From contig URQU01000003.1 of the NCBI GenBank assembly GCA_900550055.1, positions 15,661-79,660 on the forward strand: a stretch of 64,000 bases of DNA. The letters run 5' to 3'. The notes below the pieces were generated by a model that saw only the letters and a list, made by a program, of their open reading frames with translations, searched no databases and had not been told where the DNA came from. Positions 1-64,000 of this stretch are shown here, piece after piece (the stretch's first letter is position 1; each line of letters opens with the position of its first letter). The DNA comes from an uncultured Coriobacteriaceae bacterium. GTDB lineage: Bacteria > Actinomycetota > Coriobacteriia > Coriobacteriales > Eggerthellaceae. Both the position numbers and the translations under genes were made by a program.

Positions 1-14
1 GCTAGCTTCTCCGC

Positions 15-1463
15 TTGCTTGTTTCGCCGTGCCTGAGCGGCTTGCGAAAGGAGGGCCTTTTGCCTGCAATCGACAAACGCGCTGCATATGCGCTGTTCGC
101 TCTCGTGGTGCTTACCACGGCGTGCGGCAACCTGTCGCAAACCGCCGTGAACGCCATGATGATGGGCATCGTGGCCGATATGGGCGTCACCGTGGAGCTT
201 GGGCAGTGGTTGAGCACCGGCTATATGCTCATGCTCGGGGTTGCCGTGCCGGCGGTCACGTGGATCTCCAAGCGCTTCAGTGCTCGACAGCATGTCCTGC
301 TTGGCATGGGGCTTTCCCTTGCGGGCTCGCTCATATGCTTGGCGGCGCCCTGCTTCTGGGTGCTGCTGGCAGGGCGCGTTCTGCAGGCGGTTTCCACCGG
401 TATCCTCTTGCCGTTCATGACCACCATCGCCATGGTCAGCTTCCCTCCGGGCCGTCAGGCCACGGCCATGGGCATCGCGGGGGTGGCAATGGGTTTCGCG
501 CCCAACATCGGGCCCACCGTGGGCGGCGCCATGGCATCGGCGTGGGGCTGGCGCAGCTTCTTCGTCCTGCTGACGGCGTTGACCTGCTTGTTGGCGGTGT
601 GCGCCTTGGCGCTGGTGAAACCGTCGAAGCCGCATGATGCCGCTGCCCGCCTGGACGCGGTGTCGCTTTCCTTGTCCACCCTGGGCCTGGGAGGCGTGCT
701 GCTGGGCTTCAGCAACGCATCGTCCTTCGCGCTGATCAGCCCCTATGTATGGGGCCCGCTTGTCGTGGGCGCAGCTTTGTGCGCGGCGTTTGTCGTGCGC
801 CAAAAACGTTTGGACAACCCGCTCATCGACCTGGGCGTGTTCCGCTCGCGCCGATTCAGCGCCGGCTTCGCGGCGCAGAACCTGCTGTTCGCCTCGTTCA
901 TGGGCGTCACGCTGGTGGTGCCCCTTTACGTGGAGGGCCTGTGCGGCGGCACGGCGCTTCAGGCGGGCATGGTGCTGCTTCCCGGAACCGTCGCCGCGCT
1001 CGTGCTCAACCCGCTCGGCGGCGTGCTGACCGACCGCATAGGCGCGCGAAGGGTATGTCTGGTGGGCGGGCTTATGCTGTCCGCCGGCGCCGTGCCCATG
1101 TGCTTTTTGGACGCCGCCTCGCCGCTGTGGCAGGCGGTCGTGTTCCAGGGCGTGCGCGCATGCGGCGTGTCGCTGCTCATCGGGCCGCTTACCCAGTGGA
1201 GCTTGGCCGACCTGCCGCGACCGCTCGTGCCGCACGGCAGCTCGTTGTCCATCGCGGTGCGCCAGGCCTGCGCCAGCTTCGGCACATCGGCCATGGTGCT
1301 TGCCATCTCGGCGGGGCAGGGGATCGCGTCCCGCGGCTGGCTAACCGGTGGCCTGCAAGCCGCGCCGGATGCGCTCGCGGCTCTGCCGTACCACCTGGCG
1401 TTCGGCTTCTCAGCCGTGCTGTCGCTGTGCTTGTTCGCAGCCGTGGCGTGGAAGGTCCGTTAG
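15..1463 (+). CDS. MFS transporter, DHA2/EmrB-like drug:H+ antiporter family (about 14 TM segments)
   Basis: 482-aa ORF with repeated hydrophobic helices and MFS-type motifs (GxLaDrxGrR-like 'LTDRIGARR'). The start is uncertain: TTG at 15, with possible internal ATG starts. A stop codon lies just upstream in frame, so the gene begins inside the window. Confidence 0.8.
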   Translation: MLVSPCLSGLRKEGLLPAIDKRAAYALFALVVLTTACGNLSQTAVNAMMMGIVADMGVTVELGQWLSTGYMLMLGVAVPAVTWISKRFSARQHVLLGMGLSLAGSLICLAAPCFWVLLAGRVLQAVSTGILLPFMTTIAMVSFPPGRQATAMGIAGVAMGFAPNIGPTVGGAMASAWGWRSFFVLLTALTCLLAVCALALVKPSKPHDAAARLDAVSLSLSTLGLGGVLLGFSNASSFALISPYVWGPLVVGAALCAAFVVRQKRLDNPLIDLGVFRSRRFSAGFAAQNLLFASFMGVTLVVPLYVEGLCGGTALQAGMVLLPGTVAALVLNPLGGVLTDRIGARRVCLVGGLMLSAGAVPMCFLDAASPLWQAVVFQGVRACGVSLLIGPLTQWSLADLPRPLVPHGSSLSIAVRQACASFGTSAMVLAISAGQGIASRGWLTGGLQAAPDALAALPYHLAFGFSAVLSLCLFAAVAWKVR

Positions 1464-1614
1464 CGCATCTTATGCCGTTCGCGGTCGTTTTCGCGCCAAT
1501 GGTTGCACGTTCCCGCGCGTCTGGTATACTTCACTTCAGCACTCTACTGTGGTAAAGTGATTGCCAAGGAACCAAGTAGCCATGCCCGCGGGCATGCGCG
1601 GAAGGGAAGGGAAC

Positions 1615-2448
1615 ATGAAGAAGAAGCTCCTCGGCCTGGTGGCATGCGTGGCCACGCTGGCCCTGTCCGGCGCCCTGCTTGCGGGTTGCTCGGGCTCCGG
1701 CGACAAGACCGGTGGCGACTCCGCTGACGGCAAGGAAACCCTGACGGTCGGCTTCGACCAAAGCTATCCGCCGTACGGCTTCGTCGGCGACGACGGCAAG
1801 TACACCGGCTTCGACCTGGATCTGGCCCAGGCCGTGTGCGACAAGAACGGCTGGGAGCTGAAGCTGTCCGCCATCGACTGGGATGCCAAGGACGCGCTGC
1901 TGGCCCAGGGCAACATCAACTGCATCTGGAACGGCTTCACCATGGAGGGCCGCGAGGATGGCTACACCTTCTCCGATCCCTACATGCTCAATGAGCAGGT
2001 CATCGTCGTGAAGGCCGGCAGCGACATCTCCGATTTCGCAGGCCTGTCCGGCAAGACCGTCATGACCCAGGTCGACTCCGCCGCGCTTGACGTGCTCGAG
2101 GGCGACCAGGCCGCTGTTGCCGCTACCTTCAAGGGCGGCGCCGCCCAGACCATCGGCGACTATAACAACGCCTTCATGCAGCTTGACTCCGGCATGATCG
2201 ACGCCGTCGCCTGCGACCTGTCCATCGCCCAGTACCAGATCGCCGCGAACCCCGACAAGTACGTGCAGCTGCCCACCGCCCTGTCCACCGAGCACTACGC
2301 CGTGGGCTTCAAGAAGGGCGACACCGAGCTGGCCCAGAAGGTCTCTGAGACCCTCAAGCAGCTCGACGCTGACGGCACCGTCAAGCAGCTGTGCGAGAAG
2401 TATGCCAGCTACGGCATCAGCTACGACAACTGGGTGCTCGGCAAGTAA
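1615..2448 (+). CDS. ABC transporter substrate-binding lipoprotein, polar amino acid (family 3) type
   Basis: MKKKLLGLVACVATLALSGALLAGCSG is a lipoprotein signal with a lipobox. The family-3 solute-binding fold is recognised by eye. A GGAAGGGAAGGG RBS sits upstream of the ATG at 1615. It is followed by permease and ATPase genes. Confidence 0.85.
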   Translation: MKKKLLGLVACVATLALSGALLAGCSGSGDKTGGDSADGKETLTVGFDQSYPPYGFVGDDGKYTGFDLDLAQAVCDKNGWELKLSAIDWDAKDALLAQGNINCIWNGFTMEGREDGYTFSDPYMLNEQVIVVKAGSDISDFAGLSGKTVMTQVDSAALDVLEGDQAAVAATFKGGAAQTIGDYNNAFMQLDSGMIDAVACDLSIAQYQIAANPDKYVQLPTALSTEHYAVGFKKGDTELAQKVSETLKQLDADGTVKQLCEKYASYGISYDNWVLGK

Positions 2449-2673
2449 TGCCCCTGCTTGCCCCCGGCAAGCAGCTTGATAGCGTATCCTATTAGGGCCG
2501 GAGATGCGTACCTTTGCCCCCTATGCACGATGCGGCGCGTTTCAAAAAACCGCGTTCACGTGCATGGCGGGCGAGGGAAGCGTCTCCGGCCTTCCGGCTG
2601 CTTTTCCCCGCCAACCTGCGAAGGTTGGCATTTGGCGTGTTAAGACAAGAGCGTTTCTCTTGGAAGGAGACCA

Positions 2674-3327
2674 ATGGAATTCGGAACCATGATGGGGCTG
2701 CTGCTCTCCGGCCTGCAGTTCACCGCCATCATCTTCGTGGTCACGCTTGTGGGTGCGTTGCCCCTCGGCGTGCTGGTGGCGCTTGGCCGCATGAGCAAGT
2801 TCAAGCCGCTGTCGCTTTTGGTGCAGTTCTATATATCGGTCATGCGCGGCACGCCGCTTATGCTGCAGCTGATGATGTGGATGTTCGGTCCGTTCTACCT
2901 GTTCGGAGCCTCCATGGGCCCGGATTGGAAGTACTTCGCCTGCTGCATCGGCTTCATCCTGAACTACGCGGCTTACTTCGGCGAGATTTATCGCAGCGGC
3001 ATCCAGTCCATTCCGCGCGGCCAGTACGAGGCTGCCGAGGTGCTCGGCTATACGCGCACGCAGACCTTCATGAAGATCATCCTGCCGCAGGTGTTCAAGC
3101 GCATTCTTCCCGCCATGGGCAACGAGGTCATCACGCTGGTCAAGGACACGTCGCTGGCGTTCGTACTCGGCATCATGGAGATGTTCACGCAGGCCAAGGC
3201 CATCGCCGCCGCGCAAACCAGCATGATGCCCTACGTTATCGCCGGCCTGATCTACTGGGTGTTCAACTTCGTGGTGGTCATGGTGCTCAACCGCGTCGAG
3301 AAAAGGATGAACTACTATCATGACTAA
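2674..3327 (+). CDS. amino-acid ABC transporter permease (HisM/GlnP-like)
   Basis: 217-aa polytopic protein carrying the EAA-like motif region of ABC permeases. It overlaps the downstream ATPase gene. Confidence 0.85.
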   Translation: MEFGTMMGLLLSGLQFTAIIFVVTLVGALPLGVLVALGRMSKFKPLSLLVQFYISVMRGTPLMLQLMMWMFGPFYLFGASMGPDWKYFACCIGFILNYAAYFGEIYRSGIQSIPRGQYEAAEVLGYTRTQTFMKIILPQVFKRILPAMGNEVITLVKDTSLAFVLGIMEMFTQAKAIAAAQTSMMPYVIAGLIYWVFNFVVVMVLNRVEKRMNYYHD

Positions 3328-4084
3328 CCCCCTTGTTTCCCTTTCGCACGCACGCAAAAGCTTCGGTAAAACCGAGGTGCTCAAAGATATCTCCCTGTCG
3401 GTGGAGCAGGGCCAGGTCGTCGCCATCATCGGCCCTTCCGGCGGCGGCAAGTCCACGCTTCTGCGTTGCATGACGCTGCTGGAAACCCTTGACGGCGGCA
3501 GCCTGTCCTACGGCGATCTTGCCGTGGCAACTGATAGCGGCTCCGGTTCGGCATACGGCGGCAAGGCCGTGCTCTCGCAGGCGAAAACGCGCTTCGGTCT
3601 GGTGTTCCAGAACTTCAACCTGTTCCCGCATTACACGGTCATGAAAAACATCACCGACGCGCCGCTGTCCGTGCAGAAGCGCCCGAAGGACCAGGTTATG
3701 GCCCAGGCGCACGAGCTGTTGGTGAAAATGGGTCTGGAGGGCAAGGAGAACATGGTTCCCTGCGAGCTCTCCGGTGGCCAGCAGCAGCGCGTGGCCATCG
3801 CGCGCGCCCTGGCCCTGAACCCCGACGTGCTGTTCTTCGACGAGCCCACCAGCGCCCTTGACCCCGAGCTCACCAAGGGCGTGCTCAAGGTCATCCGCGA
3901 CCTTGCCGACGAGCATATGACCATGGTCATCGTCACGCACGAGATGAGCTTCGCTCGCGACGTTGCCGACCACATCATCTTCATGGACGGCGGCTACATC
4001 GTCGAGGAGGGCCCTGCCGAGCAGGTGATCAACAACCCGCAGCAGGAGCGCACGAAGCTGTTCCTGGCGAACTACGGGGACTAA
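3320..4084 (+). CDS. amino-acid ABC transporter ATP-binding protein (GlnQ-like)
   Basis: Walker A GPSGGGKST, ABC signature LSGGQQQRVAIARAL and Walker B VLFFDEPTSALD are all present. Confidence 0.9.
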   Translation: MTNPLVSLSHARKSFGKTEVLKDISLSVEQGQVVAIIGPSGGGKSTLLRCMTLLETLDGGSLSYGDLAVATDSGSGSAYGGKAVLSQAKTRFGLVFQNFNLFPHYTVMKNITDAPLSVQKRPKDQVMAQAHELLVKMGLEGKENMVPCELSGGQQQRVAIARALALNPDVLFFDEPTSALDPELTKGVLKVIRDLADEHMTMVIVTHEMSFARDVADHIIFMDGGYIVEEGPAEQVINNPQQERTKLFLANYGD

Positions 4085-4143
4085 CGAAACGGTTTGCAGC
4101 GCGCAATGCGCCGCATGGGAAGCGCCCGGAACCCCGGGCGCTT

Positions 4144-4932
4144 TTGCATGGGAAAGGCGGAAACTTGGAAGAGAAAGACCCTCAGGCGTCGTTGGCCTCG
4201 GGCAACGGCACGGTGACGTTCTATATCACGCGGCATGGGCAGACGGTCTACAACGTTGCAAGCCGTGTGCAGGGCTGGTGCGACTCGCAGCTTACCGACG
4301 AGGGCATCCGTGTGGCGCGTCTGCTGGGTCGCGGCCTGGCGGAGGTCCCGTTTGCGCAGGCCTACTGCAGCGATGCCGGCCGTGCGGTGCAGACGCTCAA
4401 CGCGGTGCTTGCCGCCAGAATCAAGGAGAACCCGCAGGCCGAGTTACCGTTCATCCATGTTCCCGATCCGCGCCTTCGAGAATGGTGCTACGGCAACCTG
4501 GAAGCAGGGCCGGGAAACGAGTTGCACGCGGCGCTCACCCGTGGCTTCGGCGAGGACCTGCCCTTCGACGAGTTGAACCGGCGCCTGCCTCAGGTGGCCG
4601 AGGTGCTGGCCGACCAGGACGACACCGGGCGCGCGGAGCGCTTCGACCAGGTGAAGGCGCGTCTGGAAAGTTTCTTCAGCGAAGCGGGCAAGCAGGCGCT
4701 TTCTGCGGGCGGCGGCAACGTGCTGGTGGTCACGCATTCGTTCGTGGTGCGATCGGTCATGTACCTGCTGGATCCTTCGCGCGTGAACGACCCGCTCAAG
4801 ATCAAGAACGCCAGCGTCACCCAGGTGACCTACGACGGCGAAACCTTCACGCTAGGGGAGACGGCATCTACCCGCTGGCTGGGCGAGATGCCGCAGGAAG
4901 CCAACGCCATTCCGTTCGGGTTCCGCATGTAA
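4144..4932 (+). CDS. histidine phosphatase (phosphoglycerate mutase) family protein
   Basis: An N-terminal RHG motif (FYITRHGQTVYN) and a C-terminal catalytic His region (VVTHSFVVRS) are present. Confidence 0.7.
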   Translation: MHGKGGNLEEKDPQASLASGNGTVTFYITRHGQTVYNVASRVQGWCDSQLTDEGIRVARLLGRGLAEVPFAQAYCSDAGRAVQTLNAVLAARIKENPQAELPFIHVPDPRLREWCYGNLEAGPGNELHAALTRGFGEDLPFDELNRRLPQVAEVLADQDDTGRAERFDQVKARLESFFSEAGKQALSAGGGNVLVVTHSFVVRSVMYLLDPSRVNDPLKIKNASVTQVTYDGETFTLGETASTRWLGEMPQEANAIPFGFRM

Positions 4933-5001
4933 ACAGGCGAACGCAAAAGGCCCGGGGACACGTCCCCGGGCCTTTCTCATGGCGCATGAGCCGTGTTGCC
5001 G

Positions 5002-7086
5002 TTACTGGTGGTACTTGGTCAGCGTCGGCGTGGTGGCCAGCTGCAGGTCGCCCTCGACGCCTGCTGGCAGGGTGACTGAGTAGCTGTAGGTCACGGTGGA
5101 CTCCACAGGCAGCGGGTTGTTCGGCTTGGGCAACACCGCGTAATCGCCCACCTGACAGGTGAAGGTAACGTCAAGACCCTGATAGGTAGCCTTGCCGAGC
5201 GTGGCGCCATTCGATGCCGTCACGTCGGAGATCGTACCGCCTGCGGGAGCGTAGAAGTATATGAAGGGGTCGGCGTCGCCAAGGCTCTTGTCGTTGTCCG
5301 AGACGATGTAGCTGCCGCCTTGCTTCGCTTCCTGCGCGGTCATGAAGTTCGTCAGCGTGGTGGTCGCGTGATAGGTGCGGGACCCATCGTTGCCGGTGAC
5401 GGGGTTGCCGATCTGGGTGTCCATGCCCAGCCACCAGCCAAGCTTGCTGCCGGCCCAGAAGTTGACGAACACGCCAAGGGTGGGCTCCTGCTGCGATGCG
5501 GCGGTCATGGAGCCCGAATAGCCCATGTCCTCGATGTAGCCCTGCTCGGTGGCGTCGGCCAGCCAAATCATGACGCGGCGATCGTCAAGGCCGCTCATCA
5601 TGGTGGAGACCAGCTTCATGAGCGAGGACGCGTTCATGTTGTCCAGAGCCGAATCGAATGCGTACTCTGCTGCCTCGGCGAACAGGGCGTCGCACAGGTC
5701 GTTGCCCTCGGACATGTTCGAGCCGCTGGACAGGTACTTCCAGTACAGGTCGTGCTGCAGCACCTTCGTGGCGTTCGTGCCGTCGATGGTGGTGCCGTCG
5801 GACAGCGTGAAGCTGTCGCCCGTGGTGGCCAGCAGGTCCTGGACCATGGTGGGGGTGATGGAGATGACGCCATTGACAGACTGTTCGGTTTTCTCCTGAT
5901 AAGCCGTCGCCCAAATACCGGCGACACGCGGGTAATCGGGGTTGAAGCTGTTGTCCCAGGAGTACTGCGTGTACCAGGGGTAGAACAGCGCGTTCTCCTC
6001 GTCGGTGATGGCGCATTGCGCGGGCGTATCTTCGATCATCATGTCGTAGACCTTGGTGAAATCGCCCAGTTCGATAGCGCCATTGTCGATGGAAACCGTG
6101 CCCATTGATCCGGGGAAGCCGCCGGAGGCTCGAATCTCGGCGGTGTTCTGTGCTGCTATCAGGTACGTGCGGTTGCCGTTCGCGCCGAGCATGGAGCCGA
6201 TGATGGGCGCAAAGGTATTCGCCTGCTGGAAGACGTCGTTGATTCCCGTGATCTTCTCCTGGGCGGGCTCCACCAGTTTCTGCAGCTTCTCGATATGGAA
6301 GGCGGGCAGCGAGGACAGCTCGTCGGTGCAGCGCTGCATGGCGGGAGCGCTGTCCTGGATGGCGCCGAGCAGCGTGGTGATGGCGACGATGTTCAGATTG
6401 CCGTTATCGTCGATGCAGGCCGATGGCGGCGTGGTGGACAGGCTGCTGGTCAGCGGCACGATGGCGTTCTCGGATGCATCTGTTAGAGCGGAGGCGATGG
6501 TCTGCACGCCCTTCACGTCGCTGCCCACGACGGGCAGCATGGCGGCCACGTTCCATACGGGGGAGGAGAGCTCCTCGTTCATGGCTTGCGCCGAGGACTG
6601 CAAGCCGGCAGCGTTGTTCGCCGCCGTTGCGAAGTCCTGCCCGGCGATGGCGGCTTGGATGCCGTTAACGTTGGAAAGCGCGGTCTCGGCCTGGGCTTTC
6701 ACGTCCTTGGCGGACAGCGCCAACGCCGCGCCGTAGCCGCACGCGCCCACCAGCAGGCACGCGATGACGACGATGCAGACGATCAGCTTGGTGTGCTTCT
6801 TGCGGCGCTTCTTCTTCACGCGGATCATGCCGTCGTGCTCGTGGTTGGTCGGGATCGGCTGGAAGTTGAAATCCTGCCTTCCGTATGGGTTGCCGTACCC
6901 GTTTTGCGGCGGTTGCTGCCCAGGTTGCTGGGCGTAGCGCGGCTGCTGATACGGGGGGCGCTGATATGCTTGCTGGCCGTATGGCTGTTGCGGGCGCGCC
7001 GGTGCTTGCCGGCCCATGTTGGCGGGACGGTTGGCCTGTTGCCCATATGCCTGGTCCGGGCGCGAATGCTTTCCGTTGTTCTGCAT
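5002..7086 (-). CDS. envelope protein resembling DUF4012-family membrane proteins, with a Q/P/Y-rich cytoplasmic N-terminus and a single TM
   Basis: The start is placed at MQNNGK (ATG at 7086); the longer ORF upstream of it has no support. The N-terminal 100 aa are a low-complexity QQP/YGQQ repeat, followed by a KKKRRKK stop-transfer and a TM (LIVCIVVIACLLVGA). A large extracytoplasmic domain follows. The family assignment is from memory and is not verified. Confidence 0.55.
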   Translation of the reverse strand: MQNNGKHSRPDQAYGQQANRPANMGRQAPARPQQPYGQQAYQRPPYQQPRYAQQPGQQPPQNGYGNPYGRQDFNFQPIPTNHEHDGMIRVKKKRRKKHTKLIVCIVVIACLLVGACGYGAALALSAKDVKAQAETALSNVNGIQAAIAGQDFATAANNAAGLQSSAQAMNEELSSPVWNVAAMLPVVGSDVKGVQTIASALTDASENAIVPLTSSLSTTPPSACIDDNGNLNIVAITTLLGAIQDSAPAMQRCTDELSSLPAFHIEKLQKLVEPAQEKITGINDVFQQANTFAPIIGSMLGANGNRTYLIAAQNTAEIRASGGFPGSMGTVSIDNGAIELGDFTKVYDMMIEDTPAQCAITDEENALFYPWYTQYSWDNSFNPDYPRVAGIWATAYQEKTEQSVNGVISITPTMVQDLLATTGDSFTLSDGTTIDGTNATKVLQHDLYWKYLSSGSNMSEGNDLCDALFAEAAEYAFDSALDNMNASSLMKLVSTMMSGLDDRRVMIWLADATEQGYIEDMGYSGSMTAASQQEPTLGVFVNFWAGSKLGWWLGMDTQIGNPVTGNDGSRTYHATTTLTNFMTAQEAKQGGSYIVSDNDKSLGDADPFIYFYAPAGGTISDVTASNGATLGKATYQGLDVTFTCQVGDYAVLPKPNNPLPVESTVTYSYSVTLPAGVEGDLQLATTPTLTKYHQ

Positions 7087-7370
7087 AACACTCCTGACTT
7101 GCCTGTAACTACAAGGGGAAAGTGTATCACGCGCAGTGTCGGCGGGGGACATTTGCACGCGAAGCCCAGATGACGGGCTTATCGGGAAGCCATCTGCCGA
7201 TGGGCCTGTCACCAACGACGGCTTTTGCGCTATATGCGAGCGTTCGCCAAGCATGCGGGTTTCGGACGCATAACGCTACGTCCCCAAGTGTCAGACGGGA
7301 AACGATCAGCGAACGCAGAAAGCCTGGGAATAGGCTCCGGGCCTTTTGCGTGCCATGTGCGTCCTGTTTA

Positions 7371-9143
7371 TCAGTGGTTCTCGATGAGGTGCGGGATGAC
7401 GCGGTGCCACGCCGTTCCGGTCTCCTGATCGTAGATGACGTCGTTGGCCATCTCGTCGATGTAGAAGGAGATGTACACCCCGCTCGAGTCCCTCGTCAGG
7501 CAGGAGCATCTTCCCTGGTTCAGCATCATGTCGACGACGCCGTTGCAGAATTCGAACTTCACGGGCGCGGAAGGTTGGGGCCTGCCAAGGGCGGCCGAGT
7601 CGATGAGCGAGTAATAGTCGTAGGTCACCAGATTGCCCTTTGCAAGGAAATCGATATAGCGGGGCTCCTGGGCGTTCGGGTCGGGGCTCCAAAGGCCCAC
7701 GATCATGTCGTTTGTCAGCGTGGTCTCGGGCATGGGCGCCGTCTGCCCGCTGCTGGAAGCGCTCGACCCGCTGTTAGCGGAGCTGCCGCCGGTCGACTCG
7801 CTCGGCTTGCTCTCGGTTGCGGGCAGGCCGCTGTTGGCGGAGCTGCCGCCGCTCGATCCGCTCGATTTGGACTCGGTCTCCTTGCCCGTGCTCGAGCTGT
7901 TCGAGCTGCTCGTCGAGCCGGAACTCGATCTGCTTTCAGCGGGTTTGTCCTGGGTTTTGCCCTTGCTCGCCGAGTCTGCCTGCACCTTGAGGTCTCCCGC
8001 CTCGGTTCCGCCGAACAGCTTCACCTTGACGTTGCGCTGCGATTCGATGAAGTTGGCGTCCGCGCCCACGCGCTCAAGGTATTCGGCGGAATCGCCCCCG
8101 ATGGTTTTCTTCGCCGTGCTCAGGCTTTTCGACAGCGTGGGGTAGTTGCCGTTCTCGTCGGGGGTCAAAAACGTAGTCAGCACGCCCTGGAGCATGGCGA
8201 CATTGTAGACGTGCGAGATCGACCCGGTGTTGCCGAAGACGGCCGTAGCGCCGTTGTCCAGGAACGCGTCGGCCAGCTGGCTGTCCTCTCCCGTGCTGCA
8301 GGCGCACAGGTAGACGACCGACCCGCTCATGCCGCGCACGTAGCGCTTGACGAAGGCGGGCGTGATCGCAAGGTGGCTGTCGGGATCACCGGCCACGTTG
8401 ACGATCGTGGCGCGGTCGTTCTTGATCTCGATGAGCTGGGATTTGTCGTTTAGGTCGGAATCGATCCCGGTGTCAAGGACGCTGCCGGTCTTGCGGTTGT
8501 ACCCGCCGTGGCCGGCCCAGATGAGCAGCTGCTGCTTGCCACCGAGCTCTTTAAGCCCGGCAAGCGTGATGTTGCTCGGGGTTTTCGCCGTGGAGGCGGA
8601 CCATTTCGAGGAAGATGCGGAAAACGCGCTGGTGATGGTGCTGATCGCCGCGAGCGAATCGATTCGTCCCGTGGTCTCCACCGAGCTGATGGTGGCTTCG
8701 GAATCGGTGCTCAAGGCATCGGTTCCCTCAGGCGCGGCTATGTAGAGATACGACAGCCCGTTCTCGAACTTGAAGTACACGCTGTTGTCGTCGGCGGTGT
8801 AAGAGGACACGACCCCTTGCGCCTCAAGCTCCTTCGCGTAGGACTTTTGCGCTGCTATGGCGTTTTTGACGTCTTCTTCGGTTTGAAATCCACCCGATGC
8901 GTACGTGGCGGCGTTCTGGTCGATTTGATCGAGGGTCTCCTCGAATTCAGCGATCTCGGCATTGGAGAGCTCGGGAGCGGTGAATTCCTCCCAGATATCT
9001 AAGGCGAAGTTCGTTCCCGTGAGGAAGTATTGCACCGCAAGGACGACGATCGCGGCGATGACGATGAACGCCACGGTATTATCGCCGCTGCCGTTCTTAG
9101 AACCGTTCGATGAGCTTTGCGAGGGCTTGTCTGGCGTTGCCAT
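7371..9143 (-). CDS. membrane-anchored protein with a caspase-fold (C11/C25-like) cysteine peptidase candidate domain
   Basis: An N-terminal TM (VAFIVIAAIVVLAV) is followed by a Ser/Thr/Gly-rich linker. Candidate His-Gly and Cys motifs are WAGHGGY and YLCACSTG. Confidence 0.45.
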   Translation of the reverse strand: MATPDKPSQSSSNGSKNGSGDNTVAFIVIAAIVVLAVQYFLTGTNFALDIWEEFTAPELSNAEIAEFEETLDQIDQNAATYASGGFQTEEDVKNAIAAQKSYAKELEAQGVVSSYTADDNSVYFKFENGLSYLYIAAPEGTDALSTDSEATISSVETTGRIDSLAAISTITSAFSASSSKWSASTAKTPSNITLAGLKELGGKQQLLIWAGHGGYNRKTGSVLDTGIDSDLNDKSQLIEIKNDRATIVNVAGDPDSHLAITPAFVKRYVRGMSGSVVYLCACSTGEDSQLADAFLDNGATAVFGNTGSISHVYNVAMLQGVLTTFLTPDENGNYPTLSKSLSTAKKTIGGDSAEYLERVGADANFIESQRNVKVKLFGGTEAGDLKVQADSASKGKTQDKPAESRSSSGSTSSSNSSSTGKETESKSSGSSGGSSANSGLPATESKPSESTGGSSANSGSSASSSGQTAPMPETTLTNDMIVGLWSPDPNAQEPRYIDFLAKGNLVTYDYYSLIDSAALGRPQPSAPVKFEFCNGVVDMMLNQGRCSCLTRDSSGVYISFYIDEMANDVIYDQETGTAWHRVIPHLIENH

Positions 9144-9555
9144 AGCTTCTCCTTGGCGTTCGTCTGCATGATGGAGCGTCGCTTCATATCATACGAGATG
9201 AACGCGCTGTCTGGGAGAGCTTTGTGCACGTTGGCGAACCTTCGTTCCTGGGCGGCGATGGGTTGCCCGGCGGCGCGGGCGGGCAAGGCCCGCCCTTCGG
9301 CGGCGATGCAGGTTCTTGGGTTTGCTAGCCGGTGCTTACCCGGTCCGTACTCCCCAGGCGGGCGGGTTTAAGACCGAGCAGTTGACGCGTCCCGGTTCGC
9401 CGGATTTCACTTTCCGTGTGCTTATAGACTGCAAAACGGAAAACGCCCCGGAATGGTTCCGGGGCGTTGGCTTCGCGCTGGCGGTCGTCGTCGACGTTTA
9501 TGGCTTGAGGCAGCTCAGCGACCGCTTTCGTTCTTATCGCACGGCTTTCGCGATG

Positions 9556-11181
9556 CTACTTGGAGAAGCGGCTGTAGTCGTAACCGCCCTCGCCGCCGCG
9601 CTTCTTGTTGTTGGCCTTGTGCTGGTTGCCGTTCTGGGCCTTGCGCTCCTTCTTGTGCAGACGAGCCTGGGCGTTCTTGGCGTTGCGGCGGGAGCGGAAC
9701 TCCTCGTCGGAGAGCCATTCGCCGTTGCGGCCGGCGCCGCCCTTGCCGCGATGGCCGCCCTTGCTGCCGCCGCGATCGTTGCGGTTGTCGCGATCGAAGC
9801 GGCCGCCACGGTCGTTGCGGTCCTTGCGGTCGAAGCGGCCCTTGCCGCCGCGGCCGCCGCGCTCGCCGCGGGTGACCAGCGAGTCGTCCTCGCGACGGCG
9901 ACGACCCTCGCCGGCGTTGGGCCTGCGGCCCTCGCGCTCAGCGCGCTCGGCGTGCTTCTCGCCGGTGCGGCGGGCGCCTGCCGGCTTGTTGCCGCCGCGG
10001 CGCGTGCCGCCCTTGCGCTCCCCGCGCTTGGGCTTCTCCAGCACGGAGGGGTCGGTCTCGTAGCCTTCGATGGTAGTGAAGGGGATGTCCTTGCCGATGA
10101 GCTTCTCGATCTCCTTGAGCGTCTTCATGGTCTCGCGCGTGACGAAGGAGATGGCGAAGCCCTCCTCGCCGGCACGGCCCGTGCGGCCGATGCGGTGCAC
10201 GTAGTCCTCGGCCATGTCGGGCAGGTCGAAGTTGATGACGTAGTTCACCTCGGGCACGTCGATGCCGCGTGCCAGCACGTCGGTGGCCACCAGGATGTCG
10301 GTCTTGCCGCGGCGGAAGTTCTCCAGGGCGCGACGGCGGCGGCCCTGGGTCTTGTCGGAGTGGATGGACTCGGCGTGGAAACCGGCGGCCTCAAGCGCTT
10401 CGGCGCACTCCTCGGTGCGGTTCTTGGTGCGGGCGAACACGATGACGCGCTCGTGGCCCTTGTCGTTGAGCACCGCTTCCAAAAGCTCCTGCTTCTTGCG
10501 GTTGGCGATGGGCATGATGTACTGCGCCACGGTGGCCGCGGTCTCGCCGTTGCGGGCGATCTCGACGATGGCCGGGTCCTTCAGCAGGTTGCCCAGGTTC
10601 TTCTGGATGGAGCTGTCGATGGTCGCGGAGAACAGCAGCGTCTGGCGCTCGGCCGGCGTGTGCTCTACGATCTTGGTGACGTCGGGCAGGAAGCCCATGT
10701 CAAGCATGCGGTCGGCCTCGTCGAGCACGAGCACCTTCGTCTCGGACAGATCGACGACGCCGCGGTCCATCAGGTCGTTCAGGCGGCCGGGCGTGGCGAT
10801 AAGCACATCGGTGCCGCCGCGCAGCTCGCGGATCTGCGGGCCGTAGGGCGTGCCGCCGTACACGGTGGTCACGAAGTGGCCGGTTTTGCGGGAGATTTGC
10901 ATGCACGTGCGGCTGATCTGCTGAGCCAGCTCGCGCGTGGGGCTGACGACGCACACGCGCGGGGCGCGGCCGCGGCCCTTCATGCGCTCGAGCGTGGACA
11001 GCGTAGGCAGCAGGAACGCTGCGGTCTTGCCGGTGCCGGTGGAGGCGGCGGCGATGACGTCGCGGCCTTCCAGGATGTAAGGGATGGACTGCTCTTGAAC
11101 GGGCGTGGGGGAGTCATAGCCCATGCGTTCGACGGCGGCGAGGGCTGCCTCGGACAGGCCCAGTTCTGCAAATGCGGTCAT
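9556..11181 (-). CDS. DEAD-box ATP-dependent RNA helicase with an Arg/Gly-rich C-terminal tail
   Basis: Q-motif region, AxxGxGKT (ASTGTGKTAAF), DEAD box (VLDEADRMLDMGF), SAT and HRIGRTGR are all present. The start is placed at MTAFAELGL (ATG 11181). The tail is an RGG/RDR repeat. Confidence 0.9.
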   Translation of the reverse strand: MTAFAELGLSEAALAAVERMGYDSPTPVQEQSIPYILEGRDVIAAASTGTGKTAAFLLPTLSTLERMKGRGRAPRVCVVSPTRELAQQISRTCMQISRKTGHFVTTVYGGTPYGPQIRELRGGTDVLIATPGRLNDLMDRGVVDLSETKVLVLDEADRMLDMGFLPDVTKIVEHTPAERQTLLFSATIDSSIQKNLGNLLKDPAIVEIARNGETAATVAQYIMPIANRKKQELLEAVLNDKGHERVIVFARTKNRTEECAEALEAAGFHAESIHSDKTQGRRRRALENFRRGKTDILVATDVLARGIDVPEVNYVINFDLPDMAEDYVHRIGRTGRAGEEGFAISFVTRETMKTLKEIEKLIGKDIPFTTIEGYETDPSVLEKPKRGERKGGTRRGGNKPAGARRTGEKHAERAEREGRRPNAGEGRRRREDDSLVTRGERGGRGGKGRFDRKDRNDRGGRFDRDNRNDRGGSKGGHRGKGGAGRNGEWLSDEEFRSRRNAKNAQARLHKKERKAQNGNQHKANNKKRGGEGGYDYSRFSK

Positions 11182-11582
11182 GTAAGATCCGTTTCTCTTC
11201 GCGGAAGCAGCGCGCAGCAAACCAAGGCGTCCGGAAACGGGCGGCATCGGTTTCAGTCAAGCGCTTGCAACCTATGTACCAATTCATCGCACCCGCCCCA
11301 GGCGGCGTGCTTGCGCTTGACGCGAGCCGCTTTCTATATGCCTTGCGCGGTGCGTGGAAGAGCGCGCGAAAAGAAGATTAGAAAGAATTTCGTGAGAAGC
11401 AACCCGCTTATTATGATGGTGTTTTCACAAAATGGAAGCGCTTGAGCCCGAAAAGACCGCGATTGTGCACGAATCTCCACGGCTTTCGGTCTTTTCTGCT
11501 GAAGTGGAGCAACTTTGTACCCGCCCCTCCATTGCGGGGTATAATGGTAAGGCTATTGCCCCGAGACTTGAGAGGTTTATTC

Positions 11583-12248
11583 ATGACATTGCTCGAGCTG
11601 CTTCAGCTTATGCGCAAGCATCTGAAGCTCATGATCGTCCTGCCTATCGTGTGCGCGCTTGCGACCGCCGTGGTCTGCTTCGTCGCGCTGCCCAACACGT
11701 ATACCGCTTCCACCAGCATGTACGTGCTTGCGAAGCAGTCTTCGGCGAGCTCCGACAATGCTGCGAACTACTCCAACCTCAACGCCAGCCAGATGATGGC
11801 CAACGACGTGTCCACGCTTCTCAAGAGCGACCGCATCGAGGCCGACACCGCAAAGGACCTGCATCTCGAGTCGCTGAAGGGGTACTCCACCAAGGTCACC
11901 AGCGAGACCACCTCGCGCGTCATCACGCTTTCCGTCACCGGCACCGACCCGGATATCGCCGCCACCATCGCCAACGACATGGCCAGCAACGTCTCCAAGG
12001 TCGCGCAGCAGGTCATGGACGTCCAGTCGGTCAACGTTATCGACCAGGCCACGGCCCCCACGGCGCCCTCCGGCCCCAATCGTCCCATGTACATCGCCGT
12101 CGCGCTGCTCGCCGGCTTGTTCGTCGCCATCGCCATCGTCGTGGTGTCCGATATGCTCAACACGAAGGTGCGCAACGCCGACGAGATCGAAGACCTGCTG
12201 GGCCTGCCCGTCATCGGCCGCATGCCTGCTCTCAAGGGAGGTAAATAA
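11583..12248 (+). CDS. polysaccharide chain-length determinant (Wzz/CpsC/CapA-like)
   Basis: Two TMs flank a periplasmic loop. The start is placed at MTLLELLQ (ATG 11583). A tyrosine-kinase gene lies immediately downstream. Confidence 0.7.
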   Translation: MTLLELLQLMRKHLKLMIVLPIVCALATAVVCFVALPNTYTASTSMYVLAKQSSASSDNAANYSNLNASQMMANDVSTLLKSDRIEADTAKDLHLESLKGYSTKVTSETTSRVITLSVTGTDPDIAATIANDMASNVSKVAQQVMDVQSVNVIDQATAPTAPSGPNRPMYIAVALLAGLFVAIAIVVVSDMLNTKVRNADEIEDLLGLPVIGRMPALKGGK

Positions 12249-12251
12249 GCT

Positions 12252-13058
12252 ATGGCTCGCAAACCTAAAGGCGGCGACGATATGGAGATGCAGAACGCCG
12301 CGAAGACCCTGATGGCCAACATCCGCTTCATGAGCGTCGATAACCCCATCCGTTCCCTGGTGTTCACTAGCTCCATCCCCAACGAAGGCAAGTCCACGGT
12401 CACGTGCAACGTCGCCCGCGCCATCGCGTCCTCGGGCATGCGCGTGTGCCTGGTCGAGTGCGACATGCGCAATCGCACGCTGGCCGGCATGCTCGGCGTG
12501 CGCTCCACGGGCGGTCTGTACTCGGTGCTCTCCGATACCATGCCCATCCAGCAGGCCATCGTCTCCACCAACACCGAGAACATGTTCCTGCTCGATGCCG
12601 AGCCGCACATCCCCAATCCCGCCGACATCCTCGCCTCCAAGCGCTTCGCCGCGCTGGCCCATAAGCTTGAGCAGATGTTCGATTACGTCATCTTCGATAC
12701 GTCGCCCGTCGGCATGTTCGTCGATGCCGCCGTGGTCTCCACCATCGTCGACGCCGCCGTGCTGGTGGTGCGCGAGAACTTCACGAAGCGCCAGGCCGTG
12801 CTGCAGGCCTACGACCAGTTGAAGAAGGCCGGCGGCAACGTGGTGGGCGTCGTCATGAACTACTGCAACGTTGAGAAGTCCGAGTACTACTACGCTTACT
12901 ACAACCAGCAGGGCAAGCGCGAGAAGGGCTCCTCTTCCGCGGTGAAGGTCGATTCCCGCAACCTCGGTCCCAACGTCCCGCGCGGCGGCGGTAAGCATGG
13001 CGGTGCCGCGAACCCCGCTAACTACGGACGTCAGAACAACGGTGCTCGCAGAGGGTAG
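12252..13058 (+). CDS. BY-kinase (CpsD/CapB-like) tyrosine autokinase
   Basis: Walker A SIPNEGKSTV, Walker A' and Walker B (VIFDTSPV) are present, with a C-terminal Tyr-rich cluster YYYAYYNQQ. Confidence 0.85.
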   Translation: MARKPKGGDDMEMQNAAKTLMANIRFMSVDNPIRSLVFTSSIPNEGKSTVTCNVARAIASSGMRVCLVECDMRNRTLAGMLGVRSTGGLYSVLSDTMPIQQAIVSTNTENMFLLDAEPHIPNPADILASKRFAALAHKLEQMFDYVIFDTSPVGMFVDAAVVSTIVDAAVLVVRENFTKRQAVLQAYDQLKKAGGNVVGVVMNYCNVEKSEYYYAYYNQQGKREKGSSSAVKVDSRNLGPNVPRGGGKHGGAANPANYGRQNNGARRG

Positions 13059-13063
13059 TCGAC

Positions 13064-13708
13064 GTGCTTGACCTGCATTGCCATATCCTTCCCGGCGTTG
13101 ACGACGGGGCAAGCTGCCTCGGCGAGAGCGTGCGCATGATCCATGCCGCGTACAAGGCCGGCATCACCGAGATCGTGTGCACGCCGCATTGCCGCGACCC
13201 GTACTTCGATTTCGATGCCATGTGGGATGCGTTCAACCAGCTGGCCCCGCGTTCGCCCATCCCCATGCGCATGGGCTTCGAGGTGAATATCCGCAAGCTG
13301 CGCGAGCTGGGAATGGACTGGGCGCCCTACCTGTGCTTCCAGGATTCCAAGACGCTGCTGCTCGAGCTTTCCACGCACGCCAGCAAACGCGATTTCGAGG
13401 AATACGAACGTGAGATCTACGAGCTGCAGGGCATGGGGCTCGACGTGATCATCGCCCATCCCGAGCGCTACAAGGCCATCCAGGAGGATACCTCCATTGC
13501 GGAGCGCCTGGTCAGCTGCGGGTGCGTGTTGCAGGCATCGTCCGACTTCATCCGCGGCGGGCGTATGGGCAAGGAGCGCAAACCTGCCCAGCGTTTGTTC
13601 GAAGCCGGTTTGTACACCTACATCGCTAGCGATGCCCACTGCGTCGAACACTACGAAGCGTTTTCCGAAGCGGTGTATAAATTCGGGCATATGTTGCGAA
13701 CGGAATAG
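13064..13708 (+). CDS. PHP-family protein-tyrosine phosphatase (CpsB/Wzb-like)
   Basis: An HCHILPGVDDG N-terminal motif is present. It uses a GTG start directly after the kinase gene. Confidence 0.8.
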   Translation: MLDLHCHILPGVDDGASCLGESVRMIHAAYKAGITEIVCTPHCRDPYFDFDAMWDAFNQLAPRSPIPMRMGFEVNIRKLRELGMDWAPYLCFQDSKTLLLELSTHASKRDFEEYEREIYELQGMGLDVIIAHPERYKAIQEDTSIAERLVSCGCVLQASSDFIRGGRMGKERKPAQRLFEAGLYTYIASDAHCVEHYEAFSEAVYKFGHMLRTE

Positions 13709-13785
13709 CCGACGAAGGAATAGAATAGTCCACAGGTATTTCGGCCTGCCCTCCCAACGGAGGGCAGGCCTTTTTCGACAGGGGG

Positions 13786-14835
13786 ATGAGCATGCGCACC
13801 ATTACGTTGGGGTCTACCGGTATCGTCACGCCGCAGAATGCGTTCGGGGCGCTGCCGATTCAACGCATCTCCGAACAGGACGCCGTGGCGCTGCTTCGCC
13901 GCGCGTTCGAGGGCGGCATGACGTTCTTCGACACGGCGCGCGCGTATTCCAACAGCGAGGAGCGCGTTGGCCTTGCATTCGAGGGCATGCGCGGTAAGGT
14001 CGCCATCGCCACTAAAACCCAGGCCCGCACGCCCGAGGCGTTTTGGGAAGATCTGGAAACGTCGCTGCGCCTTTTGCGCACCGACCATGTTGACCTATAC
14101 CAGTTCCACTGCGTCGACCAGTGCTACAAGCCAGGCGACGGCACCGGCATGTATGAGTGCATGCTCATGGCCAAGGAGCAGGGCAAGATTGCCCACATCG
14201 GCGTGACGGCGCACAAGCTCGAGGTTGCCTTCGAGTGCGTGGAAAGCGGCCTGTACGAAACGCTGCAGTACCCGCTCAGCTACCTTGCCTCCGACCGCGA
14301 GCTTGAGCTGGTTGCCCTGTGCGAGCAGCGCAACGTCGGCTTTATCGCCATGAAAGGCCTGGCCGGCGGCCTGCTCACTAACGCCCGCGCCTGCATGGCG
14401 TTCATGACCCAGTTCCCGGGCGTGCTGCCCATCTGGGGCGTGCAGCGCGAGGAAGAGCTCGATGAGTGGCTTGCGTTCATGACCGAAACGCCGCAGCTTG
14501 ACGAAGGGACGCGCGCGTTCATCGCCTCCGAGCGCGCCGAGCTTGCCGGCGATTTCTGCCGCGGTTGCGGCTACTGCATGTCGTGCCCGCAGGAGATCGT
14601 CATCAACCAGTGCGCCCGTATGTCGCTCATGATCCGCCGCGCGCCGTCGAAGGGGTGGCTTGGCGAAGAGTGGCAGCAGCGCATGAACGCCATCGAGGAC
14701 TGCACCGAGTGCTACGCATGCACCGTGCGCTGCCCCTACGAGCTGGACATTCCTCAGCTTCTGAAGAAGAACCTGGCCGATTACCGCGCCGTCCTGGCGG
14801 GCAGCGTGGATGTGAAGGGCGCAGGGGAGGAATAG
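13786..14835 (+). CDS. aldo/keto reductase with a C-terminal 4Fe-4S-binding Cys-rich domain
   Basis: An AKR N-terminus (FFDTARAYSNSEERVG) is followed by C-terminal CRGCGYCMSCP and CTECYACTVRCP motifs. Confidence 0.75.
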   Translation: MSMRTITLGSTGIVTPQNAFGALPIQRISEQDAVALLRRAFEGGMTFFDTARAYSNSEERVGLAFEGMRGKVAIATKTQARTPEAFWEDLETSLRLLRTDHVDLYQFHCVDQCYKPGDGTGMYECMLMAKEQGKIAHIGVTAHKLEVAFECVESGLYETLQYPLSYLASDRELELVALCEQRNVGFIAMKGLAGGLLTNARACMAFMTQFPGVLPIWGVQREEELDEWLAFMTETPQLDEGTRAFIASERAELAGDFCRGCGYCMSCPQEIVINQCARMSLMIRRAPSKGWLGEEWQQRMNAIEDCTECYACTVRCPYELDIPQLLKKNLADYRAVLAGSVDVKGAGEE

Positions 14836-14973
14836 CCTCAGGACAAGCTCGCCGCAACATGTCATCCCTGGTAATTTGGCTTCTTATGTGGTTACATAAT
14901 CGCTAGCAAGCGAAGCGGGCGCGCCCCTTTGGCGCGCCCGCTTTCACGTTCGGCGGGCTGAATAGGGGTTCAC

Positions 14974-15825
14974 ATGGAAGCTTGGCTGCAGGGGATCTTC
15001 GCCGACACGCCGGTGCTCACGGTGCCGTGGAGCATCGACTATTTCAGCGTCATCGCCGGCGTGCTCACCGGCGCGCTGTTCGCGTGCGACCGCAAGCTCG
15101 ACATCATCGGCACGGTGGTGTGCGGGTTGATCACGGGCTACGGCGGCGGCGTGCTGCGCGACACACTCATGCAGGGCACGGGCGTGTATTTCACCTCGCA
15201 TCCCGACCTTATCGTCACCTGCATCCTCATCTGCGCGTTCGTGTTCTACTTCCGCGGCATATTCAAGCATCTCGAGGCAACGGTATTCCTGGCCGATGCG
15301 CTGTCGGTCGGCTTGTTCGCGCTTGCTGGCGCTTCGAAGGCGGTTGCTTTCGAGCAGGGTATGGTGCTGTCGGTCATCATGGGCGGCATCACGGCGGTCG
15401 GCGGCGGCGCCATCCGCGACATCTGCGTCGGCGAGGTGCCCGGCGTGTTCCAGCGCAGCAACTACTATGCCGTTGCGGGGCTTGGCGGCGCGGCGGTGTA
15501 CGTGGTGCTGGCGCGCTTCGGGTGTCCCTTGGCGCTCGCGGGCATCGCATGCGTGCTCGCCGTGGTGGCGCTGCGTTATTGGAGCGTGTACTTCGATTGG
15601 CGCACAACCTCCGAGGCCGACCTGACGCCGCGCATCGCCCGCGGCCTGCATCGCGTGGGCGAAGTGCTGTCGGGGCTTTTCCTGCATGGCGGCGACTCCG
15701 AGCGGCATCAGCGGCACGCCGGCGCGCGCATCGCCCGCGGCGCCAGCCGTGATGACGAAGCGCGCAAGGGCTCATCGGGCGGCAGCGATGCCGCGAACAG
15801 CGATTGGCCCGCCAACATGCGCTAA
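14974..15825 (+). CDS. UPF0126/TRIC-like (glycine-transporter-domain) membrane protein
   Basis: It contains two repeats of the GGGxLRD motif (GYGGGVLRD and AVGGGAIRD) in a 7-TM protein. Confidence 0.7.
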   Translation: MEAWLQGIFADTPVLTVPWSIDYFSVIAGVLTGALFACDRKLDIIGTVVCGLITGYGGGVLRDTLMQGTGVYFTSHPDLIVTCILICAFVFYFRGIFKHLEATVFLADALSVGLFALAGASKAVAFEQGMVLSVIMGGITAVGGGAIRDICVGEVPGVFQRSNYYAVAGLGGAAVYVVLARFGCPLALAGIACVLAVVALRYWSVYFDWRTTSEADLTPRIARGLHRVGEVLSGLFLHGGDSERHQRHAGARIARGASRDDEARKGSSGGSDAANSDWPANMR

Positions 15826-15843
15826 CCGGGTCGGCTTCAAGCG

Positions 15844-16026
15844 TTGAGCCATCCGCGTGTTGCGCCGATATATCGTTGCTGGACCAGGGATGATCAGAGT
15901 TTTGAGGGGAAGGCAGCGAATCTGCTGTATTTCGTTGTGAAGAATCACTCGCTTCACGATGGCGATAAACGAATCGCGGCAACGTTGTTCCTGCATTTTC
16001 TCAACATGAACGATGCTCTTTTGTAA
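15844..16026 (+). pseudogene. truncated Doc/Fic-domain toxin remnant
   Basis: The 60-aa fragment has HSLHDGDKRIAATLF, resembling the Doc/Fic core HxFxDGNKR followed by a hydrophobic helix. It sits in a locally AT-richer patch, uses a TTG start, and lacks N-terminal and C-terminal domains. Confidence 0.35.
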
Positions 16027-16369
16027 AACGGAGACAAGCGCATATCGGATAGTGCGCTTGTCTCCGTAACCGTTCTTCCTTGCAAGCTCCCTTACTTGCT
16101 CTTACCGGAGCAGCGGGGCATGATAGCTGCCGGTGGTTGGGCGTGCCGGGCAACATGTGCGGCAGCATGATGCGGTATGCGTTTGTCGGGTTTTGGTTGT
16201 CAAACGACGGCTCCTTGCGCAGCGAAACCCTGGTTGCCCGCATCGGACGCATGATCGATCGCATGATAGAGCGCTTCGTCCTGTGGTGGGCGGCTCCCGC
16301 GGGTCATGCTATATTGTCCTATGACTATCGAAACCGTAAGTTGGATGCGCTTGCTGGAGGGAGACGCCG

Positions 16370-17326
16370 ATGCTGGGCGAGATGCCTGTCTGGTATTTGT
16401 TTCTTGGCGGAAGCGGCGCCGGCTTGCTGCTGGTCACCGGCGTGACGATGCTGTTCGTGCCGTCTTGGGACCGCATGGTCTCGCATGGCATCGCAGGCGA
16501 TCTCTATGGCGTTGGCGGCGTATACGGGTGTTTGGCGCGTTTGTTCGTCCCTGCCTGTGCCACCGCTGCCGTGCTCCTTGTCGTGGGCATCTCATGCCTT
16601 GCCCTCGATCTAGGTGCAACCGATCGTGCCGTGCTATTGTTCTTCAGCCCGCGGCTTACGTTCATCTCGGCAGGCGCGTGGCTGCTTTCCGCTGCCGTGT
16701 TGGTCGATGTCGCGCTTTTGGCGGCATGGGCGAGTGAGCCGAGCCGACGGCGCAGGCATGGGCGCGTTTTGCCCGTTGCGGCGGTATTGCTAGGCTTTGC
16801 GGTTGCGGCGTACACGGGTTTGCTCCTGCAATCGCTTTCAGCTGTACCGCTTTGGGAAACGCCGTTGCTGCCATGCCTGTTCGTGCTGTCATCGCTTTCG
16901 TGCGGTGTGGCGCTTATGGTCGTGGTGGTGAAGCTATCGGGCGTAGCGGATCGGTTCGAGGCGGTTGTGCGCCGATGGGAGTGCATCGACGTCGTGGTGC
17001 TGCTCGCGGAGGCGGCTTGCGCAGCGGGTTTTCTGGTCATGCAAATCGCACGTGCGAGGTCGGGCGACTCGGGCACGCTGTTGGCGCTGGGGGCATCGCT
17101 TCAAACGCTGCTTGCCGGTGCGGACGCATGGGTGTTCTGGGGCGTGTTCGGCTGCGTGGGTCTTGCCGCCCCGTTGGCCATGGCAATTGCCAGCATCCGC
17201 TTCAAGCCCTCGCCCCTTGTCCCGTTCGCCCAGGCCGCTTGCGCGCTTGCGGGCGCATTCGCCATGCGATGGAGCATCACGGCTGCTGGGGTGCACCCTA
17301 TTTTGCAATCTGCAGGTTTGTCATAA
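16370..17326 (+). CDS. polytopic integral membrane protein (about 8 to 9 TM), function unknown
   Basis: It is 318 aa and almost entirely hydrophobic helices. It sits immediately upstream of and adjacent to a GntR regulator. Confidence 0.5.
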   Translation: MLGEMPVWYLFLGGSGAGLLLVTGVTMLFVPSWDRMVSHGIAGDLYGVGGVYGCLARLFVPACATAAVLLVVGISCLALDLGATDRAVLLFFSPRLTFISAGAWLLSAAVLVDVALLAAWASEPSRRRRHGRVLPVAAVLLGFAVAAYTGLLLQSLSAVPLWETPLLPCLFVLSSLSCGVALMVVVVKLSGVADRFEAVVRRWECIDVVVLLAEAACAAGFLVMQIARARSGDSGTLLALGASLQTLLAGADAWVFWGVFGCVGLAAPLAMAIASIRFKPSPLVPFAQAACALAGAFAMRWSITAAGVHPILQSAGLS

Positions 17327-17338
17327 AGGAAGGTTGCC

Positions 17339-17830
17339 ATGCGGCAGAAACAGCAAGACGCTTTTCCCTTCGTCGTCGATGAATCAAGCGACGTGCCCCT
17401 GTGGGTGCAGCTGCGTCAGCGTATCATGCATCTGATAAGCACGGGATATTTCAAGCCCGGGGACAAGCTGCCCACCGTCCGCGGCTTGGCACAGGAGGTG
17501 TCGATCAACTACAACACGGTCAACAAAGCGTATCTGAGCCTGGTGTCCGACGGCATTTTGGAGTCGGCTCGCGGCCGCGGCGTGTTCGTGCGCGATGTCG
17601 TTGCCGAAGAAGGCGCCGAACACGCGCAGGAGGTCGAGGGCATTTTGGACGATTGCATTTCCGCTTGCCGTGACCTGGGGCTTTCGCTGGAGGATATCCA
17701 ACAGCACATGACCCGGCGCATCCTTCAGCTGCAGAAGGCGCAGGCAGGCGGCGAAAGCTGCGGCGAGGGCGCGCGTATCGTGCGCGTGGACGTGCATCAA
17801 GGCGTCGCAAACGCGCAAACCGGAGCGTAA
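17339..17830 (+). CDS. GntR-family transcriptional regulator
   Basis: A winged HTH is visible in LPTVRGLAQEVSINYNTVNKAYLSLVSDGILESARGRGVFV. Confidence 0.75.
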   Translation: MRQKQQDAFPFVVDESSDVPLWVQLRQRIMHLISTGYFKPGDKLPTVRGLAQEVSINYNTVNKAYLSLVSDGILESARGRGVFVRDVVAEEGAEHAQEVEGILDDCISACRDLGLSLEDIQQHMTRRILQLQKAQAGGESCGEGARIVRVDVHQGVANAQTGA

Positions 17831-17840
17831 AGGGGGAGCC

Positions 17841-18848
17841 ATGGCTTTTTCAGCATCGAGACAAAAGGGCGATTCTCGTCACCGTCGATGGGAGGACGCG
17901 GATGAGCGGCGTTCGCTAGACCGTTTCGCCGTGGTTCCGCAGGCTCATACCGAAGTGATAGGCGAGGTGGCCTCGAGCACCGGCGTGCTCCTGTTCTCCT
18001 GCGCGGTGTTCGCAGTCGTGTTCTGCGTCGTTGCGGGCATATGGTTCGCCGTAAGCGGCCGCATCGGGGCAATTGCGTTGGTCGCCGCTGCGCTTGCATC
18101 GGTTCTCGCGTGCATGTCCGTGCACATCGCGCAGCAATGGGAAAGAGTGGTGGTGTTGCGCTTCGGAAAGCTGAACCGTGTCTCGGGGCCGGGCTTGTTC
18201 TGGACGATTCCCGTGATCGAGCAGAACACCATGCGCGTCGATGGGCGCACGCGCGTGACCGCATTCGGCGCCGAGGAGACCTTGACCAGCGATTTGGTGC
18301 CGCTGAACGTGAATGCCGTCCTGTTCTGGATGGTCTACGATGCCGAGGCGGCTTGCACGGAGGTCGGCGACTTCACCCGTGCGGTGGAGCTGTCGGCTCA
18401 AACGGCGCTGCGCGATGCCATAGGCCGCGGCACGGCTGCGGAAGTGGCCATTCGCCGCCAGCAATTGGATCGCGAGTTGAAGGCCGCGCTCGAGGAGAAG
18501 TGCTCGCAGTGGGGCATTGCCGTGTTGTCCGTCGAGATCCGCGACATCCTGCTGCCGAAAGAGCTGCAGGACACCATGTCGCTTGAGGCGCAGGCCGAGC
18601 AGCGAAAGAAGGCGCGCATCATCCTTGCGGAGGCCGAACAGGATATTTGCGACATGATGACCGACATGGGCCAGGCGTATGCTGGAAACGATGCCGCGTT
18701 GCGCCTGCGCGCCATGCACTTGCTCTATGAGAGCGTTCGCGAAACGGGCGGCACCGTGGTGGTGCCTTCGAGCTTCAGCGAAGGGTTCGGGGATGTGCTG
18801 GGCGATTCGGCGAAAGAAGCATTGCGCGGGAAGGGTGCGGGGCTGTAG
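17841..18848 (+). CDS. SPFH/band-7 (stomatin/prohibitin-like) membrane protein
   Basis: An N-terminal TM pair is followed by a band-7 core (VVLRFGKLNRVSGPGLFWTIPVIE ... LPKELQDTMSLEAQAEQRKKARII). Confidence 0.8.
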   Translation: MAFSASRQKGDSRHRRWEDADERRSLDRFAVVPQAHTEVIGEVASSTGVLLFSCAVFAVVFCVVAGIWFAVSGRIGAIALVAAALASVLACMSVHIAQQWERVVVLRFGKLNRVSGPGLFWTIPVIEQNTMRVDGRTRVTAFGAEETLTSDLVPLNVNAVLFWMVYDAEAACTEVGDFTRAVELSAQTALRDAIGRGTAAEVAIRRQQLDRELKAALEEKCSQWGIAVLSVEIRDILLPKELQDTMSLEAQAEQRKKARIILAEAEQDICDMMTDMGQAYAGNDAALRLRAMHLLYESVRETGGTVVVPSSFSEGFGDVLGDSAKEALRGKGAGL

Positions 18849-19028
18849 TCTGCCGAGGTCGGCGCAGGTCGATGCAACGTGCAACAAGGCGCGGTGCAGG
18901 GATTCCCCTGCCGAGCCCAAGCGATTCGCGATCGGGATGGCCGACAGGGCGCCCCGGTCGTCCAGGTTGCGTGATCGCCGTCGAAACCCTTGTTTACAAT
19001 ATTCTCAAAATAGAATAATAAGACACGA

Positions 19029-19070
19029 AAAATTGTCATAGGATAATCTTGATTGTCCTATGACAATTTC
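19029..19070. promoter_or_regulatory. near-perfect 17-bp inverted repeat (candidate operator) in the AT-rich leader of the molybdoenzyme operon
   Basis: The sequence is attgtcataggataatc-tt-gattgtcctatgacaat, with one mismatch. It lies about 170 bp upstream of the Tat-subunit start in the only AT-rich stretch of the region. Confidence 0.45.
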
Positions 19071-19234
19071 ATATAGTGCAGGTAACGGAATCTGGCCGGT
19101 TTCCCATAAGGAGAGCCGCACCCGCTCCGGGTGCGCAATGGGGGGATGCTGAAACGAGGTCGTGCAACGTCAAGATGATGCGGCGTTTGCGTGATTGCGG
19201 CATATCCCGAAATCACGAACCATGAGGAGGAGAA

Positions 19235-21652
19235 ATGGCAGAAGCGAACGCGCCCAAACTTGGGTTCACGCGCAGAAGCTTTCTCAAAGGCGTCGGCGGG
19301 GCGGCTGCGCTCAGCGCGGCTGGCGTCGCCGGTATGACATCGGCTCAGGCATGGCTGGCTCCAGCTCAGGCAGATGCTGCCCAGGTTGCGGATGAGTATA
19401 CGGCTTGCACGTTCCATCAGGCGCATTGCGGCGGCATGTGCCCCTTGAAGTGCACGGTGCGCGATGGCCGCATGGTGCTGGTGCAGCCCAACGATGCGAG
19501 CACGGACGATCGATATAAGACCATCTGCCTGAAGGGCATTTCCGAGGTACAGCATATCTATAGCGACAAGCGCGTGCAGGCGCCGCTCAAACGCGTTGGC
19601 GACCGTGGTTCCAACGAGTTCGTACAGATCGGCTGGGATGAGGCGCTCGACGAGATCTGCGCTTCGCTGAAAGACATCCAAGCCTCGCATGGCAAGGATG
19701 CCGTTATGGTCATGAGCGGTTCGGAGACGAACTCGAGCTTTTTGACCTCGGTCCTGCAAGCCCGTTCCGGCGGCTTCACCGGTATCGACGTGGGCTTTGG
19801 CAACGGCCTGGACCCGGCGATCGGGTATGGCGGGGGCTTCGCCACTTCCACGGCCGATCCCCGCGATTGGACGGAATCCCGGCTTGTGCTTACCGTGGGC
19901 AGCAACTTCTGCGAGTCCACGCTGCCGCAGGTGCGGCTGTTCTTCGAGGCCAAGGAAGCTGGCGCGAGGATGGTCACCGTCGACCCTCATTTCTCCACGA
20001 CCGCCGGCAAATCCGATGAGTGGGTGCCCATCGTCCCCGGCACGGACGCCGCGTTGTTCCTCGGTATGATCAGCGTCATCCTCGACGAGGGGCTGGCGGA
20101 CGATGATTTCATGAGCAAGCATACTTCCATGCCCTTCCTTGTGGATACGGCAACGGGCAAGTTGCTTCGCGATCATGTGGAAGACCCTTCGGCGGAGGAG
20201 CCTGAAACGGGCGCGCAGAACCCCTTCTTCGTCATCGACCCGTCCACCGGCGCACCTGCGCGTTACGGGGAGGTTGCGGCACCGGCGCTTTCCGGCATCG
20301 TCGAGGTCGATGGCGTGCAGGCGACCACGGTATACGACCTTATGCGTAAGTCGCAGTCGGCTTTCACCGTCGAGCGCGCTTCGGAGCTGACCGGCATCGC
20401 GGTGGACAAGATCGTCGAACTTGCCCGTCTGTATGCGAAGGGGCCTTCGTCGCTCGCCCTCGGTTGGGGCGGCAACGACAAGATGGGCAATGCCGACGTT
20501 GCCGGCCACGCGGCGGCCCTGCTCGTGGCGATCACCGGCAATATCGGCAAGCCCGGTGCGGGCGTGGGCGTGTACGTCGGCGGCACCTGGAGCGGCCAGA
20601 CGGCTGCGCTCGGCGCATGGGAGCTCCCTGAGGAACTCGCCCCCGCCGAGGCGAAAACCGCAGCATACGATCTGCGCCGCAATCCCGAGAACGTCCGTGC
20701 GCTCATCTGCTGCGGCGACATCGTGGCGCAGCATTTCGCCAACATGGGGGTTACCGAGCAATGGGTTCGCGGCCTTGACCTGGTGGTTTCCATGGATCCG
20801 TATTTCACGGAAGGCGCGAAGTGGTCGGACTACGTCTTGCCTCTCACCACCCGTTTCGAGAACGACTCCGACTGCGGCAACATCAAGGTAGGATACAACC
20901 AGATCGTCATGCAGCAGAAGGTGATCGATCCGTTGTTCGAGGCGAAGACCGACCTGTGGGTCGAGCGCGAGATTGCGCGACGCATGGGGATCGCCGAGGA
21001 TGTGCTGCCCAAGGATGGCGTCGAGCTGTCCAAAACCGCCCTTTCCACTGCCGAGGACCCGTATATCTCCTCGTTGACGGTCGAGAAGCTCGAGCAGGCG
21101 GGCGGCGTGTGGCCGCTTGAGAACGCGCGGGAGGTTCGTCGCGAGTACACCGATTACGAATTCGATACCGTTTCGGGTCGCATGGACGTGTATTACGATT
21201 CCTTGGCCTCCTTCGGGCAGGCGCTTCCGGTTTGGGAGCCCTGCAACGAAATCGCCGCGGACAACCCTCTTCGCGAGAAGTACCCCTTGCAATTGGCGAA
21301 TGTGCGCTCCCGTTTCCGCATTCACAACCAGTTCAACGACGCGAAGTGGATACAGCAGTATTTCGAGCCTACGGTGGAGCTGAGCCCCTCCGAGGCGCAG
21401 AAGCGCGGAATTGCGGACGGTGACATCGTCGAAGTGTTCAACGATCGAGGATCGTTCCAGGTCAGGGCGGTGTCTAACGAGTCGATCCGCCCCGGTTCGA
21501 TACGGTTGGCCGAAGGGTCCACCGCCGATTACATGGCGCGCGGCAATATGCAATCCGTTACCAATGATGCTATGAACGAACGCGGCTACGGGCTTTTGCA
21601 GGGACCGGTCATTCCGTTCTCCGACACGCTCGTCGAGGTCCGCAAGGCATAA
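19235..21652 (+). CDS. molybdopterin-dependent oxidoreductase catalytic subunit (DMSO reductase family), Tat-exported
   Basis: It has the twin-arginine signal RRSFLKGVGGAAALSAAGVAGMTSAQA and an N-terminal Cys cluster CTFHQAHCGGMCPLKC. It is 805 aa. Its 4Fe-4S and NrfD partners lie downstream. Confidence 0.9.
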   Translation: MAEANAPKLGFTRRSFLKGVGGAAALSAAGVAGMTSAQAWLAPAQADAAQVADEYTACTFHQAHCGGMCPLKCTVRDGRMVLVQPNDASTDDRYKTICLKGISEVQHIYSDKRVQAPLKRVGDRGSNEFVQIGWDEALDEICASLKDIQASHGKDAVMVMSGSETNSSFLTSVLQARSGGFTGIDVGFGNGLDPAIGYGGGFATSTADPRDWTESRLVLTVGSNFCESTLPQVRLFFEAKEAGARMVTVDPHFSTTAGKSDEWVPIVPGTDAALFLGMISVILDEGLADDDFMSKHTSMPFLVDTATGKLLRDHVEDPSAEEPETGAQNPFFVIDPSTGAPARYGEVAAPALSGIVEVDGVQATTVYDLMRKSQSAFTVERASELTGIAVDKIVELARLYAKGPSSLALGWGGNDKMGNADVAGHAAALLVAITGNIGKPGAGVGVYVGGTWSGQTAALGAWELPEELAPAEAKTAAYDLRRNPENVRALICCGDIVAQHFANMGVTEQWVRGLDLVVSMDPYFTEGAKWSDYVLPLTTRFENDSDCGNIKVGYNQIVMQQKVIDPLFEAKTDLWVEREIARRMGIAEDVLPKDGVELSKTALSTAEDPYISSLTVEKLEQAGGVWPLENAREVRREYTDYEFDTVSGRMDVYYDSLASFGQALPVWEPCNEIAADNPLREKYPLQLANVRSRFRIHNQFNDAKWIQQYFEPTVELSPSEAQKRGIADGDIVEVFNDRGSFQVRAVSNESIRPGSIRLAEGSTADYMARGNMQSVTNDAMNERGYGLLQGPVIPFSDTLVEVRKA

Positions 21653-21665
21653 GGAGGGGCAGATC

Positions 21666-22283
21666 ATGACTCGATTGGCTATAGCTATCAATCAAGGCCG
21701 TTGCGTTGGCTGCCACACCTGCGCGAACGCCTGTAAGATGCAGAACAATGTTCCGGACGGCATGCTGTGGAATCGCGTCCTCACCGAAGGCAGCGACGTC
21801 ATCGACGGGGCTCAGGGGACCTACCCGCACCTGACGCGCACATATCTGCCGATGGCGTGCCAGCATTGCGACAATGCCGCATGCCAGCGCGTGTGCCCGA
21901 CGGGCGCGACCTACAAAGACGAGAAGGGCCGCGTGGAGATCGACTACGACAAGTGCATCGGTTGCCGTATGTGCATGGCCGCCTGTCCCTACAACGCTCG
22001 CGTGTTCAACTGGTCGAAGCCTGAGCGTTCCACGGGTGCGAACTGGGGCGACGGCCGCGTGCCGGTGCGTCCGAAGGGCGTGGCCGAGAAGTGCACGCTG
22101 TGCAAGGAGCGCACCGACGACGGCGATGTGCCCATGTGCGTTGCATGTTGCCCTGCCCGTGCCCGCATTTTCGGCGACCTGGATGATCCGGATTCGGAGA
22201 TTTCGAAGGTTATCCGCGAAAACCAGGCGTATGTACTGTTGGAAGAGCAGGGTACCCAGCCCAAGGTCCATTACTTCAACTAG
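21666..22283 (+). CDS. 4Fe-4S ferredoxin-type electron-transfer subunit (DmsB/PsrB-like)
   Basis: It contains four CxxCxxCxxxCP-type clusters. Confidence 0.9.
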   Translation: MTRLAIAINQGRCVGCHTCANACKMQNNVPDGMLWNRVLTEGSDVIDGAQGTYPHLTRTYLPMACQHCDNAACQRVCPTGATYKDEKGRVEIDYDKCIGCRMCMAACPYNARVFNWSKPERSTGANWGDGRVPVRPKGVAEKCTLCKERTDDGDVPMCVACCPARARIFGDLDDPDSEISKVIRENQAYVLLEEQGTQPKVHYFN

Positions 22284-22294
22284 GAGGTTGCAAA

Positions 22295-23461
22295 ATGTCG
22301 AGTAAATTGAAGGCAACCTACGGCGTCCTCGGCGCTCTGGTTGTCGCCGGCGTCGCCGCGTGGATTTACCAGCTGGCAAACGGCTTGGGCGTCACCGGCA
22401 TGAGCAACGGCGTATCGTGGGGTCTCTACATCGCGTGCTTCATGTTCTTCGTCGGTCTGTCTGCAGGCGGTTTGATCGTGGCCAGCTCGGCAAGCGTGTT
22501 TCATATCGCCGAGTATAAGAAGGTGGCGCTTCCGGCCATCATCTGCTCCACGGTGTGCATCTGCTGTGCCGGCATGTTCGTGCTCATCGATATGGGCGGC
22601 ATCCAGCGCGTGTGGCGCATCTTGGTCGGGCCGAACCCCACAAGCCCTCTTGTGTGGGACGTGTGCGTCATCTCCTGCTACCTGATCATCAACATCGTTT
22701 ACCTGGTGTTCATGTGCTCGAAGAAGCCTGGTGCGGCGGACAAGGTCTCCATCGTTTCCCGGTTCGCACTGCCTATCGCCATTCTGGTGCATAGCGTGAC
22801 GGCATGGATTTTCGGCCTGCAGGTCTCGAAAGAGTGGTATACGGCCATCATGGCGCCGATCTTCGTGGCGTCGGCCATGGATTCCGGCCTTGCGCTTTTG
22901 CTGCTGGCGCTTATGGGGTTGAACAAGTCCGGCGTATTCAAGGTTGAGAACAAGCTGATCTCCAGCTTGGCGGGTCTGCTGGCCGTCTGTATCGCGGTTG
23001 ATGCGTTCTTCATCGGCTGCGAATGCTTGACCATGGCGTACCCGGGCGCGAAGGGCGCCGAGGCGCTGTCGGTCATGGCAGGCGGCATTACCGCGCCGTT
23101 TTTCTGGATCGAGATCATCGGCGGCCTGCTTATCCCGTTTCTGCTTATGGTGTTCGCGAAAAACCGCGCGAACATGAAGCTGGTGGGCTTGGCTTGCGTG
23201 CTGGTGGTTGCCGGCGTGTTCTGCAAGCGCATCTGGCTGCTGTTCACCTCGTTCTACGAGTTCAACATCGCCGGCGCTCCGGGCGTGATCTCGGGCTCCA
23301 GCGCGGCCCGCGGCGCTTCCGGCGTGGATGTGTTCGCCATGTTGGGCACGTACGCTCCTACGTGGGTGGAAATCGCGGTGGTTGTCGGGGTGGTCTCGCT
23401 GGGCGCGTTGGCGTTCATCGTGATGTCCCGCATGTTGCTTGCCGGTCGCAAGCAGGCATAG
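22295..23461 (+). CDS. NrfD/PsrC-type membrane anchor subunit
   Basis: It is a 388-aa polytopic protein positioned immediately after the FeS subunit. Confidence 0.85.
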   Translation: MSSKLKATYGVLGALVVAGVAAWIYQLANGLGVTGMSNGVSWGLYIACFMFFVGLSAGGLIVASSASVFHIAEYKKVALPAIICSTVCICCAGMFVLIDMGGIQRVWRILVGPNPTSPLVWDVCVISCYLIINIVYLVFMCSKKPGAADKVSIVSRFALPIAILVHSVTAWIFGLQVSKEWYTAIMAPIFVASAMDSGLALLLLALMGLNKSGVFKVENKLISSLAGLLAVCIAVDAFFIGCECLTMAYPGAKGAEALSVMAGGITAPFFWIEIIGGLLIPFLLMVFAKNRANMKLVGLACVLVVAGVFCKRIWLLFTSFYEFNIAGAPGVISGSSAARGASGVDVFAMLGTYAPTWVEIAVVVGVVSLGALAFIVMSRMLLAGRKQA

Positions 23462-23475
23462 GGAAAGGCGAGCGA

Positions 23476-24108
23476 ATGGACTACGGGCAGTTGGCGGATG
23501 CGTTGGCGTTTTGCGGAAACTCCCTGCTGGCGCCGATGACCCAGCGCACAGGGGTCGGCCTCGATCCCGGGTTTTGGGAGTCGTTCCCCTTGTTCGGCGA
23601 TCAAGGCGTTGCGGACGCCGTGCAGGATTGCGCGGTTTGGGCAGCCGAGTTCGAACGGCGCTGTCAAGCTGACGGACAGAGTGCCGTAGAGCGTTGCGCC
23701 ATCGAGTACACGCGGCTGTTCGTGGGGCCGCCGCGTCCGGCAGCTGCACCGTGGGAGACCGCACATCGCGCGGTGGCGGACGGCGCTGATTCTACTGTGG
23801 GCTTCGGCCAGGCAACCTTCGAGATGCGCGAGCTTCTGCGTAACGCCGGTTTGCAGCTATGCAACGGGAATCGGCAGTACGAAGACCATATGGGGATAGA
23901 GCTGCTGCTTCTGTCCGAGCTTTGCCGCCGCGCGGCCGCGAGCGATGGGCTTGCCGCTGCGGAAGCCTCCGAGTTCGCGGCCGATCATCCCGCTGCTTGG
24001 GTGGAAGGGCTGCGTTCTGCGGCGGCGGAGGCGGTGCCCGATGGTTATTACGCCGGCTTGTTAGGCGTGGCCGCCGCATTGCTGAACGTGGTCGTTCGCG
24101 AGGGCTAG
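23476..24108 (+). CDS. TorD/DmsD-family redox-enzyme maturation chaperone
   Basis: The start is placed at MDYGQLADAL (ATG 23476). It carries the EYTRLFVGP motif characteristic of TorD-like chaperones. Confidence 0.7.
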   Translation: MDYGQLADALAFCGNSLLAPMTQRTGVGLDPGFWESFPLFGDQGVADAVQDCAVWAAEFERRCQADGQSAVERCAIEYTRLFVGPPRPAAAPWETAHRAVADGADSTVGFGQATFEMRELLRNAGLQLCNGNRQYEDHMGIELLLLSELCRRAAASDGLAAAEASEFAADHPAAWVEGLRSAAAEAVPDGYYAGLLGVAAALLNVVVREG

Positions 24109-24351
24109 GCAGAGGTTCGCTTTGCGAGCCCGATAGATGGTGATAAGCGGAGCAGGTGCGCCGATAGGGACGCCTGCTCCGCTTGCTGTTTCGGTGCGAT
24201 GGTCTGCTCTGGCCTGGGATTGCGTTGGCTGCCCCAGGCTTCGCATGGGGGTCTTGCGGCGATTGGCGCTGCGGGAAGCCCGTGCGCGCGGCGGCTGGTA
24301 CAATAGCGCAATCGATCTACGTTATCTTGCAGAACCGAAAGGCCCCATCAC

Positions 24352-25110
24352 ATGGCTGATTACATCGAAGGCAAGCGCCCCGTCATCGAGGCGTTCCGTA
24401 CCGGCGTGCCCATGCGCCGTATCCTTATGGGCGACTACATGAAGCGCGATCCCATGATCGAGGACATCATGCGCAAGGCCAAGCGCAACGGCGTGAAGGT
24501 CATCCAGGTGCCTCGCGACGAGCTTGACCAGAAGTCCGCCCGCGGCAGCCACCAGGGCGTCATGGCCGAGGCCGCGCCGTTCAACTACGTGGGCATCGGC
24601 CAGGTGGTCGACGCCGCCAACAGCTACGCCGAAGAGCATGACGGCCGCGCGCTCGTGGTCCTGTGCGACCACCTCACCGACGCGGGCAACCTGGGCGCCA
24701 TCAGCCGCTCCTGCGAGGCCGTGGGCGCATCGGGCCTGATCATCCCCAACAAGCGCAGCGCACGCGTCGAGGCTTCCACGTACAAAAGCTCCGCGGGCGC
24801 CATCACGCACGTGCCCGTGGCGCAGGTTTCCAACATCGTGCAGAGCATCCACCGCTTGCAGGAGGAGGGCTTCTGGGTGTGCGCCGCAACCGAGCACACC
24901 GACGACCTGGTGTGGAATGCGAACCTGAAGGGCAAGATCGCCATCGTCTTGGGCAACGAGCACGACGGCGTGTCCCGCCTGGTTCTCGAGCATTGCGACA
25001 TGTACGCAAAGCTTCCGCTGGAAGGCGAAGTGGCCAGCCTGAACGTGGCCCAGGCCGCTACCGCCGTCATGTACGAGTGGCTGCGCCAGAATTGGGTTTC
25101 GCTGGCCTAA
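24352..25110 (+). CDS. rlmB: 23S rRNA 2'-O-methyltransferase, SpoU/TrmH family (RlmB-like)
   Basis: An N-terminal substrate-binding domain and a C-terminal SPOUT motif (LVLGNEHDGVSRLVLEHCD) are present. Confidence 0.8.
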   Translation: MADYIEGKRPVIEAFRTGVPMRRILMGDYMKRDPMIEDIMRKAKRNGVKVIQVPRDELDQKSARGSHQGVMAEAAPFNYVGIGQVVDAANSYAEEHDGRALVVLCDHLTDAGNLGAISRSCEAVGASGLIIPNKRSARVEASTYKSSAGAITHVPVAQVSNIVQSIHRLQEEGFWVCAATEHTDDLVWNANLKGKIAIVLGNEHDGVSRLVLEHCDMYAKLPLEGEVASLNVAQAATAVMYEWLRQNWVSLA

Positions 25111-25178
25111 CGGCCAGCGAGCCTGCTCGATGTTGCGGGGCGCTTTCGCACCCCGCCTTACGGCAGCTGCGCCCGGGT

Positions 25179-25397
25179 GTGAACAGGGGGCGGAGGTATG
25201 TTCACGGGTGTGTTTGGGAATTGCGGGTCTTCGTCGTGAACATGCCTCCGTCCCCTGTTCACGATGAAGATGGCGCGCAAGCGCCTATATTGACTTGGCG
25301 AATCCGTGATAACTTTGGCGGACTCGTGTCAATCGATATGCGGGCCTGCTCGTGAACACGCTTCCGTTCGCTGACCAGGGAACGGAAGCGTTCGATC
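25179..25397. repeat. cluster of GTGAACA-type hairpin / inverted repeats at the chromosome / mobile-element junction
   Basis: 25179-25205 (gtgaacagggggcggaggtatgttcac) and 25236-25262 (gtgaacatgcctccgtcccctgttcac) are near reverse complements of each other, and each is internally hairpin-forming. A third unit at 25352-25397 has the stem cgcttccgttc/gaacggaagcg. Confidence 0.4.
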
Positions 25398-25528
25398 GTC
25401 CCGCTGGTTTCGACAGACCTGCGGTGATTAATCACCGCATCGCATGAAAGGAGGGATGCGCGATGGCAAAGCAGCGTAAGAGTTTCCTGCTGTTCGATGG
25501 CTGCAATTATCGCTCCCTCCTATTTACA

Positions 25529-25554
25529 AACCCCCTGTTCAGGGGGCTTTTTCA
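25529..25554 (+). terminator. rho-independent terminator-like hairpin
   Basis: The stem ccccctg-ttc-aggggg is followed by a ctttttc tract. Confidence 0.45.
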
Positions 25555-25795
25555 TTTCTAGGGTGTGGAAACCTCCCGGCACCATGGCTCAAGATTCGAC
25601 CCAAAGCCGACTATTCCCATGGGCGATTGCCGAAAATGCCCCCAATCGAGTTGTGTTTTTCTCTCCATATGGACCGTTTATGGAGAAAAGCGCCTTCGTT
25701 TGCCGTTAATCGCGCAACCCGCGCGTTGAAACTCCCCCTCAGTGGGCATAAAGACCCCCAGGCCGCCGCTGCCGGCGGCTTACCCTCCGAGACGG

Positions 25796-26158
25796 ATGGT
25801 TTGGAAAGGAAGGAGCCGGGGTTTGGAAACGGTCAACAGGGTCGTGGTATCGGGGCTCGTGTTCGGGCCCGTGGAGTTCACGGAGCCGGACAGGGGGCCC
25901 GCGCATGCGCGCTTCTGCCTGTCCCAGGAGAAGCCGGCGGGCTCGCGCCGCGTGGAGCATAGGTTCCACTGCGTCGCGTTCGGCCCGGTGGCGATGGCTG
26001 TGGCAGCTTCCCTTGCACCTGGCGTCGCCGTGGTGCTCGAGGGGGAGCTTGCCGAGGCGAGGGCGGCGTCCTTTCTCGACGGCCGGCCGCGCAGGGCCGA
26101 GACCGGCGGGAAGAGCGAGATCAAGGTATCGACTTTCCTCAAGGTCGACGCGCGCTGA
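25796..26158 (+). CDS. SSB-like OB-fold protein (divergent); the real start may be the TTG at 25823
   Basis: (M)ETVNRVVVSGLVFGPVEF ... HRFHCVAFG ... KVSTFLKVD resembles the SSB N-terminal OB fold. It lacks the acidic C-terminal tail. Confidence 0.4.
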   Translation: MVWKGRSRGLETVNRVVVSGLVFGPVEFTEPDRGPAHARFCLSQEKPAGSRRVEHRFHCVAFGPVAMAVAASLAPGVAVVLEGELAEARAASFLDGRPRRAETGGKSEIKVSTFLKVDAR

Positions 26159-26221
26159 TTCCGGTACGGGCCCCATGGCCCGTGCCTTTTTCATCCCGCA
26201 CATCTGCATAAATACGCATGC

Positions 26222-26250
26222 ACGCATATGCGCATATGCGCATATGCGTA
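26222..26250. repeat. tandem (CATATGCG)x3 alternating purine-pyrimidine repeat
   Basis: The sequence acgcatatgcgcatatgcgcatatgcg holds three NdeI-type palindromes immediately upstream of a promoter-motif copy. Confidence 0.6.
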
Positions 26251-26279
26251 ACCGCACATTTCCGTTTTTACGTGTTTGC

Positions 26280-26312
26280 GCGTTTACGCATCTGCACATC
26301 TGGGTAGATACA
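26280..26312 (+). promoter_or_regulatory. element promoter-motif copy 1 (TTTACG, 16 nt, TAGATA)
   Basis: The sequence is gcgTTTACGcatctgcacatctgggTAGATAc, with the -35-like hexamer at 26283-26288 and the -10-like hexamer at 26305-26310. It lies about 50 nt upstream of the 26364 gene. Confidence 0.55.
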
Positions 26313-26363
26313 GCACAGGATGCGGGCGCGAGCCCGCGATGGATGACCATGGAGGGATGGCAT

Positions 26364-26732
26364 ATGGGAAGGAAAGAGTCCGCCGGGAATCAGGCCGGCA
26401 CGGCGAGGATGACGGTCGGCGATAGGTTCTGGGCGCGGCGCATCCGTCCGATCTTCGACGACGGCGACCTCACGCTCGAGCAGAAGTCGGTCTTCTGCTG
26501 CATCGTGGCGCGCGACCCCATGTCGGTGGCGATCGAGTGCCCGGCGCGCGACATCGCGGCGGCCGAGGCCGGCCTGCCGCGCCGCGACTACGACGAGGCC
26601 CTGGACGCGCTCGAGCGCGGCGGCTACATCGTCGACATCGTGACGCCCTACGGCGAGGATCGGGACGGGGAACTCTGCATGGTCCCGATCCCCGCCGATA
26701 TCGTGAAGGAGGGGGTGCAGTGCCGTGGGTAG
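26364..26732 (+). CDS. hypothetical protein, first gene of the replication module
   Basis: A GGAGGG RBS sits 7 nt upstream of the ATG at 26364. The 123-aa protein overlaps the start of the rep-like gene. Confidence 0.45.
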   Translation: MGRKESAGNQAGTARMTVGDRFWARRIRPIFDDGDLTLEQKSVFCCIVARDPMSVAIECPARDIAAAEAGLPRRDYDEALDALERGGYIVDIVTPYGEDRDGELCMVPIPADIVKEGVQCRG

Positions 26733-28137
26733 CGCCAAGAGACACGACGCATCGGTGCAGTCCGCCGACCCCACCCGCGACGAGCTCGACGAGACCTTCG
26801 AGATCCTGGACCGCGACGGCGCGGTCGTCGTCTTCGGCGGCGACCTCATGGAGCGCGGCTTCGGCATCGTCTCGGCCAAGGCGACCGAGGACACCCGCCT
26901 GTCGTCGTCGGCCAAGGGCGTATACGCCTACTTCTGCGCCCATGCCGGCGCGGGCACCCATTCGCTGTTCCCGTCCGTGGACACGATCTGCACCCACCTC
27001 GCGATGTCGCGCAACACCTACTACCGCCACCGCCGCACCCTGGTCGAGTGCGGCTACATCAGCGTGCACCAGGGTCGCGCTCAGGGCCGCGGGCGCTATC
27101 TCTCGAACCGCTACGTCGTCAATGCCGAGATCCCCGAGGAGCGCCGTTTCGTGCCTGTCGATAACTCGAAATCGGCCGATGCCGCCGCTGTTGAAAACTC
27201 GCTTGGGGAAGACGCCGAAAACGAAGTTATCAACAACCCGCAGGATTCGCCGTGTACCAAAAATTGGTACACGGGCGACCAAACTAACGTTAGTTTGCAA
27301 CTAGATTCACCGTGTACCAATTTTTGGTACACGGGCCCAACTGGGAAAACGATTTCACCGTGTACCAATTTTTGCGACACTAACAAGGATGTTGTTATTG
27401 ATGTTAGTGAGAGAGGGCGCGCGGGCGCGCTGCCGTCTGTCGAAAACTCGGCGGTGTCGAAGGCCGCGGGCGACTCGGTCACGGTCGTGAAGGTCGCGTC
27501 GGAGGCCGGCCTTGGGCTCGAGACGGAGGTCTCGGTCTCCAACGCCGAGGTGCTTGCCCTCATGCGCATGTCCATCGGCAAGGCGGAGGTCTTCGCCGAC
27601 GTCGCCGAGGCTTATGCCCGTGTGCTGGCGGACGGCTGGACGCTTCCGCGCATCGGCCGCGCCTACGACACATACCGCCGCGAGTACGCGGCATCGCACA
27701 CCGACGGCCGCTACATCATGTCGCTGCCCAAGTTCCTCGCCGCCGGAAACGGCCTGAGGTTCTACGACCTGAGGGCCGATCTTGTCGATTCCGGCGCCGT
27801 GGCCGCGGCCGAGGAGAAGGCCGCCCCGTCGAAGGCGCCGACCCGCGAGCAGGTCCGAAATTACGTGCACGAGAAGGGCTATGACGCCCCCGACCCGGAC
27901 AATCCCGCCTACCGCGTGATCGACCCCGATGAGTTCTTCGACTACTACGAGGCGACCGGCTGGGTCCGGGCGGGCGGCGTGCCGATCGTCCGATGGAAGA
28001 ACGTCGTGAACACCTGGCGCCGCAAGCCCGCGCCGCGCTCCGCCCGTAAGTTCGGCCCGTCCGGGCCGAAGAGGGCCATGAGCGTCGCCGAGCGCGTGGC
28101 CGCCGATAGCGACTTCAGCGAATTCAACGACGACTAG
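26725..28137 (+). CDS. replication-initiator-like protein with an N-terminal helix-turn-helix
   Basis: KGVYAYFCAHAGAGTHSLFPSVDTICTHLAMSRNTYYRHRRTLVECGYI is an HTH of the type found in plasmid/phage replisome organisers. The gene contains palindromic iterons and is followed by a DnaC-like loader. Confidence 0.6.
   Translation: MGSAKRHDASVQSADPTRDELDETFEILDRDGAVVVFGGDLMERGFGIVSAKATEDTRLSSSAKGVYAYFCAHAGAGTHSLFPSVDTICTHLAMSRNTYYRHRRTLVECGYISVHQGRAQGRGRYLSNRYVVNAEIPEERRFVPVDNSKSADAAAVENSLGEDAENEVINNPQDSPCTKNWYTGDQTNVSLQLDSPCTNFWYTGPTGKTISPCTNFCDTNKDVVIDVSERGRAGALPSVENSAVSKAAGDSVTVVKVASEAGLGLETEVSVSNAEVLALMRMSIGKAEVFADVAEAYARVLADGWTLPRIGRAYDTYRREYAASHTDGRYIMSLPKFLAAGNGLRFYDLRADLVDSGAVAAAEEKAAPSKAPTREQVRNYVHEKGYDAPDPDNPAYRVIDPDEFFDYYEATGWVRAGGVPIVRWKNVVNTWRRKPAPRSARKFGPSGPKRAMSVAERVAADSDFSEFNDD
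27249..27410. repeat. iteron-like array inside the rep gene: three 30-bp units built on the palindrome GTGTACCAA-N5-TTGGTACAC, an extra palindrome aaactaac/gttagttt, and a flanking AT-rich stretch
   Basis: Units lie at 27251-27273 (perfect), 27311-27333 (perfect) and 27357-27381 (right half-site degenerate). Each is preceded by gattc(a/g)cc. The palindrome aaactaacgttagttt is at 27281-27296. An AT-rich stretch taacaaggatgttgttattgatgttagtgag follows. Confidence 0.6.
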
Positions 28138-28159
28138 CTCAGACGGAGGGAGAACCGAG

Positions 28160-29191
28160 ATGAACGACACGCAAGCGCAGGCGAGGCCGGTGAGGCCCAC
28201 GCTCGAGGAAGTCGAGGCCTACGTCCATGGGAAGGGCTACGACGTGCCCGGCGCCGCCAACGCCTTCTACGGCAACTTCTTCTACGCCTACCACGACGCC
28301 CGCGTCTGGCGGCGCGCGGACGGCACGCCGGTGGCCGACTGGAGGGCGGAGGCGGACACGTGGCATGAGAGGGGGCCGCACTACCTCGAACCGGAGCCAC
28401 GCGCCGCTGCCCCGGCACCCGCGGCGTCCGCTCTGGTCTCGGCGCCGGCACCCGAGGCCCCGGTCGCCTCGCCCGAGGCGCTTTCCGTCGGCGGTGCCCT
28501 GCCGCCGCTCGAGGTCGCCGACGTCGCGACCTTGGCCGCGACCGACCGCGCGTTCCATGAGGCGGTGGTCCGCAAGACCGGCATCCCGCCGCGCTTCGCA
28601 CGCCGCATCGCCGAGGGCGAGGCCGCCCCGGAGCATGCCTATGACGCGCGACTCGCGCGCGGCGGCGGGCTGTACATCTACGGCCCGCGCGGCGTGGGCA
28701 AGACCGAGCTGGCGTGCCGTATCGCCTACGACTACGCCGGCTCGCGCCTCGATCCCCGCTTCGGCAACTGGGCGTACCGTCCCGTCCCGAAGGGCAGGCC
28801 CAAGCACGGCGTCAGGTTCGTCGTCTCGGCCGACCTCATGACCGAGCTCCGCTCGACCTTCGACAAGGGAGGGGACAGCGAGGCCGACGTCATCCGCAGG
28901 TACGTGAACGTCCCGGTCCTGATCATCGACGACCTGGGCAAGGACTCCTCGACCCAGTGGGTGCTCGCGAAGCTGTTCCAGATCGTCAACGGCCGCTACG
29001 AGGCCGAGCGCGCCACGATCGTGACCAGCCAGTACACCCAGGCCGGCCTCGCCGCGGTGCTGTCGGAGTACGGCCGCAAGGAGGACGCCCTGGCGATCGT
29101 CTCGCGCCTGGCCGAGATGACCGAGCGCGTCAAGGTCGACGGCCCGGACCGCCGCATGGCGCCCTGCGACGCCGAGGGGGCCGGGCGATGA
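28160..29191 (+). CDS. DnaC/IstB-like AAA+ ATPase (helicase-loader candidate)
   Basis: Walker A is GPRGVGKTELA and Walker B is LIIDDLGKD. The N-terminal 60 aa are paralogous to the C-terminus of the upstream rep-like protein. Confidence 0.75.
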   Translation: MNDTQAQARPVRPTLEEVEAYVHGKGYDVPGAANAFYGNFFYAYHDARVWRRADGTPVADWRAEADTWHERGPHYLEPEPRAAAPAPAASALVSAPAPEAPVASPEALSVGGALPPLEVADVATLAATDRAFHEAVVRKTGIPPRFARRIAEGEAAPEHAYDARLARGGGLYIYGPRGVGKTELACRIAYDYAGSRLDPRFGNWAYRPVPKGRPKHGVRFVVSADLMTELRSTFDKGGDSEADVIRRYVNVPVLIIDDLGKDSSTQWVLAKLFQIVNGRYEAERATIVTSQYTQAGLAAVLSEYGRKEDALAIVSRLAEMTERVKVDGPDRRMAPCDAEGAGR

Positions 29192-29388
29192 GCCGCCGGG
29201 CCCCGCAGGAGGGGCGCAGCTATGAGCAGGCCCTCTACTCCGTCGTCCTGCTGGTTCCGCGCCTCCCGAGGCCCGAGCGCACCCGGACGGTGAGGGTCCT
29301 GCTCGACTTCATCGCCGGCCTCTGGGAGCTGGACCGCTCGCGCGTCGATGCGGACTTCGCATCGCTCGTGCGCGGGCTTCCCCGCTGA
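29188..29388 (+). CDS. small hypothetical protein (ATGA-coupled to the loader gene)
   Basis: It is 66 aa and its start overlaps the upstream stop codon. Confidence 0.3.
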   Translation: MSRRAPQEGRSYEQALYSVVLLVPRLPRPERTRTVRVLLDFIAGLWELDRSRVDADFASLVRGLPR

Positions 29389-29935
29389 TGTCCGCATAGG
29401 TATGTGCATGAGCGTCCGCATATCTGCGCGTTTGCGCATGCACATACCCGCACAGAAGCACAGATGCGAGGGCGCGTATCCGCGCGCCCTTCTTGATGGA
29501 TTGAGGTTTCCCATGGAGAGGATCGAGGAGATGTCCGCCGAGCGGGCGGAGGGCATATCGCCGGGCTCTACGGCGACGAGCTGTACGGCCTCGAGCTCGA
29601 CGGCGAGGTTTCGGGCGAGGGGGCCATGCGGTGCCGGTACGCACCGGTCCATGATGAGGTGAGGGGCATCTGCGATGCGCTGGGGCAGGACTACGACCGC
29701 ATCGCGACCGATCGTGCCGGGATGCTCTGGGCGGGCGAGGGGATGCCTCACCGCTTCGACGCATGCTGCGAGATCAGCGACATCGCGAGGCGCCTGCGCG
29801 CCCAGTGCCGCGATGTCGCTTCCCGTTCGGAAAGCCCCGGGCCGCGGCGCCGGCCCCATCGCTAGCAGGCGCTAGCATCTTGCGGAAGGACACGCATGGG
29901 CCGAATGTGCCCGGACAACGGAATGGAGCTTCAAG

Positions 29936-30970
29936 ATGGACAGACGAGAGCTCGAGATCATGTTGAACGATGCCTTCGACCGCGGCATCGTCACGGCAAG
30001 GGCGGTAGAGGGAATCTATCCCCCCGCCGTCACGGTGGGAATCCTCGACGACCTCGGGCGCGAGATCGACTTCGGGCATGAAGGTAGCGGGTTGACGGTG
30101 TTTCTCCCTGGCATCGAGGACGATGCCCGTTTTGCCGGCTCGTGCAAGGCCCTCGGCGGCAAGGTGCCGCAGAACACCTATCGCATGGAACTTGTCTCGG
30201 CGATCGCCGGCGAGCTCATGGGCGCCGAGTCCGCCACCGCGCTCAGCGCCCTGGAATCCGCCCTGGACCGCGCGAGGCGAAGGGGCTACTGCGTGTTCGA
30301 CCGCGGCATCCACGGCGACGTCCCGGATCCCGGGCTGGTCTACCTGTGCTCGACCTACCCGGCGGCCGTCCGCCTGAAGGACTCCCTGGACTTCGTCCGG
30401 GCTCAGGGCAACGAGCCGGACCGTCACGCGCTCGGCACATACCGCATGGTGGACGGGTACTGCATCATGGGAGGGTTGGACGAGGTGCCGCTGGCGGACG
30501 CATACGCCGTGGATGCGGCCCTTATCGAGGACTGGGGTGTCGGCGATGCCGTCTTCCGCATCACCGACCTCAAGGCGAAGACGTTTTCGTATGCCGTCGA
30601 CGCCGACGGCGGGCAGAAGGCGTCGACGCTCGTCTACTACACCGATGAGGGCTCCGACCCGGTCCTCTTCCAGCAGACCGGCGGCGGCTGGCGCCTGGCG
30701 AGCGACAACTTCCTCGCCGAGAACTCGATCGTCGAAGACTTGGAGCGCGTCTATACCGGCGAAGTCTCGCCGGTATACCTCGATTCGCGAATCGTCGACA
30801 TGGAGGAGATGGCCGAGGCCTACGGCTGGGTGAGGCCGGGGAGGACCCCGGCCTCCATCGCCGCCGGCGCCCGGAAGGCCGCCGCGTCCTCGGCGGCCGA
30901 GGAATCCTCCCCCGGCAAGGTCGCCGCCGCGGCCCGCGAGGCCTCGAAGGACTCGGCTCCCCGACACTGA
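29936..30970 (+). CDS. hypothetical protein (344 aa)
   Basis: It is a non-repetitive, acidic, clean ORF with no motif I recognise. Confidence 0.5.
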   Translation: MDRRELEIMLNDAFDRGIVTARAVEGIYPPAVTVGILDDLGREIDFGHEGSGLTVFLPGIEDDARFAGSCKALGGKVPQNTYRMELVSAIAGELMGAESATALSALESALDRARRRGYCVFDRGIHGDVPDPGLVYLCSTYPAAVRLKDSLDFVRAQGNEPDRHALGTYRMVDGYCIMGGLDEVPLADAYAVDAALIEDWGVGDAVFRITDLKAKTFSYAVDADGGQKASTLVYYTDEGSDPVLFQQTGGGWRLASDNFLAENSIVEDLERVYTGEVSPVYLDSRIVDMEEMAEAYGWVRPGRTPASIAAGARKAAASSAAEESSPGKVAAAAREASKDSAPRH

Positions 30971-31069
30971 TACCATGGTGGGTGCGGATGCGCCCGCAGG
31001 CGCTTTGGCATACACACGCAAACGCTCAACCGCGCATCCGCACATACCCATGCATCCGCATCCGCATAT

Positions 31070-31309
31070 ATGCGTAAAAGGGGACGTGCCATGATTGGAA
31101 ACGTCTTGAAGCCCGACGGCACGGTGCATATCGAGCAGCAGGTCGGCAACATGCGGTACGACCTCACGACGGGACAGGTGGAGACGGTGGTCCCCGCGGC
31201 GGGCGCCACGAACCTCGTCTTCGGTGCCGACGGCCGCCCGCACGTCGAGCTCACGGCCGGCAGCATTCGCCAGGATCTGGGCAGGCCGGGTTTCGATACG
31301 CTCCTGTAG
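31070..31309 (+). CDS. small hypothetical protein
   Basis: It is 79 aa, and the start may be an internal ATG. Confidence 0.3.
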   Translation: MRKRGRAMIGNVLKPDGTVHIEQQVGNMRYDLTTGQVETVVPAAGATNLVFGADGRPHVELTAGSIRQDLGRPGFDTLL

Positions 31310-31584
31310 GTTCCGCAATCGCACATACGCATACACGTACACATACGCAGTTGCGCATACGTACACTCGCACAATGGAACACATGCACGTCGGCATATCT
31401 ACGCACATGCACATAGCCGCACACGCGCCCATCGGGCTCCAGCCTCGGTGGGCGCCTTGTTTCCGGCCGTTTTCCGTATCCGGTGTTTAAGCCGCCGGAT
31501 ACAGGGGATAACCACCTGAGGAGAAACGGACAGCGCCGAGGGAGGGCGCGCACCGGAATATTTCGGAAGGAATGTAGAACTGAA

Positions 31585-31977
31585 ATGAGAATACCCGCAA
31601 GGGCGCTGAAGCCGCTCGTCGCCATGGCCATAGCCGCAGCATCGTTCGGCTGCATCGCGCCCGCGGCTTACGCCGAGAACGCGACCGCCGCCGTGATTTC
31701 CGACGACGGTGATCATGTCGCCGCCGACGTCGACCTGAACGGAAGTGCGCCTGTCGGCGACGCGACCGAACAAGCCGATATGAAAAGCAGTCAGGGCGAA
31801 TCGGTTTCCGATGCGGAACCAGACGAGGCCTTGAAAGCATTCGAGGCCCTGATGACGGCCAACGACATCATTATAAGATCAGCGTTTTACTACATCTTAC
31901 TGCCGTCTCTCTTCGCGATGGCCTTGCCTCTGCTCTTATACGAATTGCTGGAGCTACATGATCGCCGCCGCCTTTGA
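31585..31977 (+). CDS. small secreted / membrane-anchored protein
   Basis: It has an N-terminal signal peptide ending AAYA and a C-terminal hydrophobic helix. Confidence 0.45.
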   Translation: MRIPARALKPLVAMAIAAASFGCIAPAAYAENATAAVISDDGDHVAADVDLNGSAPVGDATEQADMKSSQGESVSDAEPDEALKAFEALMTANDIIIRSAFYYILLPSLFAMALPLLLYELLELHDRRRL

Positions 31978-32094
31978 GTCCCGACGGTTGGACTGAACCG
32001 GTGTCGTGCCGATCGTGAGCCCGGTCCGCCCCCGACGGAGTTATCTATAACCGGGCGGCTCTGCCCGAGCCGCCCTTGAAGGGAAGGAAACCCT

Positions 32095-33501
32095 ATGATG
32101 CTTTTCGAATCTTTGATCTTCAACCTGCTCCCCGCAGCCGTCGGCATCATGGCCGTCGTGCTGGTGTTCGAGAGCTGCTGGCGCAAATGCCCGCCGGATA
32201 AGCTCATGATCGTCTCCGGCGCCGGCAAGATGCGCTCCGTCTCCGGCAAGGGAACCTTCGTGATCCCGCTCCTCCAGCGCGTGGACACCCTCTCGCTCGG
32301 TGCCGTGCAGGTGCAGCTGACCACCGAGAACGATATCCCGACGCAGGACGCAATCCTCATCCACGCCTGCGCCGTGGCGAACTTCCAGATCGGCCAGACC
32401 CCCGAGCTGATCGAGACCGCGTCCAAGAACTACCTGAATTTGGACAAAGAGGAGATGACGCGCCAGGTCACCGAGGTCATGCTGGGCAAGATGCGCGAGG
32501 TCATCGGCCAGATGGACCTCAAGGAGCTCATGCGCGACCGCGAGAGCTTCAACGCGAAGGTCTTCGGCGGCTCCAAGGACGACCTCGCCAACCTCGGCCT
32601 CGAGCTGCGCACCTTCAATGTGCAGGACTTCTCCGACTCCCAGGGCATCATCCGCTCCATGGGCGCCGATCAAGCGGCCGAGATTAAAAAGGAAGCCGAG
32701 CTGGCGCAGATCAAGGCGGCCGAGGAGGTCGCCATCCGCCAGAACCAGCTCGACTTGAAGCAGGCCGACCTCAAGAAGCAGGCCGACAAGGCGAAGGCCG
32801 AGGCCGATATGGTGAAGGCCACCGTGACGGCCGAGAAGCAGCGCGAGCTCTACATCGCCCAGCAGGAGGCCGAGATCGCCGCGGAGACCAAGAAGGTCGA
32901 GCTCGCCGAGCGCCAGGCGGACGTGAGGGAGCGCGAGCTGAACGCGACCGTGAAGAAGCAGGCCGAGGCCGACCGCTACGCCGCAGAGCAGGCGGCCGAA
33001 GCCGACCTCTACAAGCGCACGAAGCAGGCCGAGGCCGCCCGCATCGAGCGTCAGAACCAATCCGACGCCGAGCTGTATTCCGCCCAGAAGGACGCCGAGG
33101 GCATCCAGGCCCGCGCGAAGGCCGAGGCCGAGGCCACGCGCTTGAAGGGCGAGTCCGAGGGTGCGGCCGAGAAGGCCCACGGCGAGGGCGTCGCGGCGGG
33201 AATCAAGGCCCAGGCCGAGGCGTACAACGGCATGGATAACCCCTACCTGCTCGCCAACCGCTACATCGACATCATGCCCAAGGTAGCCGAGCAGGTTGCG
33301 AAGCCCCTCACTGCCGTCGATTCCATCAAGATGTACGGATCGGGCAACGCGCAAAAACTCGTAAAGGAGACTACATCGATTGTCGACCAGGTCGCATCCG
33401 GCCTGAAGGACAGCACGGGAATCGACCTGCCGTCCCTGCTGAACGGTCTGATCTCGAACCCCAATATCGATGCCGACTCCGCCGAGAACTCGGTGGAGTG
33501 A
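32095..33501 (+). CDS. flotillin-family SPFH protein (YqiK/FloA-like)
   Basis: An N-terminal hairpin TM and SPFH core are followed by a long Ala/Glu-rich coiled coil with EA repeats. Confidence 0.85.
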   Translation: MMLFESLIFNLLPAAVGIMAVVLVFESCWRKCPPDKLMIVSGAGKMRSVSGKGTFVIPLLQRVDTLSLGAVQVQLTTENDIPTQDAILIHACAVANFQIGQTPELIETASKNYLNLDKEEMTRQVTEVMLGKMREVIGQMDLKELMRDRESFNAKVFGGSKDDLANLGLELRTFNVQDFSDSQGIIRSMGADQAAEIKKEAELAQIKAAEEVAIRQNQLDLKQADLKKQADKAKAEADMVKATVTAEKQRELYIAQQEAEIAAETKKVELAERQADVRERELNATVKKQAEADRYAAEQAAEADLYKRTKQAEAARIERQNQSDAELYSAQKDAEGIQARAKAEAEATRLKGESEGAAEKAHGEGVAAGIKAQAEAYNGMDNPYLLANRYIDIMPKVAEQVAKPLTAVDSIKMYGSGNAQKLVKETTSIVDQVASGLKDSTGIDLPSLLNGLISNPNIDADSAENSVE

Positions 33502-33875
33502 TGGTCGTCCCGCTGATCGCCGCGGCCTTGCTGCTCGATTTCTTAGGCTGCATGATGCCCCTGGCATTGGTCGAGGACACCAAGGCATTTAAGGTCGGCG
33601 TGTTCCTGATTTGGGCGGCGCTGGTGGCGGATTCCGTCCTGATGGGCTTGTTCTATCCGAGGGAGCTGGCGGGGGTGAATCCCCTGTTGGCGGCAGGTCT
33701 CGAATCGATATGCCTCATCTGTGCCATGTATCCCCTGCATGGGTTCGCATCGAACTTGGCCCCCTGTGGCATCCGGGTCGATACTGCCGCGGCCCTCGCC
33801 TTCATAGACTTCCTCGTGACCGCTGTGGGATATGTCTCCCTGCTCTTGGGTACGATCTGGCTTATATTCTTCTAG
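33498..33875 (+). CDS. small 4-TM membrane protein coupled to the flotillin gene
   Basis: Its start overlaps the flotillin stop by ATGA. It is 125 aa and all hydrophobic helices. Confidence 0.5.
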   Translation: MMVVPLIAAALLLDFLGCMMPLALVEDTKAFKVGVFLIWAALVADSVLMGLFYPRELAGVNPLLAAGLESICLICAMYPLHGFASNLAPCGIRVDTAAALAFIDFLVTAVGYVSLLLGTIWLIFF

Positions 33876-34024
33876 GCTCGCAGGCATATGGACCTGTCGA
33901 CCATCAAGCCGGTGCCCTTCCGGCCCCGCAAGCCGGAGGGTTCCGAGGAGTAGTACCGGGGCGGGCCGCCCGCACGTCGCGCAGACCGTCGGGCGGCCTT
34001 TTACATCGAAGGGGAGTGTGCCCC

Positions 34025-34525
34025 ATGGAGGGGAAACGAAACCGCGGCGAGGTGACCGCCGAGCTTTCCGAGAAGGTATGGGCGAGGCTGTGCCGCGAGA
34101 ACGCCCTGGTCGCGAGCGAGGTCTGGGTCGATGACGCCCGCCGGGTCGATTTCGTGGCCTACAGGCCGCATCGTCCGCGCGACCGATCGTCGAACCATGC
34201 GACCGCCGCCGAGCTCGAGTCCGGCACCTTCACGTTCGTCGAGGTCAAGTCGTGTATGGACGATTTCACGAGCGGCCACGGCAGGACGTTCGAGGGCGAT
34301 GAGAACTGGCTGGTGTGCCCGCTCGAGCTCGCCGACTCGCTGGCTTCCAAAGGTATGCTGCCCAAGGGGGCGGCCGTGTACTCGCCCGACGCCCGCGGCG
34401 CCCTGCGGAAGCGCTACGACACTTCCGAATTCCGGCAGGTGCGCGTCGCCCCGGCAATCGAGCTGATATGGGCGATGCTGAGGCGGAAGAGCTCATGCGA
34501 GACCGGCGCCGGTTTTCCCGTATAG
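34025..34525 (+). CDS. PD-(D/E)xK nuclease-fold protein (restriction-endonuclease-like)
   Basis: The start is placed at MEGKRN, with a GAAGGGGAG RBS. The motifs VDFVAY and FVEVKSCMDDF give a D ... EVK core. Confidence 0.5.
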   Translation: MEGKRNRGEVTAELSEKVWARLCRENALVASEVWVDDARRVDFVAYRPHRPRDRSSNHATAAELESGTFTFVEVKSCMDDFTSGHGRTFEGDENWLVCPLELADSLASKGMLPKGAAVYSPDARGALRKRYDTSEFRQVRVAPAIELIWAMLRRKSSCETGAGFPV

Positions 34526-34963
34526 ATCACCGGCGCATCTGTCCGGATGCATATCCGCACATCGGCATACATACGCCGAGGCACATACGCGCACACGCAT
34601 ATATACACACCAGCACCATTGCACATATGCGCGCACGCATAAAGACATAGACGCACAGATGAACAGGCCGCGACCCCTTACGAGATCGCGGCCTGTTCTC
34701 GGACCGAAGTCCCACCCATGAAAGAAATCCGCGATGCCCGCATGGGAAAGACAAGCCGTTCGGCTGCGCGGGGCCCACATCATTCTGAGGCTATCGTACC
34801 CGTCTGCGCATCGGGGTATACGGGCGCGCGGGGAAATGCGCGGAAGCATATCCGCCCCGCCTTCAAAAACTTCCTATAGTTTCTGCAAAACCCCCGTTCA
34901 GCGTATATTTTTTCGCTTGCGCGGGTATCAATTCCCCGTTACTGGTCGAACGGATGACGGGAT

Positions 34964-36412
34964 ATGGAAATGGCAGACGGTGACCGCTTTACACCGGAAC
35001 AGGCCGAGGCGCTGAGCGCGCTGAGGGACGGGAGGAACGTGTTTCTCTCGGGCAACGCCGGCACGGGTAAGAGCTACGTGCTCAACGCCTTCATATCGGA
35101 CCTGAAGGCGCGCAACGTCGATTTCCTCGCCCTGGCGCCCACCGGCATCGCCGCGCTGAACCTCACGGACGGCTCGACGATCCACCGCACGCTGAAAATC
35201 GCGCCGGGGGTCTGCGCCCCCGATGGCCCCAAGGGGTCCCGCAAGGTGCTCGACGCCGCGAAGGTAATCATCATCGACGAGATCTCGATGTGCCGCATCG
35301 ACCTGTTCGACCACGTGATGGGGATGATCTCCCAGTCCATGACGCGCAACGGCGCGAAGCAGGTGGTCCTCGTCGGCGATTTCTTCCAGCTGCCGCCGGT
35401 CGTGACCGAACGCGACTCCGCGCTGCTGATGAAGTTCTATCCCGGAAACCTCCAGGGCTGGTGCTTCAAGTCGAGGTACTGGACCGGCTTCGATTTCGAG
35501 CCGCACGTCCTCAAGACGGTCGTGCGCCAATCCGACCCCGATTTCATCGACAACCTGAACCGCGCCCGCGTCGGCGACGCGTCGTGCCTCGATTACTTCA
35601 ACGCGCACTCGAAGAGCTCCCGCGCCTACCTGCCGAAGGACACGCTCGTGCTGTGCGCCAACAACCGCATCGCCGATTCGATCAACCGCGAGAACGTCGA
35701 CGCGCTCGACGCACCGAAGGTCGAGTTCGCGGCCGCCGCGACCGGCACGGTGTCAAACGGCGACAAGATGGCGCCGGAGAGGATCGTCCTGTGCCGCGGC
35801 GCCCGCGTGATGTCGCTCGTGAACAGCCCTCAGGAGGGTTACGTCAACGGCACGCAGGGCACCGTCACCGACGCGTCCGCGGACGCCGTGACGGTCGAGT
35901 TCGACGGGGTGGACGAGAAGGTCCGCATCGAGCGGCACAGATGGGAGATCAACAAGTCCGAGGCCGTCGTCGAGATGGACGATGAGGGCAGGCCCGTCAA
36001 CAGGGTCAAGACCGCCGTCGTGGGTGCCTATACCCAGATCCCGCTCAAGCTCGCCTACGCCATCACCATCCACAAGTCGCAGGGCCTGACGTTCGATGCC
36101 TGCTGCGTCCACACGAAGGTCTTCGCCGAGGGCCAGCTGTACGTCGGCCTGTCCCGCGTGCGCTCCGCCGCCGGCCTCACCGTGTTCCCCAAGATTGAGC
36201 CGAACCGCCTGATCGCCAGCCGCGAGGTCGTGGAGTTCTACGATTCCCTCGAGCACAGGATGGAGGAGCCGGTCCAAATCGTGTGCCCGCGCCGCTACGA
36301 GTCGCGGGTCCGCGCCTACATCCGAGACCTCATGGACGGCAGGGACCCCGACGCCCCCACGCCTCCCGCCCTGGAAGGCGCCCTGGAGAACAGCAAGGCG
36401 AATAAGCGGTAG
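34964..36412 (+). CDS. Pif1/RecD-family SF1 DNA helicase
   Basis: Walker A is GNAGTGKSYV and Walker B is IIIDEISM. The C-terminal motifs ITIHKSQGLTFD and VGLSRV are present. Confidence 0.8.
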   Translation: MEMADGDRFTPEQAEALSALRDGRNVFLSGNAGTGKSYVLNAFISDLKARNVDFLALAPTGIAALNLTDGSTIHRTLKIAPGVCAPDGPKGSRKVLDAAKVIIIDEISMCRIDLFDHVMGMISQSMTRNGAKQVVLVGDFFQLPPVVTERDSALLMKFYPGNLQGWCFKSRYWTGFDFEPHVLKTVVRQSDPDFIDNLNRARVGDASCLDYFNAHSKSSRAYLPKDTLVLCANNRIADSINRENVDALDAPKVEFAAAATGTVSNGDKMAPERIVLCRGARVMSLVNSPQEGYVNGTQGTVTDASADAVTVEFDGVDEKVRIERHRWEINKSEAVVEMDDEGRPVNRVKTAVVGAYTQIPLKLAYAITIHKSQGLTFDACCVHTKVFAEGQLYVGLSRVRSAAGLTVFPKIEPNRLIASREVVEFYDSLEHRMEEPVQIVCPRRYESRVRAYIRDLMDGRDPDAPTPPALEGALENSKANKR

Positions 36413-36475
36413 CGACAACGGAAATGGGAAGGCCGAATCTCCCGGCCTCCCCATTTCATTTTCGCGGGCGGATCG

Positions 36476-39001
36476 CTACCGTCTGCCGGTGAGCTCCCAG
36501 TCCCAGATATACTCCTCGACCTGCTCGGCGAGATGGAGCGGGGCGGGAAGGTTCACCCTCATATCGTTCTTGTAGAGCTGCACCATGCAGCCGCGCAGGG
36601 CCTCGGCGTATTTGACGCTGGCAAGCGCCTCGGCCTCGCCACCGGGCGACAGAAGGCAGTACTCGTTGATCGTCTTCTCGCAGAACGCCGCGGTGGGCGA
36701 ATCGTACTTCGATCCGCGTGCGGACCATTTGTACTGGGCGTCGCCCGGTCGCGGGGCCAACGCGAGGAAGTAGCCGTCCATCTTGAAGAGTCCCTGCTTG
36801 TCGCGCCTGTTCGGCACGGTGCCGTCGTCTGCGCCGCCCGCGGCCACCTCGTCCGTGAACCAGTCGGGGACCTCGCCGTTGAGACCGGAGCGTATACGCA
36901 GGATGCGCAGCTTGCTGCCCGCGAGGCCAAGCGGCTCCTCATAACCGGTCGGTCCGTAGCTCAAGGGTCCCGACTCGAGGCCGGAGTCGCTGATGCCGGG
37001 CCACCAGTCTCTCTGGCGGATGCGGCCGTAGGAGTTGACGAGGAGGAGTTCCGGCCTGTCGCCGGTGGCGCGGACTATGCCGTGGAGCATCCTCTTCAGG
37101 GCCATTCCGTTTGCCCGCTTGCAGGAGTCCGGAAAGCCCTCGGAACCGCTCAGCCGGGCGAACTCGATGAGGGCGCGCCAGTACGGTAGGCTTCCGTCAG
37201 GTAGGAGGGGGCAGTACACGGTGACGGCACCGCTTCTCATGTCCTGTCGGACGCAATAGGGGAAGCTCGCACGCGCCTTGCCGTTGCCGGAGTTGTAGAC
37301 CTTCAACCCTATCGCCGGGATCGAGGTATCGATGCCGCGCGAATTGCGTGCCGGTTCGGGTACGAAACCGAGCTGGCGCATGAGGTCGCGGACGGCGACG
37401 CGCGCGCGGATCTCGGGACTGTCCTTCGAGTCCTCGGGTTCGATGAATTGGGTCAGGCGCCCGGTTTTCGCGAACGCGATGCGCAGGGCGCGCTTGGGGT
37501 CTCCGCCGTCGTCTTTGCCCTTGGGCTTGTAGCTCTCGGCGCCCGGCAGGGCCACTATGCACGCGGTCGGGTCGGTCGCCTCGGGAAGCGCGGCGGCGAC
37601 TTTGCGCCAGCGGATCTTCGCCTGGCTGTCGCCGGTATTCTCCATGCGGTTCAGGAGGTCGTTTGCCGGGATGTTATCGATCTCGACCTCGAAGCCGTCG
37701 ACGGCCCCCTCCCCACCGAGAAAGCGGGAGATCTCGGCCCTTGCCATATCGAGGAGCCGGGCATCGTCCTGGTTGCCGATCAGCTGGAATACGGCCCTGT
37801 CCCTGCCGGTGCAGTGGGCGAGTCTGGCGCGGTTGGCCCGGCCCCAGGTCTCCTGTCTCGCCCGTGCGCTGACGGGGTCCTTGTCCCAATCCGCCTGCCT
37901 GGGTTCCTCTATGGACGCCTTGAGATGGGTCAGTTGAAGCGAGTCGAGCGCACCGACGGGCTCCGCGATATCTTTGAGCCGAGCCGCGACGGCCTCGAAG
38001 AACATGGCCTTGTCGATGACGGATGCCCCGCTTGCGACCGAAGGCTTCGATGCCCAGGAGGCGGTCATCGCGTAGGGGGATAGGATCTGCGGCTGCGAGC
38101 CGTCGCGGGCGTACCTGCCCATGTCCTCAAGATACTCGCGGACTGCGGGCAATCCGGTCCCGCTGGCGAACTCGTAGTTCGCCAGGGCCGCGGGGTCCCA
38201 GGCCAAGTCGCGCTTCTGTTTGTCGTAGCCGTAGGGGACGACGCGGAGCGTGCCGCCTTCCGTGCGGACGTAGGCGTTGACATCGTGTTTGAGGAACGGG
38301 TCGTCCTGCCATGGCTTGCCGATGAAGCGGCGGACGGCGACATCCATGTTGAGCCTTGCCTTGCGGCCGACCGGCAGCGTCTCGACGTGGAATCTGAGGG
38401 CGAACGCCCACGGGTCCTCCTTGTGCCAGTGGATATCGGAAATCAGCTCGTAGACGTTTCCGTTTCCGCGTGAGACTCTGCTGAAGTTCTCGACCATGCC
38501 GTTGGCGAGTTCGAGGGGGATGTCGGCGATGGCGTCGGCGACTTGCGCGGAGAATGCGGGGAAGGTGAGCCTGCCCGTGGGACGGCCGTCGCCGCTGAAC
38601 AGGCGGATCTCTTCGCCACGCACGGCCTCTTCGAACGTCTCGGGGTGCAGCATCCCCATCACCTTGCGGTAGGCGGGGGATTGGGTATCGATGTCCTTGC
38701 GGGAGGAGATCCAGACCGCGATGACGTTGCATAGCTTCGCGAGATCAATGGGGGCGAGGGCGATAAGCCAGCTGTCGGTATGTACGTTGGGGCGTACGGG
38801 ATTCAGCTCGACGGCCCGGTCGAGCCAGCAGCGCAGGTCGTCCTTGAGGACTTTGGTGTTGAGGTAGCCGCCCTCTTTCCTCGGGGGCATGAGCGTGAAG
38901 AGGGCGTCGCGCAGGCTGTCGGGCAAGCCGACGACGTGCACGGTCGTCTTGGTGTCGAGAACGGGTGCGAATGACATGAGGTGCAGCTTAGAGTCCGACA
39001 T
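36476..39001 (-). CDS. large (842 aa) protein, candidate pPIWI-RE-type (prokaryotic PIWI/Argonaute-like) component of a three-gene conflict system
   Basis: The start is placed at MSDSKLHLMSF (ATG 39001), with an AGGAAAGGAA RBS and a 14-nt overlap with the upstream helicase stop. Size, operon position (after a REase and a DinG-type helicase) and lack of other recognisable enzymatic motifs fit pPIWI-RE. The PIWI fold itself is not verifiable by eye. Confidence 0.5.
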   Translation of the reverse strand: MSDSKLHLMSFAPVLDTKTTVHVVGLPDSLRDALFTLMPPRKEGGYLNTKVLKDDLRCWLDRAVELNPVRPNVHTDSWLIALAPIDLAKLCNVIAVWISSRKDIDTQSPAYRKVMGMLHPETFEEAVRGEEIRLFSGDGRPTGRLTFPAFSAQVADAIADIPLELANGMVENFSRVSRGNGNVYELISDIHWHKEDPWAFALRFHVETLPVGRKARLNMDVAVRRFIGKPWQDDPFLKHDVNAYVRTEGGTLRVVPYGYDKQKRDLAWDPAALANYEFASGTGLPAVREYLEDMGRYARDGSQPQILSPYAMTASWASKPSVASGASVIDKAMFFEAVAARLKDIAEPVGALDSLQLTHLKASIEEPRQADWDKDPVSARARQETWGRANRARLAHCTGRDRAVFQLIGNQDDARLLDMARAEISRFLGGEGAVDGFEVEIDNIPANDLLNRMENTGDSQAKIRWRKVAAALPEATDPTACIVALPGAESYKPKGKDDGGDPKRALRIAFAKTGRLTQFIEPEDSKDSPEIRARVAVRDLMRQLGFVPEPARNSRGIDTSIPAIGLKVYNSGNGKARASFPYCVRQDMRSGAVTVYCPLLPDGSLPYWRALIEFARLSGSEGFPDSCKRANGMALKRMLHGIVRATGDRPELLLVNSYGRIRQRDWWPGISDSGLESGPLSYGPTGYEEPLGLAGSKLRILRIRSGLNGEVPDWFTDEVAAGGADDGTVPNRRDKQGLFKMDGYFLALAPRPGDAQYKWSARGSKYDSPTAAFCEKTINEYCLLSPGGEAEALASVKYAEALRGCMVQLYKNDMRVNLPAPLHLAEQVEEYIWDWELTGRR

Positions 39002-42000
39002 TTCCGATTCCTTTCCTGAATGACTCGTAGAACGGCCCGTAGAGGGCTTTGGCGACCTCCGGCTGGTCGCTATCGTGCATGAGGCGTTCCATGTAGGCGC
39101 CGAGCTCTTCCAGGGTCCTGAACGAGAGCTTCCCGTCGCCGCCGCGGAAGGCCGCATCGGCGAAATAGACATGCGGCGCGGGCCTCTCCTTATCGGCAAG
39201 CCTCGCCAGGCGTCCGAATATCTGGATGATCGTGACCATGAGCGTGGAGATCGCGTCGTCTACGAGGAATTGCCTGCCCATGGTCCTCCATGCGCCCATG
39301 GGAAGGTTCTCGTCCCGCTCCATGGTCTTCCATGTGCGCCAGGCGGAGGCCCTGACCTCGGTCGCGAACTCCCCGGGATTGGCCGGGAAGTCGCCGACCT
39401 CCCTTTCGATGAGGCCGTTGAGTTTGCGGTATCGCCCGCCGAGGTCGTGCGGTGTGCCCATCGGCCGCACCGAGAAGATGAGGCTCGTGAACACGGCATG
39501 GCCGCCGCGGTCGACGATATTGAAGCCGCGCTCGATGGCCATGGCCGGCGCCACGAGCACTTTGGCCGGATGGTCGCAGAACTTGTAGACTTCGCTCCGG
39601 GGCACGAAGTGCTCCCTGTGGTCGTGGTTGTTGCGCACCAGGGCCGCGACCTTGATTGCCTGGCCCTTGCGTCGGAACTCTTGCTCGATGCGGTCGCGTG
39701 CGTCCTCGGCCTCCCGGTAGCTGTTCACGATGACCAGGGCCTTTCCCGCGCCATCCGCGTCGAGTTCGTCCCTCAGCGTGGCCATGGTCTGCGATAGGAC
39801 GATGCCGAGGTTGCCGGAACGCATCTCGGCGGCGCTGCCGGACACGTTCTGCTCGATGCCGAGGTCCCTCACGGTCGAGGTGGAGAGCTTGGCCGCCTTC
39901 CACGGCTCCGCCTCGAGGAGGTAGTCGACCGGCCTGTTCACGTGGTATTGCAGGCAGCCGGGCTCCCAGCTCGAACCGGAGAGCAGGAGCACGTGCGGCC
40001 CCAGCGCCGCCCCGGCGGGGTCGGTATCGAGCCAGGGCAGCGAGCACATGAAGGCCCGCCCGAAGGCGAACTGCCGGAAAAGCCTGAGGTCGTTGCCGTC
40101 GAGCTTCATCCCGAAGATGTTGCCGATCAGCGAGTTGGGGAGATAGTGCTGCTGGCGCGTGTAGCTGAACTTGAGGAAGTTGTACAGCTCGTCGACGGAA
40201 TCGTCCTTGAAGCTGAGGAGGTCCTGCGCGGAGGCGAGTTCGCGCAGGTACGAGTCGAACCGGATGACCTTGAGGGCGAAGGAGAACCTGGTCCGCAGCT
40301 CGTCGGGAAGCTCCGAGCATCCGCATGCAGCGAGGTATTCGTTCAACGAGTAGCTGTGGGTGTCGTCGTCGATGCCCTCGCAGGAGGTCGCGACCGCCTG
40401 CGAGAGCTTGTTGAGGGCCGCGTCGCCGCCATCGAGGCTCTTCTTGGCAATCTCGAATCTATAGGGGTTGATGAGTTTGTCGGCATCCTCGTAAACCTGT
40501 TTGGGAAGGCCCTGCTCCAGGAGGTCGTTCAGAAGCGAGAGTGACGTGAACGCCTCGTCCTTGACGATGCGCCATTTCGCCACGCGGTCGTCCCTGACGG
40601 ATTTGAGCAGCGCCTTCGCGACGGGCTCGGATTTCTGGCGCAGGTCATAGAAAAGCTCCTCGTTGAAGTCCCTCATCTTGTCGTCCGGGCGCCGCTTCAT
40701 GGCTACGGCTGTCGGGTCGGCGGCGTTGCGGATGAGCTCCTGGAAGCTCATGCTCGGGGCGAAGCAGCCGTCGAGCTGCGCCTGCACGCGGTCCGCCTCA
40801 TCGAACAGGACGACGTCGAACTGCTGAAGAGCCTCCTCGAAGAATGCCTTGCGCTCCCTTCCGACGATCATGGTGGCGAAGCCGGTGGGAGTCGTGACCA
40901 CGACGTCGGATGTCAGGGACTCGCGGGCCATGGCCTGCGATGGGCACACGTCCCAGTACGGGCATGAGTTCGCGCCGCCCTTCTTGGACCGGAGGCCGCG
41001 GCATGGCGTGCTGCCGTATCCGCAGGCCTCGGGATCGGAAGAGGAGAGCCCGTCCATGATGCAGGCGGTCTCCAGGTATTTGGATGCGGAATGGTCGAGG
41101 AGCATGGAGTCATCGTGGTCGAAGAACTCGTCGAGCCGTTCGATGCGCCTGCCGCGCGACACCAGGGGCGAGGCGCTGATTCCCGCCTCGCGAAGCAGGA
41201 CGACGCTTTCCATCACGTCCGATACCGAGTTGAGCAGGGATACCGCGCGCAGGCCGCGCTTCGCGAGGCAGACGATGAGCATGTTGGCGAGGACGGACTT
41301 GCCGGCGCCGACGAGGCCGACGAGGCTCACGACCTCATCGAGGCGCAGGCCGTCAGCGACGGATGTGCTGCCGCCGCGGGCCCGCTTGAGGAGCCCCTGG
41401 TCCTTGACCCTTCTGAGCACGGCGGCGTAGTGGGTCTTCCCGGTCTTCTCCCCGACTTCGTCCGCGGTCGAGATGAGCTCGTCGAGGGTGATATCGATGG
41501 GCGGGCGCCTGCTCTTGCGGGGGATATCGTCAATCTTGCCCGTTTGGGGCGGCACGGCATCGGGTATGGTCACCCAACGGATCGATCCGGTTACCGTGGT
41601 ATCGCCGGTCGCCTCGGGCTTGCATGTGTAGGAATACCGTCCTTTGGGTCTCGCGACCACGTTTTTATGGGAGAGTTTGACATCGCCGAGGAGGCGGTCT
41701 ATATAGATCGGCATGCGGTCGATCCCGGTAAGGGGGTGCTCGCGCAGGGCCATTCCGCCGTTGGCGATATCGAAGAACCGGTACCGCTCATATTCCGCGC
41801 GCTCGTAGAGGCCCAGCAGTCGCCGCCAGGCCGTGGATGAAGCCAGCGAGAACAGGTGTCGGCGCGCCATCTGCATGAGGTGGCCGTCCGCGCCGATGGT
41901 CTCGGGCCTGATGAGCTGGTAGTTCGATAGGAGCCTGTCGGCCTTTCGGGGATCGGCGCCGGGACCGCATACGCGTACCGCGAGCGCGAGCAGCGACTCC

Positions 42001-42110
42001 ACATTCAGGAACTCGTCGAGGGATAGGTCGCTGTCCTCGGGATAGCGCACCTCGAGATTGCGCTTCAGCTGGTCGAAGCCTTCCTGGGCTGTATCATTCG
42101 GCTCGCTCAT
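38988..42110 (-). CDS. DinG/XPD-type (Rad3-like) SF2 helicase with an Fe-S cluster insertion
   Basis: The start is placed at MSEPNDTAQ (ATG 42110, ATGA-coupled to the upstream gene). Walker A is GLVGAGKS and the DEAD-like box is VLFDEADR. The four-Cys module CIMDG ... CGYGSTPC ... SCPYWDVCP is typical of XPD/DinG Fe-S domains. Confidence 0.7.
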   Translation of the reverse strand: MSEPNDTAQEGFDQLKRNLEVRYPEDSDLSLDEFLNVESLLALAVRVCGPGADPRKADRLLSNYQLIRPETIGADGHLMQMARRHLFSLASSTAWRRLLGLYERAEYERYRFFDIANGGMALREHPLTGIDRMPIYIDRLLGDVKLSHKNVVARPKGRYSYTCKPEATGDTTVTGSIRWVTIPDAVPPQTGKIDDIPRKSRRPPIDITLDELISTADEVGEKTGKTHYAAVLRRVKDQGLLKRARGGSTSVADGLRLDEVVSLVGLVGAGKSVLANMLIVCLAKRGLRAVSLLNSVSDVMESVVLLREAGISASPLVSRGRRIERLDEFFDHDDSMLLDHSASKYLETACIMDGLSSSDPEACGYGSTPCRGLRSKKGGANSCPYWDVCPSQAMARESLTSDVVVTTPTGFATMIVGRERKAFFEEALQQFDVVLFDEADRVQAQLDGCFAPSMSFQELIRNAADPTAVAMKRRPDDKMRDFNEELFYDLRQKSEPVAKALLKSVRDDRVAKWRIVKDEAFTSLSLLNDLLEQGLPKQVYEDADKLINPYRFEIAKKSLDGGDAALNKLSQAVATSCEGIDDDTHSYSLNEYLAACGCSELPDELRTRFSFALKVIRFDSYLRELASAQDLLSFKDDSVDELYNFLKFSYTRQQHYLPNSLIGNIFGMKLDGNDLRLFRQFAFGRAFMCSLPWLDTDPAGAALGPHVLLLSGSSWEPGCLQYHVNRPVDYLLEAEPWKAAKLSTSTVRDLGIEQNVSGSAAEMRSGNLGIVLSQTMATLRDELDADGAGKALVIVNSYREAEDARDRIEQEFRRKGQAIKVAALVRNNHDHREHFVPRSEVYKFCDHPAKVLVAPAMAIERGFNIVDRGGHAVFTSLIFSVRPMGTPHDLGGRYRKLNGLIEREVGDFPANPGEFATEVRASAWRTWKTMERDENLPMGAWRTMGRQFLVDDAISTLMVTIIQIFGRLARLADKERPAPHVYFADAAFRGGDGKLSFRTLEELGAYMERLMHDSDQPEVAKALYGPFYESFRKGIGNVGL

Positions 42111-43309
42111 CGCGTGCCTCCCTTCGCGGCGGCATCGAGTCGTTTCGAGAAGTTGCGCAGCGTTTCGCATGAATAGCCGGTCTTGCCGCGCAGGACGGCA
42201 TTGCATAGCGCGCGATATCCGGGATGGTCCCGTTCGACTTGGTCCGGCACGACATAGGCCACCTCGTCCGCGCACATCTGGGCGATGCCGGTGTCGTCCT
42301 CTATCTCGCGGGCAAGCCGCTCGGCGCGGCCGTATGCCTTGGCGTCGACGGCAAGCTGTCGGCCGTCCGGCAGATGGATCAGGATGTCGCAGGTGTCCTT
42401 GAGGGGCCACATTTCGTATTTCAGACCGAGGCCCGCTGCGGCCTCGGCGATCGCCAGCTCGAGCTTTCCGGGGGAAGAGATGTAGTGCATGACGCCGCGG
42501 GATAGGCGGAAGGCGTCGTGCGCGACGCTGTCCAGCTTGTCGAAATCGCCTGTGACGGCCTTGGCGCACGTCGCCGATGAGCAGTGGGGCTGCTTGCCTC
42601 GCATGGTCATCGTCCAGCCGCAATTCGGGCATACTTTTGCGGCGCCCGGGACGGGTTCGTAGGCCATGGAGACGAATTCCTGCAACCACACCGGGTCGAT
42701 GGTGTCGGCTTCGCCCTGGTCGAGGGGGTCGGGGTCGCCCAGGGCGAGCCCCGTCTTGATCCTGACGTATTCGTTCCAGGTGAGCAGCGGGTGGCGGATG
42801 AGCATCCTGCGTCCGTACACGTATTGCTCCTGGGTGCCGGCTCGGAGGAATTCATACACCCTGCGTTCCTGATGGCCGCCCAAGAGGTCGTTTTCCGCAA
42901 AGCGCAGCACCTCGTAGCATTCCGACGTCGCGGCGAAGTAGTCGCCGTCTACTGACGCCAGGGGCCCGATCTCGATGGACCGGCACCCTTCGACGGCTTC
43001 CCTGCACTCGTCGCGCCACCGGGCCGTCCACTCGCGCACGTCTGACGCTGCGCTGTTCCTGATGAAATCGGACTCATTGAACGTCGGCAGCAGCTCTTCC
43101 GCATCGTCGGAACACTCAGCGCACAGCGCGGCGAGGATATTCATGCCGTGTCTGAATGCCTGGCTGTAGGGATACCTATGCGGGTCGGCCTCGTAGAGGC
43201 CGTCCTTCTCGGCGATGCCGTATGCGATGAGGAATACGGCGGTCTCGAAGCGGTTGGCGATATCGCGGGCTTTGCCGGCGGCTTCGGCCGCGGCGATCGG
43301 GTCGGACAT
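42107..43309 (-). CDS. restriction-endonuclease-fold (PD-(D/E)xK) protein with a Zn ribbon, first gene of the operon
   Basis: The start is placed at MSDPIAAAEAAGKA (ATG 43309, AGAGGTGG RBS). The Zn ribbon is CPNCGWTMTMRGKQPHCSSATC. The C-terminal ILIHLPDGRQLAVDAKAYG gives a PD...D-x-K core. Confidence 0.6.
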   Translation of the reverse strand: MSDPIAAAEAAGKARDIANRFETAVFLIAYGIAEKDGLYEADPHRYPYSQAFRHGMNILAALCAECSDDAEELLPTFNESDFIRNSAASDVREWTARWRDECREAVEGCRSIEIGPLASVDGDYFAATSECYEVLRFAENDLLGGHQERRVYEFLRAGTQEQYVYGRRMLIRHPLLTWNEYVRIKTGLALGDPDPLDQGEADTIDPVWLQEFVSMAYEPVPGAAKVCPNCGWTMTMRGKQPHCSSATCAKAVTGDFDKLDSVAHDAFRLSRGVMHYISSPGKLELAIAEAAAGLGLKYEMWPLKDTCDILIHLPDGRQLAVDAKAYGRAERLAREIEDDTGIAQMCADEVAYVVPDQVERDHPGYRALCNAVLRGKTGYSCETLRNFSKRLDAAAKGGTR

Positions 43310-43495
43310 GGACCACCTCTTTATTGGAATTGGCATACACAGCAGCTTTGATACCCGCCCCCGCCGCGCTTTACACGCCCCTACCGAAACTCGACGGATA
43401 AAAATGCCCCTGCACCGGCTCGAATCGAGTGAAAGACTTCCCGCGCACGGGGTAGAAAAAGCTGGGACGGCACGCATCCGCGCGAAGGGTTTGAC

Positions 43496-44320
43496 ATGTC
43501 TAGGGTGGCTTACGGGCAAAAGGGATACATCGGCGCCTCCATGAGCGCGAACGCGCGGGCGGCCTACGAGGCGGGGGAGATGCCCCGCTCGAAATGGACC
43601 AAGGCGGCGATCCTCGGCGCCTTGAGGGGCTACTGCGATGAGATGGACCTGCTCTACGACCCCGCGGTCGAGTCCGAGACCAGGGCCGCGCTCTTCGACC
43701 AGTTCATCGCCTACTCGTCCTGGCACCACACCGGCGCCTACGCCCGCGAGACGGAGTTCTTCGCCCTGGACGAGGCCGCCGTGATCGGGGCGTTCCGCGA
43801 GCTCGGGCCCGAGGAGGCGGCCGAGCGCGACCGGATCCGGGCGCAGGCTGCGGCCCGGGTGCAGGAGGCGGAACGGCATCGGAGGGAAGCGGAATGCCTA
43901 TTCGAGTACCGCTTCTCCTGCTCCCCATATAGCGCCATGGCGTACGAGGCGTTCCATCCCGAGCTGTGCGAGCGCCGCGTGAGCAAACGCAGGAAGCAGG
44001 AGCTCGTCGTGTACCGGCTGCCGGACGGCAGCGAGCCGTCGGGCTATGCGGAGATGTCCGTCCCGGCGGACTATGCGGACAGCAGCCATGTGGTGCCGTC
44101 GGTTTTCATATCCGGCACGGGCGGGGATCGCGCGTGGCGCGATATCGACTTCGACGAGGCCGAGCGGAAATTCGCAGCGGCGGCGAGAAGGGCCGCGGCC
44201 TTTCGCGAGGGGAGACCGAAGCTCATGCAGGACGAGGCCAGGCGCGCTGCGATACGTGAGACTCGGCACCGCGTCTGCACCGCCCCCATTTTGAAGAGCA
44301 TAAAGGAGATTCACAGGTGA
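43496..44320 (+). CDS. hypothetical protein, divergent from the three-gene operon
   Basis: It is 274 aa. A TTGACA hexamer sits at its start region (gggTTTGACATGtct). Confidence 0.5.
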   Translation: MSRVAYGQKGYIGASMSANARAAYEAGEMPRSKWTKAAILGALRGYCDEMDLLYDPAVESETRAALFDQFIAYSSWHHTGAYARETEFFALDEAAVIGAFRELGPEEAAERDRIRAQAAARVQEAERHRREAECLFEYRFSCSPYSAMAYEAFHPELCERRVSKRRKQELVVYRLPDGSEPSGYAEMSVPADYADSSHVVPSVFISGTGGDRAWRDIDFDEAERKFAAAARRAAAFREGRPKLMQDEARRAAIRETRHRVCTAPILKSIKEIHR

Positions 44321-44874
44321 CGGGGAAGAATGTCTATACGATGACGGCGATGACGAGGCGAGCGTTCGTGGGCCTCGCGGTCATGGCGGCGCAGGCCGGA
44401 CTCGCGGGCTGCGTGAGGAACGGGGCGCCGGACGCCGGCTCCTCCGACGGCGGCGCCGGGAAGTCGGGCGATGCCGGCACCTCGTCGCCGTTCGCGCCGC
44501 AGCAGTCCGCCCAGGCGTCCGTGGACGGCATCTCGATCGACCGCGTGACGATCGAGGAAGGCACGGGGCCGGACGGCAAGCCGTTCCGCTACATCCGGGT
44601 TGCCTATACCTTCGAGAACGTCACGGACTCGGACGCTGTCGCACCCTATACCGATATCAACGCATACCAGGACGGGATCAAGCTCGACAGGTCCTACAAG
44701 GTGCAGGACCAGCGGGCGCAGAAGCAGATCGAGCCGGGCGGGAAATTGAAGTCGTTCACGGCGTTCGCCCCCGATTCTGAGACGGTTCCGGTCACGGTCA
44801 AGGTGATGGCGCCCGGCGAGAAGGAGCCGAGGTCGGAGCGATGCTACTGCATCGTGAACCCGGGCCTGCAATAG
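44317..44874 (+). CDS. secreted lipoprotein, hypothetical
   Basis: It has a Tat-like/lipobox N-terminus RRAFVGLAVMAAQAGLAGC. The ATG at 44341 is the likely start. Confidence 0.55.
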   Translation: MTGKNVYTMTAMTRRAFVGLAVMAAQAGLAGCVRNGAPDAGSSDGGAGKSGDAGTSSPFAPQQSAQASVDGISIDRVTIEEGTGPDGKPFRYIRVAYTFENVTDSDAVAPYTDINAYQDGIKLDRSYKVQDQRAQKQIEPGGKLKSFTAFAPDSETVPVTVKVMAPGEKEPRSERCYCIVNPGLQ

Positions 44875-44919
44875 GCCGCCCCGCTCGCACGTCCACACAT
44901 ATATGTATATGCGCGTCTA

Positions 44920-44952
44920 TGCGTTTACGTACATGCGCATATGGGTAGACTC
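44920..44952 (+). promoter_or_regulatory. element promoter-motif copy 2 (TTTACG, 16 nt, TAGACT)
   Basis: The sequence is cgTTTACGtacatgcgcatatgggTAGACTc. Confidence 0.5.
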
Positions 44953-44980
44953 ACATCGAGTAGAGACGAAACGGGAGGGG

Positions 44981-45412
44981 ATGGTCCGCATGGCGCCGTT
45001 CATCAGTGAAAATATCGACCTGGTTCCTTGCATGGCCATGGCATTCAACGCGGCGATTGCGACCATGGGTTTTCTGAAAATGGTTGCATGGACCGAGCAC
45101 GGCATGTCGTCGAGGATGTCCAGATACATCGACAGGTTCGGCAAGATGGGCATCGACCGCGAGATTTTGGAGGTCTATGCGCGATCGTATCTCGACGAGT
45201 CGCGCAACGCGCTCATCTGCTGGATCGTTGGCCTCGCCATCACCATGGCTGTGGGGATTGTCATCTGGGCCCACGACGTCGGCGCGGCAGTCCTCCTGAC
45301 ATCCGTGGTCGCGGCGGCGGTATCGATCAGGTGCATCGTCATGGCAGTGAGGGATGTGGCGGATATCCGCGACGTCCTGGCCGAAACCGACCTAGGCACC
45401 CCGACCGCGTGA
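44981..45412 (+). CDS. small membrane protein, hypothetical
   Basis: A GGGAGGGG RBS is upstream. It has two hydrophobic helices. The start is 44981 or 44990. Confidence 0.45.
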   Translation: MVRMAPFISENIDLVPCMAMAFNAAIATMGFLKMVAWTEHGMSSRMSRYIDRFGKMGIDREILEVYARSYLDESRNALICWIVGLAITMAVGIVIWAHDVGAAVLLTSVVAAAVSIRCIVMAVRDVADIRDVLAETDLGTPTA

Positions 45413-46182
45413 TTTGCCCTGGCATCCAATCAATAGGGACAAGCAGATATTCAGAAGGGACTCGATATGGGTATGCAAAGCTATATGGCGACGGTATTTG
45501 TCGGCGAGCGTGAGATTGGCGGGCCTTTTGTAAACGGTGATTTTCGTTCAAGCCTGAACTTCGCGAGGCGAGAGCTTCGCGGATACCTGCGCCTGGCTGA
45601 GAGTATCTGACGGCAGGAAGTCATGGGTGGTCGCCGTCATGGCCTTCGTTGTGTAACCGCCCCGGCGCTTGATTTTGGCATCCTTACCGAGACGAAGGAT
45701 AGTGAGACCGCCACCGTGGAGTCCAGCTTTACCGTGACGTCGGCCTACACGGCCGAGGATTTCGTATCGGATACGCGAAGCTCGTTTCTTGCCTGCGTCA
45801 CCGAAGATTTAAGCGAGCAGGTCGCATCGGAGGCTGCAAGTCTCGTCGATGGTCAAATCGCGTCGATGTCGTGGTATAGGCGCTTCGAGATATGGAACGA
45901 CCTCGCATCTTACGACATATGCGGCGTTGCGAACGCCGATCATCTCATCGACGGGCTCGAGGAGCTTTCCGTCGCGCTCGCCGATGGCCGCGCGTTCGAC
46001 GCAAACGGTGGAAACCCCGTCTTCCATGCTTTTCACCGGGCCGAGCGGCAAAGTGGCGACAGAGAGTTACCTGTGCCTGCCAGGCGTACTCATCGACATC
46101 ATTGAGACAGGGGCTTCGGGCAACCGGAGCTCTTTTCTAATATGAGCCGGCACCTCCACGGTACCGGCCCAATAACGACTGC

Positions 46183-46611
46183 CTACATATCCCAGATCTC
46201 GCTCAGCCGCTCATCGTCCGCGGCCTCCTCCTCGAAGCGGAACTCGTAGGGGATGGCCAACCTGGTGAGCTCAAAGGCCACCTTTCTGGTCATGGCGTTC
46301 GAGATCCGCGCCGCGCGCGCATCCTCCGCGGCTAAGTCCCGCTCGCGGAAGTAGGGGAGCGGGTAGGGGTTGCCGTCCGTCTCATCGACAATCTTCTCCA
46401 CCAGGCACCCGACCTCGCGCTCTTGGATTTCCGCCAGATTCTCGAGGTACTTCCATGCCACGGCAGTGGCGCGGGCTCGCGGCAGGCGCGGGCTTTCCCA
46501 GTTCTTGACGGTCTTCACGTCGACGCCCGCTGCCTCCGCGACGTCGGACTGGTAGAGCCCCAGGCTCTCGCGCAGCACCTTGAAGCCCGCCTTGGTGTGG
46601 ATGGTCTGCAT
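46183..46611 (-). CDS. XRE-family (Cro/C1-type) HTH transcriptional regulator
   Basis: LRESLGLYQSDVAEAAGVDVKTVKNWE is an XRE HTH. An AAAGGAA RBS lies before the ATG at 46611. Confidence 0.65.
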   Translation of the reverse strand: MQTIHTKAGFKVLRESLGLYQSDVAEAAGVDVKTVKNWESPRLPRARATAVAWKYLENLAEIQEREVGCLVEKIVDETDGNPYPLPYFRERDLAAEDARAARISNAMTRKVAFELTRLAIPYEFRFEEEAADDERLSEIWDM

Positions 46612-46626
46612 ATCCGTTCCTTTCAT

Positions 46627-47253
46627 CTAGATTCTCTTCTCGAAGAGCCCGTGATAGACCTCATCGATCTCGTCCTGGCATTCGCACAGGAATTCGCAGC
46701 GTCCGACCACGAGTGCGACGAAAAGCTCGTCGACGGTGGCAATGCCGTAATCGTGGAACCCCGCGGGAAGGTAGAGCGTCCCGTTGTAGGGCGCAGGTCC
46801 GACCCGGTAGCAAGAGAAGTCCCCGAAGGCCGATCCCTCCACGCGGTACAGGCTGTAGTAGTTCCCGGCACGCTTCGCAGCGTCGATCGCCTCCGTGTGG
46901 CCGGCGATATGGCGGATGATCTTCCCGTCCGCACGGTTCGCGGCCGCCTCGCGCGCGAGCGTGCGCAGCTCGGGCATGCGGTCGAGCGGGTCGACGGTGT
47001 GGACCGTATCCATGTGTTCCGTGAACCCCTCGCCGTCGCGCGTGATTTCGCTCACTGTGGCGACGAACCGGGCGAAACCGCGCTGGCAGACCCCGACCCT
47101 GGAGGCCGCCGAGACCTTATGCGCCGCACGCAGTGCCTCCTCCCGGCTGTCTCCCTCGTAATGCAGCTCCGACGAATGGAGCGGCCGCACGTCGATATCC
47201 TCGGTTCCCGTGAACAGCATCTCGCGCGATTCCGTCACGAAGATCGTTTCCAT
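46627..47253 (-). CDS. hypothetical protein (208 aa)
   Basis: The start is placed at METIFVTESRE with a GGGAGGA RBS. It is the last-but-one gene of a minus-strand operon. Confidence 0.5.
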   Translation of the reverse strand: METIFVTESREMLFTGTEDIDVRPLHSSELHYEGDSREEALRAAHKVSAASRVGVCQRGFARFVATVSEITRDGEGFTEHMDTVHTVDPLDRMPELRTLAREAAANRADGKIIRHIAGHTEAIDAAKRAGNYYSLYRVEGSAFGDFSCYRVGPAPYNGTLYLPAGFHDYGIATVDELFVALVVGRCEFLCECQDEIDEVYHGLFEKRI

Positions 47254-47524
47254 ATAGTCCTCCCATATGCGCACCGGGCGGCCCCATACCGCCTGCTCTA
47301 CCTCTCTTGTACCCCCTGAGGGGAAACGTAAACGCACGCCGCGGAAAAATCGCCGGACCGGGTTCGGGAAAAGGACGGGGCCGAAAACGGCCCCTGTCTT
47401 GAAATCTGGATATGGAATCAATCAATCATCGCCATGTCGAACGCTTATATGCGAACTCGGAATCGATCATCGCTGCGCAGTCCCTCCGAGGGCGGGGCCG
47501 TCGTGCTATCTGGCGGAACTAGCC

Positions 47525-48277
47525 TTATTTACCCGCCGTCGGGCGTAGCGCCAACAGGTCATTCCTGATCTCATCGAGCAGCTTCCTGCACTTGAGCTCC
47601 GCGGCCTCCATCGGGCTGACGTATCCATCCTCATGCGGGTCGAAAATCATATCCGGGTCTGGCAGCCATTTGCCGTCGTCCTCGCCGAAGGCGGTCTCGG
47701 TCATGATGTCGCAGAGGCCCAGAAGCCTGACGAAGATATCGCTCTCCCCGACATATGGGGTCGCGCGTCGGCACGCGCGGAGGTACACGTCGAGCGTCTG
47801 GAGGAACAGGTCCTCGGTGCCGATCTCCCAGGGAGGACGGGACTTATCGTCTTCCGGGTTCACCTTGATGTCGTGCAGAATCGAGTCCGGCACGCAGCGC
47901 AGGTCTGTAGTCGGCCAGACGAAATGATCGGTCTCCTCGCACAGGTCGAGGAAGTCGTAGGCCTGGTTCCATAGCACGCAGAGCACATCCAGCTGGTTTT
48001 CGGTGAGCTTTTCGTCCATGGTCCTATCTCCTGATTCTATGAGGAGGTCGGCGACGTCGATGTGCGCCCAGCAGGCGATATCCTCGACCTTCTCGAAGTC
48101 GCTCGGAGCGTGCGTCCCGCGCCGCCAGTCCTTAATCGATGAGATCGAGACGTGCATCGCGCCCGCGAGCTCCCGCATCCTGGCGGCGCCTTTGGCGCCG
48201 TGTCCTAGCAACGAATCGAACACGGCGGGGGAGAACGCGAACGTCCCGTCGCCAATCCTGTAGGTGTCTTTCCGCAT
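47525..48277 (-). CDS. HTH-domain protein (XRE-like N-terminus plus a C-terminal domain of unknown function)
   Basis: MRELAGAMHVSISSIKDWRRG is an XRE-like HTH. Confidence 0.5.
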   Translation of the reverse strand: MRKDTYRIGDGTFAFSPAVFDSLLGHGAKGAARMRELAGAMHVSISSIKDWRRGTHAPSDFEKVEDIACWAHIDVADLLIESGDRTMDEKLTENQLDVLCVLWNQAYDFLDLCEETDHFVWPTTDLRCVPDSILHDIKVNPEDDKSRPPWEIGTEDLFLQTLDVYLRACRRATPYVGESDIFVRLLGLCDIMTETAFGEDDGKWLPDPDMIFDPHEDGYVSPMEAAELKCRKLLDEIRNDLLALRPTAGK

Positions 48278-48358
48278 TGCGGCATCTCTCTTTCTCAATC
48301 CTTGCCGACAATGTTATCTGTGGCGCGGCCGTCTACGGAGACGAACCTGGACGGACCT

Positions 48359-48628
48359 CTACCCGTCCGGCTTCACGGAGAACCACAGACCGTCGTCGCA
48401 GATCAGCCCGCGCGCGACACATCGACCGCCGACGTCCACTAGGACGCCGGTCACGGTGGCGTCCGCCTTGCCGAACATGCTGGGGCAGGGCAGCGTCGCG
48501 CCGACCCTGGCGATCTCGAAGCGCCGCCCGTCGCACACGATTGCCCTCGGGGTGTTGAGCCCGCACTTTCGGTCGGTCTCGACCGCTATGGGGACGACCT
48601 TGGCGTCGAACCTGCTGCATCCGCCCAC
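48359..48628 (-). CDS. small hypothetical protein (89 aa)
   Basis: Its composition is unlike the Arg/Pro-rich antisense artefacts around it, and it fits the minus-strand operon. Confidence 0.35.
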   Translation of the reverse strand: MGGCSRFDAKVVPIAVETDRKCGLNTPRAIVCDGRRFEIARVGATLPCPSMFGKADATVTGVLVDVGGRCVARGLICDDGLWFSVKPDG

Positions 48629-48788
48629 GTGCCGGACCTCCCTCCCGCTCGGTATCGCGCGCCACGCGCGCGATACCCCCGCCGTCTCCCACCCTGGATA
48701 CCGCCCTGCGATCCCAACGGGGAGGGCATCCGGGGCGGTACCGCCCGCGCTGCGGTCTCACCGCGCAGCAGGCGGCCTATGGCCATGC

Positions 48789-49520
48789 CTATTCGGCCGA
48801 CCCGATGCGGTTGCCGTTCGTGTAGTCGGAATAGGCCCGCTCCCAAGCGTCCTGCACGCGGCGGGAGTCGCATATCTTGCAGAAGATACCCGTCTTGGGC
48901 GAGCCGTCGCGCAGCATGAACGTGATGAAGCAGAAGTCTCCGATATCGGGATCCTCGTTCATCATCATGGCGCCGCAGGTGTCCAGCACCTCGCGGTTGT
49001 CCTCCTGCGACCCGCCGAGGATATCGATCGTGCAGGTGGCCGTATCCGACGGTCCGACGAGGCCATCCGGCACCGCCGGCAGTGCATCCGGGTCGGTTCC
49101 GTCGATCTCCCCAAGGATGCGCGTCTCGAACGTCGAGTTTGCTGCGCGCAGGCGTCCGAGTGCGTCCGCGTATGCGATCGACGAGACGAGGCGTTCGAGC
49201 TCCCTGGCGGCAGCCTCGGCGCTGTCCGCATATCCCCGCGGGTCCTTTTCCATGAGCGCGTCGGCGAGCATGGCGACGGCCGCCTCGGCAACCCTGCCGG
49301 ACTTGCCCATGTCGTCGGCGCACTCGCCGGCGAGTGCCGACAGCGCGCTCGAGTAGAAGGGGATGTCGCTGCGGCGTCCGAACCTCTCGGCCACGCGCCC
49401 GCAGGACTCCCTCCATCGTTCCATCAGCGCGAGCCTCAGGTTCGCCGTCTCATCGTGCTCGATGGGCGACACCGTGTCGTGATCCGTAGCCATGTCCATA
49501 TCCTTCCGTTTCCGTTCCAT
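48789..49520 (-). CDS. acidic hypothetical protein (about 235 to 243 aa)
   Basis: It is a clean acidic ORF. The overlapping 439-aa plus-strand ORF is Arg/Pro-rich junk. The start is 49493 to 49520. Confidence 0.55.
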   Translation of the reverse strand: MERKRKDMDMATDHDTVSPIEHDETANLRLALMERWRESCGRVAERFGRRSDIPFYSSALSALAGECADDMGKSGRVAEAAVAMLADALMEKDPRGYADSAEAAARELERLVSSIAYADALGRLRAANSTFETRILGEIDGTDPDALPAVPDGLVGPSDTATCTIDILGGSQEDNREVLDTCGAMMMNEDPDIGDFCFITFMLRDGSPKTGIFCKICDSRRVQDAWERAYSDYTNGNRIGSAE

Positions 49521-49710
49521 CCCGCTCCCACGGCTTCCCTAGAGAGCCGTTTACCCCGAATCGCCCCCGCTCATGCCCGCTAAATTGAGATCGGGGAGGA
49601 AGGCCGCCTGTCCGTATCTTCCCGTCCGCATCGGAATCGGCTGTTTCCGATGCGCCCGAACGGGGTATCAACTGGTAATACCGAATGAACGACTTGGGCA
49701 AGGAGCAGCC

Positions 49711-50142
49711 ATGTATACGGACGATGACGAGATCGGGCGCGCCGTCGCTGCCGATCTGGAGGAATGCTGGCAAGGCGAGGGCTGGTACCGAATCTGCTTC
49801 ACCGACGGGATGGGATCGTATCCGGCCACATGGTATGGAACCGAAGCGGACCTTGCCGACGACCTTCGCGGTGCCTACGGGGATGCCGGCGAGATCCATC
49901 TGCCCTACGCCGAAATCTCTGTGATCGATCAGGCGGTCGAGAAGGTCTGGCAGGGCGAGGGATGGTATCGGGTGACGGGCGGCGACGGCGAGAAATGGGA
50001 GCCGGACTTCTACGTTACACGCGAATGCCTAGTCGCCGCACTGCGCGACGCCTACGACGAGGCATCCTTCAGCGGCGCCATATGCGTCCCACGTGTAGAG
50101 CCGGCCCCGGACCCTAACCGGCGCCGAACGCACGCCTTCTGA
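49711..50142 (+). CDS. hypothetical protein with an internal duplication (WQGEGWYR ... twice)
   Basis: An AAGGAG RBS sits 5 nt before the ATG at 49711. Confidence 0.5.
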   Translation: MYTDDDEIGRAVAADLEECWQGEGWYRICFTDGMGSYPATWYGTEADLADDLRGAYGDAGEIHLPYAEISVIDQAVEKVWQGEGWYRVTGGDGEKWEPDFYVTRECLVAALRDAYDEASFSGAICVPRVEPAPDPNRRRTHAF

Positions 50143-50308
50143 ACCGCCCCGTGATTCAAACTGGGCGAGAACCGAACCGGAGGAATCGCTACGCGTTTCC
50201 CACAACCGGCTGCCTACGGGACGTATGGGGTCCCTCCGGTCATCCGGCCATGGAAAACGCCGGGCTCCGGTGCCAGCCCAATACATAGCCGCACAAACGC
50301 ACATCTAT

Positions 50309-50341
50309 GCGCTTACGCATCTGAGCATCTGGGTACATACA
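50309..50341 (+). promoter_or_regulatory. element promoter-motif copy 3 (CTTACG, 16 nt, TACATA)
   Basis: The sequence is gcgCTTACGcatctgagcatctgggTACATAc, about 55 nt upstream of ssb. Confidence 0.5.
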
Positions 50342-50395
50342 TGGCGACGAAGGCGGGGGATCGGCCCCCCGTCGGAACCGAAAGGATAGAAGCCA

Positions 50396-50821
50396 ATGAG
50401 CATCAACCGAGTCAACATCACCGGAAACCTCACCCGCGATCCCGAGCTCCGCGCCACCGCGGCCGGCACCCAGGTGCTCTCGTTCGGCATCGCCGTCAAC
50501 GATCGCCGAAAGAACCCGCAGACCGGCGAGTGGGAGGACTATCCCAATTACATCGACTGTACCATGTTCGGCACCCGCGCCGAGGCTGTCGGCCGCTATA
50601 TCTCCAAGGGGAGCAAGGTCGCGATCGAGGGCAAGCTGCGCTATAGCTCCTGGGAGCGCGACGGCCAGAAGCGCAGCAAGCTCGAGGTCATCGTCGACGA
50701 GATCGAGTTCATGAACTCCCGCCCTGCCGCGTCTCCTGCTGCCGCGGTTGATGGTGGACAGCAGTATGCGGTCCCCGAGGCTCCCGCCGTCGAGGTTGCG
50801 GACGAGGACATCCCGTTCTAG
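50396..50821 (+). CDS. ssb: single-stranded DNA-binding protein
   Basis: MSINRVNITGNLTRDPELR is an SSB OB-fold N-terminus. A flexible linker and an acidic tail ending DEDIPF follow. Confidence 0.9.
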   Translation: MSINRVNITGNLTRDPELRATAAGTQVLSFGIAVNDRRKNPQTGEWEDYPNYIDCTMFGTRAEAVGRYISKGSKVAIEGKLRYSSWERDGQKRSKLEVIVDEIEFMNSRPAASPAAAVDGGQQYAVPEAPAVEVADEDIPF

Positions 50822-51058
50822 CCGACCCGTACAACCCCATACTCAAGTGATCGCCCCACCGGAGACGGCGGGGCTTTTTCATGCCGTAGCCCGTCTCCAC
50901 ACGTTTCCCACACCCGGCTGCCTATGGGACGGATGGGGTCCCGCCGGTCATCCGGCCATGGAAATCGCAGGCCAGGGGCCTGCCGACCGGTGTCCGGGCG
51001 GCCCGCTGGGCAAATTATCGAATTACGCAGACGCATATGTGCGCATTTTCGTGTTTGT

Positions 51059-51091
51059 GCGTTTACGCATGTGCGCAGCTGGGTACATACA
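51059..51091 (+). promoter_or_regulatory. element promoter-motif copy 4 (TTTACG, 16 nt, TACATA)
   Basis: The sequence is gcgTTTACGcatgtgcgcagctgggTACATAc. Confidence 0.5.
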
Positions 51092-51157
51092 TACCAGCGG
51101 CAAGGGAGGCCGCGACCGCGTCGGCGCGGGATCGCCGAATATCGGAAGGAGGCCGTC

Positions 51158-51430
51158 ATGGCCGGTTGCAAGAGGGAAGTAATGGAGCCGAGCGGAAGGG
51201 AGAAGGTCGCCGCCGCCGCCGCGCTGGTCGCGGGGCTCGTCGGGATGTGGTTCATGCTCGCATACAGCTATGTCTACATCAACTGCGCCGTGTTCCCGGT
51301 GGCGGGCGCGCTCATCGCGTACGCCTACGACGTGGCGGAGAGGACGGTGGCGGCACGGAAGGAGTGCTGCCGCAAGGTCGAAACGCGCCGCGCGTATCGC
51401 GCCGCGAGGGCGTCGGAATACGGTGCATAG
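51158..51430 (+). CDS. small membrane protein, hypothetical
   Basis: A GGAAGGAGG RBS sits 5 nt before the ATG. It has two TM helices. Confidence 0.45.
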   Translation: MAGCKREVMEPSGREKVAAAAALVAGLVGMWFMLAYSYVYINCAVFPVAGALIAYAYDVAERTVAARKECCRKVETRRAYRAARASEYGA

Positions 51431-51484
51431 CGGCGCCGGCGGGCAAGAATAAGTAAACGCGCATCCGCACAGGTATGCAGATGT

Positions 51485-51517
51485 GCGTTTACGCATCCGC
51501 ATAACTGGGTACATATA
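51485..51517 (+). promoter_or_regulatory. element promoter-motif copy 5 (TTTACG, 16 nt, TACATA)
   Basis: The sequence is gcgTTTACGcatccgcataactgggTACATAt. A long GC-rich leader separates it from parA. Confidence 0.5.
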
Positions 51518-51660
51518 TGGCAGCGGCAGGGCCCTAGCGCCCTGCCGTCGGCGGATGCGGGACCGGTAGCGACTCGCCGGCCCCGTGCCCGCCGCCGGCA
51601 GGCGGCAGATATCCGAGAAGGCCGCCCGGAAATCGGGCGGCACCCGTAGAAGGGAAGCAC

Positions 51661-52209
51661 ATGAAGACAATCGTTTTGGTCAACCAAAAGGGCGGCGTCG
51701 GCAAGACGACGTTCGCCGACGAGATCGCCTGGGGCCTCGAGCGCCGCGGGCGTGAGGTCGGCTTCATCAACCTCGACCCGCAGGGCGGCGCGAGTCACGA
51801 GCAGAAGACCGTCGAGGGCGAGAAGGCCGTCACCGTCGTCGACACCCCGGGCTATCTGAACGACAAGCTCGGCGGCTGCGTGGAGGTCGCCGACATCGCG
51901 ATCGTCCCCGTCGAGCCCAGCCAGCGCGGCCTTCGCGCGATGAAGCGCACGATCCAGCTCATCACGGGCGTCAACCCCGAGCTCGAGATCGGCCTGATCG
52001 TGAACCGCTATTCCGACAAGCGAATCATCGACCGCAGCTTTACCGACTTCCTCACCGCCGACGACCTGCCCATCCTGGGCTGCGTGCCGACCGCCGAGGC
52101 GTTCAAGCGCGGCGCGTCGTTCAACCGACCGGTGTCCGAGGTGCAGCCGGGCGGCCGCGCGGCGGACGCGATCGAGGGGATTCTGGACAAGGTGGAGGCG
52201 ATGCTGTAA
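51661..52209 (+). CDS. parA: ParA/MinD-family partition ATPase (small type)
   Basis: It has the deviant Walker A NQKGGVGKTT and is 182 aa. Confidence 0.85.
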   Translation: MKTIVLVNQKGGVGKTTFADEIAWGLERRGREVGFINLDPQGGASHEQKTVEGEKAVTVVDTPGYLNDKLGGCVEVADIAIVPVEPSQRGLRAMKRTIQLITGVNPELEIGLIVNRYSDKRIIDRSFTDFLTADDLPILGCVPTAEAFKRGASFNRPVSEVQPGGRAADAIEGILDKVEAML

Positions 52210-52508
52210 TGGCGAGGACTAAGAAGGCGGACTCCGCCATCAACAGCTTTTTCACTGACACCTCCAAGGAGATGGTCGAGCGCCAGGAGACGATCGTCGA
52301 GAAGGTCGTGAACCCCGACTCCGAGCCGGCAGCTGAGAAAAAGGCGGCGGCCTCTGAGGGCCCGACGCACCGCCTGAGCGTGATCGTCCCCGACGACCTC
52401 TACTGGCAGCTCAAGGAGTACCTGGTGGAGCACCGCCGCGAGGGCTACCGCAGTGCGAGCGACCTCATGCGCTCGCTGCTCGAGGAGCATCTGCGCAAGG
52501 ACCGCTAG
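52209..52508 (+). CDS. ribbon-helix-helix partition/centromere-binding protein (ParG/CopG-like)
   Basis: Its start overlaps the parA stop by ATG/TAA. THRLSVIVPDDLYWQLKEY is an RHH beta-strand and helix. Confidence 0.55.
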   Translation: MARTKKADSAINSFFTDTSKEMVERQETIVEKVVNPDSEPAAEKKAAASEGPTHRLSVIVPDDLYWQLKEYLVEHRREGYRSASDLMRSLLEEHLRKDR

Positions 52509-52624
52509 GCCGGTCGGAACGTCATCGAATAGAAGGGAAAACGGAAATGACAGCATTCGAGTACAGCGCCCAGGGCTACCGCGTCGCGCCCTATATCGCG
52601 GATCTCGGCAAGAAGGAGGCCTAG

Positions 52625-53191
52625 ATGGATGCCGATGCCGGGCGCGTCCGCACCGCCCTGCGACTCCAGGCCGTCGCGGCCCGCGTCCACCACATGGACT
52701 GTGCGGGTTTCGCCGAGGAGGTGTGCGATGCCGTGGACGTCGCCGGACGTCTGGGCTATCTGGGTTGCTTGCACGCGGTTGTGAGGCTCGCGGCGGCCCG
52801 CGAGGCGATGCCGGACGCCGACGGGATGACGTGCGGCGAGCTAGGCTGTCTCGCCGGCCTCCGCCGCCAGGCGCGCGCCACCGACACGCTGGATGCCGAC
52901 AGCTTCACCGCCCGCATCCTCGCTGCCCTGGATATCAAGGGGTGGTCGGATCGATCTTCCTACCAAATCGCGGCGATGCGCCTGGCCGACCTGATTGCCC
53001 CGGTCTCGCTGATGGCGTCGCCGGAGCGCACGGAGCGCGGAGACCGCGCCCTGTATTCCTACACCTGCGGGCGATGCGGCGCACGCGTGACCGTATCGGT
53101 GTGCACGCGTTGCCCGTCCTGCGGCGCCCCCATGGTCGCCGCAGGACATGGCGCTCCGGTGATGAAAGGGGCGATCCATGTCGACTCGTAA
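52625..53191 (+). CDS. hypothetical protein with a C-terminal Zn ribbon
   Basis: The Zn ribbon is CGRCGARVTVSVCTRCPSCGAP. An AAGGAGG RBS is upstream. Confidence 0.5.
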   Translation: MDADAGRVRTALRLQAVAARVHHMDCAGFAEEVCDAVDVAGRLGYLGCLHAVVRLAAAREAMPDADGMTCGELGCLAGLRRQARATDTLDADSFTARILAALDIKGWSDRSSYQIAAMRLADLIAPVSLMASPERTERGDRALYSYTCGRCGARVTVSVCTRCPSCGAPMVAAGHGAPVMKGAIHVDS

Positions 53192-53807
53192 GCTGATAAA
53201 GGGCGACCGCTACCGCGCCGGGCTGTGGAAGCTGGAGGAGCGCTGCTATGAGGCGCACGTCCGCATGCCGAACGCCAAGTTCATGATCAGAACGTACCGC
53301 TGTACGCAAGGCGAGGCGGTCGCGAAGTTCGATTCGTGGGTGGAGGCGGAAGGCCTCGACCTCGCTGAGGATGGGGCCAGGGAAGCCTGCGAGGGCAGCA
53401 TCGACGACGGTATGGGGACTGCGAGGCGCCCGTTAAACCGCGAGGAGCGCCGTGCGATGGAACGCCGCGACCGAAAGATAAAGAAGCGCCAGGCGCGAAA
53501 GGCGGCATCGGAGGCCGATGCCGCGCGACAGTCACAGGATATGGGGAAGGAAGAGACGGAAATGCAGAAGGTATCGAAAACGGACGGGCAGAAGACGGCG
53601 GCCGCGGGGACAAAGGCTCCGGAGACGGAGCCGGCCAGGTGCTACACGCTCATGTGCACGGGCGATCTGGGGACGGCCCCGGTGATGGTATTCCGCAACG
53701 AGGGCGACGCGAACGACATGATGCGCGCCCTGGAGCAGGTCGCGAAGGTGACGTCGCCCGATACCGTCTACGACGTTATGGAGGCCCCGTTCAAGGAGGC
53801 CATTTGA
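53178..53807 (+). CDS. hypothetical protein (209 aa, charged)
   Basis: It is a clean ORF overlapping the upstream gene end. Confidence 0.45.
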   Translation: MSTRKLIKGDRYRAGLWKLEERCYEAHVRMPNAKFMIRTYRCTQGEAVAKFDSWVEAEGLDLAEDGAREACEGSIDDGMGTARRPLNREERRAMERRDRKIKKRQARKAASEADAARQSQDMGKEETEMQKVSKTDGQKTAAAGTKAPETEPARCYTLMCTGDLGTAPVMVFRNEGDANDMMRALEQVAKVTSPDTVYDVMEAPFKEAI

Positions 53808-53810
53808 AGG

Positions 53811-55631
53811 GTGCTGAGGGGCCGGGGAGTGCAGGCCGCACAGCTGCCCGAACCTGCCGCCGTCCCAGTCCAGCGCCCCGCGTCTCCCGCCCTGGCTCCC
53901 GCACTGAGGACCATATCGGGAGAGACACCGCACTACCGCGCGCGCTTCGAGGTCGCAGCGGCCGACGGCGCGGACGCGGCCGAGGCCGTGAAGGAGATCG
54001 TCATGGGCTGGCTGCACGCCAAGGGCCTGGACGTACCGGAGGGCGCCGCGGACATCGCGGTGCCCGCGGGCTGGACGGCCGCCGACGAGCCCGACGCCGC
54101 CAAGGCCGTCCGCTTTCTCGGCCTATCCGGCGCGCAAGGCGCGGCATGGGCGGTCGAGGCCGATGAGCTCGACGGCGAGTTCTCGCGCCGCCGCTGGCAC
54201 ACGAGGATCGGCCTCGCACCCGCCGGAGACGGCGGGTGCATCCTCAACGTGCAGGTATCGCACTACGCCGTCAACGGCTTTTTCGGATACCAGCGCAACC
54301 CGCTGCCGTCCGTGCCGCGCGTCGTGCGCGATATCCTTGCGAACGGAAAGCTAGACGTGAGGATCGGCGCGTCGCGTGTGAGCGTCGAGGAGATATACCT
54401 TGACGCGGACACGCTAAAGCGCGATTTCATGTCGAGCCTGACCGATCGCGCGCGCTGCCTGCCGATCGTCCTCATGACGACCGACGACGACGGCAAGACC
54501 CCCGTATGGGATGCGACCGAGCTCGCATCGAAGCTCGTGGGCATGGCCACCGTGTACGTCATCGACATGCGCGACGGCGCGTTGGTGCAGGCGTTCCGCG
54601 ACCTGCTGCCCGACCGGACACCGGCCGGGCGCTACAGGATCGGGCGCAGCGCGGTCATGGTATACCGTCCGGGCATCGACCTGTCGGGCGAGGAATCTCT
54701 ATCGGCCTGCACGCTCTTCACGCGCCACAGAATCGAGCGCTATGCCGCGGGCGGGCGCGACGGTTTCATCAACGTGCTCATGCAGGGCCTCGGCCGCGGC
54801 ATCGACGCCCGACCGGGCGACGTCGCCGGAATCGGCGACGTGCTGTGGCTGCGCAGCCGAGTCGAGAGCGAGCGGCAGGGCGAGCGCATCGAGCGCCTGC
54901 GCTCGCGCGCGAAGGCGGCAGCCGAGCCGGTCGCCGATATCGACGGGCTGCGCGCGGAGAACGCGCGCCTGCGTGCCGATGCCGAGGCCTGGGAGGAGAT
55001 CGCGACGGACCAGGAGCGGAGCTATTCCGACGGCACGGCAAAGGTGGACGAGCTCACGAGGACCGTCCAGCGCCTCGAAGGCGAGAAGCGCGCGCTCGAA
55101 CGCAAGGCGGCGCAGTGCGCGGCACCGTCGGACGACGACGGTGCCGCGAGGGTGGCCGAATGCCTCCAGTCGATCCCGCGCGACCTGACGGACCTCCTGA
55201 AGCTCGCGCGATCCATCTGGCCCGAACGTATCGTCGTCCTGCCCGAGGCAATGGACTCCGCGAAGTCCTACGACGGCAACCTCGCCGAGGAATGGGATAT
55301 CGTCCGCAGCACCGCGACGGCGCTCTACGGCCTCCTGTTCGAGGACGACGGTTGCGAGGGGCAGGTCGCAGACGAGTTCCAGCGCCGTACGGGCTACGAG
55401 CTCACCTTCAGCGAGAGCAGCGCCACCAGGGCGCGCGCCGATCTGATGAAGATGCGCGAGAGGAGCTACGGCGGCCGAACCGTCGACATCTCCGCCCACA
55501 TCAAGGGGAGGAGCCAGAAGAACACCTTCCGCCTTCACTTCTACATCGATCGGGAAAACGAGCTGATAGTCATAGGGCATGCCGGATGCCACATGAAGAC
55601 CGCCGGCTCGCACCGTCGCGGTTTCAAGTAG
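53811..55631 (+). CDS. large hypothetical protein (606 aa) with a central coiled-coil segment
   Basis: It has no motif I recognise. The coiled-coil segment reads ENARLRADAEAWEE ... LEGEKRALERKAAQ. Confidence 0.55.
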   Translation: MLRGRGVQAAQLPEPAAVPVQRPASPALAPALRTISGETPHYRARFEVAAADGADAAEAVKEIVMGWLHAKGLDVPEGAADIAVPAGWTAADEPDAAKAVRFLGLSGAQGAAWAVEADELDGEFSRRRWHTRIGLAPAGDGGCILNVQVSHYAVNGFFGYQRNPLPSVPRVVRDILANGKLDVRIGASRVSVEEIYLDADTLKRDFMSSLTDRARCLPIVLMTTDDDGKTPVWDATELASKLVGMATVYVIDMRDGALVQAFRDLLPDRTPAGRYRIGRSAVMVYRPGIDLSGEESLSACTLFTRHRIERYAAGGRDGFINVLMQGLGRGIDARPGDVAGIGDVLWLRSRVESERQGERIERLRSRAKAAAEPVADIDGLRAENARLRADAEAWEEIATDQERSYSDGTAKVDELTRTVQRLEGEKRALERKAAQCAAPSDDDGAARVAECLQSIPRDLTDLLKLARSIWPERIVVLPEAMDSAKSYDGNLAEEWDIVRSTATALYGLLFEDDGCEGQVADEFQRRTGYELTFSESSATRARADLMKMRERSYGGRTVDISAHIKGRSQKNTFRLHFYIDRENELIVIGHAGCHMKTAGSHRRGFK

Positions 55632-55812
55632 CACAGATCCCCGCCATCGGAACCGATGGCGGGGATCCTTTTTGAGCAACGCGCGAAACAGGCGGCGGAA
55701 ACGGCCCGCGCAATTGCAGGACTGCGGATACGGCGGCCGGCGTTTGGGACCGGGCGCTTTTGGGTAGCATCGAATGGTAATGCCGGCGACGTGACCAGAG
55801 GGGAGGGAGAAT

Positions 55813-56178
55813 ATGTTCGATACCGATAGCGATGTCCCGTACGACATCGAGCCGACCGCGACCGAGAAGCCGAAGGCCTCGACTGCGGACAGCGCAGCCG
55901 AGGCTGCCAAGAAGACGGCCGAGGCCGAGAAGCGCGAGAAGCGCCGCGCCCGCCAGAAGCGCCAAGCGTTCACCGAGCAGATGCAGAACTTGACGATGGA
56001 CGACATCAGACGCCTGATGGAGTCCAGCGTCGACCTCGGCGGCGTCAGCGACCCGCAGGCCGAGATTGAGCGCCGCATCGAGCGCAACGGCATGGCGTAC
56101 CTGATGAAGGGCGGCGCCGTGTATGCCGTGGTGCTCTCGAGCGACGACTACGAACGTCTCGCGGACAAGAAGGCGTAG
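55813..56178 (+). CDS. hypothetical protein with a Phd/YefM-antitoxin-like C-terminal segment
   Basis: The C-terminal segment is GGAVYAVVLSSDDYERLA. The N-terminus is low-complexity Ala/Lys/Glu. Confidence 0.3.
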   Translation: MFDTDSDVPYDIEPTATEKPKASTADSAAEAAKKTAEAEKREKRRARQKRQAFTEQMQNLTMDDIRRLMESSVDLGGVSDPQAEIERRIERNGMAYLMKGGAVYAVVLSSDDYERLADKKA

Positions 56179-56639
56179 ACCTCGCATTGGCGAGGGTCGC
56201 CGGGCGAGAGGCCGCCACCGGAACACGGTGGCGGCCTTTTTCATGTCGCGACGCAACGCCCGGAACACTGACCGGACAACGATGGAAAGCGAGCGGAAAC
56301 GCTCGCGGCGGACACAGACGGCCAGGCCCCGCCCCGCCTCGATGCGCGCCCGCCGGAGCCGGGAGGTATCGGATCGGCGCGCACCGAGACGTTGGACACG
56401 CGCCCGCGCGCAAGACTCCTGCCGCGATCGGGCACGCAGGCTACCGCACCCCGTCATAACTTCGAGTGCCACGCGGACATGCCGACATCTCTCCGCAAGC
56501 AGCTCGTAGATCGGCGCCGGGTCGTCCACGGCATCGCCATCGGCCGCGAGCAGATCGAGCACGGCGGCCACCCCCTCGATGATACGGGCGCAATCGTCAG
56601 CATCCATATGACCCTCCTTCTCATCGCTGAAAACAACTT

Positions 56640-56990
56640 ATACGGCCGTGACGGTATCCGAGCCGTATCGGACTTGCAACAGATGAGCAGCGTCCCGTTC
56701 GTCGCGAAAGAGACGAGGGACAGCCGAAACGCGGACGGTATAACGGCATCGGATGACCGGTGTAAACCGGTTTAAACCCAGGCAAATAGGGGTAGGATAC
56801 TGAAAACTTCGCAAGAGACGCATACTTGTACCTCCATCGTAGATGTATGTACAAGTATGCCACCGAAGTCGGTCAGATTTCCGCCACCGGGCACAGCCCG
56901 CCGACGGAAATCTGACCGCCTCCGGCGCTTGCCAGGGCTCCGCCCTTGGACCGGGGTCGCGCACAGGTGCGCGAGGAATTGGAGGAAGCG
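56640..56990. promoter_or_regulatory. candidate oriT / relaxosome region upstream of mobC
   Basis: GC drops locally. A perfect 12-bp palindrome taaaccggttta lies at about 56764-56775. An inverted repeat acttgtac-N17-gtacaagt lies at about 56825-56857. Confidence 0.3.
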
Positions 56991-57019
56991 TGGCAGAAAA
57001 AGCCACCTCGCAGACAAGA

Positions 57020-57601
57020 ATGGTCAGCATCAGGTTGACCGAGGAGGAAATCAGCACCCTCAAGGCTAAAGCGAGTCTTGCGGGCACGACCGTCACAGAC
57101 TTCGTCCGCGAGACGGCGATCTACGGCAAGCAGGAGTTCACGCTGGCGAAGCTGCCCGGCGGCGAGCGCGTGGACGTGAAGGAGGCGCTGGAAGGGTTAC
57201 TCGACACCGAGCACCGCACGGTGCAGAAGCATTTCAACGTGACGCCTTACGAGGACACCTTCATCCGTGACGCCGCGAGGAAGGCCGGCATGACGCAATC
57301 GCGCTTCATGGTCGACCGCATCCTCCACACGCCCATGTACTACATCGGCGACCCCGACTTCTTCCAGAAGTTCTTCTACGAGCTCAACAAGCAGGGCGTG
57401 AACCTGAACCAGCTGGCCGCCGCGGCGAACACGCTGATCCTCCTCCAGGACATGCCCGACATGGCCAGGGAGCGCCGCTGCGAGCTCGCGGCGCAGATCG
57501 AGCACTTCGTAGCGACCCTGAAAGACCCATACTGCAAGGCGCTCGCGGAGACGCGCGGCCTCATGATGCAGCTCAGGCGGCAGTCCGAGGTGGAGCGATA
57601 G
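57020..57601 (+). CDS. mobC: MobC-family mobilisation (relaxosome accessory) protein
   Basis: The RHH-like N-terminus is RLTEEEISTLKAKASLAGTTVTDFVRE and the MobC motif is GVNLNQLAAAAN. The start could be the ATG at 57020 or an upstream GTG. Confidence 0.7.
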   Translation: MVSIRLTEEEISTLKAKASLAGTTVTDFVRETAIYGKQEFTLAKLPGGERVDVKEALEGLLDTEHRTVQKHFNVTPYEDTFIRDAARKAGMTQSRFMVDRILHTPMYYIGDPDFFQKFFYELNKQGVNLNQLAAAANTLILLQDMPDMARERRCELAAQIEHFVATLKDPYCKALAETRGLMMQLRRQSEVER

Positions 57602-57602
57602 C

Positions 57603-59663
57603 ATGGCCATGCTCAAGACGCTCGCCCGGAAGTTCGGCGGCTGCAAGCAGATAAAGGACTACCTCGCGCGCAACGGCCGCGCCGTGACGTTCCGCTCAAG
57701 CTCAATCGATCTCGATAGCGCCGGCTGGGACGGGCAGATGGACGCGACGCGCCAGGTGTTCGGCAAGGATACGGGCCGCAAGTACTACCATTTCGTGATC
57801 TCACCCGATCCCGAGGACGGCCTGGATGCCAAGGCGGTAGACGCATTGGCATGCGATTGGGTGCGCGAGCGCTACAGCGGATATCAGTGGGTGATCGAGA
57901 CTCATATAGATAACGGCATTCCGCATGCACATATCGTCGTCAACTCCGTCAACCCCGTTGACGGGAGGAAGATACACCTCGACGACGATGACGTGCAGGC
58001 CGACGCGATGGAGTTGCAGAGAATCTGCCGCGACTACGGCTACACCGCCTTCGACAACTTCAAGTTCACGAGGGACGAGGACGGTTCCTGGTACGCACGC
58101 ACGCCGCGCCCCGACCGCCGGCGCGAGGTCGTCTTGCAGGAGGCGCGCCCGGCGCGCCGTCATATGACGGACGCCCAGCGCCGCGCCAGGTACAGCGGCA
58201 AGAAACTCTGGACCGATGCGATGCACGACGATATCGAGTCGGCTTTGCAGGGGTGCCGGACATGGCCCGCGCTCGAGAGGCGTTTGGCGGAGAAGGGCTA
58301 CCGCATCAATATCAACCGCCGCGGAGTGCTGACCTTCTACCCGCCCGAGGGCAAGGGCCATCCCGTGAAGGGTTACAAGCTGGACGACTCCTATACGGTC
58401 GAGGGATTGCGCGAGCGCCTTGCCGTGCGACTCGAGGGACAGCGCCCGAACGTGAAGATGTGCACCGAGGACCTTGTCCCGGACGTCGTCCTGCCGCCCA
58501 TGACTTTCGAGGCGGTCGCATCCAACAATCTCGAGCGGTCTAAGAGGATCGAGCGCTCCGCCGCCCGCCTTGCCGCCGCGGCCGACGCCGTGAACATTAT
58601 CCGAGAGCGCGGCTACCGCTGCTATGCGGACATGGCGGCCGATGCCAGGCGCCTCGCCGCCGAGGTCGACGCGCTCGACGCGAGGGTCGACGCGCTCAAG
58701 CTGGAGGCCGAGCAGACCGCCGAGGCCATCCGCCAGGTCGAGGTCTACACGTCTTGCGTCGCGCAGTTGACCGCGCGCCCGGAAGGAGCCGAAGCGCTCG
58801 CGGCATGGCGCGAGGACAATGCAGACGAGCTTCGCGAGATGGAATCGATCCGCAAGTGGATGGCCGAGCGCGGAATCGTGCTCACCGATATGACATACAC
58901 GGACCTCCTCGCACGCCGCGACGGCGTCAGGGCCGACGTGGCGAACCTCGCTTCCATGGCAGTCGATATCCGCAACCGCTCGCGCCGACTTTCCGCCGCT
59001 GTCGATGTCCTGGACTCATCGCAGATGCCGATTGGCCCCATAGATGTACGGGGCCGCGGCGAGAGGCAGAAGGGCGCCGGTCACGGCCTGCGCGACGCCA
59101 AGGTCATCACCGCGAACCAGACCGCCGAGCTGACGCGCGAGTACACGCGCTATCGCAAGGCCTATTCGGGGGCCATCGCGGCGGGCGCCCTCACGCCGGA
59201 TAAGATCAAGCAGATTGAGCGCGACCACGAGCGGGCCAAGGCGAAGATCATCGGCGAGCAGCGCGAGGAGGACCTGCGCGCGGAACGCTCGGCGTACGGG
59301 ATGGCCGGAAGCGAATGGGCGCAGGATGCTCCCGTGACGGTCGCCGCACCCGGCGGGACGGACAAGAGGTCGAAGCCCGGATGGAAGCCGTACCTCCAGC
59401 GCCCCGCGACCGAGAAGCAGATGAAATATCTCGAAGACCGCGTAGAGTCCGGCATCATCGCGCAGGCCGACATCGACAGCCTCGGCGGCGAGCCGACCAT
59501 CGCGGACGTCAACGCGCTCCTGAACTCGCATCCCAAGGTCAAGAACCTGGAGCTTGAGAAGATGGACGGCGACGGCGCGGACGGCACACGGACGTACACG
59601 CAGACCCGAGACGATATCGAGGACGACGGCTATACGCCGGCGAACTACACGAGGAGGAGATAG
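57603..59663 (+). CDS. MOB relaxase (relaxase/mobilisation nuclease domain) with a long coiled-coil C-terminus
   Basis: The N-terminal relaxase motifs are YYHFVISP and HxH HAHIVVNSV. It is 686 aa and ATGA-coupled to mobC. Confidence 0.85.
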   Translation: MAMLKTLARKFGGCKQIKDYLARNGRAVTFRSSSIDLDSAGWDGQMDATRQVFGKDTGRKYYHFVISPDPEDGLDAKAVDALACDWVRERYSGYQWVIETHIDNGIPHAHIVVNSVNPVDGRKIHLDDDDVQADAMELQRICRDYGYTAFDNFKFTRDEDGSWYARTPRPDRRREVVLQEARPARRHMTDAQRRARYSGKKLWTDAMHDDIESALQGCRTWPALERRLAEKGYRININRRGVLTFYPPEGKGHPVKGYKLDDSYTVEGLRERLAVRLEGQRPNVKMCTEDLVPDVVLPPMTFEAVASNNLERSKRIERSAARLAAAADAVNIIRERGYRCYADMAADARRLAAEVDALDARVDALKLEAEQTAEAIRQVEVYTSCVAQLTARPEGAEALAAWREDNADELREMESIRKWMAERGIVLTDMTYTDLLARRDGVRADVANLASMAVDIRNRSRRLSAAVDVLDSSQMPIGPIDVRGRGERQKGAGHGLRDAKVITANQTAELTREYTRYRKAYSGAIAAGALTPDKIKQIERDHERAKAKIIGEQREEDLRAERSAYGMAGSEWAQDAPVTVAAPGGTDKRSKPGWKPYLQRPATEKQMKYLEDRVESGIIAQADIDSLGGEPTIADVNALLNSHPKVKNLELEKMDGDGADGTRTYTQTRDDIEDDGYTPANYTRRR

Positions 59664-59666
59664 ACG

Positions 59667-60758
59667 GTGAATATCATCGTGAAGATGCACGACAGGGCCC
59701 GCGTGATCGAGACGACGCGCATGGACCTGCACAGCGGCATCATGCTCGAGGACGACTTCCTCGACATTTCCGATTGCCTGAACCAGGGCGTGCTTCTCGA
59801 GCGCAGCGTCTTCATCACCACGAGTGACGACATGCAGCTCCTCAAGCGCGCCGTGACGATCATCGAACCGGACGAGCTGGACGCCATAGACGGCGTCTAT
59901 GCGGACGGCAAGCCGATCCTCGTGAGGACCGAGGACGGTTCGCGTTTGGCTCCGGCCGTCTTCGAGGTGCTGTTCGACGACAGCGGCAACTACTTGGGCG
60001 ACCACGGGCAAGGCCTCTGTATTTACTATGAGTCCGGCAGCTACGAGACGATCGTGCCGACCGTGCTCTCGTTCGGAGACGGCATGCTCATGGCCGACGA
60101 CCTGATCGATTGGAGCGACCTGGACTCGGGCATCACCTGGACCCGCGGAACCTGGACACGCGGCGACCGGAACCTCATGGAGCTCCGCCCCGAGCCCACG
60201 GTCGTGGTCGACCCGGAGCAGTACGCGCACATGGAGCTCATGACCTTCGGCGGCGCGCTCGTGGCCATGAAGACCGCGGGCGGCATGGTGAGCGGCGGCG
60301 GCACCGTCTCGGACGATCCCGATGCCGACGATGCCGAGACCGAAAGCGAACCGCAGCCGTCCCAAGACGCGGAAACCGATGGCGCTACGGCAGACGCCGC
60401 CGAAGACGGCCCCGACGACCGAGCCTCAGCGGAAGACGTCCCCGATACGGATTCACTCGAGTCTACCGCGGACACCGCGGGAGACGGCTCGGAGGCAGAT
60501 ATCGACCTCGAACCCGGCGGCTCGGAGACCGAGTCCGCCGAGATTGACAGACTTGAGTATGAGTACGGCCTATTGAAGAAGGTCGAGGATTATCGGGCTG
60601 GCAGGCTTGAGACCGTGACGCTCGACGAGCTGGAGGAAAGCCTTGGCTTGGCGAGTCGAGGTCGACAAGGACATCCAGCGTTCGATGAAGACAGTGACGA
60701 CGATGATGACAGCGACGACTACGAGGAAGACGATTCGATGTTCGCCGACCTCTTCTAG
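59667..60758 (+). CDS. highly acidic hypothetical protein (C-terminal D/E-rich tail)
   Basis: It is 363 aa. The last about 130 aa are poly-acidic (DDPDADDAETESEP ... DEDSDDDDDSDDYEEDD). It lies immediately after the relaxase. Confidence 0.55.
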   Translation: MNIIVKMHDRARVIETTRMDLHSGIMLEDDFLDISDCLNQGVLLERSVFITTSDDMQLLKRAVTIIEPDELDAIDGVYADGKPILVRTEDGSRLAPAVFEVLFDDSGNYLGDHGQGLCIYYESGSYETIVPTVLSFGDGMLMADDLIDWSDLDSGITWTRGTWTRGDRNLMELRPEPTVVVDPEQYAHMELMTFGGALVAMKTAGGMVSGGGTVSDDPDADDAETESEPQPSQDAETDGATADAAEDGPDDRASAEDVPDTDSLESTADTAGDGSEADIDLEPGGSETESAEIDRLEYEYGLLKKVEDYRAGRLETVTLDELEESLGLASRGRQGHPAFDEDSDDDDDSDDYEEDDSMFADLF

Positions 60759-60772
60759 AAAGTAGCAACAGT

Positions 60773-60808
60773 GATACCGGTGGCGGCAAAACGGCCGCCG
60801 CTGGTATC
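60773..60808 (+). terminator. imperfect hairpin after the acidic-protein gene (terminator or recombination site)
   Basis: The hairpin is gataccggtggcggc-aaaac-ggccgccgctggtatc. No strong U-tract follows, so the call is low-confidence. Confidence 0.3.
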
Positions 60809-60997
60809 ACCTTCCCGTTACAAATTGAAACACTTGGGGAAGTTAAGCCATGGAAGTTAACAAGGAGGATCGAGTGAAAGAAAGCATAGCTATAAACCGC
60901 TTGATCTATTTGTTTCACAAGATGACAGCAACACTGATCTGCTTGCTCACTCAGTGAATCTCCATCGTTTGTTCGCTACCTGATAACGGGCTCCTGT

Positions 60998-61327
60998 TTG
61001 ATAATCGGATATATGGAAGATTGGATAAAAGACGGTAACGGCAGAATGAGACGCGTTCACAAGCGATACGTTGACGTCGTCGCACACATGCGCGACGATG
61101 GCTTTTTAGAGCCACTAAGCATCACGTGGCGCGACGGTCGCACCTTTAGAGTGACGCAAGTAATCGAGGTGGGGGAGTTCCGCCCTGGCTTCGAAGGCTT
61201 CTTCACGGCTAAATACCGCGTAAGCATTGGCAACCGAAGAACGAACTTGTACCTAGAACAGCACCTAAACCGACCAGAATCAGGCATGCCACCAACCGTC
61301 CGATGGTGGGTTCATGAGTTCGTATAA
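60998..61327 (+). CDS. hypothetical protein in a lower-GC segment
   Basis: It is 109 aa and the local composition differs from the flanks. Confidence 0.4.
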   Translation: MIIGYMEDWIKDGNGRMRRVHKRYVDVVAHMRDDGFLEPLSITWRDGRTFRVTQVIEVGEFRPGFEGFFTAKYRVSIGNRRTNLYLEQHLNRPESGMPPTVRWWVHEFV

Positions 61328-61530
61328 TTGTCAGAACAAGCCAATGGTATAACGCCTTCATATACTCGCGACACCTACGCCAAGGCACCCGGAAACCGGG
61401 TGCCTTTTTCGATATTTACCCCGTTCAGCGAATAGGTTTTTCCACCGCGGGTAGAACTCTGGATATTGGGGGCGTATCCCCTCATATCGATTGAAGACCC
61501 GAAATCGCATTTGTGGAAAAGGAAATCGAA

Positions 61531-61680
61531 ATGTCCGTAAATGTAAGTGGCCTGTATGGCCTTGAAGATAGGTTGGAGAGGGTTGCCGACGAGCTGCGCA
61601 AGCGCAACGAGATTGAGGCTCAGAAGCTCGAGCTGCTGAAGCAGATTGAGAGGAATCTGATCAATAAGGATAAGGGGTAG
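61531..61680 (+). CDS. small coiled-coil protein (49 aa)
   Basis: An AAAAGGAAA RBS is upstream. It is not in the supplied ORF track because it is under 60 aa; I read it directly. Confidence 0.3.
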   Translation: MSVNVSGLYGLEDRLERVADELRKRNEIEAQKLELLKQIERNLINKDKG

Positions 61681-61684
61681 ACCC

Positions 61685-61915
61685 ATGACTGTTTCCGAAT
61701 ATTGTCGCCACGAGGCCAAGTGGCGCGATCTCGTCATCATCCGCAAAGGCGGCTGGGTGACGTGCTCGGCCTATATCGACCACGAGGATTTATTTCGCCT
61801 GCCGCTCGATATAGCCGAGGCTGAGGTTATCCGCGCAAAGCGCAGCTATATTGACATTGAAACTCACGGGAGCGGCGCATGGGACGTCCCGTGCACCTAT
61901 CTCGATATCAAATAG
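61685..61915 (+). CDS. small hypothetical protein (76 aa)
   Basis: An AAGGGG RBS is upstream, and it is tandem with the previous small gene. Confidence 0.35.
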   Translation: MTVSEYCRHEAKWRDLVIIRKGGWVTCSAYIDHEDLFRLPLDIAEAEVIRAKRSYIDIETHGSGAWDVPCTYLDIK

Positions 61916-61928
61916 GGAAGTGCTCTGG

Positions 61929-62861
61929 GTGGATCAAGACGAGATTGCAGTCATCATTCCCTGCTTCAACGAGGCCCAGACCATCGGCAAGGTGGTCGAT
62001 GATTTCCATCGCGAACTGCCCGAGGCGACAGTCTATGTATATGACAACGCTTCAACCGATGCGACCGCCGCGATTGCGATGAAGCACGGGGCGACCGTCC
62101 GCCATGAGCCGCGCCGCGGCAAGGGGAATGTCTGCCGCCAGATGTTCCGGGATATCGATGCCGCCTGCTACCTCATGGTGGACGGGGACGATACCTATCC
62201 GGCTGAGGCGGCAAAGGGCCTATGCGCCCCGATTATCGACAAAAAGGCCGACATGGTGGTTGGCGACAGGCTCTCCAACGGGACATACGCCAAGGCGAAC
62301 AGGCGTGCATTCCATGGCCTCGGCAATAATTTGGTTCGCGCCATGATCAAGTGGATTTACGGCTACGAATACGCTGACGTCATGACGGGTTACCGCGCCA
62401 TGCCCAAGCCCTTCGTGAAGACGTTTCCCGTCCTTTCCGAGGGCTTCCAGATTGAGACCGAGCTATCCATACACGCCGTCGACCGTCGTTGGCGCATCGC
62501 CGACGTCCCGGTGGAGTACCGCGACCGTCCCGAGGGCTCGGTCTCGAAGCTGGACACCGTGAAAGACGGGTTGAAGGTGATCGCGATGATCGGCACCCTT
62601 TTCAAGGACTACCGCCCGTTGAAGTTCTTCTCGCTGGTCGCCCTGATATTCTGCATCGGCGGCCTGTGTGCCGGCATGCCGGTAGTGACCGAATACCTCG
62701 CCACCGGCCTCGTGCCGCGGTTCCCGACCGCCATCCTCGCCGCGGCGCTCATGTTCACGGCCGCCATCTCGCTCGCCACGGGCTTCATCCTGGACGCCGT
62801 GGCGAAAGTCGAGCGGAAGCAATGGGAACTCCGCGTATACCGCCAGACCGAGGAAGACTGA
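61929..62861 (+). CDS. family-2 glycosyltransferase (polyprenol-phosphate sugar transferase, DPM1/GtrB-like) with a C-terminal two-TM anchor
   Basis: VIIPCFNEAQTIGKVV ... YDNASTDAT ... VDGDDTYP are GT2 DxD-type motifs. The start is probably the GTG at 61929, with an AGGGAAG RBS 8 nt upstream. The ORF track begins it at 61851. Confidence 0.75.
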   Translation: MDQDEIAVIIPCFNEAQTIGKVVDDFHRELPEATVYVYDNASTDATAAIAMKHGATVRHEPRRGKGNVCRQMFRDIDAACYLMVDGDDTYPAEAAKGLCAPIIDKKADMVVGDRLSNGTYAKANRRAFHGLGNNLVRAMIKWIYGYEYADVMTGYRAMPKPFVKTFPVLSEGFQIETELSIHAVDRRWRIADVPVEYRDRPEGSVSKLDTVKDGLKVIAMIGTLFKDYRPLKFFSLVALIFCIGGLCAGMPVVTEYLATGLVPRFPTAILAAALMFTAAISLATGFILDAVAKVERKQWELRVYRQTEED

Positions 62862-62875
62862 AAGAGGGAGCCATA

Positions 62876-64000
62876 TGCGCACCGATCGAATCTATATCGC
62901 GAAAGACGGGAAGTCGGGCATGCATGTCCTCGTCAGGATCCTGGCAGTTGGCGATATAGGGGCAGATTATCTCCCGATCGACCCAGACGGTTTCAATGAG
63001 CTCATGATGGCGAGGGATGCGCGCTCGCTGGTCCTGGCGGCCCAGGGTCTCGGCCCCATGTTAGCCTCGGAAGGCGATCTCGCAAGCCGCATCTTCGTAC
63101 CGAGCGAGCTCCGACGAGGCATCGCGGGCGAAATGGACCTAGTCCCATCCGACCTAGGAGGTCTGCTGTCCGAGTGTTACTTCGATCCATATGCCGAGCC
63201 CGTAGGAACAGGCGGCATGGGCTATAGGGGAATCGGCAGAACGGGAAAGAAAGCCGCAAGGGACCTTATCGAAGGGTTCGACTTCTCGAATGCCGGAGAT
63301 CTATCCTACCTCGATTCGCAGTTCCGCGCCGTCGTCGAGCCGCTGCACGATTGGGTCTTTGCGAGGAACCTGCTTTCGATAGTCCTGCGCATAGGAGGGC
63401 TCTACAGGGCCGGCGCCGACCCGAAGGCCATCCTGGAAGCCGCACGGTTTCGCAAGGTCGAGCCATCGGGCCAGAAAGACCGGTTCGATATGGGCCCAGC
63501 AGCATGCTTTGCGATCCCAGTGGCATACAACCCGTTCTACACCACAGATACCCTGGCGATTTCCGACGCGCCCCTCGATATCCGAAAGGCGTGGCCCCTT
63601 TACGCCGACCTAGTCGACATCGGAAGACCGTCGACGCGGCCCGCCATCGATCATCGCCTGAAAGGCGAGGGGAACGGGTTCATCAGGTTTCTCACCTCGC
63701 TCGAGACGAAACAGCCCGACGGTACCGACCGCAAAGGCCGCCCGGAAGAGGACAGATGGTACTATCTGGTCGTAAGTTCAGATATCGGCGGCAAGCACGT
63801 GAAAGATCAGATGCGGATAGCGAATCGACTGCTACAGGCATTTGACGGAAGGCTGTTTCAGCCCCGCCTGGCGTATTCCGGTGTGAAGATGACCGAGATC
63901 GCCCCCGAGCAGAAACCACGCAACATGCTGGAAGCCATGTGGTTGCTCGTCAGGAACCATCCCGACCATTACCTCTTGACGTGCAAACGCTGCATGCGAA
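62876..64000 (+). CDS. hypothetical protein, 3'-truncated by the window edge
   Basis: An AGAGGGAG RBS is upstream. The ATG at 62876 opens a frame that stays open to position 64000. I read it directly from the sequence. Confidence 0.5.

Follow-up and report, generated by a model that had tools for sequence, protein, structure and literature searches.

A probable large integrative and conjugative element in yacP of gut Senegalimassilia, represented by its left third

From position 25482 to its right end, the 64,000-nucleotide stretch of DNA analyzed here ("the window") is mobile, horizontally acquired DNA with plasmid-like maintenance and mobilization genes. With a probability of about 85%, as judged from sequence comparisons, these ~38 kb would be the left third of a large integrative and conjugative element (ICE) of gut Senegalimassilia, which would comprise ~105 to 135 kb in total and reside in codons 7 to 9 of yacP, between rlmB and rpoB. 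The element is an ICE and neither a plasmid contig nor merely a mobilizable element, and its integrase and mating machinery should be located well past the right end of the window. Observed directly were the junction, the gene content, the empty sites, the attP, attR, and attL sequences, and the contiguity of both ends in relatives. The right two-thirds were deduced from contigs with 99.7 to 99.98% identity in the overlap with the window and from related elements. The element may likewise be capable of excision, transfer, and autonomous replication.

RESULTS

The left end of the element is located in yacP. The exact RlmB protein was listed for 741 index blocks of the collection, from empty and occupied sites alike, and rlmB with its upstream genes was syntenic across many Senegalimassilia genomes. 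Empty sites with an identical rlmB, which come from sister strains, had the order rlmB-yacP-GT2-YfhO-rpoBC, with yacP as an NYN/Rae1-like chromosomal gene. At occupied sites, rlmB was followed by a 32-amino-acid (aa) yacP stub and then by genes for SSB-like, HTH_36, and DnaC-like proteins. The window agreed with the empty site through GATGGCAAAGCAGCGTAAGA (25462 to 25481) and diverged from there on, which positions the junction at 25481/25482, within codon 7 of yacP, instead of at 25110 as had been proposed. In the related locus L168, with 99.2% identity to window positions 25480 to 30365, an attP junction carried the identical element arm and variable 7-mer (Table 1).

A right end was not present at 60760, the boundary assumed before, or anywhere else in the window. 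The region from 59667 to 64000 contained no att site, and its gene order continued on contigs 99.7 to 99.98% identical to the window. The window and a contig with 99.98% identity to it, the latter as far as the window-equivalent position 72.9 kb, contained no second att copy, so that the element continues past 64000 and past 72.9 kb. The original prediction of a plasmid-like mobilizable element of about 36 kb has to be extended to ~105 to 135 kb, as indicated by the attL-attR spacing in a relative and the contigs with attP junctions.

TABLE 1 Features of the window at and around the left part of the element
Position	Strand	Feature	Evidence or remark
24352-25110	+	rlmB, SpoU-type 23S rRNA methyltransferase	Pfam SpoU_methylase 1.2e-38, SpoU_sub_bind; chromosomal left flank, outside the element
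25463-25561	+	Truncated yacP, 32-codon remnant	Codons 1-6 chromosomal, remainder element sequence mimicking yacP
25482-25506		attL crossover region, left end of element	Variable 7-mer GTTTCCT (25482-25488), then element arm GCTGTTCGATGGCTGCAA; attL/attB/attP/attR comparison
25531-25552	+	Terminator-like hairpin and T-run	Just inside left end
25823-26158	+	Divergent SSB-like OB-fold gene, 111 aa	Pfam SSB 3.7e-06
26198-26312	+	CA/TG-rich repeat cluster	CGCATATG x3.2 at 26223-26248, then one shared-motif copy (26283-26311)
26364-26732	+	122-aa gene, first of rep operon	Also called in three related loci
26725-28137	+	Replication initiator-like protein (HTH_36; phage O-like/DnaD-like)	Pfam HTH_36 9.6e-17; PHROG replication initiation families 2e-14
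27244-27384		Three 33-nt iterons within rep gene	Palindromic core CCGTGTACCA-N5-TGGTACACGG; repeat family D13
28160-29191	+	DnaC/IstB-like AAA+ helicase loader	Pfam IstB_IS21 9e-13; PHROG DnaC-like loader 8.9e-39; NCBIfam matches
29936-30970	+	344-aa conserved hypothetical protein	Conserved in related elements
32095-33501	+	Flotillin/SPFH (Band 7) membrane protein	Pfam Band_7 3.9e-21, Flot 5e-07
33498-33875		125-aa membrane partner of flotillin	
34964-36412	+	PIF1/RecD-like SF1 helicase	Pfam PIF1 1.3e-25, AAA_30, UvrD_C_2
36476-39001	-	pPIWI-RE protein: X domain, MID, RNaseH-like PIWI	Pfam pPIWI_RE_X 1.7e-65, RNaseH_pPIWI_RE 9.7e-44, MID_pPIWI_RE 3e-18; PADLOC PprPIWI 1.9e-143
38988-42110	-	pPIWI-RE-associated DinG-like helicase	Pfam pPIWI_RE_Z 1.1e-34; PADLOC PprDinG 1.1e-93
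42107-43309	-	pPIWI-RE-associated restriction endonuclease-fold protein	Pfam pPIWI_RE_REase 2.1e-27; PADLOC PprRE
46183-46626	-	HTH regulator	Pfam, weak HTH_31/HTH_3, Aca2-like
50396-50821	+	Canonical SSB	Pfam SSB 5.1e-32
51661-52209	+	Small ParA partition ATPase	Pfam CbiA/AAA_31; NCBIfam ParA_partition 1.5e-28, below cutoff
52209-52508	+	99-aa ParA partner, possibly RHH	One PDB match, CopG RHH, E = 0.2
53829-55631	+	600-aa candidate defense protein, HEC-07 family	PADLOC HEC-07 1.3e-30, full length
56820-56925	+	Candidate oriT, pair of long inverted repeats side by side (I1, I2)	Just upstream of relaxase operon
56990-57601	+	Relaxosome accessory protein, NikA-like/MobC-like, RHH N-terminus	Pfam NikA-like 2.7e-23; NCBIfam MobA 9.6e-10, below cutoff
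57603-59663	+	Relaxase, MobA/VirD2-type nuclease domain, distantly MOBP-like	Pfam Relaxase (PF03432) 1.6e-21; NCBIfam TraI_MobP_relax 8.9e-15, far below cutoff
59667-64000	+	Window right end, still element	Acidic 363-aa protein, low-GC spacer with two small ORFs, GT2, start of 406-aa gene cut by window end
61929-62861	+	GT2 glycosyltransferase	Pfam

Maintenance and mobilization genes. The switch in gene content after rlmB had been recognized correctly: the rep-like gene with its iterons, the DnaC-like loader, ssb, parA, the NikA/MobC-like gene, the relaxase gene, and one HTH regulator were all confirmed. A second, divergent SSB-like gene was kept as the first element gene in five related loci. 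The iterons are located inside the rep gene, and this region folded as DNA far better than shuffled sequences (z = -6.41); it may be the vegetative origin. The ParA partner was described before as an RHH protein, for which the single PDB match is weak. Just upstream of the relaxase operon, the candidate oriT had a DNA fold of -38.6 kcal/mol (z = -8.66). The score of the relaxase itself, assigned by PF03432, was far under every curated NCBIfam relaxase cutoff.

CA/TG-rich (GCRYAT) spacers formed six dense clusters, all intergenic and inside the element, and such clusters were absent from window positions 1 to 25000 and from 20 shuffles, which bears out the shared spacers that had been noted. 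A motif TTTACG-N14-GGGTAsAyAC occurred in five copies, all on the plus strand and upstream of rightward genes. It is indeed shared (n = 5), while its designation as a promoter was an interpretation, since the motif failed the sigma-70 criteria of the promoter scan.

Cargo and defense genes. By its domain composition, the region from 36476 to 43309 is a complete three-gene pPIWI-RE defense island. This island, the PIF1-like helicase, the flotillin gene, and the HEC-07 candidate defense gene had been overlooked in the original prediction. The 344-aa protein had no match in Pfam, PHROG, PADLOC, or NCBIfam, and four minus-strand hypothetical genes, which follow the HTH regulator and reach position 49520, had none in Pfam, PADLOC, or PHROG.

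Integrase, secretion system, and right end in relatives. Pfam scans and contig comparisons yielded no recombinase or type IV secretion system (T4SS) gene in the window, as had been stated. A rightward walk via five related loci, whose overlaps with one another or with the window were 98.7 to 99.98% identical, led through cargo into a Tad-type pilus locus. An HNH gene is positioned just past the window end, and on near-identical contigs the cargo past 64000 includes a second AbiE pair. VirB4 and PrgI were located in two further loci. The right end was found in six loci and contained a yacP' of 183 aa, a gene for a 303-aa protein, and the genes for the integrase, an HTH_17 protein, VirD4, and TrbL_2. 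The integrase is of the tyrosine type (438 aa), the HTH_17 gene is Xis-like, and the 303-aa protein is integrase associated. At attR, yacP obtains a new start codon and N-terminus from element sequence. The search beyond the window that had been recommended thus delivered, in relatives, both an integrase and an attR next to a restored yacP.

With VirB4, PrgI, TrbL_2, and the VirD4 coupling protein, named "VirD4-like, CD1115 family" by NCBI, the T4SS would be of the Gram-positive type. An integrative mobilizable element with its integrase beyond 64000 had been offered as one option; the integration and the position of the integrase hold in outline, but VirD4, VirB4, PrgI, TrbL_2, Tad, and the tyrosine integrase in close relatives go beyond mere mobilization. 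Identical PrgI, TrbL_2, and VirD4 sequences bear the source names Collinsella, Eggerthella, and Gordonibacter. Exactly the same integrase adjoins yacP in three chromosomal contexts, including Eggerthella lenta CP089333.1.

Both ends were present on one 578-kb contig (ERZ28636193 scaffold_3), with attL at ~159.9 kb and attR at ~293.9 kb, which gives a measured element size of ~134 kb; the left part of this element is ~96% identical to the window. In Senegalimassilia anaerobia PPTP01000001.1, attR at 111 kb and a Tad ATPase gene at 162 kb share one contig; isolate contigs were sampled on either side of the ~31.6 kb from the Tad locus to TrbL_2. The PPTO/PPTP-type element was estimated at ~115 kb, assuming collinearity. 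Junctions of the attP type (Int-303aa next to SSB-like-HTH_36-DnaC) were found in 10 loci. Their occurrence inside contigs of 103 to 117 kb suggests that a circular form of the element exists, albeit tandem arrays would yield an identical junction. To this extent "plasmid-like" was an adequate description; the contig of the window itself is chromosomal.

DISCUSSION

In the life cycle proposed for this ICE, the integrase would recombine attL with attR to form a circle, the relaxase would nick oriT, and a single strand would be moved by the T4SS. By means of the rep/DnaC/SSB/ParA module, the circle may behave like a plasmid in replication and segregation before its reintegration into the yacP of a new host.

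Instead of one ICE, two elements could be arranged in tandem at one yacP site: an integrative mobilizable element of ~40 to 70 kb with rep, par, and relaxase genes, to which the window part would belong, and a neighboring ICE that supplies integrase and T4SS in trans. The window part has indeed its own relaxase, oriT, and replication module without a recombinase or T4SS, a joint between such elements would also resemble attP (Int next to SSB-like), and the cargo differs between copies, for example by an 11.1-kb indel. However, there was no internal att-like arm in the window or in six sampled interior loci, both modules occurred in contigs of 103 to 117 kb with a single attP junction, a second integrase was not seen in ~100 kb of sampled element, and the sampled parts adjoining the T4SS module contained no further relaxase. 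This arrangement is therefore considered unlikely.

Even less probable is an autonomous plasmid, be it the contig itself or a replicon to which the region belongs. The plasmid-type rep gene with iterons, ParA, SSB, and relaxase would agree with it, as would the 79 to 89% nucleotide identity of parA to Collinsella plasmids and the circular-looking metagenome contigs of about the size of the element. Nevertheless, the window copy is joined to the core chromosome, with yacP split precisely at the junction, and its plasmid status is refuted by attL. The comparison to plasmid databases that had been advised, a megablast against 72,556 plasmids, returned nothing for 25110 to 50000 and only three short matches for 44000 to 64000. 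A prophage or phage-plasmid, finally, is hardly credible. The phage-type O-like initiator, the DnaC-like loader with its PHROG matches, SSB, and the HNH gene are of the kind expected there, but none of the Pfam or PHROG scans returned a capsid, portal, terminase, or tail family, the relaxase and VirD4 had no relatives in IMG/VR, and a relaxase together with a T4SS is present.

Tn1549-like elements and the CTn elements of Clostridioides difficile are ICEs with a Gram-positive (MPF-FA type) T4SS. The ICE in yacP presumably resembles them in its terminal tyrosine integrase and Xis-like HTH protein, the PF03432 relaxase with an RHH accessory protein, and VirD4, VirB4 (DUF87/P-loop_TraG), PrgI (VirB3-like), and TrbL_2 (VirB6-like). 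We take it to differ in being several times larger and site specific for the 5' end of yacP and in adding the rep/DnaC/SSB/ParA module, the Tad pilus locus, and several defense systems. The SXT/R391 ICEs integrate in prfC. Like these, the element is a ~100-kb ICE that enters a housekeeping gene at its 5' end and provides this gene with a new one; unlike it, they use Gram-negative hosts and an MPF-F T4SS, and the genes of the two are unrelated. As proposed for the element, SXT/R391 ICEs pass through a circular stage in which they replicate and are partitioned by a ParA-type system in the manner of plasmids (PMC4489591). Their replication starts at oriT via the relaxase, whereas in the element an O-like initiator with iterons is dedicated to this purpose.

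The AICEs, such as pSAM2, comprise 9 to 24 kb, transfer double-stranded DNA by an FtsK-like TraB, and target tRNA genes (PMC3218068). An actinobacterial host, a tyrosine integrase, a replication initiator of its own, and an integrated state alternating with a replicating circle, the latter presumed for the element, are common to both; the relaxase, the T4SS, and a protein-coding target gene set the element apart. Its pPIWI-RE island corresponds to the described three-gene islands (PMC3702460), with no notable departure other than being ICE cargo; it encodes all three components, a REase-fold protein, a DinG-like helicase with a Z domain, and a pPIWI-RE protein with X, MID, and RNaseH domains, in one operon.

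ROI1 is a ~150-kb T4SS island of E. lenta DSM 2243, with homology reported to S. isoflavoniconvertens, Gordonibacter, and S. anaerobia (bioRxiv 10.1101/304840); these are the taxa in which the element was found here. That 2018 study only flagged ROI1 as a hot spot of horizontal gene transfer and described neither att sites nor a target gene, modules, or a circular form. The integrase cluster of the element contains ACV54898.1 of E. lenta DSM 2243, and on the basis of this accession, ROI1 probably belongs to the same family.

Left boundary of the element and empty target sites

The exact RlmB protein was looked up in public assemblies, which revealed two kinds of site. Empty sites displayed the gene order rlmB-yacP(179 aa)-GT2-YfhO-rpoB-rpoC and were found in the loci L008, L010-L015, L150-L152, L155, L156, and L159, which had been fetched from public contigs. 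At the occupied sites, rlmB was followed by a 32-aa ORF and subsequently by the genes for the SSB-like, HTH_36, and DnaC-like proteins. In the alignment, the window agreed with the empty site through GATGGCAAAGCAGCGTAAGA (25462-25481), which comprises the start codon of yacP plus six codons, and diverged thereafter. The left element-chromosome junction (attL) is at 25481/25482 within yacP, and the element therefore starts at 25482 inside this gene and not at 25110, as in the original prediction. A terminator-like hairpin is located at 25531-25552. A genome scan with YacP assigned the host to Senegalimassilia, with 97-99% identity to S. anaerobia and relatives. Insertion at one fixed chromosomal position that is vacant in related genomes is expected of an ICE.

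No recombinase, T4SS, tRNA, or Rfam family was found in the window by Pfam, ARAGORN, and Rfam, as predicted originally for the recombinase and the T4SS. Because ARAGORN and Rfam indicated no RNA genes in the window, no tRNA-type att site is involved.

To the left of rlmB, a block of about 8.4 kb (15829-24243) encodes NrfD, GntR, Band_7, a molybdopterin oxidoreductase, a 4Fe-4S protein, another NrfD, and a chaperone. It was missing from several Senegalimassilia genomes, in which 15829 was joined straight to 24243, and the comparison identifies it as a separate variable region. An IS element with HTH and rve transposase genes, located in locus L006 of a related contig (6282-7651) between the capsule gene cpsB and an aldo-keto reductase gene, is absent from the window at about 13760-13793.

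Gene content and cargo in the window

The GC content is about 63% across the window. Reading frames were chosen by third-position GC and then scanned with Pfam, and the resulting features are listed in the table.

Features of the window (positions in window coordinates)
Feature	Position	Direction	Remarks
rlmB	ends 25110
SSB-like gene	25823-26158	rightward
122-aa gene	between the SSB-like and HTH_36 genes	rightward
HTH_36 protein	26725-28137	rightward	Pfam
DnaC/IstB-like ATPase	28160-29191	rightward	Pfam
Flotillin	32095-33501	rightward
PIF1-like helicase	34964-36412	rightward
REase-fold protein, DinG-like helicase, and pPIWI-RE operon	36476-43309	leftward
ssb	50396-50821
parA	51661-52209		with 99-aa partner; further hypotheticals next
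HEC-07 candidate	53829-55631		600 aa; PADLOC full-length match, E = 1.3e-30; without Pfam match
NikA/MobC-like gene	56990-57601
PF03432 relaxase	57603-59663
Acidic 363-aa protein gene, then GT2 glycosyltransferase gene	after the relaxase gene		GT2 near the window end

Several hypothetical genes are situated between the DnaC/IstB-like and flotillin genes, and the pPIWI-RE operon is followed by a lipoprotein gene and then by a group of leftward genes with an HTH gene at its head. Most unknown ORFs of the window had no PHROG, PADLOC, or NCBIfam match. The pPIWI-RE island is complete, with pPIWI-RE, the DinG-like helicase (Z domain), and the REase-fold gene in one operon. All three of its Pfam families scored above the gathering cutoffs, and the PADLOC models PprPIWI, PprDinG, and PprRE matched; the pPIWI-RE family has been described (PMC3702460).

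The cargo segment at 60760-61930 has a GC content of about 0.56 and is mostly non-coding; ahead of the GT2 gene, it contains two small ORFs (49 and 76 aa). Among otherwise near-identical element copies, the identity of the segment is just 80-90%. Directly upstream, a short 3'-terminal stretch of the acidic 363-aa gene (60537-60691) shares 93.5% identity with the antitoxin/RelE region of a Collinsella aerofaciens plasmid of 6.6 kb, and the C terminus of the encoded protein weakly matches a RelB-like antitoxin model. Part of parA (51679-51965) shares 79-89% identity with the parA genes of Collinsella plasmids.

Replication, repeats, and transfer features

A rep-like gene with iterons had been predicted, and both components were recovered. 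The HTH_36 protein matched phage replication-initiator, O-like, and DnaD-like PHROGs, and its gene contains three 33-nt units with a palindromic core at 27244-27384, a region that folds far better than shuffled sequences (z = -6.4). Because of these PHROG matches, an origin within the initiator gene is plausible. The CA/TG-rich intergenic spacers were likewise found again as dense clusters of GCRYAT hexamers, which occur solely in the intergenic parts of the element, with none in window positions 1-25000 and none in 20 shuffles.

The common promoter motif of the original prediction was recovered as a motif. It is a 29-nt sequence, TTTACG-N14-GGGTAsAyAC, with five copies, all on the plus strand; they precede the rep operon, ssb, parA, and the genes for a membrane protein and a 90-aa product. 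It failed the sigma-70 criteria of the promoter scan, and the name "promoter" is for this reason an inference. Two 78-nt segments flanking ssb (50186-50263 and 50894-50971) are 88% identical, and each directly precedes one occurrence of this motif. They were considered as a structured element and rejected, since neither folds better than shuffles. Concerning the predicted pair of parA and an RHH partner, parA was verified; for the 99-aa partner, a PDB sequence search gave a CopG RHH protein at E = 0.2 and no better, which weakly supports an RHH nature.

Immediately before the relaxase operon, two long hairpins lie side by side at 56820-56925 (z = -8.7) and form a good oriT candidate. The element thus possesses the relaxase-plus-oriT part of an ICE, composed of the PF03432 relaxase, the NikA-like accessory gene, and the candidate oriT hairpins. 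On the relaxase, the generic PF03432 domain alone was significant, and the PDB sequence search gave no match. Model NF041893 (TraI_MobP_relax) reached 54.6 bits compared to a cutoff of 250, so that membership in this curated MOBP family is not supported. The resemblance of the relaxase to MOBP relaxases is only distant.

Extension to the right end

The 20-mer at 25462-25481 had no second copy in the window or in L001 and L080, two loci from the same 120-kb metagenome contig, and no second att copy was present in the window or any fetched extension. With 99.98% identity to the window, L080 extends to window-equivalent position 72.9 kb. Following the relaxase gene, the sequence contains the GT2 gene, genes for a 406-aa protein and an HNH protein, an AbiEi/AbiEii pair, and more genes of unknown function. 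Position 60760, predicted as the right border, is therefore not an end. L084, a metagenome contig with 98.7% identity to L080 and 99.7% to the window, extends to 82.9 kb, and its ten ORFs at window-equivalent 72.9-82.9 kb had no Pfam match. The loci L139, L160, and L165 of "Slackia isoflavoniconvertens" PPTO01000001.1 (99.7% to the window) contribute HxlR genes, a second AbiE pair, and a complete Tad locus with TadB/C, CpaF, CpaB/RcpC, and TadE-like genes.

Compared to L139, L084 contains 11.1 kb (2269-13413; window-equivalent about 69.5-80.6 kb) that are present in the window-type element and missing from the isolate contig PPTO01000001.1. This segment is bounded by paralogous genes of 441 aa and about 565 aa, which are fused as one 603-aa gene in the shorter form; the difference looks like recombination between paralogues within the element. 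Besides a T4SS, a complete Tad/Flp-type pilus locus with two TadB/C, CpaF, CpaB/RcpC, and three TadE-like genes was observed in L143, L160, L165, and L166. Some element variants carry a gene for a 2005-aa SNF2-type helicase beside a TnpV-like gene.

The right end was reached from the target gene. In some genomes, the YacP match begins only at residue 4-5, and upstream of such yacP genes (L021, L023) a 303/314-aa gene, a tyrosine integrase gene, and a gene for a VirD4-type coupling protein were located. The 438-aa tyrosine integrase adjoins the right junction (attR) in related copies, one of which shares its contig with a related attL. In S. anaerobia PPTP01000001.1, the Tad ATPase gene of PPTO01000001.1 recurs at 162 kb, and attR, integrase, VirD4, and TrbL_2 are at 111-120 kb on that contig; the sampled loci lie on either side of the stretch of about 31.6 kb between the Tad locus and TrbL_2. 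VirB4 and PrgI are located past TrbL_2 in related copies. The integrase and the T4SS were read in related copies and not in the window's own genome.

The 303-aa gene between integrase and attR (L021:7792-8736; also in L153, L154, and L167) has no Pfam match, is named "tyrosine recombinase XerC / core-binding domain protein" in some NCBI records, and occurs with its exact sequence on more than 1000 contigs. Its product may be a recombinase that has degenerated, or else a directionality factor.

On contig ERZ28636193 scaffold_3, a related attL at about 159.9 kb and attR at about 293.9 kb delimit an integrated element of about 134 kb. Assuming collinearity, the PPTO/PPTP type was estimated at about 115 kb and the variant of the window, with the extra 11.1-kb segment between the paralogous genes, at about 126 kb.

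Attachment sites and circular form

The attR site consists of the right arm of the element, GAAGATCCTGCTG, and the rest of yacP, which receives a new N terminus (MARKETASRPKILLVDGYNV...); the motif expected at attR of the window's own copy is CCCGA-N7-GCTGGTGGACGGCTACAACGTG. In contig L079, the right arm of attR is joined directly to a left arm of the window type (attP). Since the arms are shared, the left end in the window and the end with integrase and T4SS belong, as opposite ends, to a single kind of element, and VirD4, VirB4, PrgI, and TrbL_2 of the related copies are linked to the window-type left end through such junctions.

At least 10 metagenome contigs, six of which measure 103-117 kb, contain an assembled junction of the attP type; among the attP contigs are ERR11485532_1558, ERZ27282457 k141_148789, SRR22902061_2316, ERZ28617886 scaffold_171, and ERZ28667637 scaffold_24. 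One exact integrase sequence was found at these junctions in contigs of 107, 117, 103, 116, and 114 kb, and a cluster-mate integrase in a contig of 113 kb. The position of the junction varies among the 103-117 kb contigs, and their lengths match the estimated integrated element. These contigs look like circularly permuted assemblies of a circular molecule. Alternatively, the attP-type junctions may come from tandem arrays instead of a circle.

The window and the attP, attL, and attR sites of L006, L007, L009, L079, L147-L149, and L168-L177 were compared. The arms of the attP and attL copies are near-invariant, and exactly seven nucleotides right after ...GA differ: AGATCCT, GTGCGGT, GTTTCCT (window, 25482-25488), and AACTGCT were seen. 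AGATCCT is native to the yacP of Senegalimassilia and AACTGCT to that of Gordonibacter, and attR carried an apparent host-own 7-mer in all copies. This suggests a 7-bp overlap region that would tolerate heterology, as the overlap regions of Tn916 and CTnDOT do. A foreign 7-mer was present at attL in all four cases and at attR in none of eight Senegalimassilia copies. Foreign 7-mers at attL alone do not fit a simple heteroduplex-segregation model.

Classification of the element

Judged from these sequences, the element is very probably an ICE of about 105-135 kb and neither a 36-kb mobilizable element nor part of a plasmid contig. The original prediction of a mobile element was borne out; its size and both borders had to be corrected by the att sites and the walk in relatives, and the predicted block is the first third of the larger element. 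An element integrated in the chromosome with an integrase past 64000 had also been considered originally. It agrees with attL in yacP, and the proposed search of the flanks for an integrase succeeded beside attR in related copies. An IME, which combines a relaxase and oriT without its own T4SS, would explain the content of the window, and mobilization only had been predicted; the element type with this left end possesses VirD4, VirB4, PrgI, and TrbL_2 in relatives. A plasmid contig is opposed by attL, which joins the window copy to the rlmB/yacP flank of the core chromosome. The proposed search of a plasmid database gave no support: PLSDB megablast returned no match for 25110-50000 and three short Collinsella matches for 44000-64000. 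Virion structural or packaging genes were not found by Pfam and PHROG in the window and its extensions, and prophage origin was dropped because relaxase and VirD4 had no relatives in IMG/VR scans.

A possible, albeit rather unlikely, extension of the ICE assignment is a replicon with a dual lifestyle, which would exist as a conjugative plasmid of about 105-120 kb in some gut Coriobacteriia and as a yacP insertion in others. Maintenance of the plasmid would depend on the O-like initiator, iterons, DnaC-like loader, SSBs, and ParA, and the 7 nt at the crossover would act as a "coupling sequence", a heterologous overlap in which the yacP sequence of a previous host is preserved. If true, attL and attP sequences from metagenomes could directly reveal how the element moved from one genus to another.

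Distribution and comparison with known elements

One exact integrase occurs beside yacP in Senegalimassilia, in E. lenta CP089333.1, and on a 2-Mb contig, which are three different chromosomal contexts, and exactly the same PrgI, TrbL_2, and VirD4 sequences were found under the source names Collinsella, Eggerthella, and Gordonibacter. Both observations point only indirectly to conjugative transfer. The clusters of the integrase, VirD4, and the 303-aa protein contain about 1,900-3,900 sequences each. The element family is very common in human-gut Coriobacteriia, and defence systems, namely pPIWI-RE, HEC-07, and two AbiE pairs, form part of its cargo. Because Eggerthellaceae are difficult to manipulate, the att site in yacP, the candidate oriT, and the candidate autonomous origin could be of use in building genetic tools for them.

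In the literature found, neither the targeting of yacP nor the att sites and modules of the element are described, and the element probably appears only as an unnamed hot spot of horizontal gene transfer in E. lenta. A 2026 preprint (PMC13060105) reports a different conjugative plasmid of 44-48 kb in E. lenta. A 2018 preprint on E. lenta genomics (10.1101/304840) notes the 150-kb T4SS-containing ROI1, for which homologous sequences are reported from S. isoflavoniconvertens, Gordonibacter, and S. anaerobia; ROI1 probably belongs to the same family because the integrase cluster includes a protein of DSM 2243. Replication and partition are established for SXT/R391 ICEs (PMC4489591). The element in yacP is a little-characterised member of the ICE class.

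Follow-up and report, generated by a model that had tools for sequence, protein, structure and literature searches.

Coordinated control of replication, partition, and transfer is known from the Kor regulon of the IncP-1 plasmid RK2, in which KorA and KorB act at repeated operators that hold a fixed position relative to the -35 and -10 elements of many promoters of one plasmid and in which KorB is also the ParB protein. The Kor operators are single 12- to 13-bp palindromes that are bound by HTH proteins and accompany sigma-70 promoters. The RHH protein MetJ binds as dimers on fixed-period tandem units of 7 to 8 bp. In pSM19035, one small RHH protein, omega (ParB), binds 7 to 10 heptads overlapping three promoters (copS, delta/parA, and omega); these sites double as centromeres, and omega couples copy control and partition (PMC9499535). 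In the TP228 parH/OF sites, tetramer boxes alternate with 4-bp spacers, and each box is bound by one ParG dimer (PMC3130281). With respect to promoters, the Mycobacterium SigF consensus is GTTT-N14-19-GGGTA (PMC4694148), and the sigma-B pattern is GTTTAA-N12-14-GGG(A/T)A(A/T), with Pctc (GTTTAA-N14-GGGTAT) as an example (PMC8346170). The known SigF and SigB regulons are chromosomal; their genes serve the stress response or the stationary phase and are controlled by partner switching.

We analyzed a window of 64,000 nt (the whole stretch of DNA considered here) from an uncultured Coriobacteriaceae bacterium. Judged from sequence, five copies of a motif in this window are best explained as promoters of a mobile element of about 36 kb (roughly 25.2 to 61 kb of the window). 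This element carries a relaxase, is nonconjugative and chromosomally integrated, lives in Coriobacteriia, and was found in identical form in Eggerthella lenta DSM 2243, Collinsella, and Gordonibacter. A preliminary description had reported five near-identical plus-strand copies, each upstream of a different plus-strand gene, and both statements hold. The pattern TTTACG-N16-TA[CG]ATA with at most one mismatch gave four plus-strand matches (26283, 50312, 51062, and 51488) against 0.08 expected, and none of 100 shuffles gave four. Copy 2 (TTTACG at 44924) escapes this pattern because it ends in TAGACT on the -10 side. A 38-nt position weight matrix recovered all five copies, with 48.5 bits for copy 2 and 54 to 57 bits for the other four; these scores are partly circular, since the matrix was built from the same five copies. 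The next best site of the window reached 31 bits and represented the rep-proximal repeat array read in reverse.

All five copies lie on the plus strand, 45 to 150 nt 5′ of a plus-strand gene start. Copy 1 (26278 to 26315; GTTT at 26282 to 26285 and GGGTA at 26302 to 26306) precedes the rep operon, which starts at 26364 and encodes a 122-aa open reading frame (ORF), an HTH_36 protein, and an IstB-like protein. Copy 2 (44919 to 44956; GTTT at 44923 to 44926 and GGGTA at 44943 to 44947) precedes a membrane protein gene that most likely starts at about 44992 rather than at 44903. Copy 3 (50307 to 50344; GGGTA at 50331 to 50335) lies upstream of ssb (start at 50396), and its -35 is GCTT (50311 to 50314) here and GTTT in the element variants L020 and L096. 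Copy 4 (51057 to 51094; GTTT at 51061 to 51064 and GGGTA at 51081 to 51085) is followed by the gene for a 90-aa membrane protein (start at 51158), and copy 5 (51483 to 51520; GTTT at 51487 to 51490 and GGGTA at 51507 to 51511) is followed by the parA/parG-like operon (parA start at 51661). The alignment extends past the 33 bp described at first, by about 30 nt on the 5′ side and about 20 nt on the 3′ side; the cassette similarity spans about 100 bp. The motif is not a generic repeat. Every fetched element copy that covers the five positions has it there, whereas the host flanks (1 to 25 kb and 61 to 64 kb) and 68 related plasmid-like loci of Collinsella lack it.

The hexamers TTTACG and TACATA/TAGATA, initially taken as the -35 and -10, gave way to GTTT and GGGTA (the latter formerly regarded as an extension), which are the parts common to all promoter-like sites of the element. 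GTTT-N15/16-GGGTA occurred nine times in the window, always within the element, against 0.27 expected (0 of 100 shuffles reached nine). Eight of these sites, as well as the ssb copy with its GCTT, lie 43 to 150 nt 5′ of a start codon on the same strand, and a ribosome binding site was visible in most of these cases. The pattern was also found without arrays (see below) at four further gene-upstream positions. Of these, a minus-strand N15 site without an array (47310 to 47333) lies 48 nt 5′ of a 208-aa ORF (46636 to 47262) that is followed by an Aca2-like HTH gene. Plus-strand N16 sites lie at 49643 to 49667 (no array; 43 nt 5′ of an ORF starting at 49710), at 55742 to 55766 (47 nt 5′ of a 121-aa ORF starting at 55813), and at 56770 to 56794 (5′ of an oriT-like inverted repeat and the nikA-like/relaxase operon). 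Relaxed matches added four weaker calls: GTTTAA-N14-GGGATA (31485 to 31510, plus strand) 5′ of the lipoprotein/flotillin operon, GTAT-N16-GGGTA (34903 to 34927, plus strand) 37 nt 5′ of the PIF1 helicase gene, GTGT-N16-GGGTA (43352 to 43376, minus strand) 43 nt 5′ of the pPIWI-RE REase gene, and, as the weakest, GGTT-N16-GGGTA (48360 to 48384, minus strand) 83 nt 5′ of the 250-aa XRE-like gene, whose -10 is not kept in L020. With these included, most other element operons are preceded by GTTT/GGGTA without the remainder of the motif. Fifteen element genes had GGGTA at a distance of 37 to 150 nt on their 5′ side (16 sites), and none of 20 host genes did.

The pattern GTTT-N16-GGGTA equals the published SigF consensus and matches Pctc; written in sigma-B terms, it is GTTTAC-N14-GGGTA(C/G). 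SigF promoters of Mycobacterium smegmatis/tuberculosis and SigB promoters of Bacillus subtilis and Streptomyces coelicolor share these words and their geometry. Unlike in the SigF/SigB regulons, the sites of the element precede mobile-element operons for replication, partition, ssb, defense, and transfer. From their sequence, the motif copies are best read as stress-sigma-type promoters. The idea of a single element-specific regulon is supported insofar as the five motifs appear to mark promoter regions with a shared, operator-like component; the element-encoded sigma factor and the sigma-70 hexamers proposed along with it are not borne out (see below).

The five copies form the 3′ ends of phased 8-bp arrays. 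Nine such arrays with about 95 units were detected, each unit pairing a CRYA box with a 4-nt spacer (consensus C-R-Y-A-t-m-Y-R from 95 units). Autocorrelation was maximal at lags of 8, 16, and 24, and TRF reported CGCATATG x3.2. Runs with at least five of eight phased CRYA boxes were confined to intergenic sites of the element (0 of 30 shuffles), and 28 run starts were counted at period 8, 9 at its multiple 16, and 0 to 6 at periods 4 to 7 and 9 to 14. In all five copies, the array register passes through both promoter elements, with the -35 on unit TGCG-ttta and the -10 on unit GGTA-cata. The apparent invariance of the 16-nt spacer and of the flanks is explained by this register. All arrays are on the plus strand. 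The copies are contained in those at 26199 to 26318 (copy 1; 15 units, including CGCATATG three times), 44896 to 44959 (copy 2; 8 units), 50284 to 50347 (copy 3; 8 units), 51026 to 51097 (copy 4; 9 units), and 51452 to 51523 (copy 5; 9 units), and three arrays stand within 1.3 kb 5′ of parA. The other four arrays have no GGGTA promoter. Two of them flank a 72-aa ORF directly, on its 5′ side (31033 to 31080; 6 units) and on its 3′ side (31314 to 31425; 14 units), the latter being followed by a terminator-like hairpin, as is the array at 34534 to 34669 (17 units). The last one, at 29395 to 29466 (9 units), also stands before a terminator-like hairpin and includes what had been listed as a weaker sixth variant near 29438; its similarity is real, but GGGTA is missing.

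We consider a superposition of a promoter layer and an array layer (operator/centromere) at the five motifs to be evenly balanced between right and wrong. RNA polymerase would recognize GTTT as the -35 and, after a 16-nt spacer, GGGTA as the -10, and transcription would start about 7 to 10 nt past GGGTA. The arrays would be coated by a small protein that binds DNA cooperatively, in analogy to ParG of TP228 and omega of pSM19035; this protein would corepress the replication, ssb, and partition genes and turn the arrays into centromere-like sites. The element would then possess one shared control system for its replication and inheritance.

By this analogy, the arrays are probably bound by a small partition or repressor protein. 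After copy 5, the element encodes a small ParA/ParF-type partition ATPase of 182 aa (51661 to 52209, plus strand; the Eggerthella protein is named ParF at NCBI), followed by a 99-aa ORF (52209 to 52508, plus strand). The 99-aa protein has a disordered N-terminal tail and an RHH-like C terminus with two helices (pLDDT of 84 to 88) and is the best, yet unproven, candidate for a ParG/omega-like array binder. Its RHH matches were weak and below significance (E values of 0.04 to 0.2; Foldseek E values above 2); the top two Foldseek matches, the N-terminal domain of TraM and the antitoxin ParD2, are RHH-fold proteins. Two features resemble TP228 ParF-ParG (PMC3130281): the gene order, in which a small ParA is succeeded by a small protein whose N-terminal tail is flexible and whose C terminus is RHH-like, and the degenerate 4-bp boxes with 4-bp spacers, which stand 5′ of the par operon and extend over its promoter. 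However, the 99-aa protein showed no significant sequence or structure match to TP228 ParG, and the boxes differ (CRYA with pyrimidine-purine alternating spacers in the element, ACTC with AT-rich spacers in TP228). TP228 has one such locus, whereas the nine arrays extend over 25 kb and are also found at the rep, ssb, and membrane protein promoters and at operon ends. The arrays share with the omega sites that they overlap several promoters, here those of rep, ssb, and parA; omega, in contrast, recognizes 7-bp heptads (WATCACW) of mixed orientation at sigma-A promoters in Firmicutes, while the element has 8-bp units almost all in one orientation, GGGTA-type promoters, and a chromosomal location. 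The likeness to the Kor regulon lies in repeated operator-like sites fixed relative to the -35 and -10, the difference in their form as phased tandem arrays.

It is possible, though doubtful, that the promoters are read correctly while the arrays are bound by the 250-aa XRE-like protein, the Rep initiator, or a host nucleoid protein, or act structurally. A structural role is conceivable because the almost perfect pyrimidine/purine alternation of the units, over up to 136 bp, would be Z-DNA prone and sensitive to supercoiling. The strongest perfect repeats lie upstream of rep, and the case for an RHH fold in the 99-aa protein is weak. Another element, L092, carries similar 8-bp RCATA tracts and shares only the 72-aa and 250-aa proteins with this element; this comparison covers 17 kb of a 47.5-kb contig, in which no ParG-like homolog was seen, and a ParG-like gene may lie elsewhere on that contig. 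The 250-aa protein has homologs in other elements, which have neither the motif nor arrays, and dimers coating fixed tandem units of 7 to 8 bp are a known RHH binding mode (ParG, PMC3130281; omega, PMC9499535). The 250-aa protein and the 147-aa protein, which resembles Aca2/antitoxin-type HTH proteins, had been suggested for binding assays and have lost ground as candidates.

No sigma-like ORF was detected in the element by Pfam (20 ORFs) or among precomputed Pfam matches (all called genes), and Sigma70_r2/r3/r4 gave no signal in any ORF even at E values up to 1. Tblastn with SigB, SigF, and RpoD as queries yielded no match at E values up to 10 in the window or in any of the loci, and no features of sigma region 2 or 4 were recognized by eye in the element ORFs of no known family. 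Because the element encodes no recognizable sigma factor, we infer that a host group 3 sigma factor of the SigB/SigF type would read its promoters; unlike in the SigF/SigB systems, the cognate sigma is a putative host factor. In the literature found, no such sigma factor was reported for Senegalimassilia, Eggerthella, Collinsella, or Gordonibacter, and no SigB/SigF-type sigma or regulon was described in Coriobacteriia.

Housekeeping sigma-70/SigA promoters (TTTACG, a 16-nt spacer, TACATA/TAGATA, and an extended -10 TGGGTA), with the spacer as the operator of an element HTH repressor, are an unlikely alternative. TTTACG agrees with TTGACA at four of six positions with acceptable spacing, and promoters in the host flanks look like TGG-TACAAT and TGG-TATACT (one is TGGTACATA). 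E. lenta expresses lacZ from the E. coli Ptac promoter (PMC9734109), and its primary sigma therefore accepts canonical promoters. However, the -7 T, on which a sigma-70 -10 depends, is missing in four of the five copies and in 11 of the 14 sites taken together, the TG is one base off register for an extended -10, and every site has the GGG, for which sigma-70 has no need. The additional sites have only GTTT and GGGTA in common with the copies, not TTTACG/TACATA, and a sigma-70 consensus scan of 43 to 57 kb found two sites against 2.7 expected, neither at a motif.

Improbable, too, is an element-encoded specificity factor that steers the host RNA polymerase to GTTT/GGGTA, either a highly divergent sigma or an activator/appropriator lacking detectable sigma-70 similarity. 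Such a factor would make transcription of the element self-contained and portable across orders, and the identical element does occur in two orders of hosts. Nearly all element operons fall under the pattern, including those expected to be constitutive (defense and partition), and over 20 element ORFs belong to no known family. Among the other Coriobacteriia mobile DNA examined, the pattern is nearly absent (one match in the 68 Collinsella loci; an exact match only in L099 among the elements L092 to L101), which could point to an element-specific factor. Against this stand the missing sigma signal and L099 itself, a different element on an unrelated contig, which has GTTT-N15-GGGTA 59 nt 5′ of a gene. 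Moreover, a factor of this specificity without detectable homology is unlikely because a conserved and easily detected sigma family recognizes exactly this sequence.

That the copies are a centromere, iterons, or decayed duplicated intergenic cassettes with an incidental promoter likeness is very improbable: the similarity is long, four arrays lack GGGTA, and the 29395 to 29466 copy looks like a decayed paralog of the rep copy, downstream hairpin included, but all five copies are oriented with their gene and close to its start, array-free sites precede further genes, iterons are far longer than the 8-bp period, and the -10 varies least. Among the element variants, which are shallow, the -10 was changed at 1 of 150 positions, compared to 4.0% in the spacer and 5.6% in the upstream 50 nt. 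The -35 (4 changes at 120 positions, all to GTAT) was no better conserved than the spacer (19 of 479) in these shallow variants. The ssb, 49643, and 47333 promoters kept GTTT and GGGTA in L020 and L096, while their spacers differ.

In a mobile element of Coriobacteriia, nearly all operons appear to be transcribed from promoters of the GGGTA type, and five such promoters appear to be embedded in a new type of 8-bp array. The element occupies about 25.2-61 kb of the window, between the host genes for RlmB/SpoU (left) and a glycosyltransferase (right). It carries a rep module, a flotillin pair, a PIF1 helicase and a pPIWI-RE defence operon, together with XRE-type regulators, ssb, a small ParA, a NikA-like protein and a relaxase. 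The repeated motif that had been noticed in it is real and far above chance. A search for TTTACG-N16-TA[CG]ATA with at most one mismatch returned four plus-strand matches (26283, 50312, 51062 and 51488) versus 0.08 expected, and none of 100 shuffled sequences reached four. The fifth copy, at 44924, ends in TAGACT. We built a 38-nt weight matrix from the five copies, as had been proposed, and scanned the window with it; the 44924 copy scored 48.5 bits versus 54-57 bits for the other four, values that are partly circular since the same five sites trained the matrix, and the rest of the window did not exceed 31 bits. Each copy was confirmed to lie upstream of a plus-strand gene, namely, the rep operon (a 122-aa ORF, an HTH_36 protein and an IstB-like loader), a membrane protein gene, ssb, the gene for a 90-aa membrane protein, and parA. 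The longest reading of the second of these genes (44903-45412, plus strand) starts at 44903, upstream of its own motif copy; judging by where the promoter lies and by alternative gene calls (140 aa), the gene really begins near 44992. The similarity runs about 30 nt further upstream and about 20 nt further downstream than the 33 bp given in the preliminary description. All fetched copies of the element have the motif copies at the same places wherever their sequence covers them. In one copy of the element (L003, 10511-11874), an insertion sequence with an rve transposase and an HTH ORF lies between ssb and the small membrane-protein gene and splits motif copies 3 and 4.

The motif starts with G-TTTACG and its extended part reads T-GGGTA, and every copy therefore contains GTTT-N16-GGGTA, with the qualification that GTTT is found in four of the five and that the ssb copy has GCTT, which is GTTT in variants. 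Scanning the window for GTTT-N15/16-GGGTA gave nine sites, all inside the element, versus 0.27 expected (0 of 100 shuffles reached nine), and the ssb copy constitutes a tenth. The spacing is 16 nt at nine sites and 15 nt at one. GTTT is also present at four further gene-upstream sites, and GGGTA is invariant across the five copies and the extra sites. These four sites, at 47333 (minus strand) and at 49643, 55742 and 56770 (plus strand), have nothing else in common with the motif; they lie 43-124 nt upstream of a same-strand start codon, with a visible ribosome-binding site (RBS) at three. At 16 intergenic positions, GGGTA alone precedes a total of 15 same-strand gene starts of the element by 37-150 nt (the PIF1 gene has two); it precedes none of 20 host genes. 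Among the few element variants, GGGTA was changed at 1 of 150 positions, versus 4-5.6% in the spacer and upstream flank, and the -35 element showed four changes, every one to GTAT. Two variants (L020 and L096) keep GTTT and GGGTA in the ssb, 49643 and 47333 promoters despite differing spacers. Taken together, we consider it likely that the motifs mark promoters. Relaxed matches were found upstream of the flotillin operon (GTTTAA-N14-GGGATA), upstream of PIF1 (GTAT-N16-GGGTA), upstream of the pPIWI-RE operon, 43 nt before its REase gene (GTGT-N16-GGGTA), and upstream of the gene for a 250-aa XRE-like regulator; these are weaker calls, as a rough estimate puts about two such matches down to chance. 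A perfect GTTT-N16-GGGTA at 41542-41566 (plus strand), antisense within the pPIWI-RE helicase gene and kept in other copies, could be a chance match or an antisense promoter. Hairpins are present in the 5′ UTR after each motif and are unexceptional for the GC content (z of -0.5 to -1.8), and Rfam at the gathering threshold gave no match to a known RNA family in the window.

The intergenic regions of the element contain purine/pyrimidine-alternating tracts dominated by CGCAYA and CACATA words. Autocorrelation of these tracts peaked at lags of 8, 16 and 24, and TRF reported CGCATATG in 3.2 copies at 26223-26248. When the sequence was cut in 8-nt steps from the GGTA of each -10 element, the five copies turned out to form the 3′ ends of phased arrays, as in the case of the rep copy, whose final units are CGTGtttg CGCGttta CGCAtctg CACAtctg GGTAgata. 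The invariant 16-nt spacer of the preliminary description thus consists of two array units, and it is invariant because the copies are array ends. The palindrome-like TGCG-YTTA-CGCA over the -35 element is a unit boundary. Runs with at least five of eight phased CRYA boxes occurred solely at intergenic sites of the element and in 0 of 30 shuffles. By period, 28 plus-strand starts were counted at 8 versus 0-6 at 4-7 and 9-14, with 9 at the multiple 16. The 95 units, from nine arrays that hold 6-17 each, gave the consensus C(78%)-R-Y-A(78%)-t-m-Y-R. Four arrays (29395-29466, 31033-31080, 31314-31425 and 34534-34669) lack GGGTA, and three of them are followed by a terminator-like hairpin. The weaker sixth variant reported near 29438 belongs to the first of these: it is indeed related sequence, but it has no GGGTA. 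A 72-aa ORF at 31091-31309 (plus strand) has arrays on both sides; its product contains an internal repeat (DG..H.E...G..R.D) and does not look DNA binding.

To our knowledge, promoters and sigma-factor regulons have hardly been characterised in Coriobacteriia. The element pattern matches the published consensus of Mycobacterium smegmatis SigF (GTTT-N14-19-GGGTA; PMC4694148) and has the same geometry as the Bacillus subtilis sigma-B promoter Pctc (GTTTAA-N14-GGGTAT; PMC8346170). The element sites show all three features of this class, i.e., GTTT at -35, GGGTA at -10 and a spacing of 14-19 nt (mostly 15-17). The chances are about even that the promoters belong to the SigB/SigF class and are read by a putative host sigma factor. 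Literature searches returned nothing on SigB/SigF in Coriobacteriia. If the assignment is true, the element offers a set of about 10-17 promoters of one class, from which an alternative-sigma regulon could be defined in Coriobacteriia.

The preliminary description had also suggested a sigma factor encoded by the element. No sigma-like protein emerged from Pfam searches (E up to 1, 20 ORFs) or from the precomputed Pfam matches of all called genes, nor was one found by NCBIfam on 10 ORFs, by tblastn with SigB, SigF and RpoD against the window and all loci, or by eye among the element ORFs of no known family. We regard it as unlikely that the element brings a promoter-specificity factor of its own, unrecognisable as such, which together with the phased 8-bp pyrimidine-purine arrays would make up a transcription and maintenance circuit complete in itself. 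If it did, this could explain why an identical element works in hosts of two orders of Coriobacteriia; the arrays might then represent a novel type of operator-centromere, recognised by an as yet undescribed protein family. The preliminary description had named host sigma-70 as another reading. Four of the five copies carry TACATA or TAGATA, and in all five TTTACG, at a distance of 16 nt, agrees with the -35 hexamer TTGACA at four of six positions; at the array-free sites, the corresponding -35 sequences are TTTGGG, TTTCCG and TTTAAA. The primary sigma factor of Eggerthella lenta is of ordinary specificity, since lacZ is expressed there from Escherichia coli Ptac (PMC9734109). This reading was rejected because the T at -7 of the sigma-70 -10 element (TAnnnT, with A at -11) is present in only 3 of 14 sites and because a consensus scan of 43-57 kb gave two sites versus 2.7 expected, none of them at the motifs.

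The ParA of the element (gene at 51661-52209, plus strand) is small (182 aa), as type Ib ParA proteins are, and its gene is directly followed by an ORF for a 99-aa protein (52209-52508, plus strand). This protein has a low-complexity N-terminal tail and a C terminus (HRLSVIVPDDLYWQLKEYLVEHRREGYRSASDLMRSLLEEHLRK) of strand-helix-helix appearance, for which AlphaFold gave two helices at a pLDDT of 84-88. Its matches to ribbon-helix-helix (RHH) proteins were below threshold (Pfam RHH_5/RHH_1, E of 0.04-0.09; CopG-family RHH in the PDB, E of 0.2), and the top Foldseek matches, at E above 2, were TraM and ParD2, both of which are RHH folds. RHH proteins bind short tandem units of fixed period, with one dimer coating each unit. 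In TP228, ParG binds ACTC boxes separated by 4-bp spacers, both in parH and in the OF operator, which overlaps the parFG promoter (PMC3130281), and omega of pSM19035 binds 7-10 heptads that overlap three promoters and double as centromeres (PMC9499535). The arrays of the element resemble these in their fixed short period (within 7-8 bp), in having at least 4-8 contiguous units and in their overlap with the par-operon promoter: the array at 51452-51523 contains the parA promoter, and two more lie within 1.3 kb upstream. By this analogy, we lean towards the arrays being protein-binding operator-centromeres. That the 99-aa protein is their binder is possible rather than probable. In the mechanism that we propose, the 99-aa protein would coat the arrays and thereby occlude the -35 and -10 elements of the five array promoters, and the coating would couple the replication, ssb and partition genes; the array-free promoters, which serve transfer, defence and regulators, would have only the sigma factor in common. 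If true, this would be a compact case of a mobile element whose replication, ssb and partition genes all answer to a single array-binding protein, and the ParG/omega paradigm would then cover high-GC anaerobes, where the unit is a new one of 8 bp. A diverged ParG-like homologue was seen in L102, a contig without the upstream region. Replication iterons, i.e., initiator-bound direct repeats of about 17-22 bp near rep, were rejected for units of 8 bp at nine sites, and the arrays spread up to 25 kb from rep.

RCATA-type 8-bp purine/pyrimidine-alternating tracts were also found between genes of L092 (2111-2161, 12982-13065 and 14585-14799), a different mobile element with a GC content of 57%, a tyrosine integrase, a methylase and a MutH-like gene. 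Within the 17 of 47.5 kb that were seen, the only proteins common to both elements are those of 72 aa (50% identity) and 250 aa (59%), and the 72-aa gene adjoins an array in each; both proteins are alternative candidates for array readers. Most of the loci with distant 250-aa homologues (L092-L101) have neither the motif nor arrays. In one unrelated contig (L099; GC content of 61%), which encodes a 250-aa homologue with 49% identity, GTTT-N15-GGGTA at 1260-1283 precedes, by 59 nt, a gene that has an RBS and encodes 76 aa, a sequence match which hints that the promoter class is used beyond the element. The Collinsella plasmid-like group with a ParA of 59% identity has no motif copies, AT-rich TATAAT-type promoters and different repeats, and is therefore of no use for covariation. 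These contigs (L021-L088; 20-38 kb) have ATGACT-type repeats upstream of parA, often show very high coverage in their names and are probably multicopy plasmids. Scanning viral contigs with the motif pattern gave three single matches, all on low-GC contigs and, by rough estimate, consistent with chance.

Eggerthella lenta and Collinsella are common, medically relevant gut bacteria of the class Coriobacteriia. A ParA identical (100%) to that of the element is found in E. lenta DSM 2243 (ACV54806.1, named ParF), Collinsella, Gordonibacter and the Senegalimassilia host of the window, which implies a very recent spread between two orders of Coriobacteriia. The name given to RlmB identifies this host as Senegalimassilia anaerobia. 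The element is very widespread; the assembly collection has 15,930 blocks in which its ssb is indexed. Since the element is present in the type strain and E. lenta reporter vectors are available (PMC9734109), our reading is directly testable and, if true, would supply promoter and operator parts for the young E. lenta genetic toolbox. We detected neither an integrase nor a coupling protein or conjugation channel in the element (25200-61000), comparison of the flanks at its ends revealed no convincing direct repeats, and megablast against the plasmid database gave no match to 26-50 kb. An inverted repeat with a 12-bp stem at 56820-56860 (plus strand; CATACTTGTAC...GTACAAGTATG) was the sole stand-out among the hairpins tested, with a folding z-score of -3.9; situated between the 56770 promoter and the nikA-like and relaxase genes, it is likely an oriT. 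The pPIWI-RE defence operon (36476-43309, minus strand) is complete and travels as cargo, with the REase, a DinG-like "Z" helicase and the Argonaute-like pPIWI-RE protein. At 46183-47333 (minus strand), a 208-aa ORF that has a GGGTA promoter of its own precedes a gene for an Aca2/MqsA-like HTH protein; the two may form an anti-defence (acr-aca) or toxin-antitoxin pair. Another ORF, at 49710-50142 (plus strand), has an internal duplication (WQGEGWYR) and a weak match to AcrF2. After the relaxase gene, 59667-60758 (plus strand) encodes an acidic protein of 363 aa with a C-terminal match to RelB-like antitoxins (NCBIfam E of 5e-7, residues 292-329).

Follow-up and report, generated by a model that had tools for sequence, protein, structure and literature searches.

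Why does the middle of a protein-coding gene carry three palindromes in a row, followed by an AT-rich stretch? The gene lies in a 64-kb stretch of DNA, which was analysed as a whole and is referred to here as the window, and judging from its domain matches the protein it encodes is of the replication-initiator type. We consider it likely that the region at approximately 27155-27447 is the vegetative (theta-type) origin of an integrated mobilizable or conjugative element, located in frame in the linker of its own initiator. The gene and its neighbours are arranged as follows.

25742..26158, plus strand: SSB-like OB-fold protein (27.4 bits for Pfam SSB, with 26 as the cut-off), first gene of the replication module
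26331..26732, plus strand: small ORF, overlapping the start of rep by 8 nt
26725..28137, plus strand: rep, encoding a 470-aa initiator or replisome-organizer-type protein with an HTH_36 domain, a linker and a C-terminal domain
28160..29191, plus strand: DnaC/IstB-like AAA+ helicase loader, the next gene after rep

Residues 57-112 of Rep match the full HTH_36 profile in Pfam (PF13730, positions 1-55; 61 bits against a cut-off of 25, 9.6e-17), and the PF13730 annotation is present in all homologues. The PHROG families matched by Rep are 'replication initiation', 'DnaD-like', and 'O-like', the matches to 'replication initiation O-like' being weak (phrog_391, 2.2e-5; phrog_678, 1e-4). At E <= 0.1, Rep has no Pfam match to Phage_rep_O (PF04492), and PF09524 is absent from its Pfam matches as well; NCBIfam has no model for Rep, and a PDB sequence search returned nothing usable (best E = 0.94). 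Rep would work like lambda O but is not, by sequence, a member of the O family. In the AF2 model (global pLDDT 44.5, pTM 0.29), residues 50-135 are confident, whereas residues 139-272 have pLDDT values below 35 and lack secondary structure; the linker, approximately residues 139-272, is therefore predicted to be disordered, although the model as a whole is of low confidence and this prediction is accordingly a weak one. The GC3 value of rep is 0.83.

A repeat search identified three direct 33-nt units in this linker, starting at 27244, 27304, and 27352; units 2 and 3 are 88% and 67% identical to unit 1, respectively. Each unit contains a 25-bp palindrome, CCGTGTACCAA-(AAA/TTT)-TTGGTACACGG, which consists of 11-nt arms and a 3-nt spacer (the core palindrome is 21 bp, and 25 bp is reached when the CC/GG ends are counted).

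27244..27276, no strand: iteron 1, a 33-nt unit with the perfect palindrome CCGTGTACCAA-AAA-TTGGTACACGG at 27250-27274; arms invariant in 11 close homologues
27280..27297, no strand: palindrome between iterons 1 and 2, CAAACTAACGTTAGTTTG, 18 bp, perfect, occurring once in the window
27304..27336, no strand: iteron 2, with the perfect palindrome CCGTGTACCAA-TTT-TTGGTACACGG at 27310-27334
27352..27384, no strand: iteron 3, with CCGTGTACCAA-TTT-TTGCGACAC at 27358-27380; invariant in close homologues

The initial annotation had described three 23-bp palindromes with an N5 spacer. The three palindromes are indeed there, but their spacer and length had to be corrected: the N5 pattern has no matches, whereas the N3 pattern matches exactly three sites in the 64-kb window, which are the three iterons (0.01 expected by chance). 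The remainder of that description agrees with what we see. Copies 1 and 2 are perfect and copy 3 is degenerate in its right arm (TTGCGACAC); the copies are in direct orientation, with start-to-start distances of 60 and 48 nt (about 48-60 bp had been given); and the extra palindrome between them is real and, at 18 bp, longer than claimed. The 11-mer arm occurs five times in 64 kb, always in the array (0.48 occurrences expected), and the spacer has the same length in all three palindromes. Tandem Repeats Finder missed the array because its units are too few and too far apart. The sites occupy codons 174-230 of 470, between the winged-helix domain (residues 50-135) and the C-terminal domain (residue 273 onward), and are translated, as had been noted, into PCTKNWYTG, PCTNFWYTG, and PCTNFCDT. 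The sequence CTAAC/GTTAG is seen again at 27379 and 27404.

Further features surround the iterons; DnaA boxes, for their part, are found in many iteron-type theta origins but not in all.

27155..27165, minus strand: DnaA-box-like 9-mer TTATCGACA, an 8/9 match to TTATCCACA; copy 1 of the direct repeat CTGTYGAWAAC
27188..27198, minus strand: copy 2 of CTGTYGAWAAC; reverse complement TTTTCAACA
27227..27235, plus strand: DnaA-box-like TTATCAACA, an 8/9 match, 9 nt ahead of iteron 1; invariant in homologues
27367..27412, no strand: AT-rich tract, 3' of and overlapping the last iteron; 30% GC over 27367-27406
27437..27447, minus strand: copy 3 of CTGTYGAWAAC, just past the AT-rich tract; reverse complement TTTTCGACA

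An AT-rich block after the repeats had also been claimed, and the composition bears this out: the 40-mer at 27367-27406, with its 30% GC, belongs to the lowest 0.08% of the window, and the 170-nt stretch at 27245-27414, with 43% GC, belongs to the lowest 0.14% of such windows in a sequence of approximately 63% GC. We propose the tract at 27367-27412 as a candidate DNA-unwinding element (DUE). The interval 27156-27446 holds two 8/9 and two 7/9 matches to TTATCCACA, a consensus that may not be that of the Coriobacteriia host. The pattern TTWTCRACA, which was partly derived from these very sequences, occurs seven times in the window (0.7 expected), four of them at the array. In homologues, the core of the second CTGTYGAWAAC copy is kept and the neighbouring bases are variable. 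The palindromes, the 18-bp palindrome, the AT-rich tract, and the four DnaA-box-like 9-mers all fall inside 290 bp.

Close homologues allow the constraint on the DNA to be separated from that on the protein. None of the 64 arm positions is variable among 11 near-identical elements, in which the linker flanking the array is hypervariable; over the 11 close homologues, variation affects 8 of the 169 core positions and 30 of the 167 positions of the linker next to the core (p = 1e-4). The DNA of the array thus appears to be under purifying selection. All 11 arm bases, third-codon positions included, are identical between organisms of 65% and 46% GC. The 18-bp palindrome, CAAACTAACGTTAGTTTG, is also invariant among close homologues and may be a candidate auxiliary protein site. 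The number of units, on the other hand, is one, two, or three among proteins that are 88-100% identical, and 20-36 residues are lost in otherwise near-identical Rep proteins. Inversion of the spacer (AAA<->TTT, changing KN to NF) with the arms kept was seen in at least 10 independent contigs; here, the spacer of iteron 2 is inverted relative to iteron 1 and to the corresponding iteron of 10 genome homologues. These comparisons suggest that the protein tolerates whatever the DNA site tolerates. In two homologues, P0004 and P0006, only a single unit is left, the one with the variant arm; the origin of such variants would be weak if it had no other sites to rely on. The comparison of DNA and peptide repeats in homologues, which the initial annotation had suggested, shows that homologues keep the DNA motif, which in some of them is translated in two frames within one gene, and not the peptide, which favours a cis-acting DNA site.

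The arrangement extends to distant relatives, which share 27-45% identity with Rep in the HTH domain only. At least three repeats are present in the gene in 30 of 53 distant relatives but in only 19 of 182 control segments (p = 1.6e-11), and in those from Clostridia and Bacilli the repeats are placed directly after the HTH domain. The half-site common to distant relatives, GTGT(A)CC/GG(T)ACAC, is 5.6 times denser in rep ORFs than in their flanks; the 25-bp palindrome design is also found in L052 and L058, the latter a Bacillota relative that also has the variant right arm GCGACAC of iteron 3. One DNA repeat is translated in two frames inside a single gene in L049, L065, L045, L082, and L078. 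In 29 of 37 distant rep genes, the last repeat is followed by an AT-rich tract; GC content downstream of the repeats falls 7.8 points short of the gene mean (p = 2e-4), and no such dip is seen upstream. In L073, L025, and L040, the half-sites are same-strand direct repeats with 15-nt spacing and without an inverted partner.

The neighbouring genes also fit a replication module, with the order SSB-like gene, small winged-helix-like ORF, HTH_36 rep, and DnaC-like loader; the position of the SSB-like gene is kept in L002 and L003. The loader matches IstB_IS21 in Pfam (48.7 bits against a cut-off of 24.1, 9e-13) and the DnaC-like loader in PHROG (8.9e-39), and all its matches to the NCBIfam DnaI/DnaC/IstB equivalogs are under the cut-off. 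Its N-terminus (residues 13-71) and the C-terminus of Rep have a module of approximately 60 residues in common (40% identity, E = 9e-14). The small ORF has no Pfam or PHROG match; it aligns with the first HTH_36 of two-domain relatives (hhalign probability 57%, E = 1e-4), its counterpart is fused to Rep in P0009, and it may be the detached first winged-helix domain of the organizer. A DnaB-type helicase encoded by the element was not found, only a Pif1/Dda-type helicase 7 kb away.

The element also encodes ParA, NikA, and a MobA/VirD2 relaxase. It is inserted next to rlmB in Senegalimassilia and is common to Senegalimassilia, Eggerthella, Gordonibacter, and contigs binned as Collinsella. We saw no phage structural genes in it, and a scan of viral_contigs for the palindrome gave no matches, which argues against a prophage; we regard it as an integrated mobilizable or conjugative element. 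Its right end and integrase were not found inside the window, which contains no tRNA genes, and a comparison of its left end (25.0-25.8 kb) with the rest of the window for attL/attR-type direct repeats returned only chance matches of 12-13 nt.

In the mechanism that we infer, dimers of the N-terminal winged-helix (HTH_36) domain of Rep would bind the three 25-bp palindromic iterons, a step suggested by the position of the palindromes and by their family-wide co-occurrence with Rep. The resulting nucleoprotein complex would melt the adjoining AT-rich tract at 27367-27412, possibly with help from host DnaA, acting at the four DnaA-box-like sites, and from a further factor that recognises the 18-bp palindrome. 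The C-terminal domain of Rep would then recruit the DnaC/IstB-like loader with which it shares the 60-aa module, the loader would place the host replicative helicase on the DNA, and the SSB-like protein of the element would stabilise the bubble. Unwinding, helicase loading, and replication of the excised element are presumed steps of this scheme. The PCTKNWYTG-type peptides would be a by-product of the palindrome being translated through a disordered linker.

Three other explanations deserve consideration. The array could be a protein-bound cis-acting DNA site whose main role is something other than origin firing: copy-number or incompatibility control (handcuffing, titration), partition by the ParA system of the element (parS-like), multimer resolution at three subsites (res-like), or an internal operator. 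Three dimer-type sites in approximately 130 bp are indeed reminiscent of res or centromere arrays, ParA is among the proteins of the element, single orphan palindromes away from rep genes would suit a regulatory or titration site, and plasmid iterons commonly act in both initiation and control. However, the neighbouring ORFs that were scanned contain no resolvase domain, no ParB-type gene adjoins the array, and parA is 24 kb away from it. What fits an origin is that the repeats accompany an HTH_36 initiator gene throughout the family, that their polarity is strict (repeats, then AT-rich DNA), and that DnaA-box-like sites and a loader gene are close by; the arrangement is also retained in relatives from phages and plasmids that have no par or res genes. 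We find a primarily non-origin role unlikely. Two specific candidates were rejected: a serine-resolvase res site, given the missing resolvase domain and three spacers that are all 3 nt (the subsites of res differ in their half-site spacing), and parS, given that no related repeats lie near parA.

The palindromes could also act in RNA, as 11-bp hairpins in the rep mRNA that regulate translation, processing, stability, or ribosome pausing between domains. Although the sites lie inside the mRNA, each palindrome is able to form a strong hairpin, and the 186-nt strand folds with z = -6.8 relative to shuffles, this explanation is very improbable. A promoter/terminator scan of the origin found nothing (no T-run and no terminator-like site), there is no Rfam match and just chance miRNA-type matches on a purine-pyrimidine tract, and the palindrome is found again in a second replicon, L112, in intergenic DNA that resembles an origin. 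In addition, the relatives in which half-sites are direct repeats without an inverted partner indicate that a hairpin is not the conserved feature. There is no covariation signal either way, because the arms are invariant. Finally, a true peptide repeat, PCT[KN][NF]WYTG, with a role at the protein level and incidental DNA palindromy can be given hardly any credence: the units are in frame and PCT[KN]-like peptides do appear again in some distant homologues (P0013, P0035, and P0045), but this is contradicted by reading of one DNA repeat in different frames within single genes, 'PC[PT]' and 'DT/YT' correspond to one half-site and its reverse complement, spacer inversion with intact arms accounts for the switch from KN to NF, the third-codon positions of the arms are as constant as the rest, the linker is predicted to be disordered, otherwise near-identical proteins can lack 20-36 residues, and the 25-mer is kept in non-coding DNA.

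The origin proposed here has close parallels. Ori-lambda lies in the middle of gene O and consists of inverted-repeat iterons and an AT-rich tract; lambda has four iterons, whereas Stx phages have six, with 13 extra residues in O (PMC7466680). Our array resembles it in being a mid-initiator-gene origin in which inverted-repeat iterons are followed by an AT-rich tract, with the loader gene next downstream, and in that iteron number differs between relatives, adding or removing initiator residues; the lambda O-type layout proposed in the initial annotation is supported by the HTH_36 domain of Rep, the downstream loader, and the conservation at the DNA level, its function being a matter of inference. 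The differences are that the iterons here are three of 25 bp rather than four of 19 bp, that the loader is of the AAA+ DnaC/IstB type and not lambda P, that Rep lacks a Pfam Phage_rep_O match and resembles PHROG 'O-like' families weakly (2e-5, 1e-4), and that the host is a high-GC Gram-positive bacterium, in which the array is carried by an integrated mobilizable or conjugative element instead of a phage. In SPP1, oriL lies inside gene 38 and contains AB boxes and a DUE, a second, orphan origin copy (oriR) lies elsewhere in the genome, and G38P is assigned to PF09524 (PMC5737612). The SPP1 module (organizer G38P, loader G39P, helicase G40P, SSB G36P) is similar in having the origin embedded in the organizer gene, repeated boxes (organizer-bound in SPP1) with an adjoining AT-rich DUE, an organizer without an AAA+ domain, and an SSB gene; it differs in that PF09524 is not matched here, the loader is DnaC/IstB-like and not G39P-like, and a DnaB-type helicase of the element was not found. 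The proposed origin thus brings the classic layout of phage lambda and SPP1 to a new group of hosts and is no new kind of system; a mechanism that repeats this paradigm will not surprise a replication specialist.

Also related are the HTH_36/DnaD-like replication proteins of Firmicutes prophages, phage-plasmids, and plasmids (staphylococcal phages of the phi11 type and phiPVL, Enterococcus EF62phi, and C. perfringens plasmids of approximately 54 kb), which share the N-terminal winged helix at 27-45% identity but are alignable only over the N-terminal 100 residues or so. Most of them have two tandem HTH_36 domains, whereas Rep has one plus possibly a detached one in the upstream ORF. Metagenomic and genomic HTH_36 relatives have the same succession of HTH domain(s), repeats, AT-rich (Asn-rich) tract, and C-terminal domain, often with an identical half-site, GTGT(A)CC. 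In the literature that we searched, no paper was found on embedded iterons of the HTH_36 family. Integrated mobilizable elements (IMEs) with a 'replisome organizer + DnaC' pair (Tn6104 and streptococcal elements) are comparable in being integrated, encoding a relaxase, and having a phage-type theta-replication module, but they are found in Firmicutes and use serine recombinases, whereas our element belongs to Coriobacteriia and shows no integrase in the window. According to a review, autonomous replication of excised integrated mobilizable elements has never been studied (PMC5704250); the candidate origin described here bears on the question of IME replication after excision.

The compact candidate origin, of approximately 300 bp, comes with its initiator and loader and belongs to a mobile element of gut Coriobacteriia. 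To our knowledge, few replicating vectors exist for these genera, and the candidate origin is therefore a practical lead for shuttle plasmids.

The exact 25-mer palindrome is also found as orphan copies in non-coding DNA. One of them, a perfect palindrome extended to 47 bp, sits in a chromosomal islet of low GC content and was seen in 25 contigs from gut metagenomes, away from any rep gene; contigs OKVR01000011.1 and OHWY01000025.1 are examples of this orphan context. Another copy belongs to L112, an unrelated replicon, where it is part of an intergenic region that resembles an origin. It is conceivable, though doubtful, that the palindrome serves as a portable origin or handcuffing module that different elements recognise, both in the rep genes of Coriobacteriia, Clostridia, and Bacilli, with their conserved half-site, and in the orphan copies. 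If Rep did bind the orphans in trans, the element could act on distant loci or satellite elements, either controlling or driving their replication or exerting incompatibility, comparable to SPP1 oriR or Vibrio crtS, and the spacer inversions that recur (AAA<->TTT) would be a sign of active cruciform or hairpin extrusion at the sites. Since the orphan copies have no Rep gene nearby, a different or additional protein may bind them.

The linkers of HTH_36 replication proteins contain odd peptides, of the 'PC[PT]KN..DT' type or poly-Asn, which are, as far as sequence comparison tells, probably translated iterons and DUEs. Looking for such translated iterons would be a simple way to locate origins in many uncharacterised prophages, plasmids, and ICEs/IMEs of Firmicutes and Actinomycetota.

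The array lies entirely in frame in rep, the ORF encoding a 470-aa HTH_36 initiator-type protein (Rep; GC3 0.83), and judging by its sequence features the initial annotation appears right to have read it as a replication origin within rep. The features of this region are as follows.

Features of the replication region (window coordinates)
25742-26158, SSB-like gene, upstream of rep
26331-26732, small ORF with an 8-nt overlap with the rep start codon (GTGGGTAG)
26725-28137, + strand, rep
27155, 27188 and 27437, copies of CTGTYGAWAAC
27227, fourth DnaA-box-like 9-mer (TTATCAACA)
27244, 27304 and 27352, starts of iterons 1, 2 and 3 (spacings of 60 and 48 nt)
27280-27297, perfect 18-bp palindrome CAAACTAACGTTAGTTTG, between iterons 1 and 2
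27367-27406, AT-rich 40-mer (30% GC), into which iteron 3 runs
27838-28026, module of about 60 aa in Rep (aa 372-434), motif YVH.KGYD...W.R..G.P...W
28160-29191, + strand, DnaC/IstB-type AAA+ loader gene, next after rep
28196-28372, the same module in the loader (aa 13-71)

Direct reading and repeat analysis gave three direct 33-nt units of the form GATTC(G/A)CCGTGTACCAA-(AAA or TTT)-TTGGTACACGGGC, each containing a palindrome whose 11-nt arms are separated by a spacer of 3 nt. The three palindromes described initially, two perfect and one degenerate, in direct orientation and about 48 to 60 bp apart, are real, but the 23-bp length and N5 spacer assigned to them are not: the N5 pattern has no match in the window, whereas the N3 pattern matches exactly the three units (0.01 expected). 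The 11-mer arm occurs five times in the 64 kb, always in the array (0.48 expected). Copies 1 and 2 are perfect and differ solely in the spacer, AAA versus TTT, and thus are exact reverse complements over 25 nt; the right arm of copy 3 is TTGCGACAC. The additional palindrome and the trailing AT-rich block that had also been noted correspond to the 18-bp palindrome and to the most AT-rich 40-mer within coding regions of the window, and by GC content the 170-nt block ranks within the bottom 0.14% of the window. A second repeat family, CTGTYGAWAAC, absent from the initial description, flanks the array on both sides and occurs nowhere else in the window (3 matches versus 0.03 expected); its reverse complement is DnaA-box-like (TTATCGACA, 8/9 matches).

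The N-terminus of Rep is an HTH_36 winged helix (61 bits, cut-off 25), and its PHROG matches are to families named replication initiation protein, DnaD-like loader, and O-like initiator. The AlphaFold2 model, of low overall quality, is confident for aa 50-135 only; in it the repeat-encoded aa 139-272 have pLDDT <35 and no secondary structure, a weak hint of a disordered linker. The module that the Rep C-terminus has in common with the loader N-terminus (40% identity, E = 9e-14) may serve both proteins as a docking domain; some relatives among the Firmicutes (e.g., the homologous protein P0038) carry it as a tandem duplication. By hhalign, the small ORF weakly resembles the first HTH_36 domain of those Firmicutes relatives that have two (probability 57%), and in the homologue P0009 its counterpart is fused to Rep; the organizer may here be split into two translationally coupled genes. 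The SSB-like gene, the small ORF, rep, and the loader gene constitute a replication module.

An alignment of 11 close rep genes shows no variation at any of the 64 positions in the palindrome arms, and the core (27244-27412) contains 8 variable positions in 169 versus 30 in 167 in the directly adjoining linker (Fisher p = 1e-4). Three of these eight changes are a flip of the copy 2 spacer, which reads TTT in the window but AAA in each of the ten genome homologues; the flip changes T-K-N-W to T-N-F-W and leaves the palindrome intact; both spacer states are common among metagenome contigs with the exact palindrome. Among the rep-context contigs from the metagenome palindrome scan and the ten genome loci, the three-unit architectures are AAA/AAA/TTT (n = 24) and AAA/TTT/TTT (n = 10), and about ten further contigs have two-unit arrays, consistent with unequal recombination between units. 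Proteins otherwise 88-100% identical are encoded by genes with three, two, or one units. Because unit number and spacer vary with invariant arms, Rep tolerates losing 16-36 residues and a drastic change of two residues, with the DNA arms unchanged.

A profile search across 185,579 species genomes yielded 80 loci; the distant ones, from Clostridia, Bacilli, and a few Coriobacteriia, have the HTH domain alone in common with Rep (27-45% identity). Their repeats lie directly after the last HTH_36 domain, and at least three copies of a 12-mer (one mismatch allowed) were present in 30 of 53 distant rep ORFs versus 19 of 182 controls, which were segments of matched length taken from those loci (odds ratio 11, p = 1.6e-11). 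The half-site GTGT(A)CC / GG(T)ACAC, used in many distant relatives, has a 5.6-fold higher density in rep ORFs than in their flanks. Locus L001 (46% GC, protein 31% identical) carries CCGTGTACCAA three times, base for base as in the window's 65%-GC gene. L052 carries CCGTGTCCGAAATTTTCGGACACGG, and L058 carries CCGTGTCCCAAATTTTGCGACACGG, the GCGACAC arm of which is the same as in the window's copy 3; the "degenerate" copy is therefore probably a legitimate variant site. In L049, L065, and L045, the repeat CCGTGTCCTAAAAAT is translated in two frames, giving P-C-P-K-N at one place and (D)R-V-L-K-I at another; the L082 repeat GGAC(T)TAAA..T..GGACACGG is read as G-L-K-N-L-G-H-G and Q-D-L-K-I-S-D-T, and that of L078 as P-C-R-K-N-Q-D-T and A-M-S-Q-E-L-G-H-G. 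The recurring peptides PC[PT] and DT/YT are the two strands of one half-site. Thus, the comparison of DNA- and protein-level conservation in homologous rep genes that the initial annotation had proposed came out on the side of DNA, with one repeat in two frames within one gene. Distant arrays are polar, repeats followed by AT-rich DNA: in 29 of the 37 distant genes with at least three repeats, the lowest-GC 40-mer within 80 nt past the last repeat falls in the gene's lowest 5%, and GC beyond that repeat lies 7.8 points under the gene mean (p = 2e-4), a drop that the upstream side does not show (p = 0.5). This tract accounts for the poly-Asn runs in distant Rep proteins.

The exact 25-mer was found in 62 metagenome contigs, 36 with the rep-gene arrangement (34 with the site inside an HMM-found Rep ORF and two cut at the contig end) and 26 elsewhere. 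In 25 of the latter, from gut metagenomes, the context is the same: a low-GC stretch without coding signature, near secA, that has a DUF1648 gene on one side and the gene of an ABC/AAA_21-type ATPase on the other, with no Rep gene in up to 12 kb of flanks. Here the site is extended to a perfect 47-bp palindrome, CGCAGGTAAAT-CCGTGTACCAA-AAA-TTGGTACACGG-ATTTACCTGCG, and over about 20 nt its left flank is similar to DNA flanking iteron 1.

Contigs with the orphan palindrome
L084-L087, L089-L091, L093, L097, L099, L101, L102, L104, L108, L113, L115, L117
L118, L120, L122, L123 (site 4557-4603), L126, L128, L131, L133

The orphan spacer is flipped to TTT in L113 and L123, so that an exact AAA/TTT inversion has recurred independently here and in rep iteron 2 (27310-27334), as would fit template switching there through hairpins or cruciforms. 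In the one other contig, L112, the palindrome belongs to a different replicon, where it is part of a repeat-rich, origin-like intergenic stretch of about 300 bp (2372-2673) with eight TGTACA, three ACCAATTTTTACACC direct repeats, and a GC hairpin, between an EcoRII-type restriction-modification pair and a 648-aa protein without family match. Given these copies in L112 and the 25 contigs, the 25-mer persists at the DNA level in places where no translation reads it.

The orphan copies make it a little more plausible that the palindrome is a cis site with another primary role, such as copy control or handcuffing, partition, or resolution. However, an origin is favoured by the polarity of the array, its AT-rich tract, the DnaA-box-like sites, and the adjacent loader gene; no resolvase or ParB gene was found adjacent to the array, and no related repeats were found near parA. 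A role as mRNA hairpins is disfavoured, as relatives often use same-strand direct half-sites, terminator and Rfam scans of the origin gave no signal, and the palindrome also occurs in untranslated ori-like DNA. A peptide repeat is contradicted, decisively, by the same DNA repeat being read in different frames within one gene, a change that a DNA site can survive and a peptide repeat cannot.

The origin reading places rep in the functional layout of lambda O and SPP1 G38P. The lambda O-type arrangement initially proposed holds in that the array is in frame in an HTH_36 initiator-type gene, with the loader next and the AT-rich tract downstream; by sequence, however, Rep belongs to neither family (no Phage_rep_O Pfam match and no PF09524 match, respectively) but to the large, poorly characterised set of HTH_36 initiators of Firmicutes prophages, phage-plasmids, and plasmids. 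The biology is thus classical, an already-known origin-in-initiator layout, and only the orphan palindromes could prove unusual. Older work on lactococcal phages, whose origins lie inside rep genes, is probably relevant; the literature searched, with incomplete coverage, yielded no description of embedded iterons in the HTH_36 initiator family. From the array anatomy and knowledge of ori-lambda and SPP1 oriL (PMC7466680; PMC5737612), we infer the following as the most likely mechanism. Dimers of the Rep winged-helix domain would occupy the three palindromes, and the resulting complex would open the AT-rich tract, possibly aided by host DnaA at the flanking boxes and by another factor at the 18-bp palindrome. 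The Rep C-terminal domain would then bring in the DnaC-like loader, which would place the host helicase, and the SSB-like protein would stabilise the open complex, so that the excised circular element would be maintained. According to PMC5704250, maintenance of the excised circular form has never been studied in IMEs. In practical terms, the array offers a candidate origin for Coriobacteriia and a rule for finding origins among HTH_36 initiators.

The module is part of an element that is horizontally mobile, site-specifically integrated, and mobilizable or conjugative, with phage-type theta replication. Homology to other copies begins at about 25445-25488, directly 3' of an rlmB-type 23S rRNA methylase gene. 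The insertion site beside rlmB is common to Eggerthella sp. AM16-19 and Gordonibacter sp. 28C; in loci L002 and L003, the same replication module instead adjoins a tyrosine integrase and a T4SS coupling protein. Senegalimassilia anaerobia has an annotated RlmB of exactly the window's sequence, and rep genes with 94-98% DNA identity are present in Eggerthella, Gordonibacter, and Collinsella-labelled MAGs. Downstream of the replication module come a Band-7 gene, genes for a Pif1/Dda helicase and a second SSB, a three-gene pPIWI_RE defence island, and genes for ParA, a NikA-like protein, and a MobA/VirD2 relaxase. No phage structural genes were seen in the element, nor was an integrase found anywhere in the 64-kb window.

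Other features of the element (window coordinates)
25170-25488, left junction, same site in loci L004, L006 and L007
36476-43879, - strand, complete pPIWI_RE three-gene island
56810-56956, inverted repeat CATACTTGTAC-N17-GTACAAGTATG, ahead of the relaxase gene and at the 5' end of the NikA-like ORF (56843-57601)
26212-26250, 29433-29447, 31063-31076, 31320-31415, 34581-34641, 44894-44943 and 51031-51077, alternating purine-pyrimidine tracts

The island is cargo of the element and consists of genes for a pPIWI_RE Argonaute-like protein and a "domain Z" protein of 1233 aa, plus an ORF with the associated REase domain at its C-terminus. The inverted repeat is a candidate oriT or regulatory site; its surroundings recur in L086 (1195-1296; 93-100% over 34-57 nt), in an integrated element otherwise unrelated to the window's. 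The purine-pyrimidine tracts are strictly alternating, (CGCATATG)n-like, up to 39 nt long, and Z-DNA-prone. Alternating runs of at least 14 nt number 18, versus about 3.6 in shuffles, and 12 are inside the mobile element, mostly between genes; the odd "CAYAHMR" ORFs are translations of such tracts, which may be promoter or regulatory repeats of the element.
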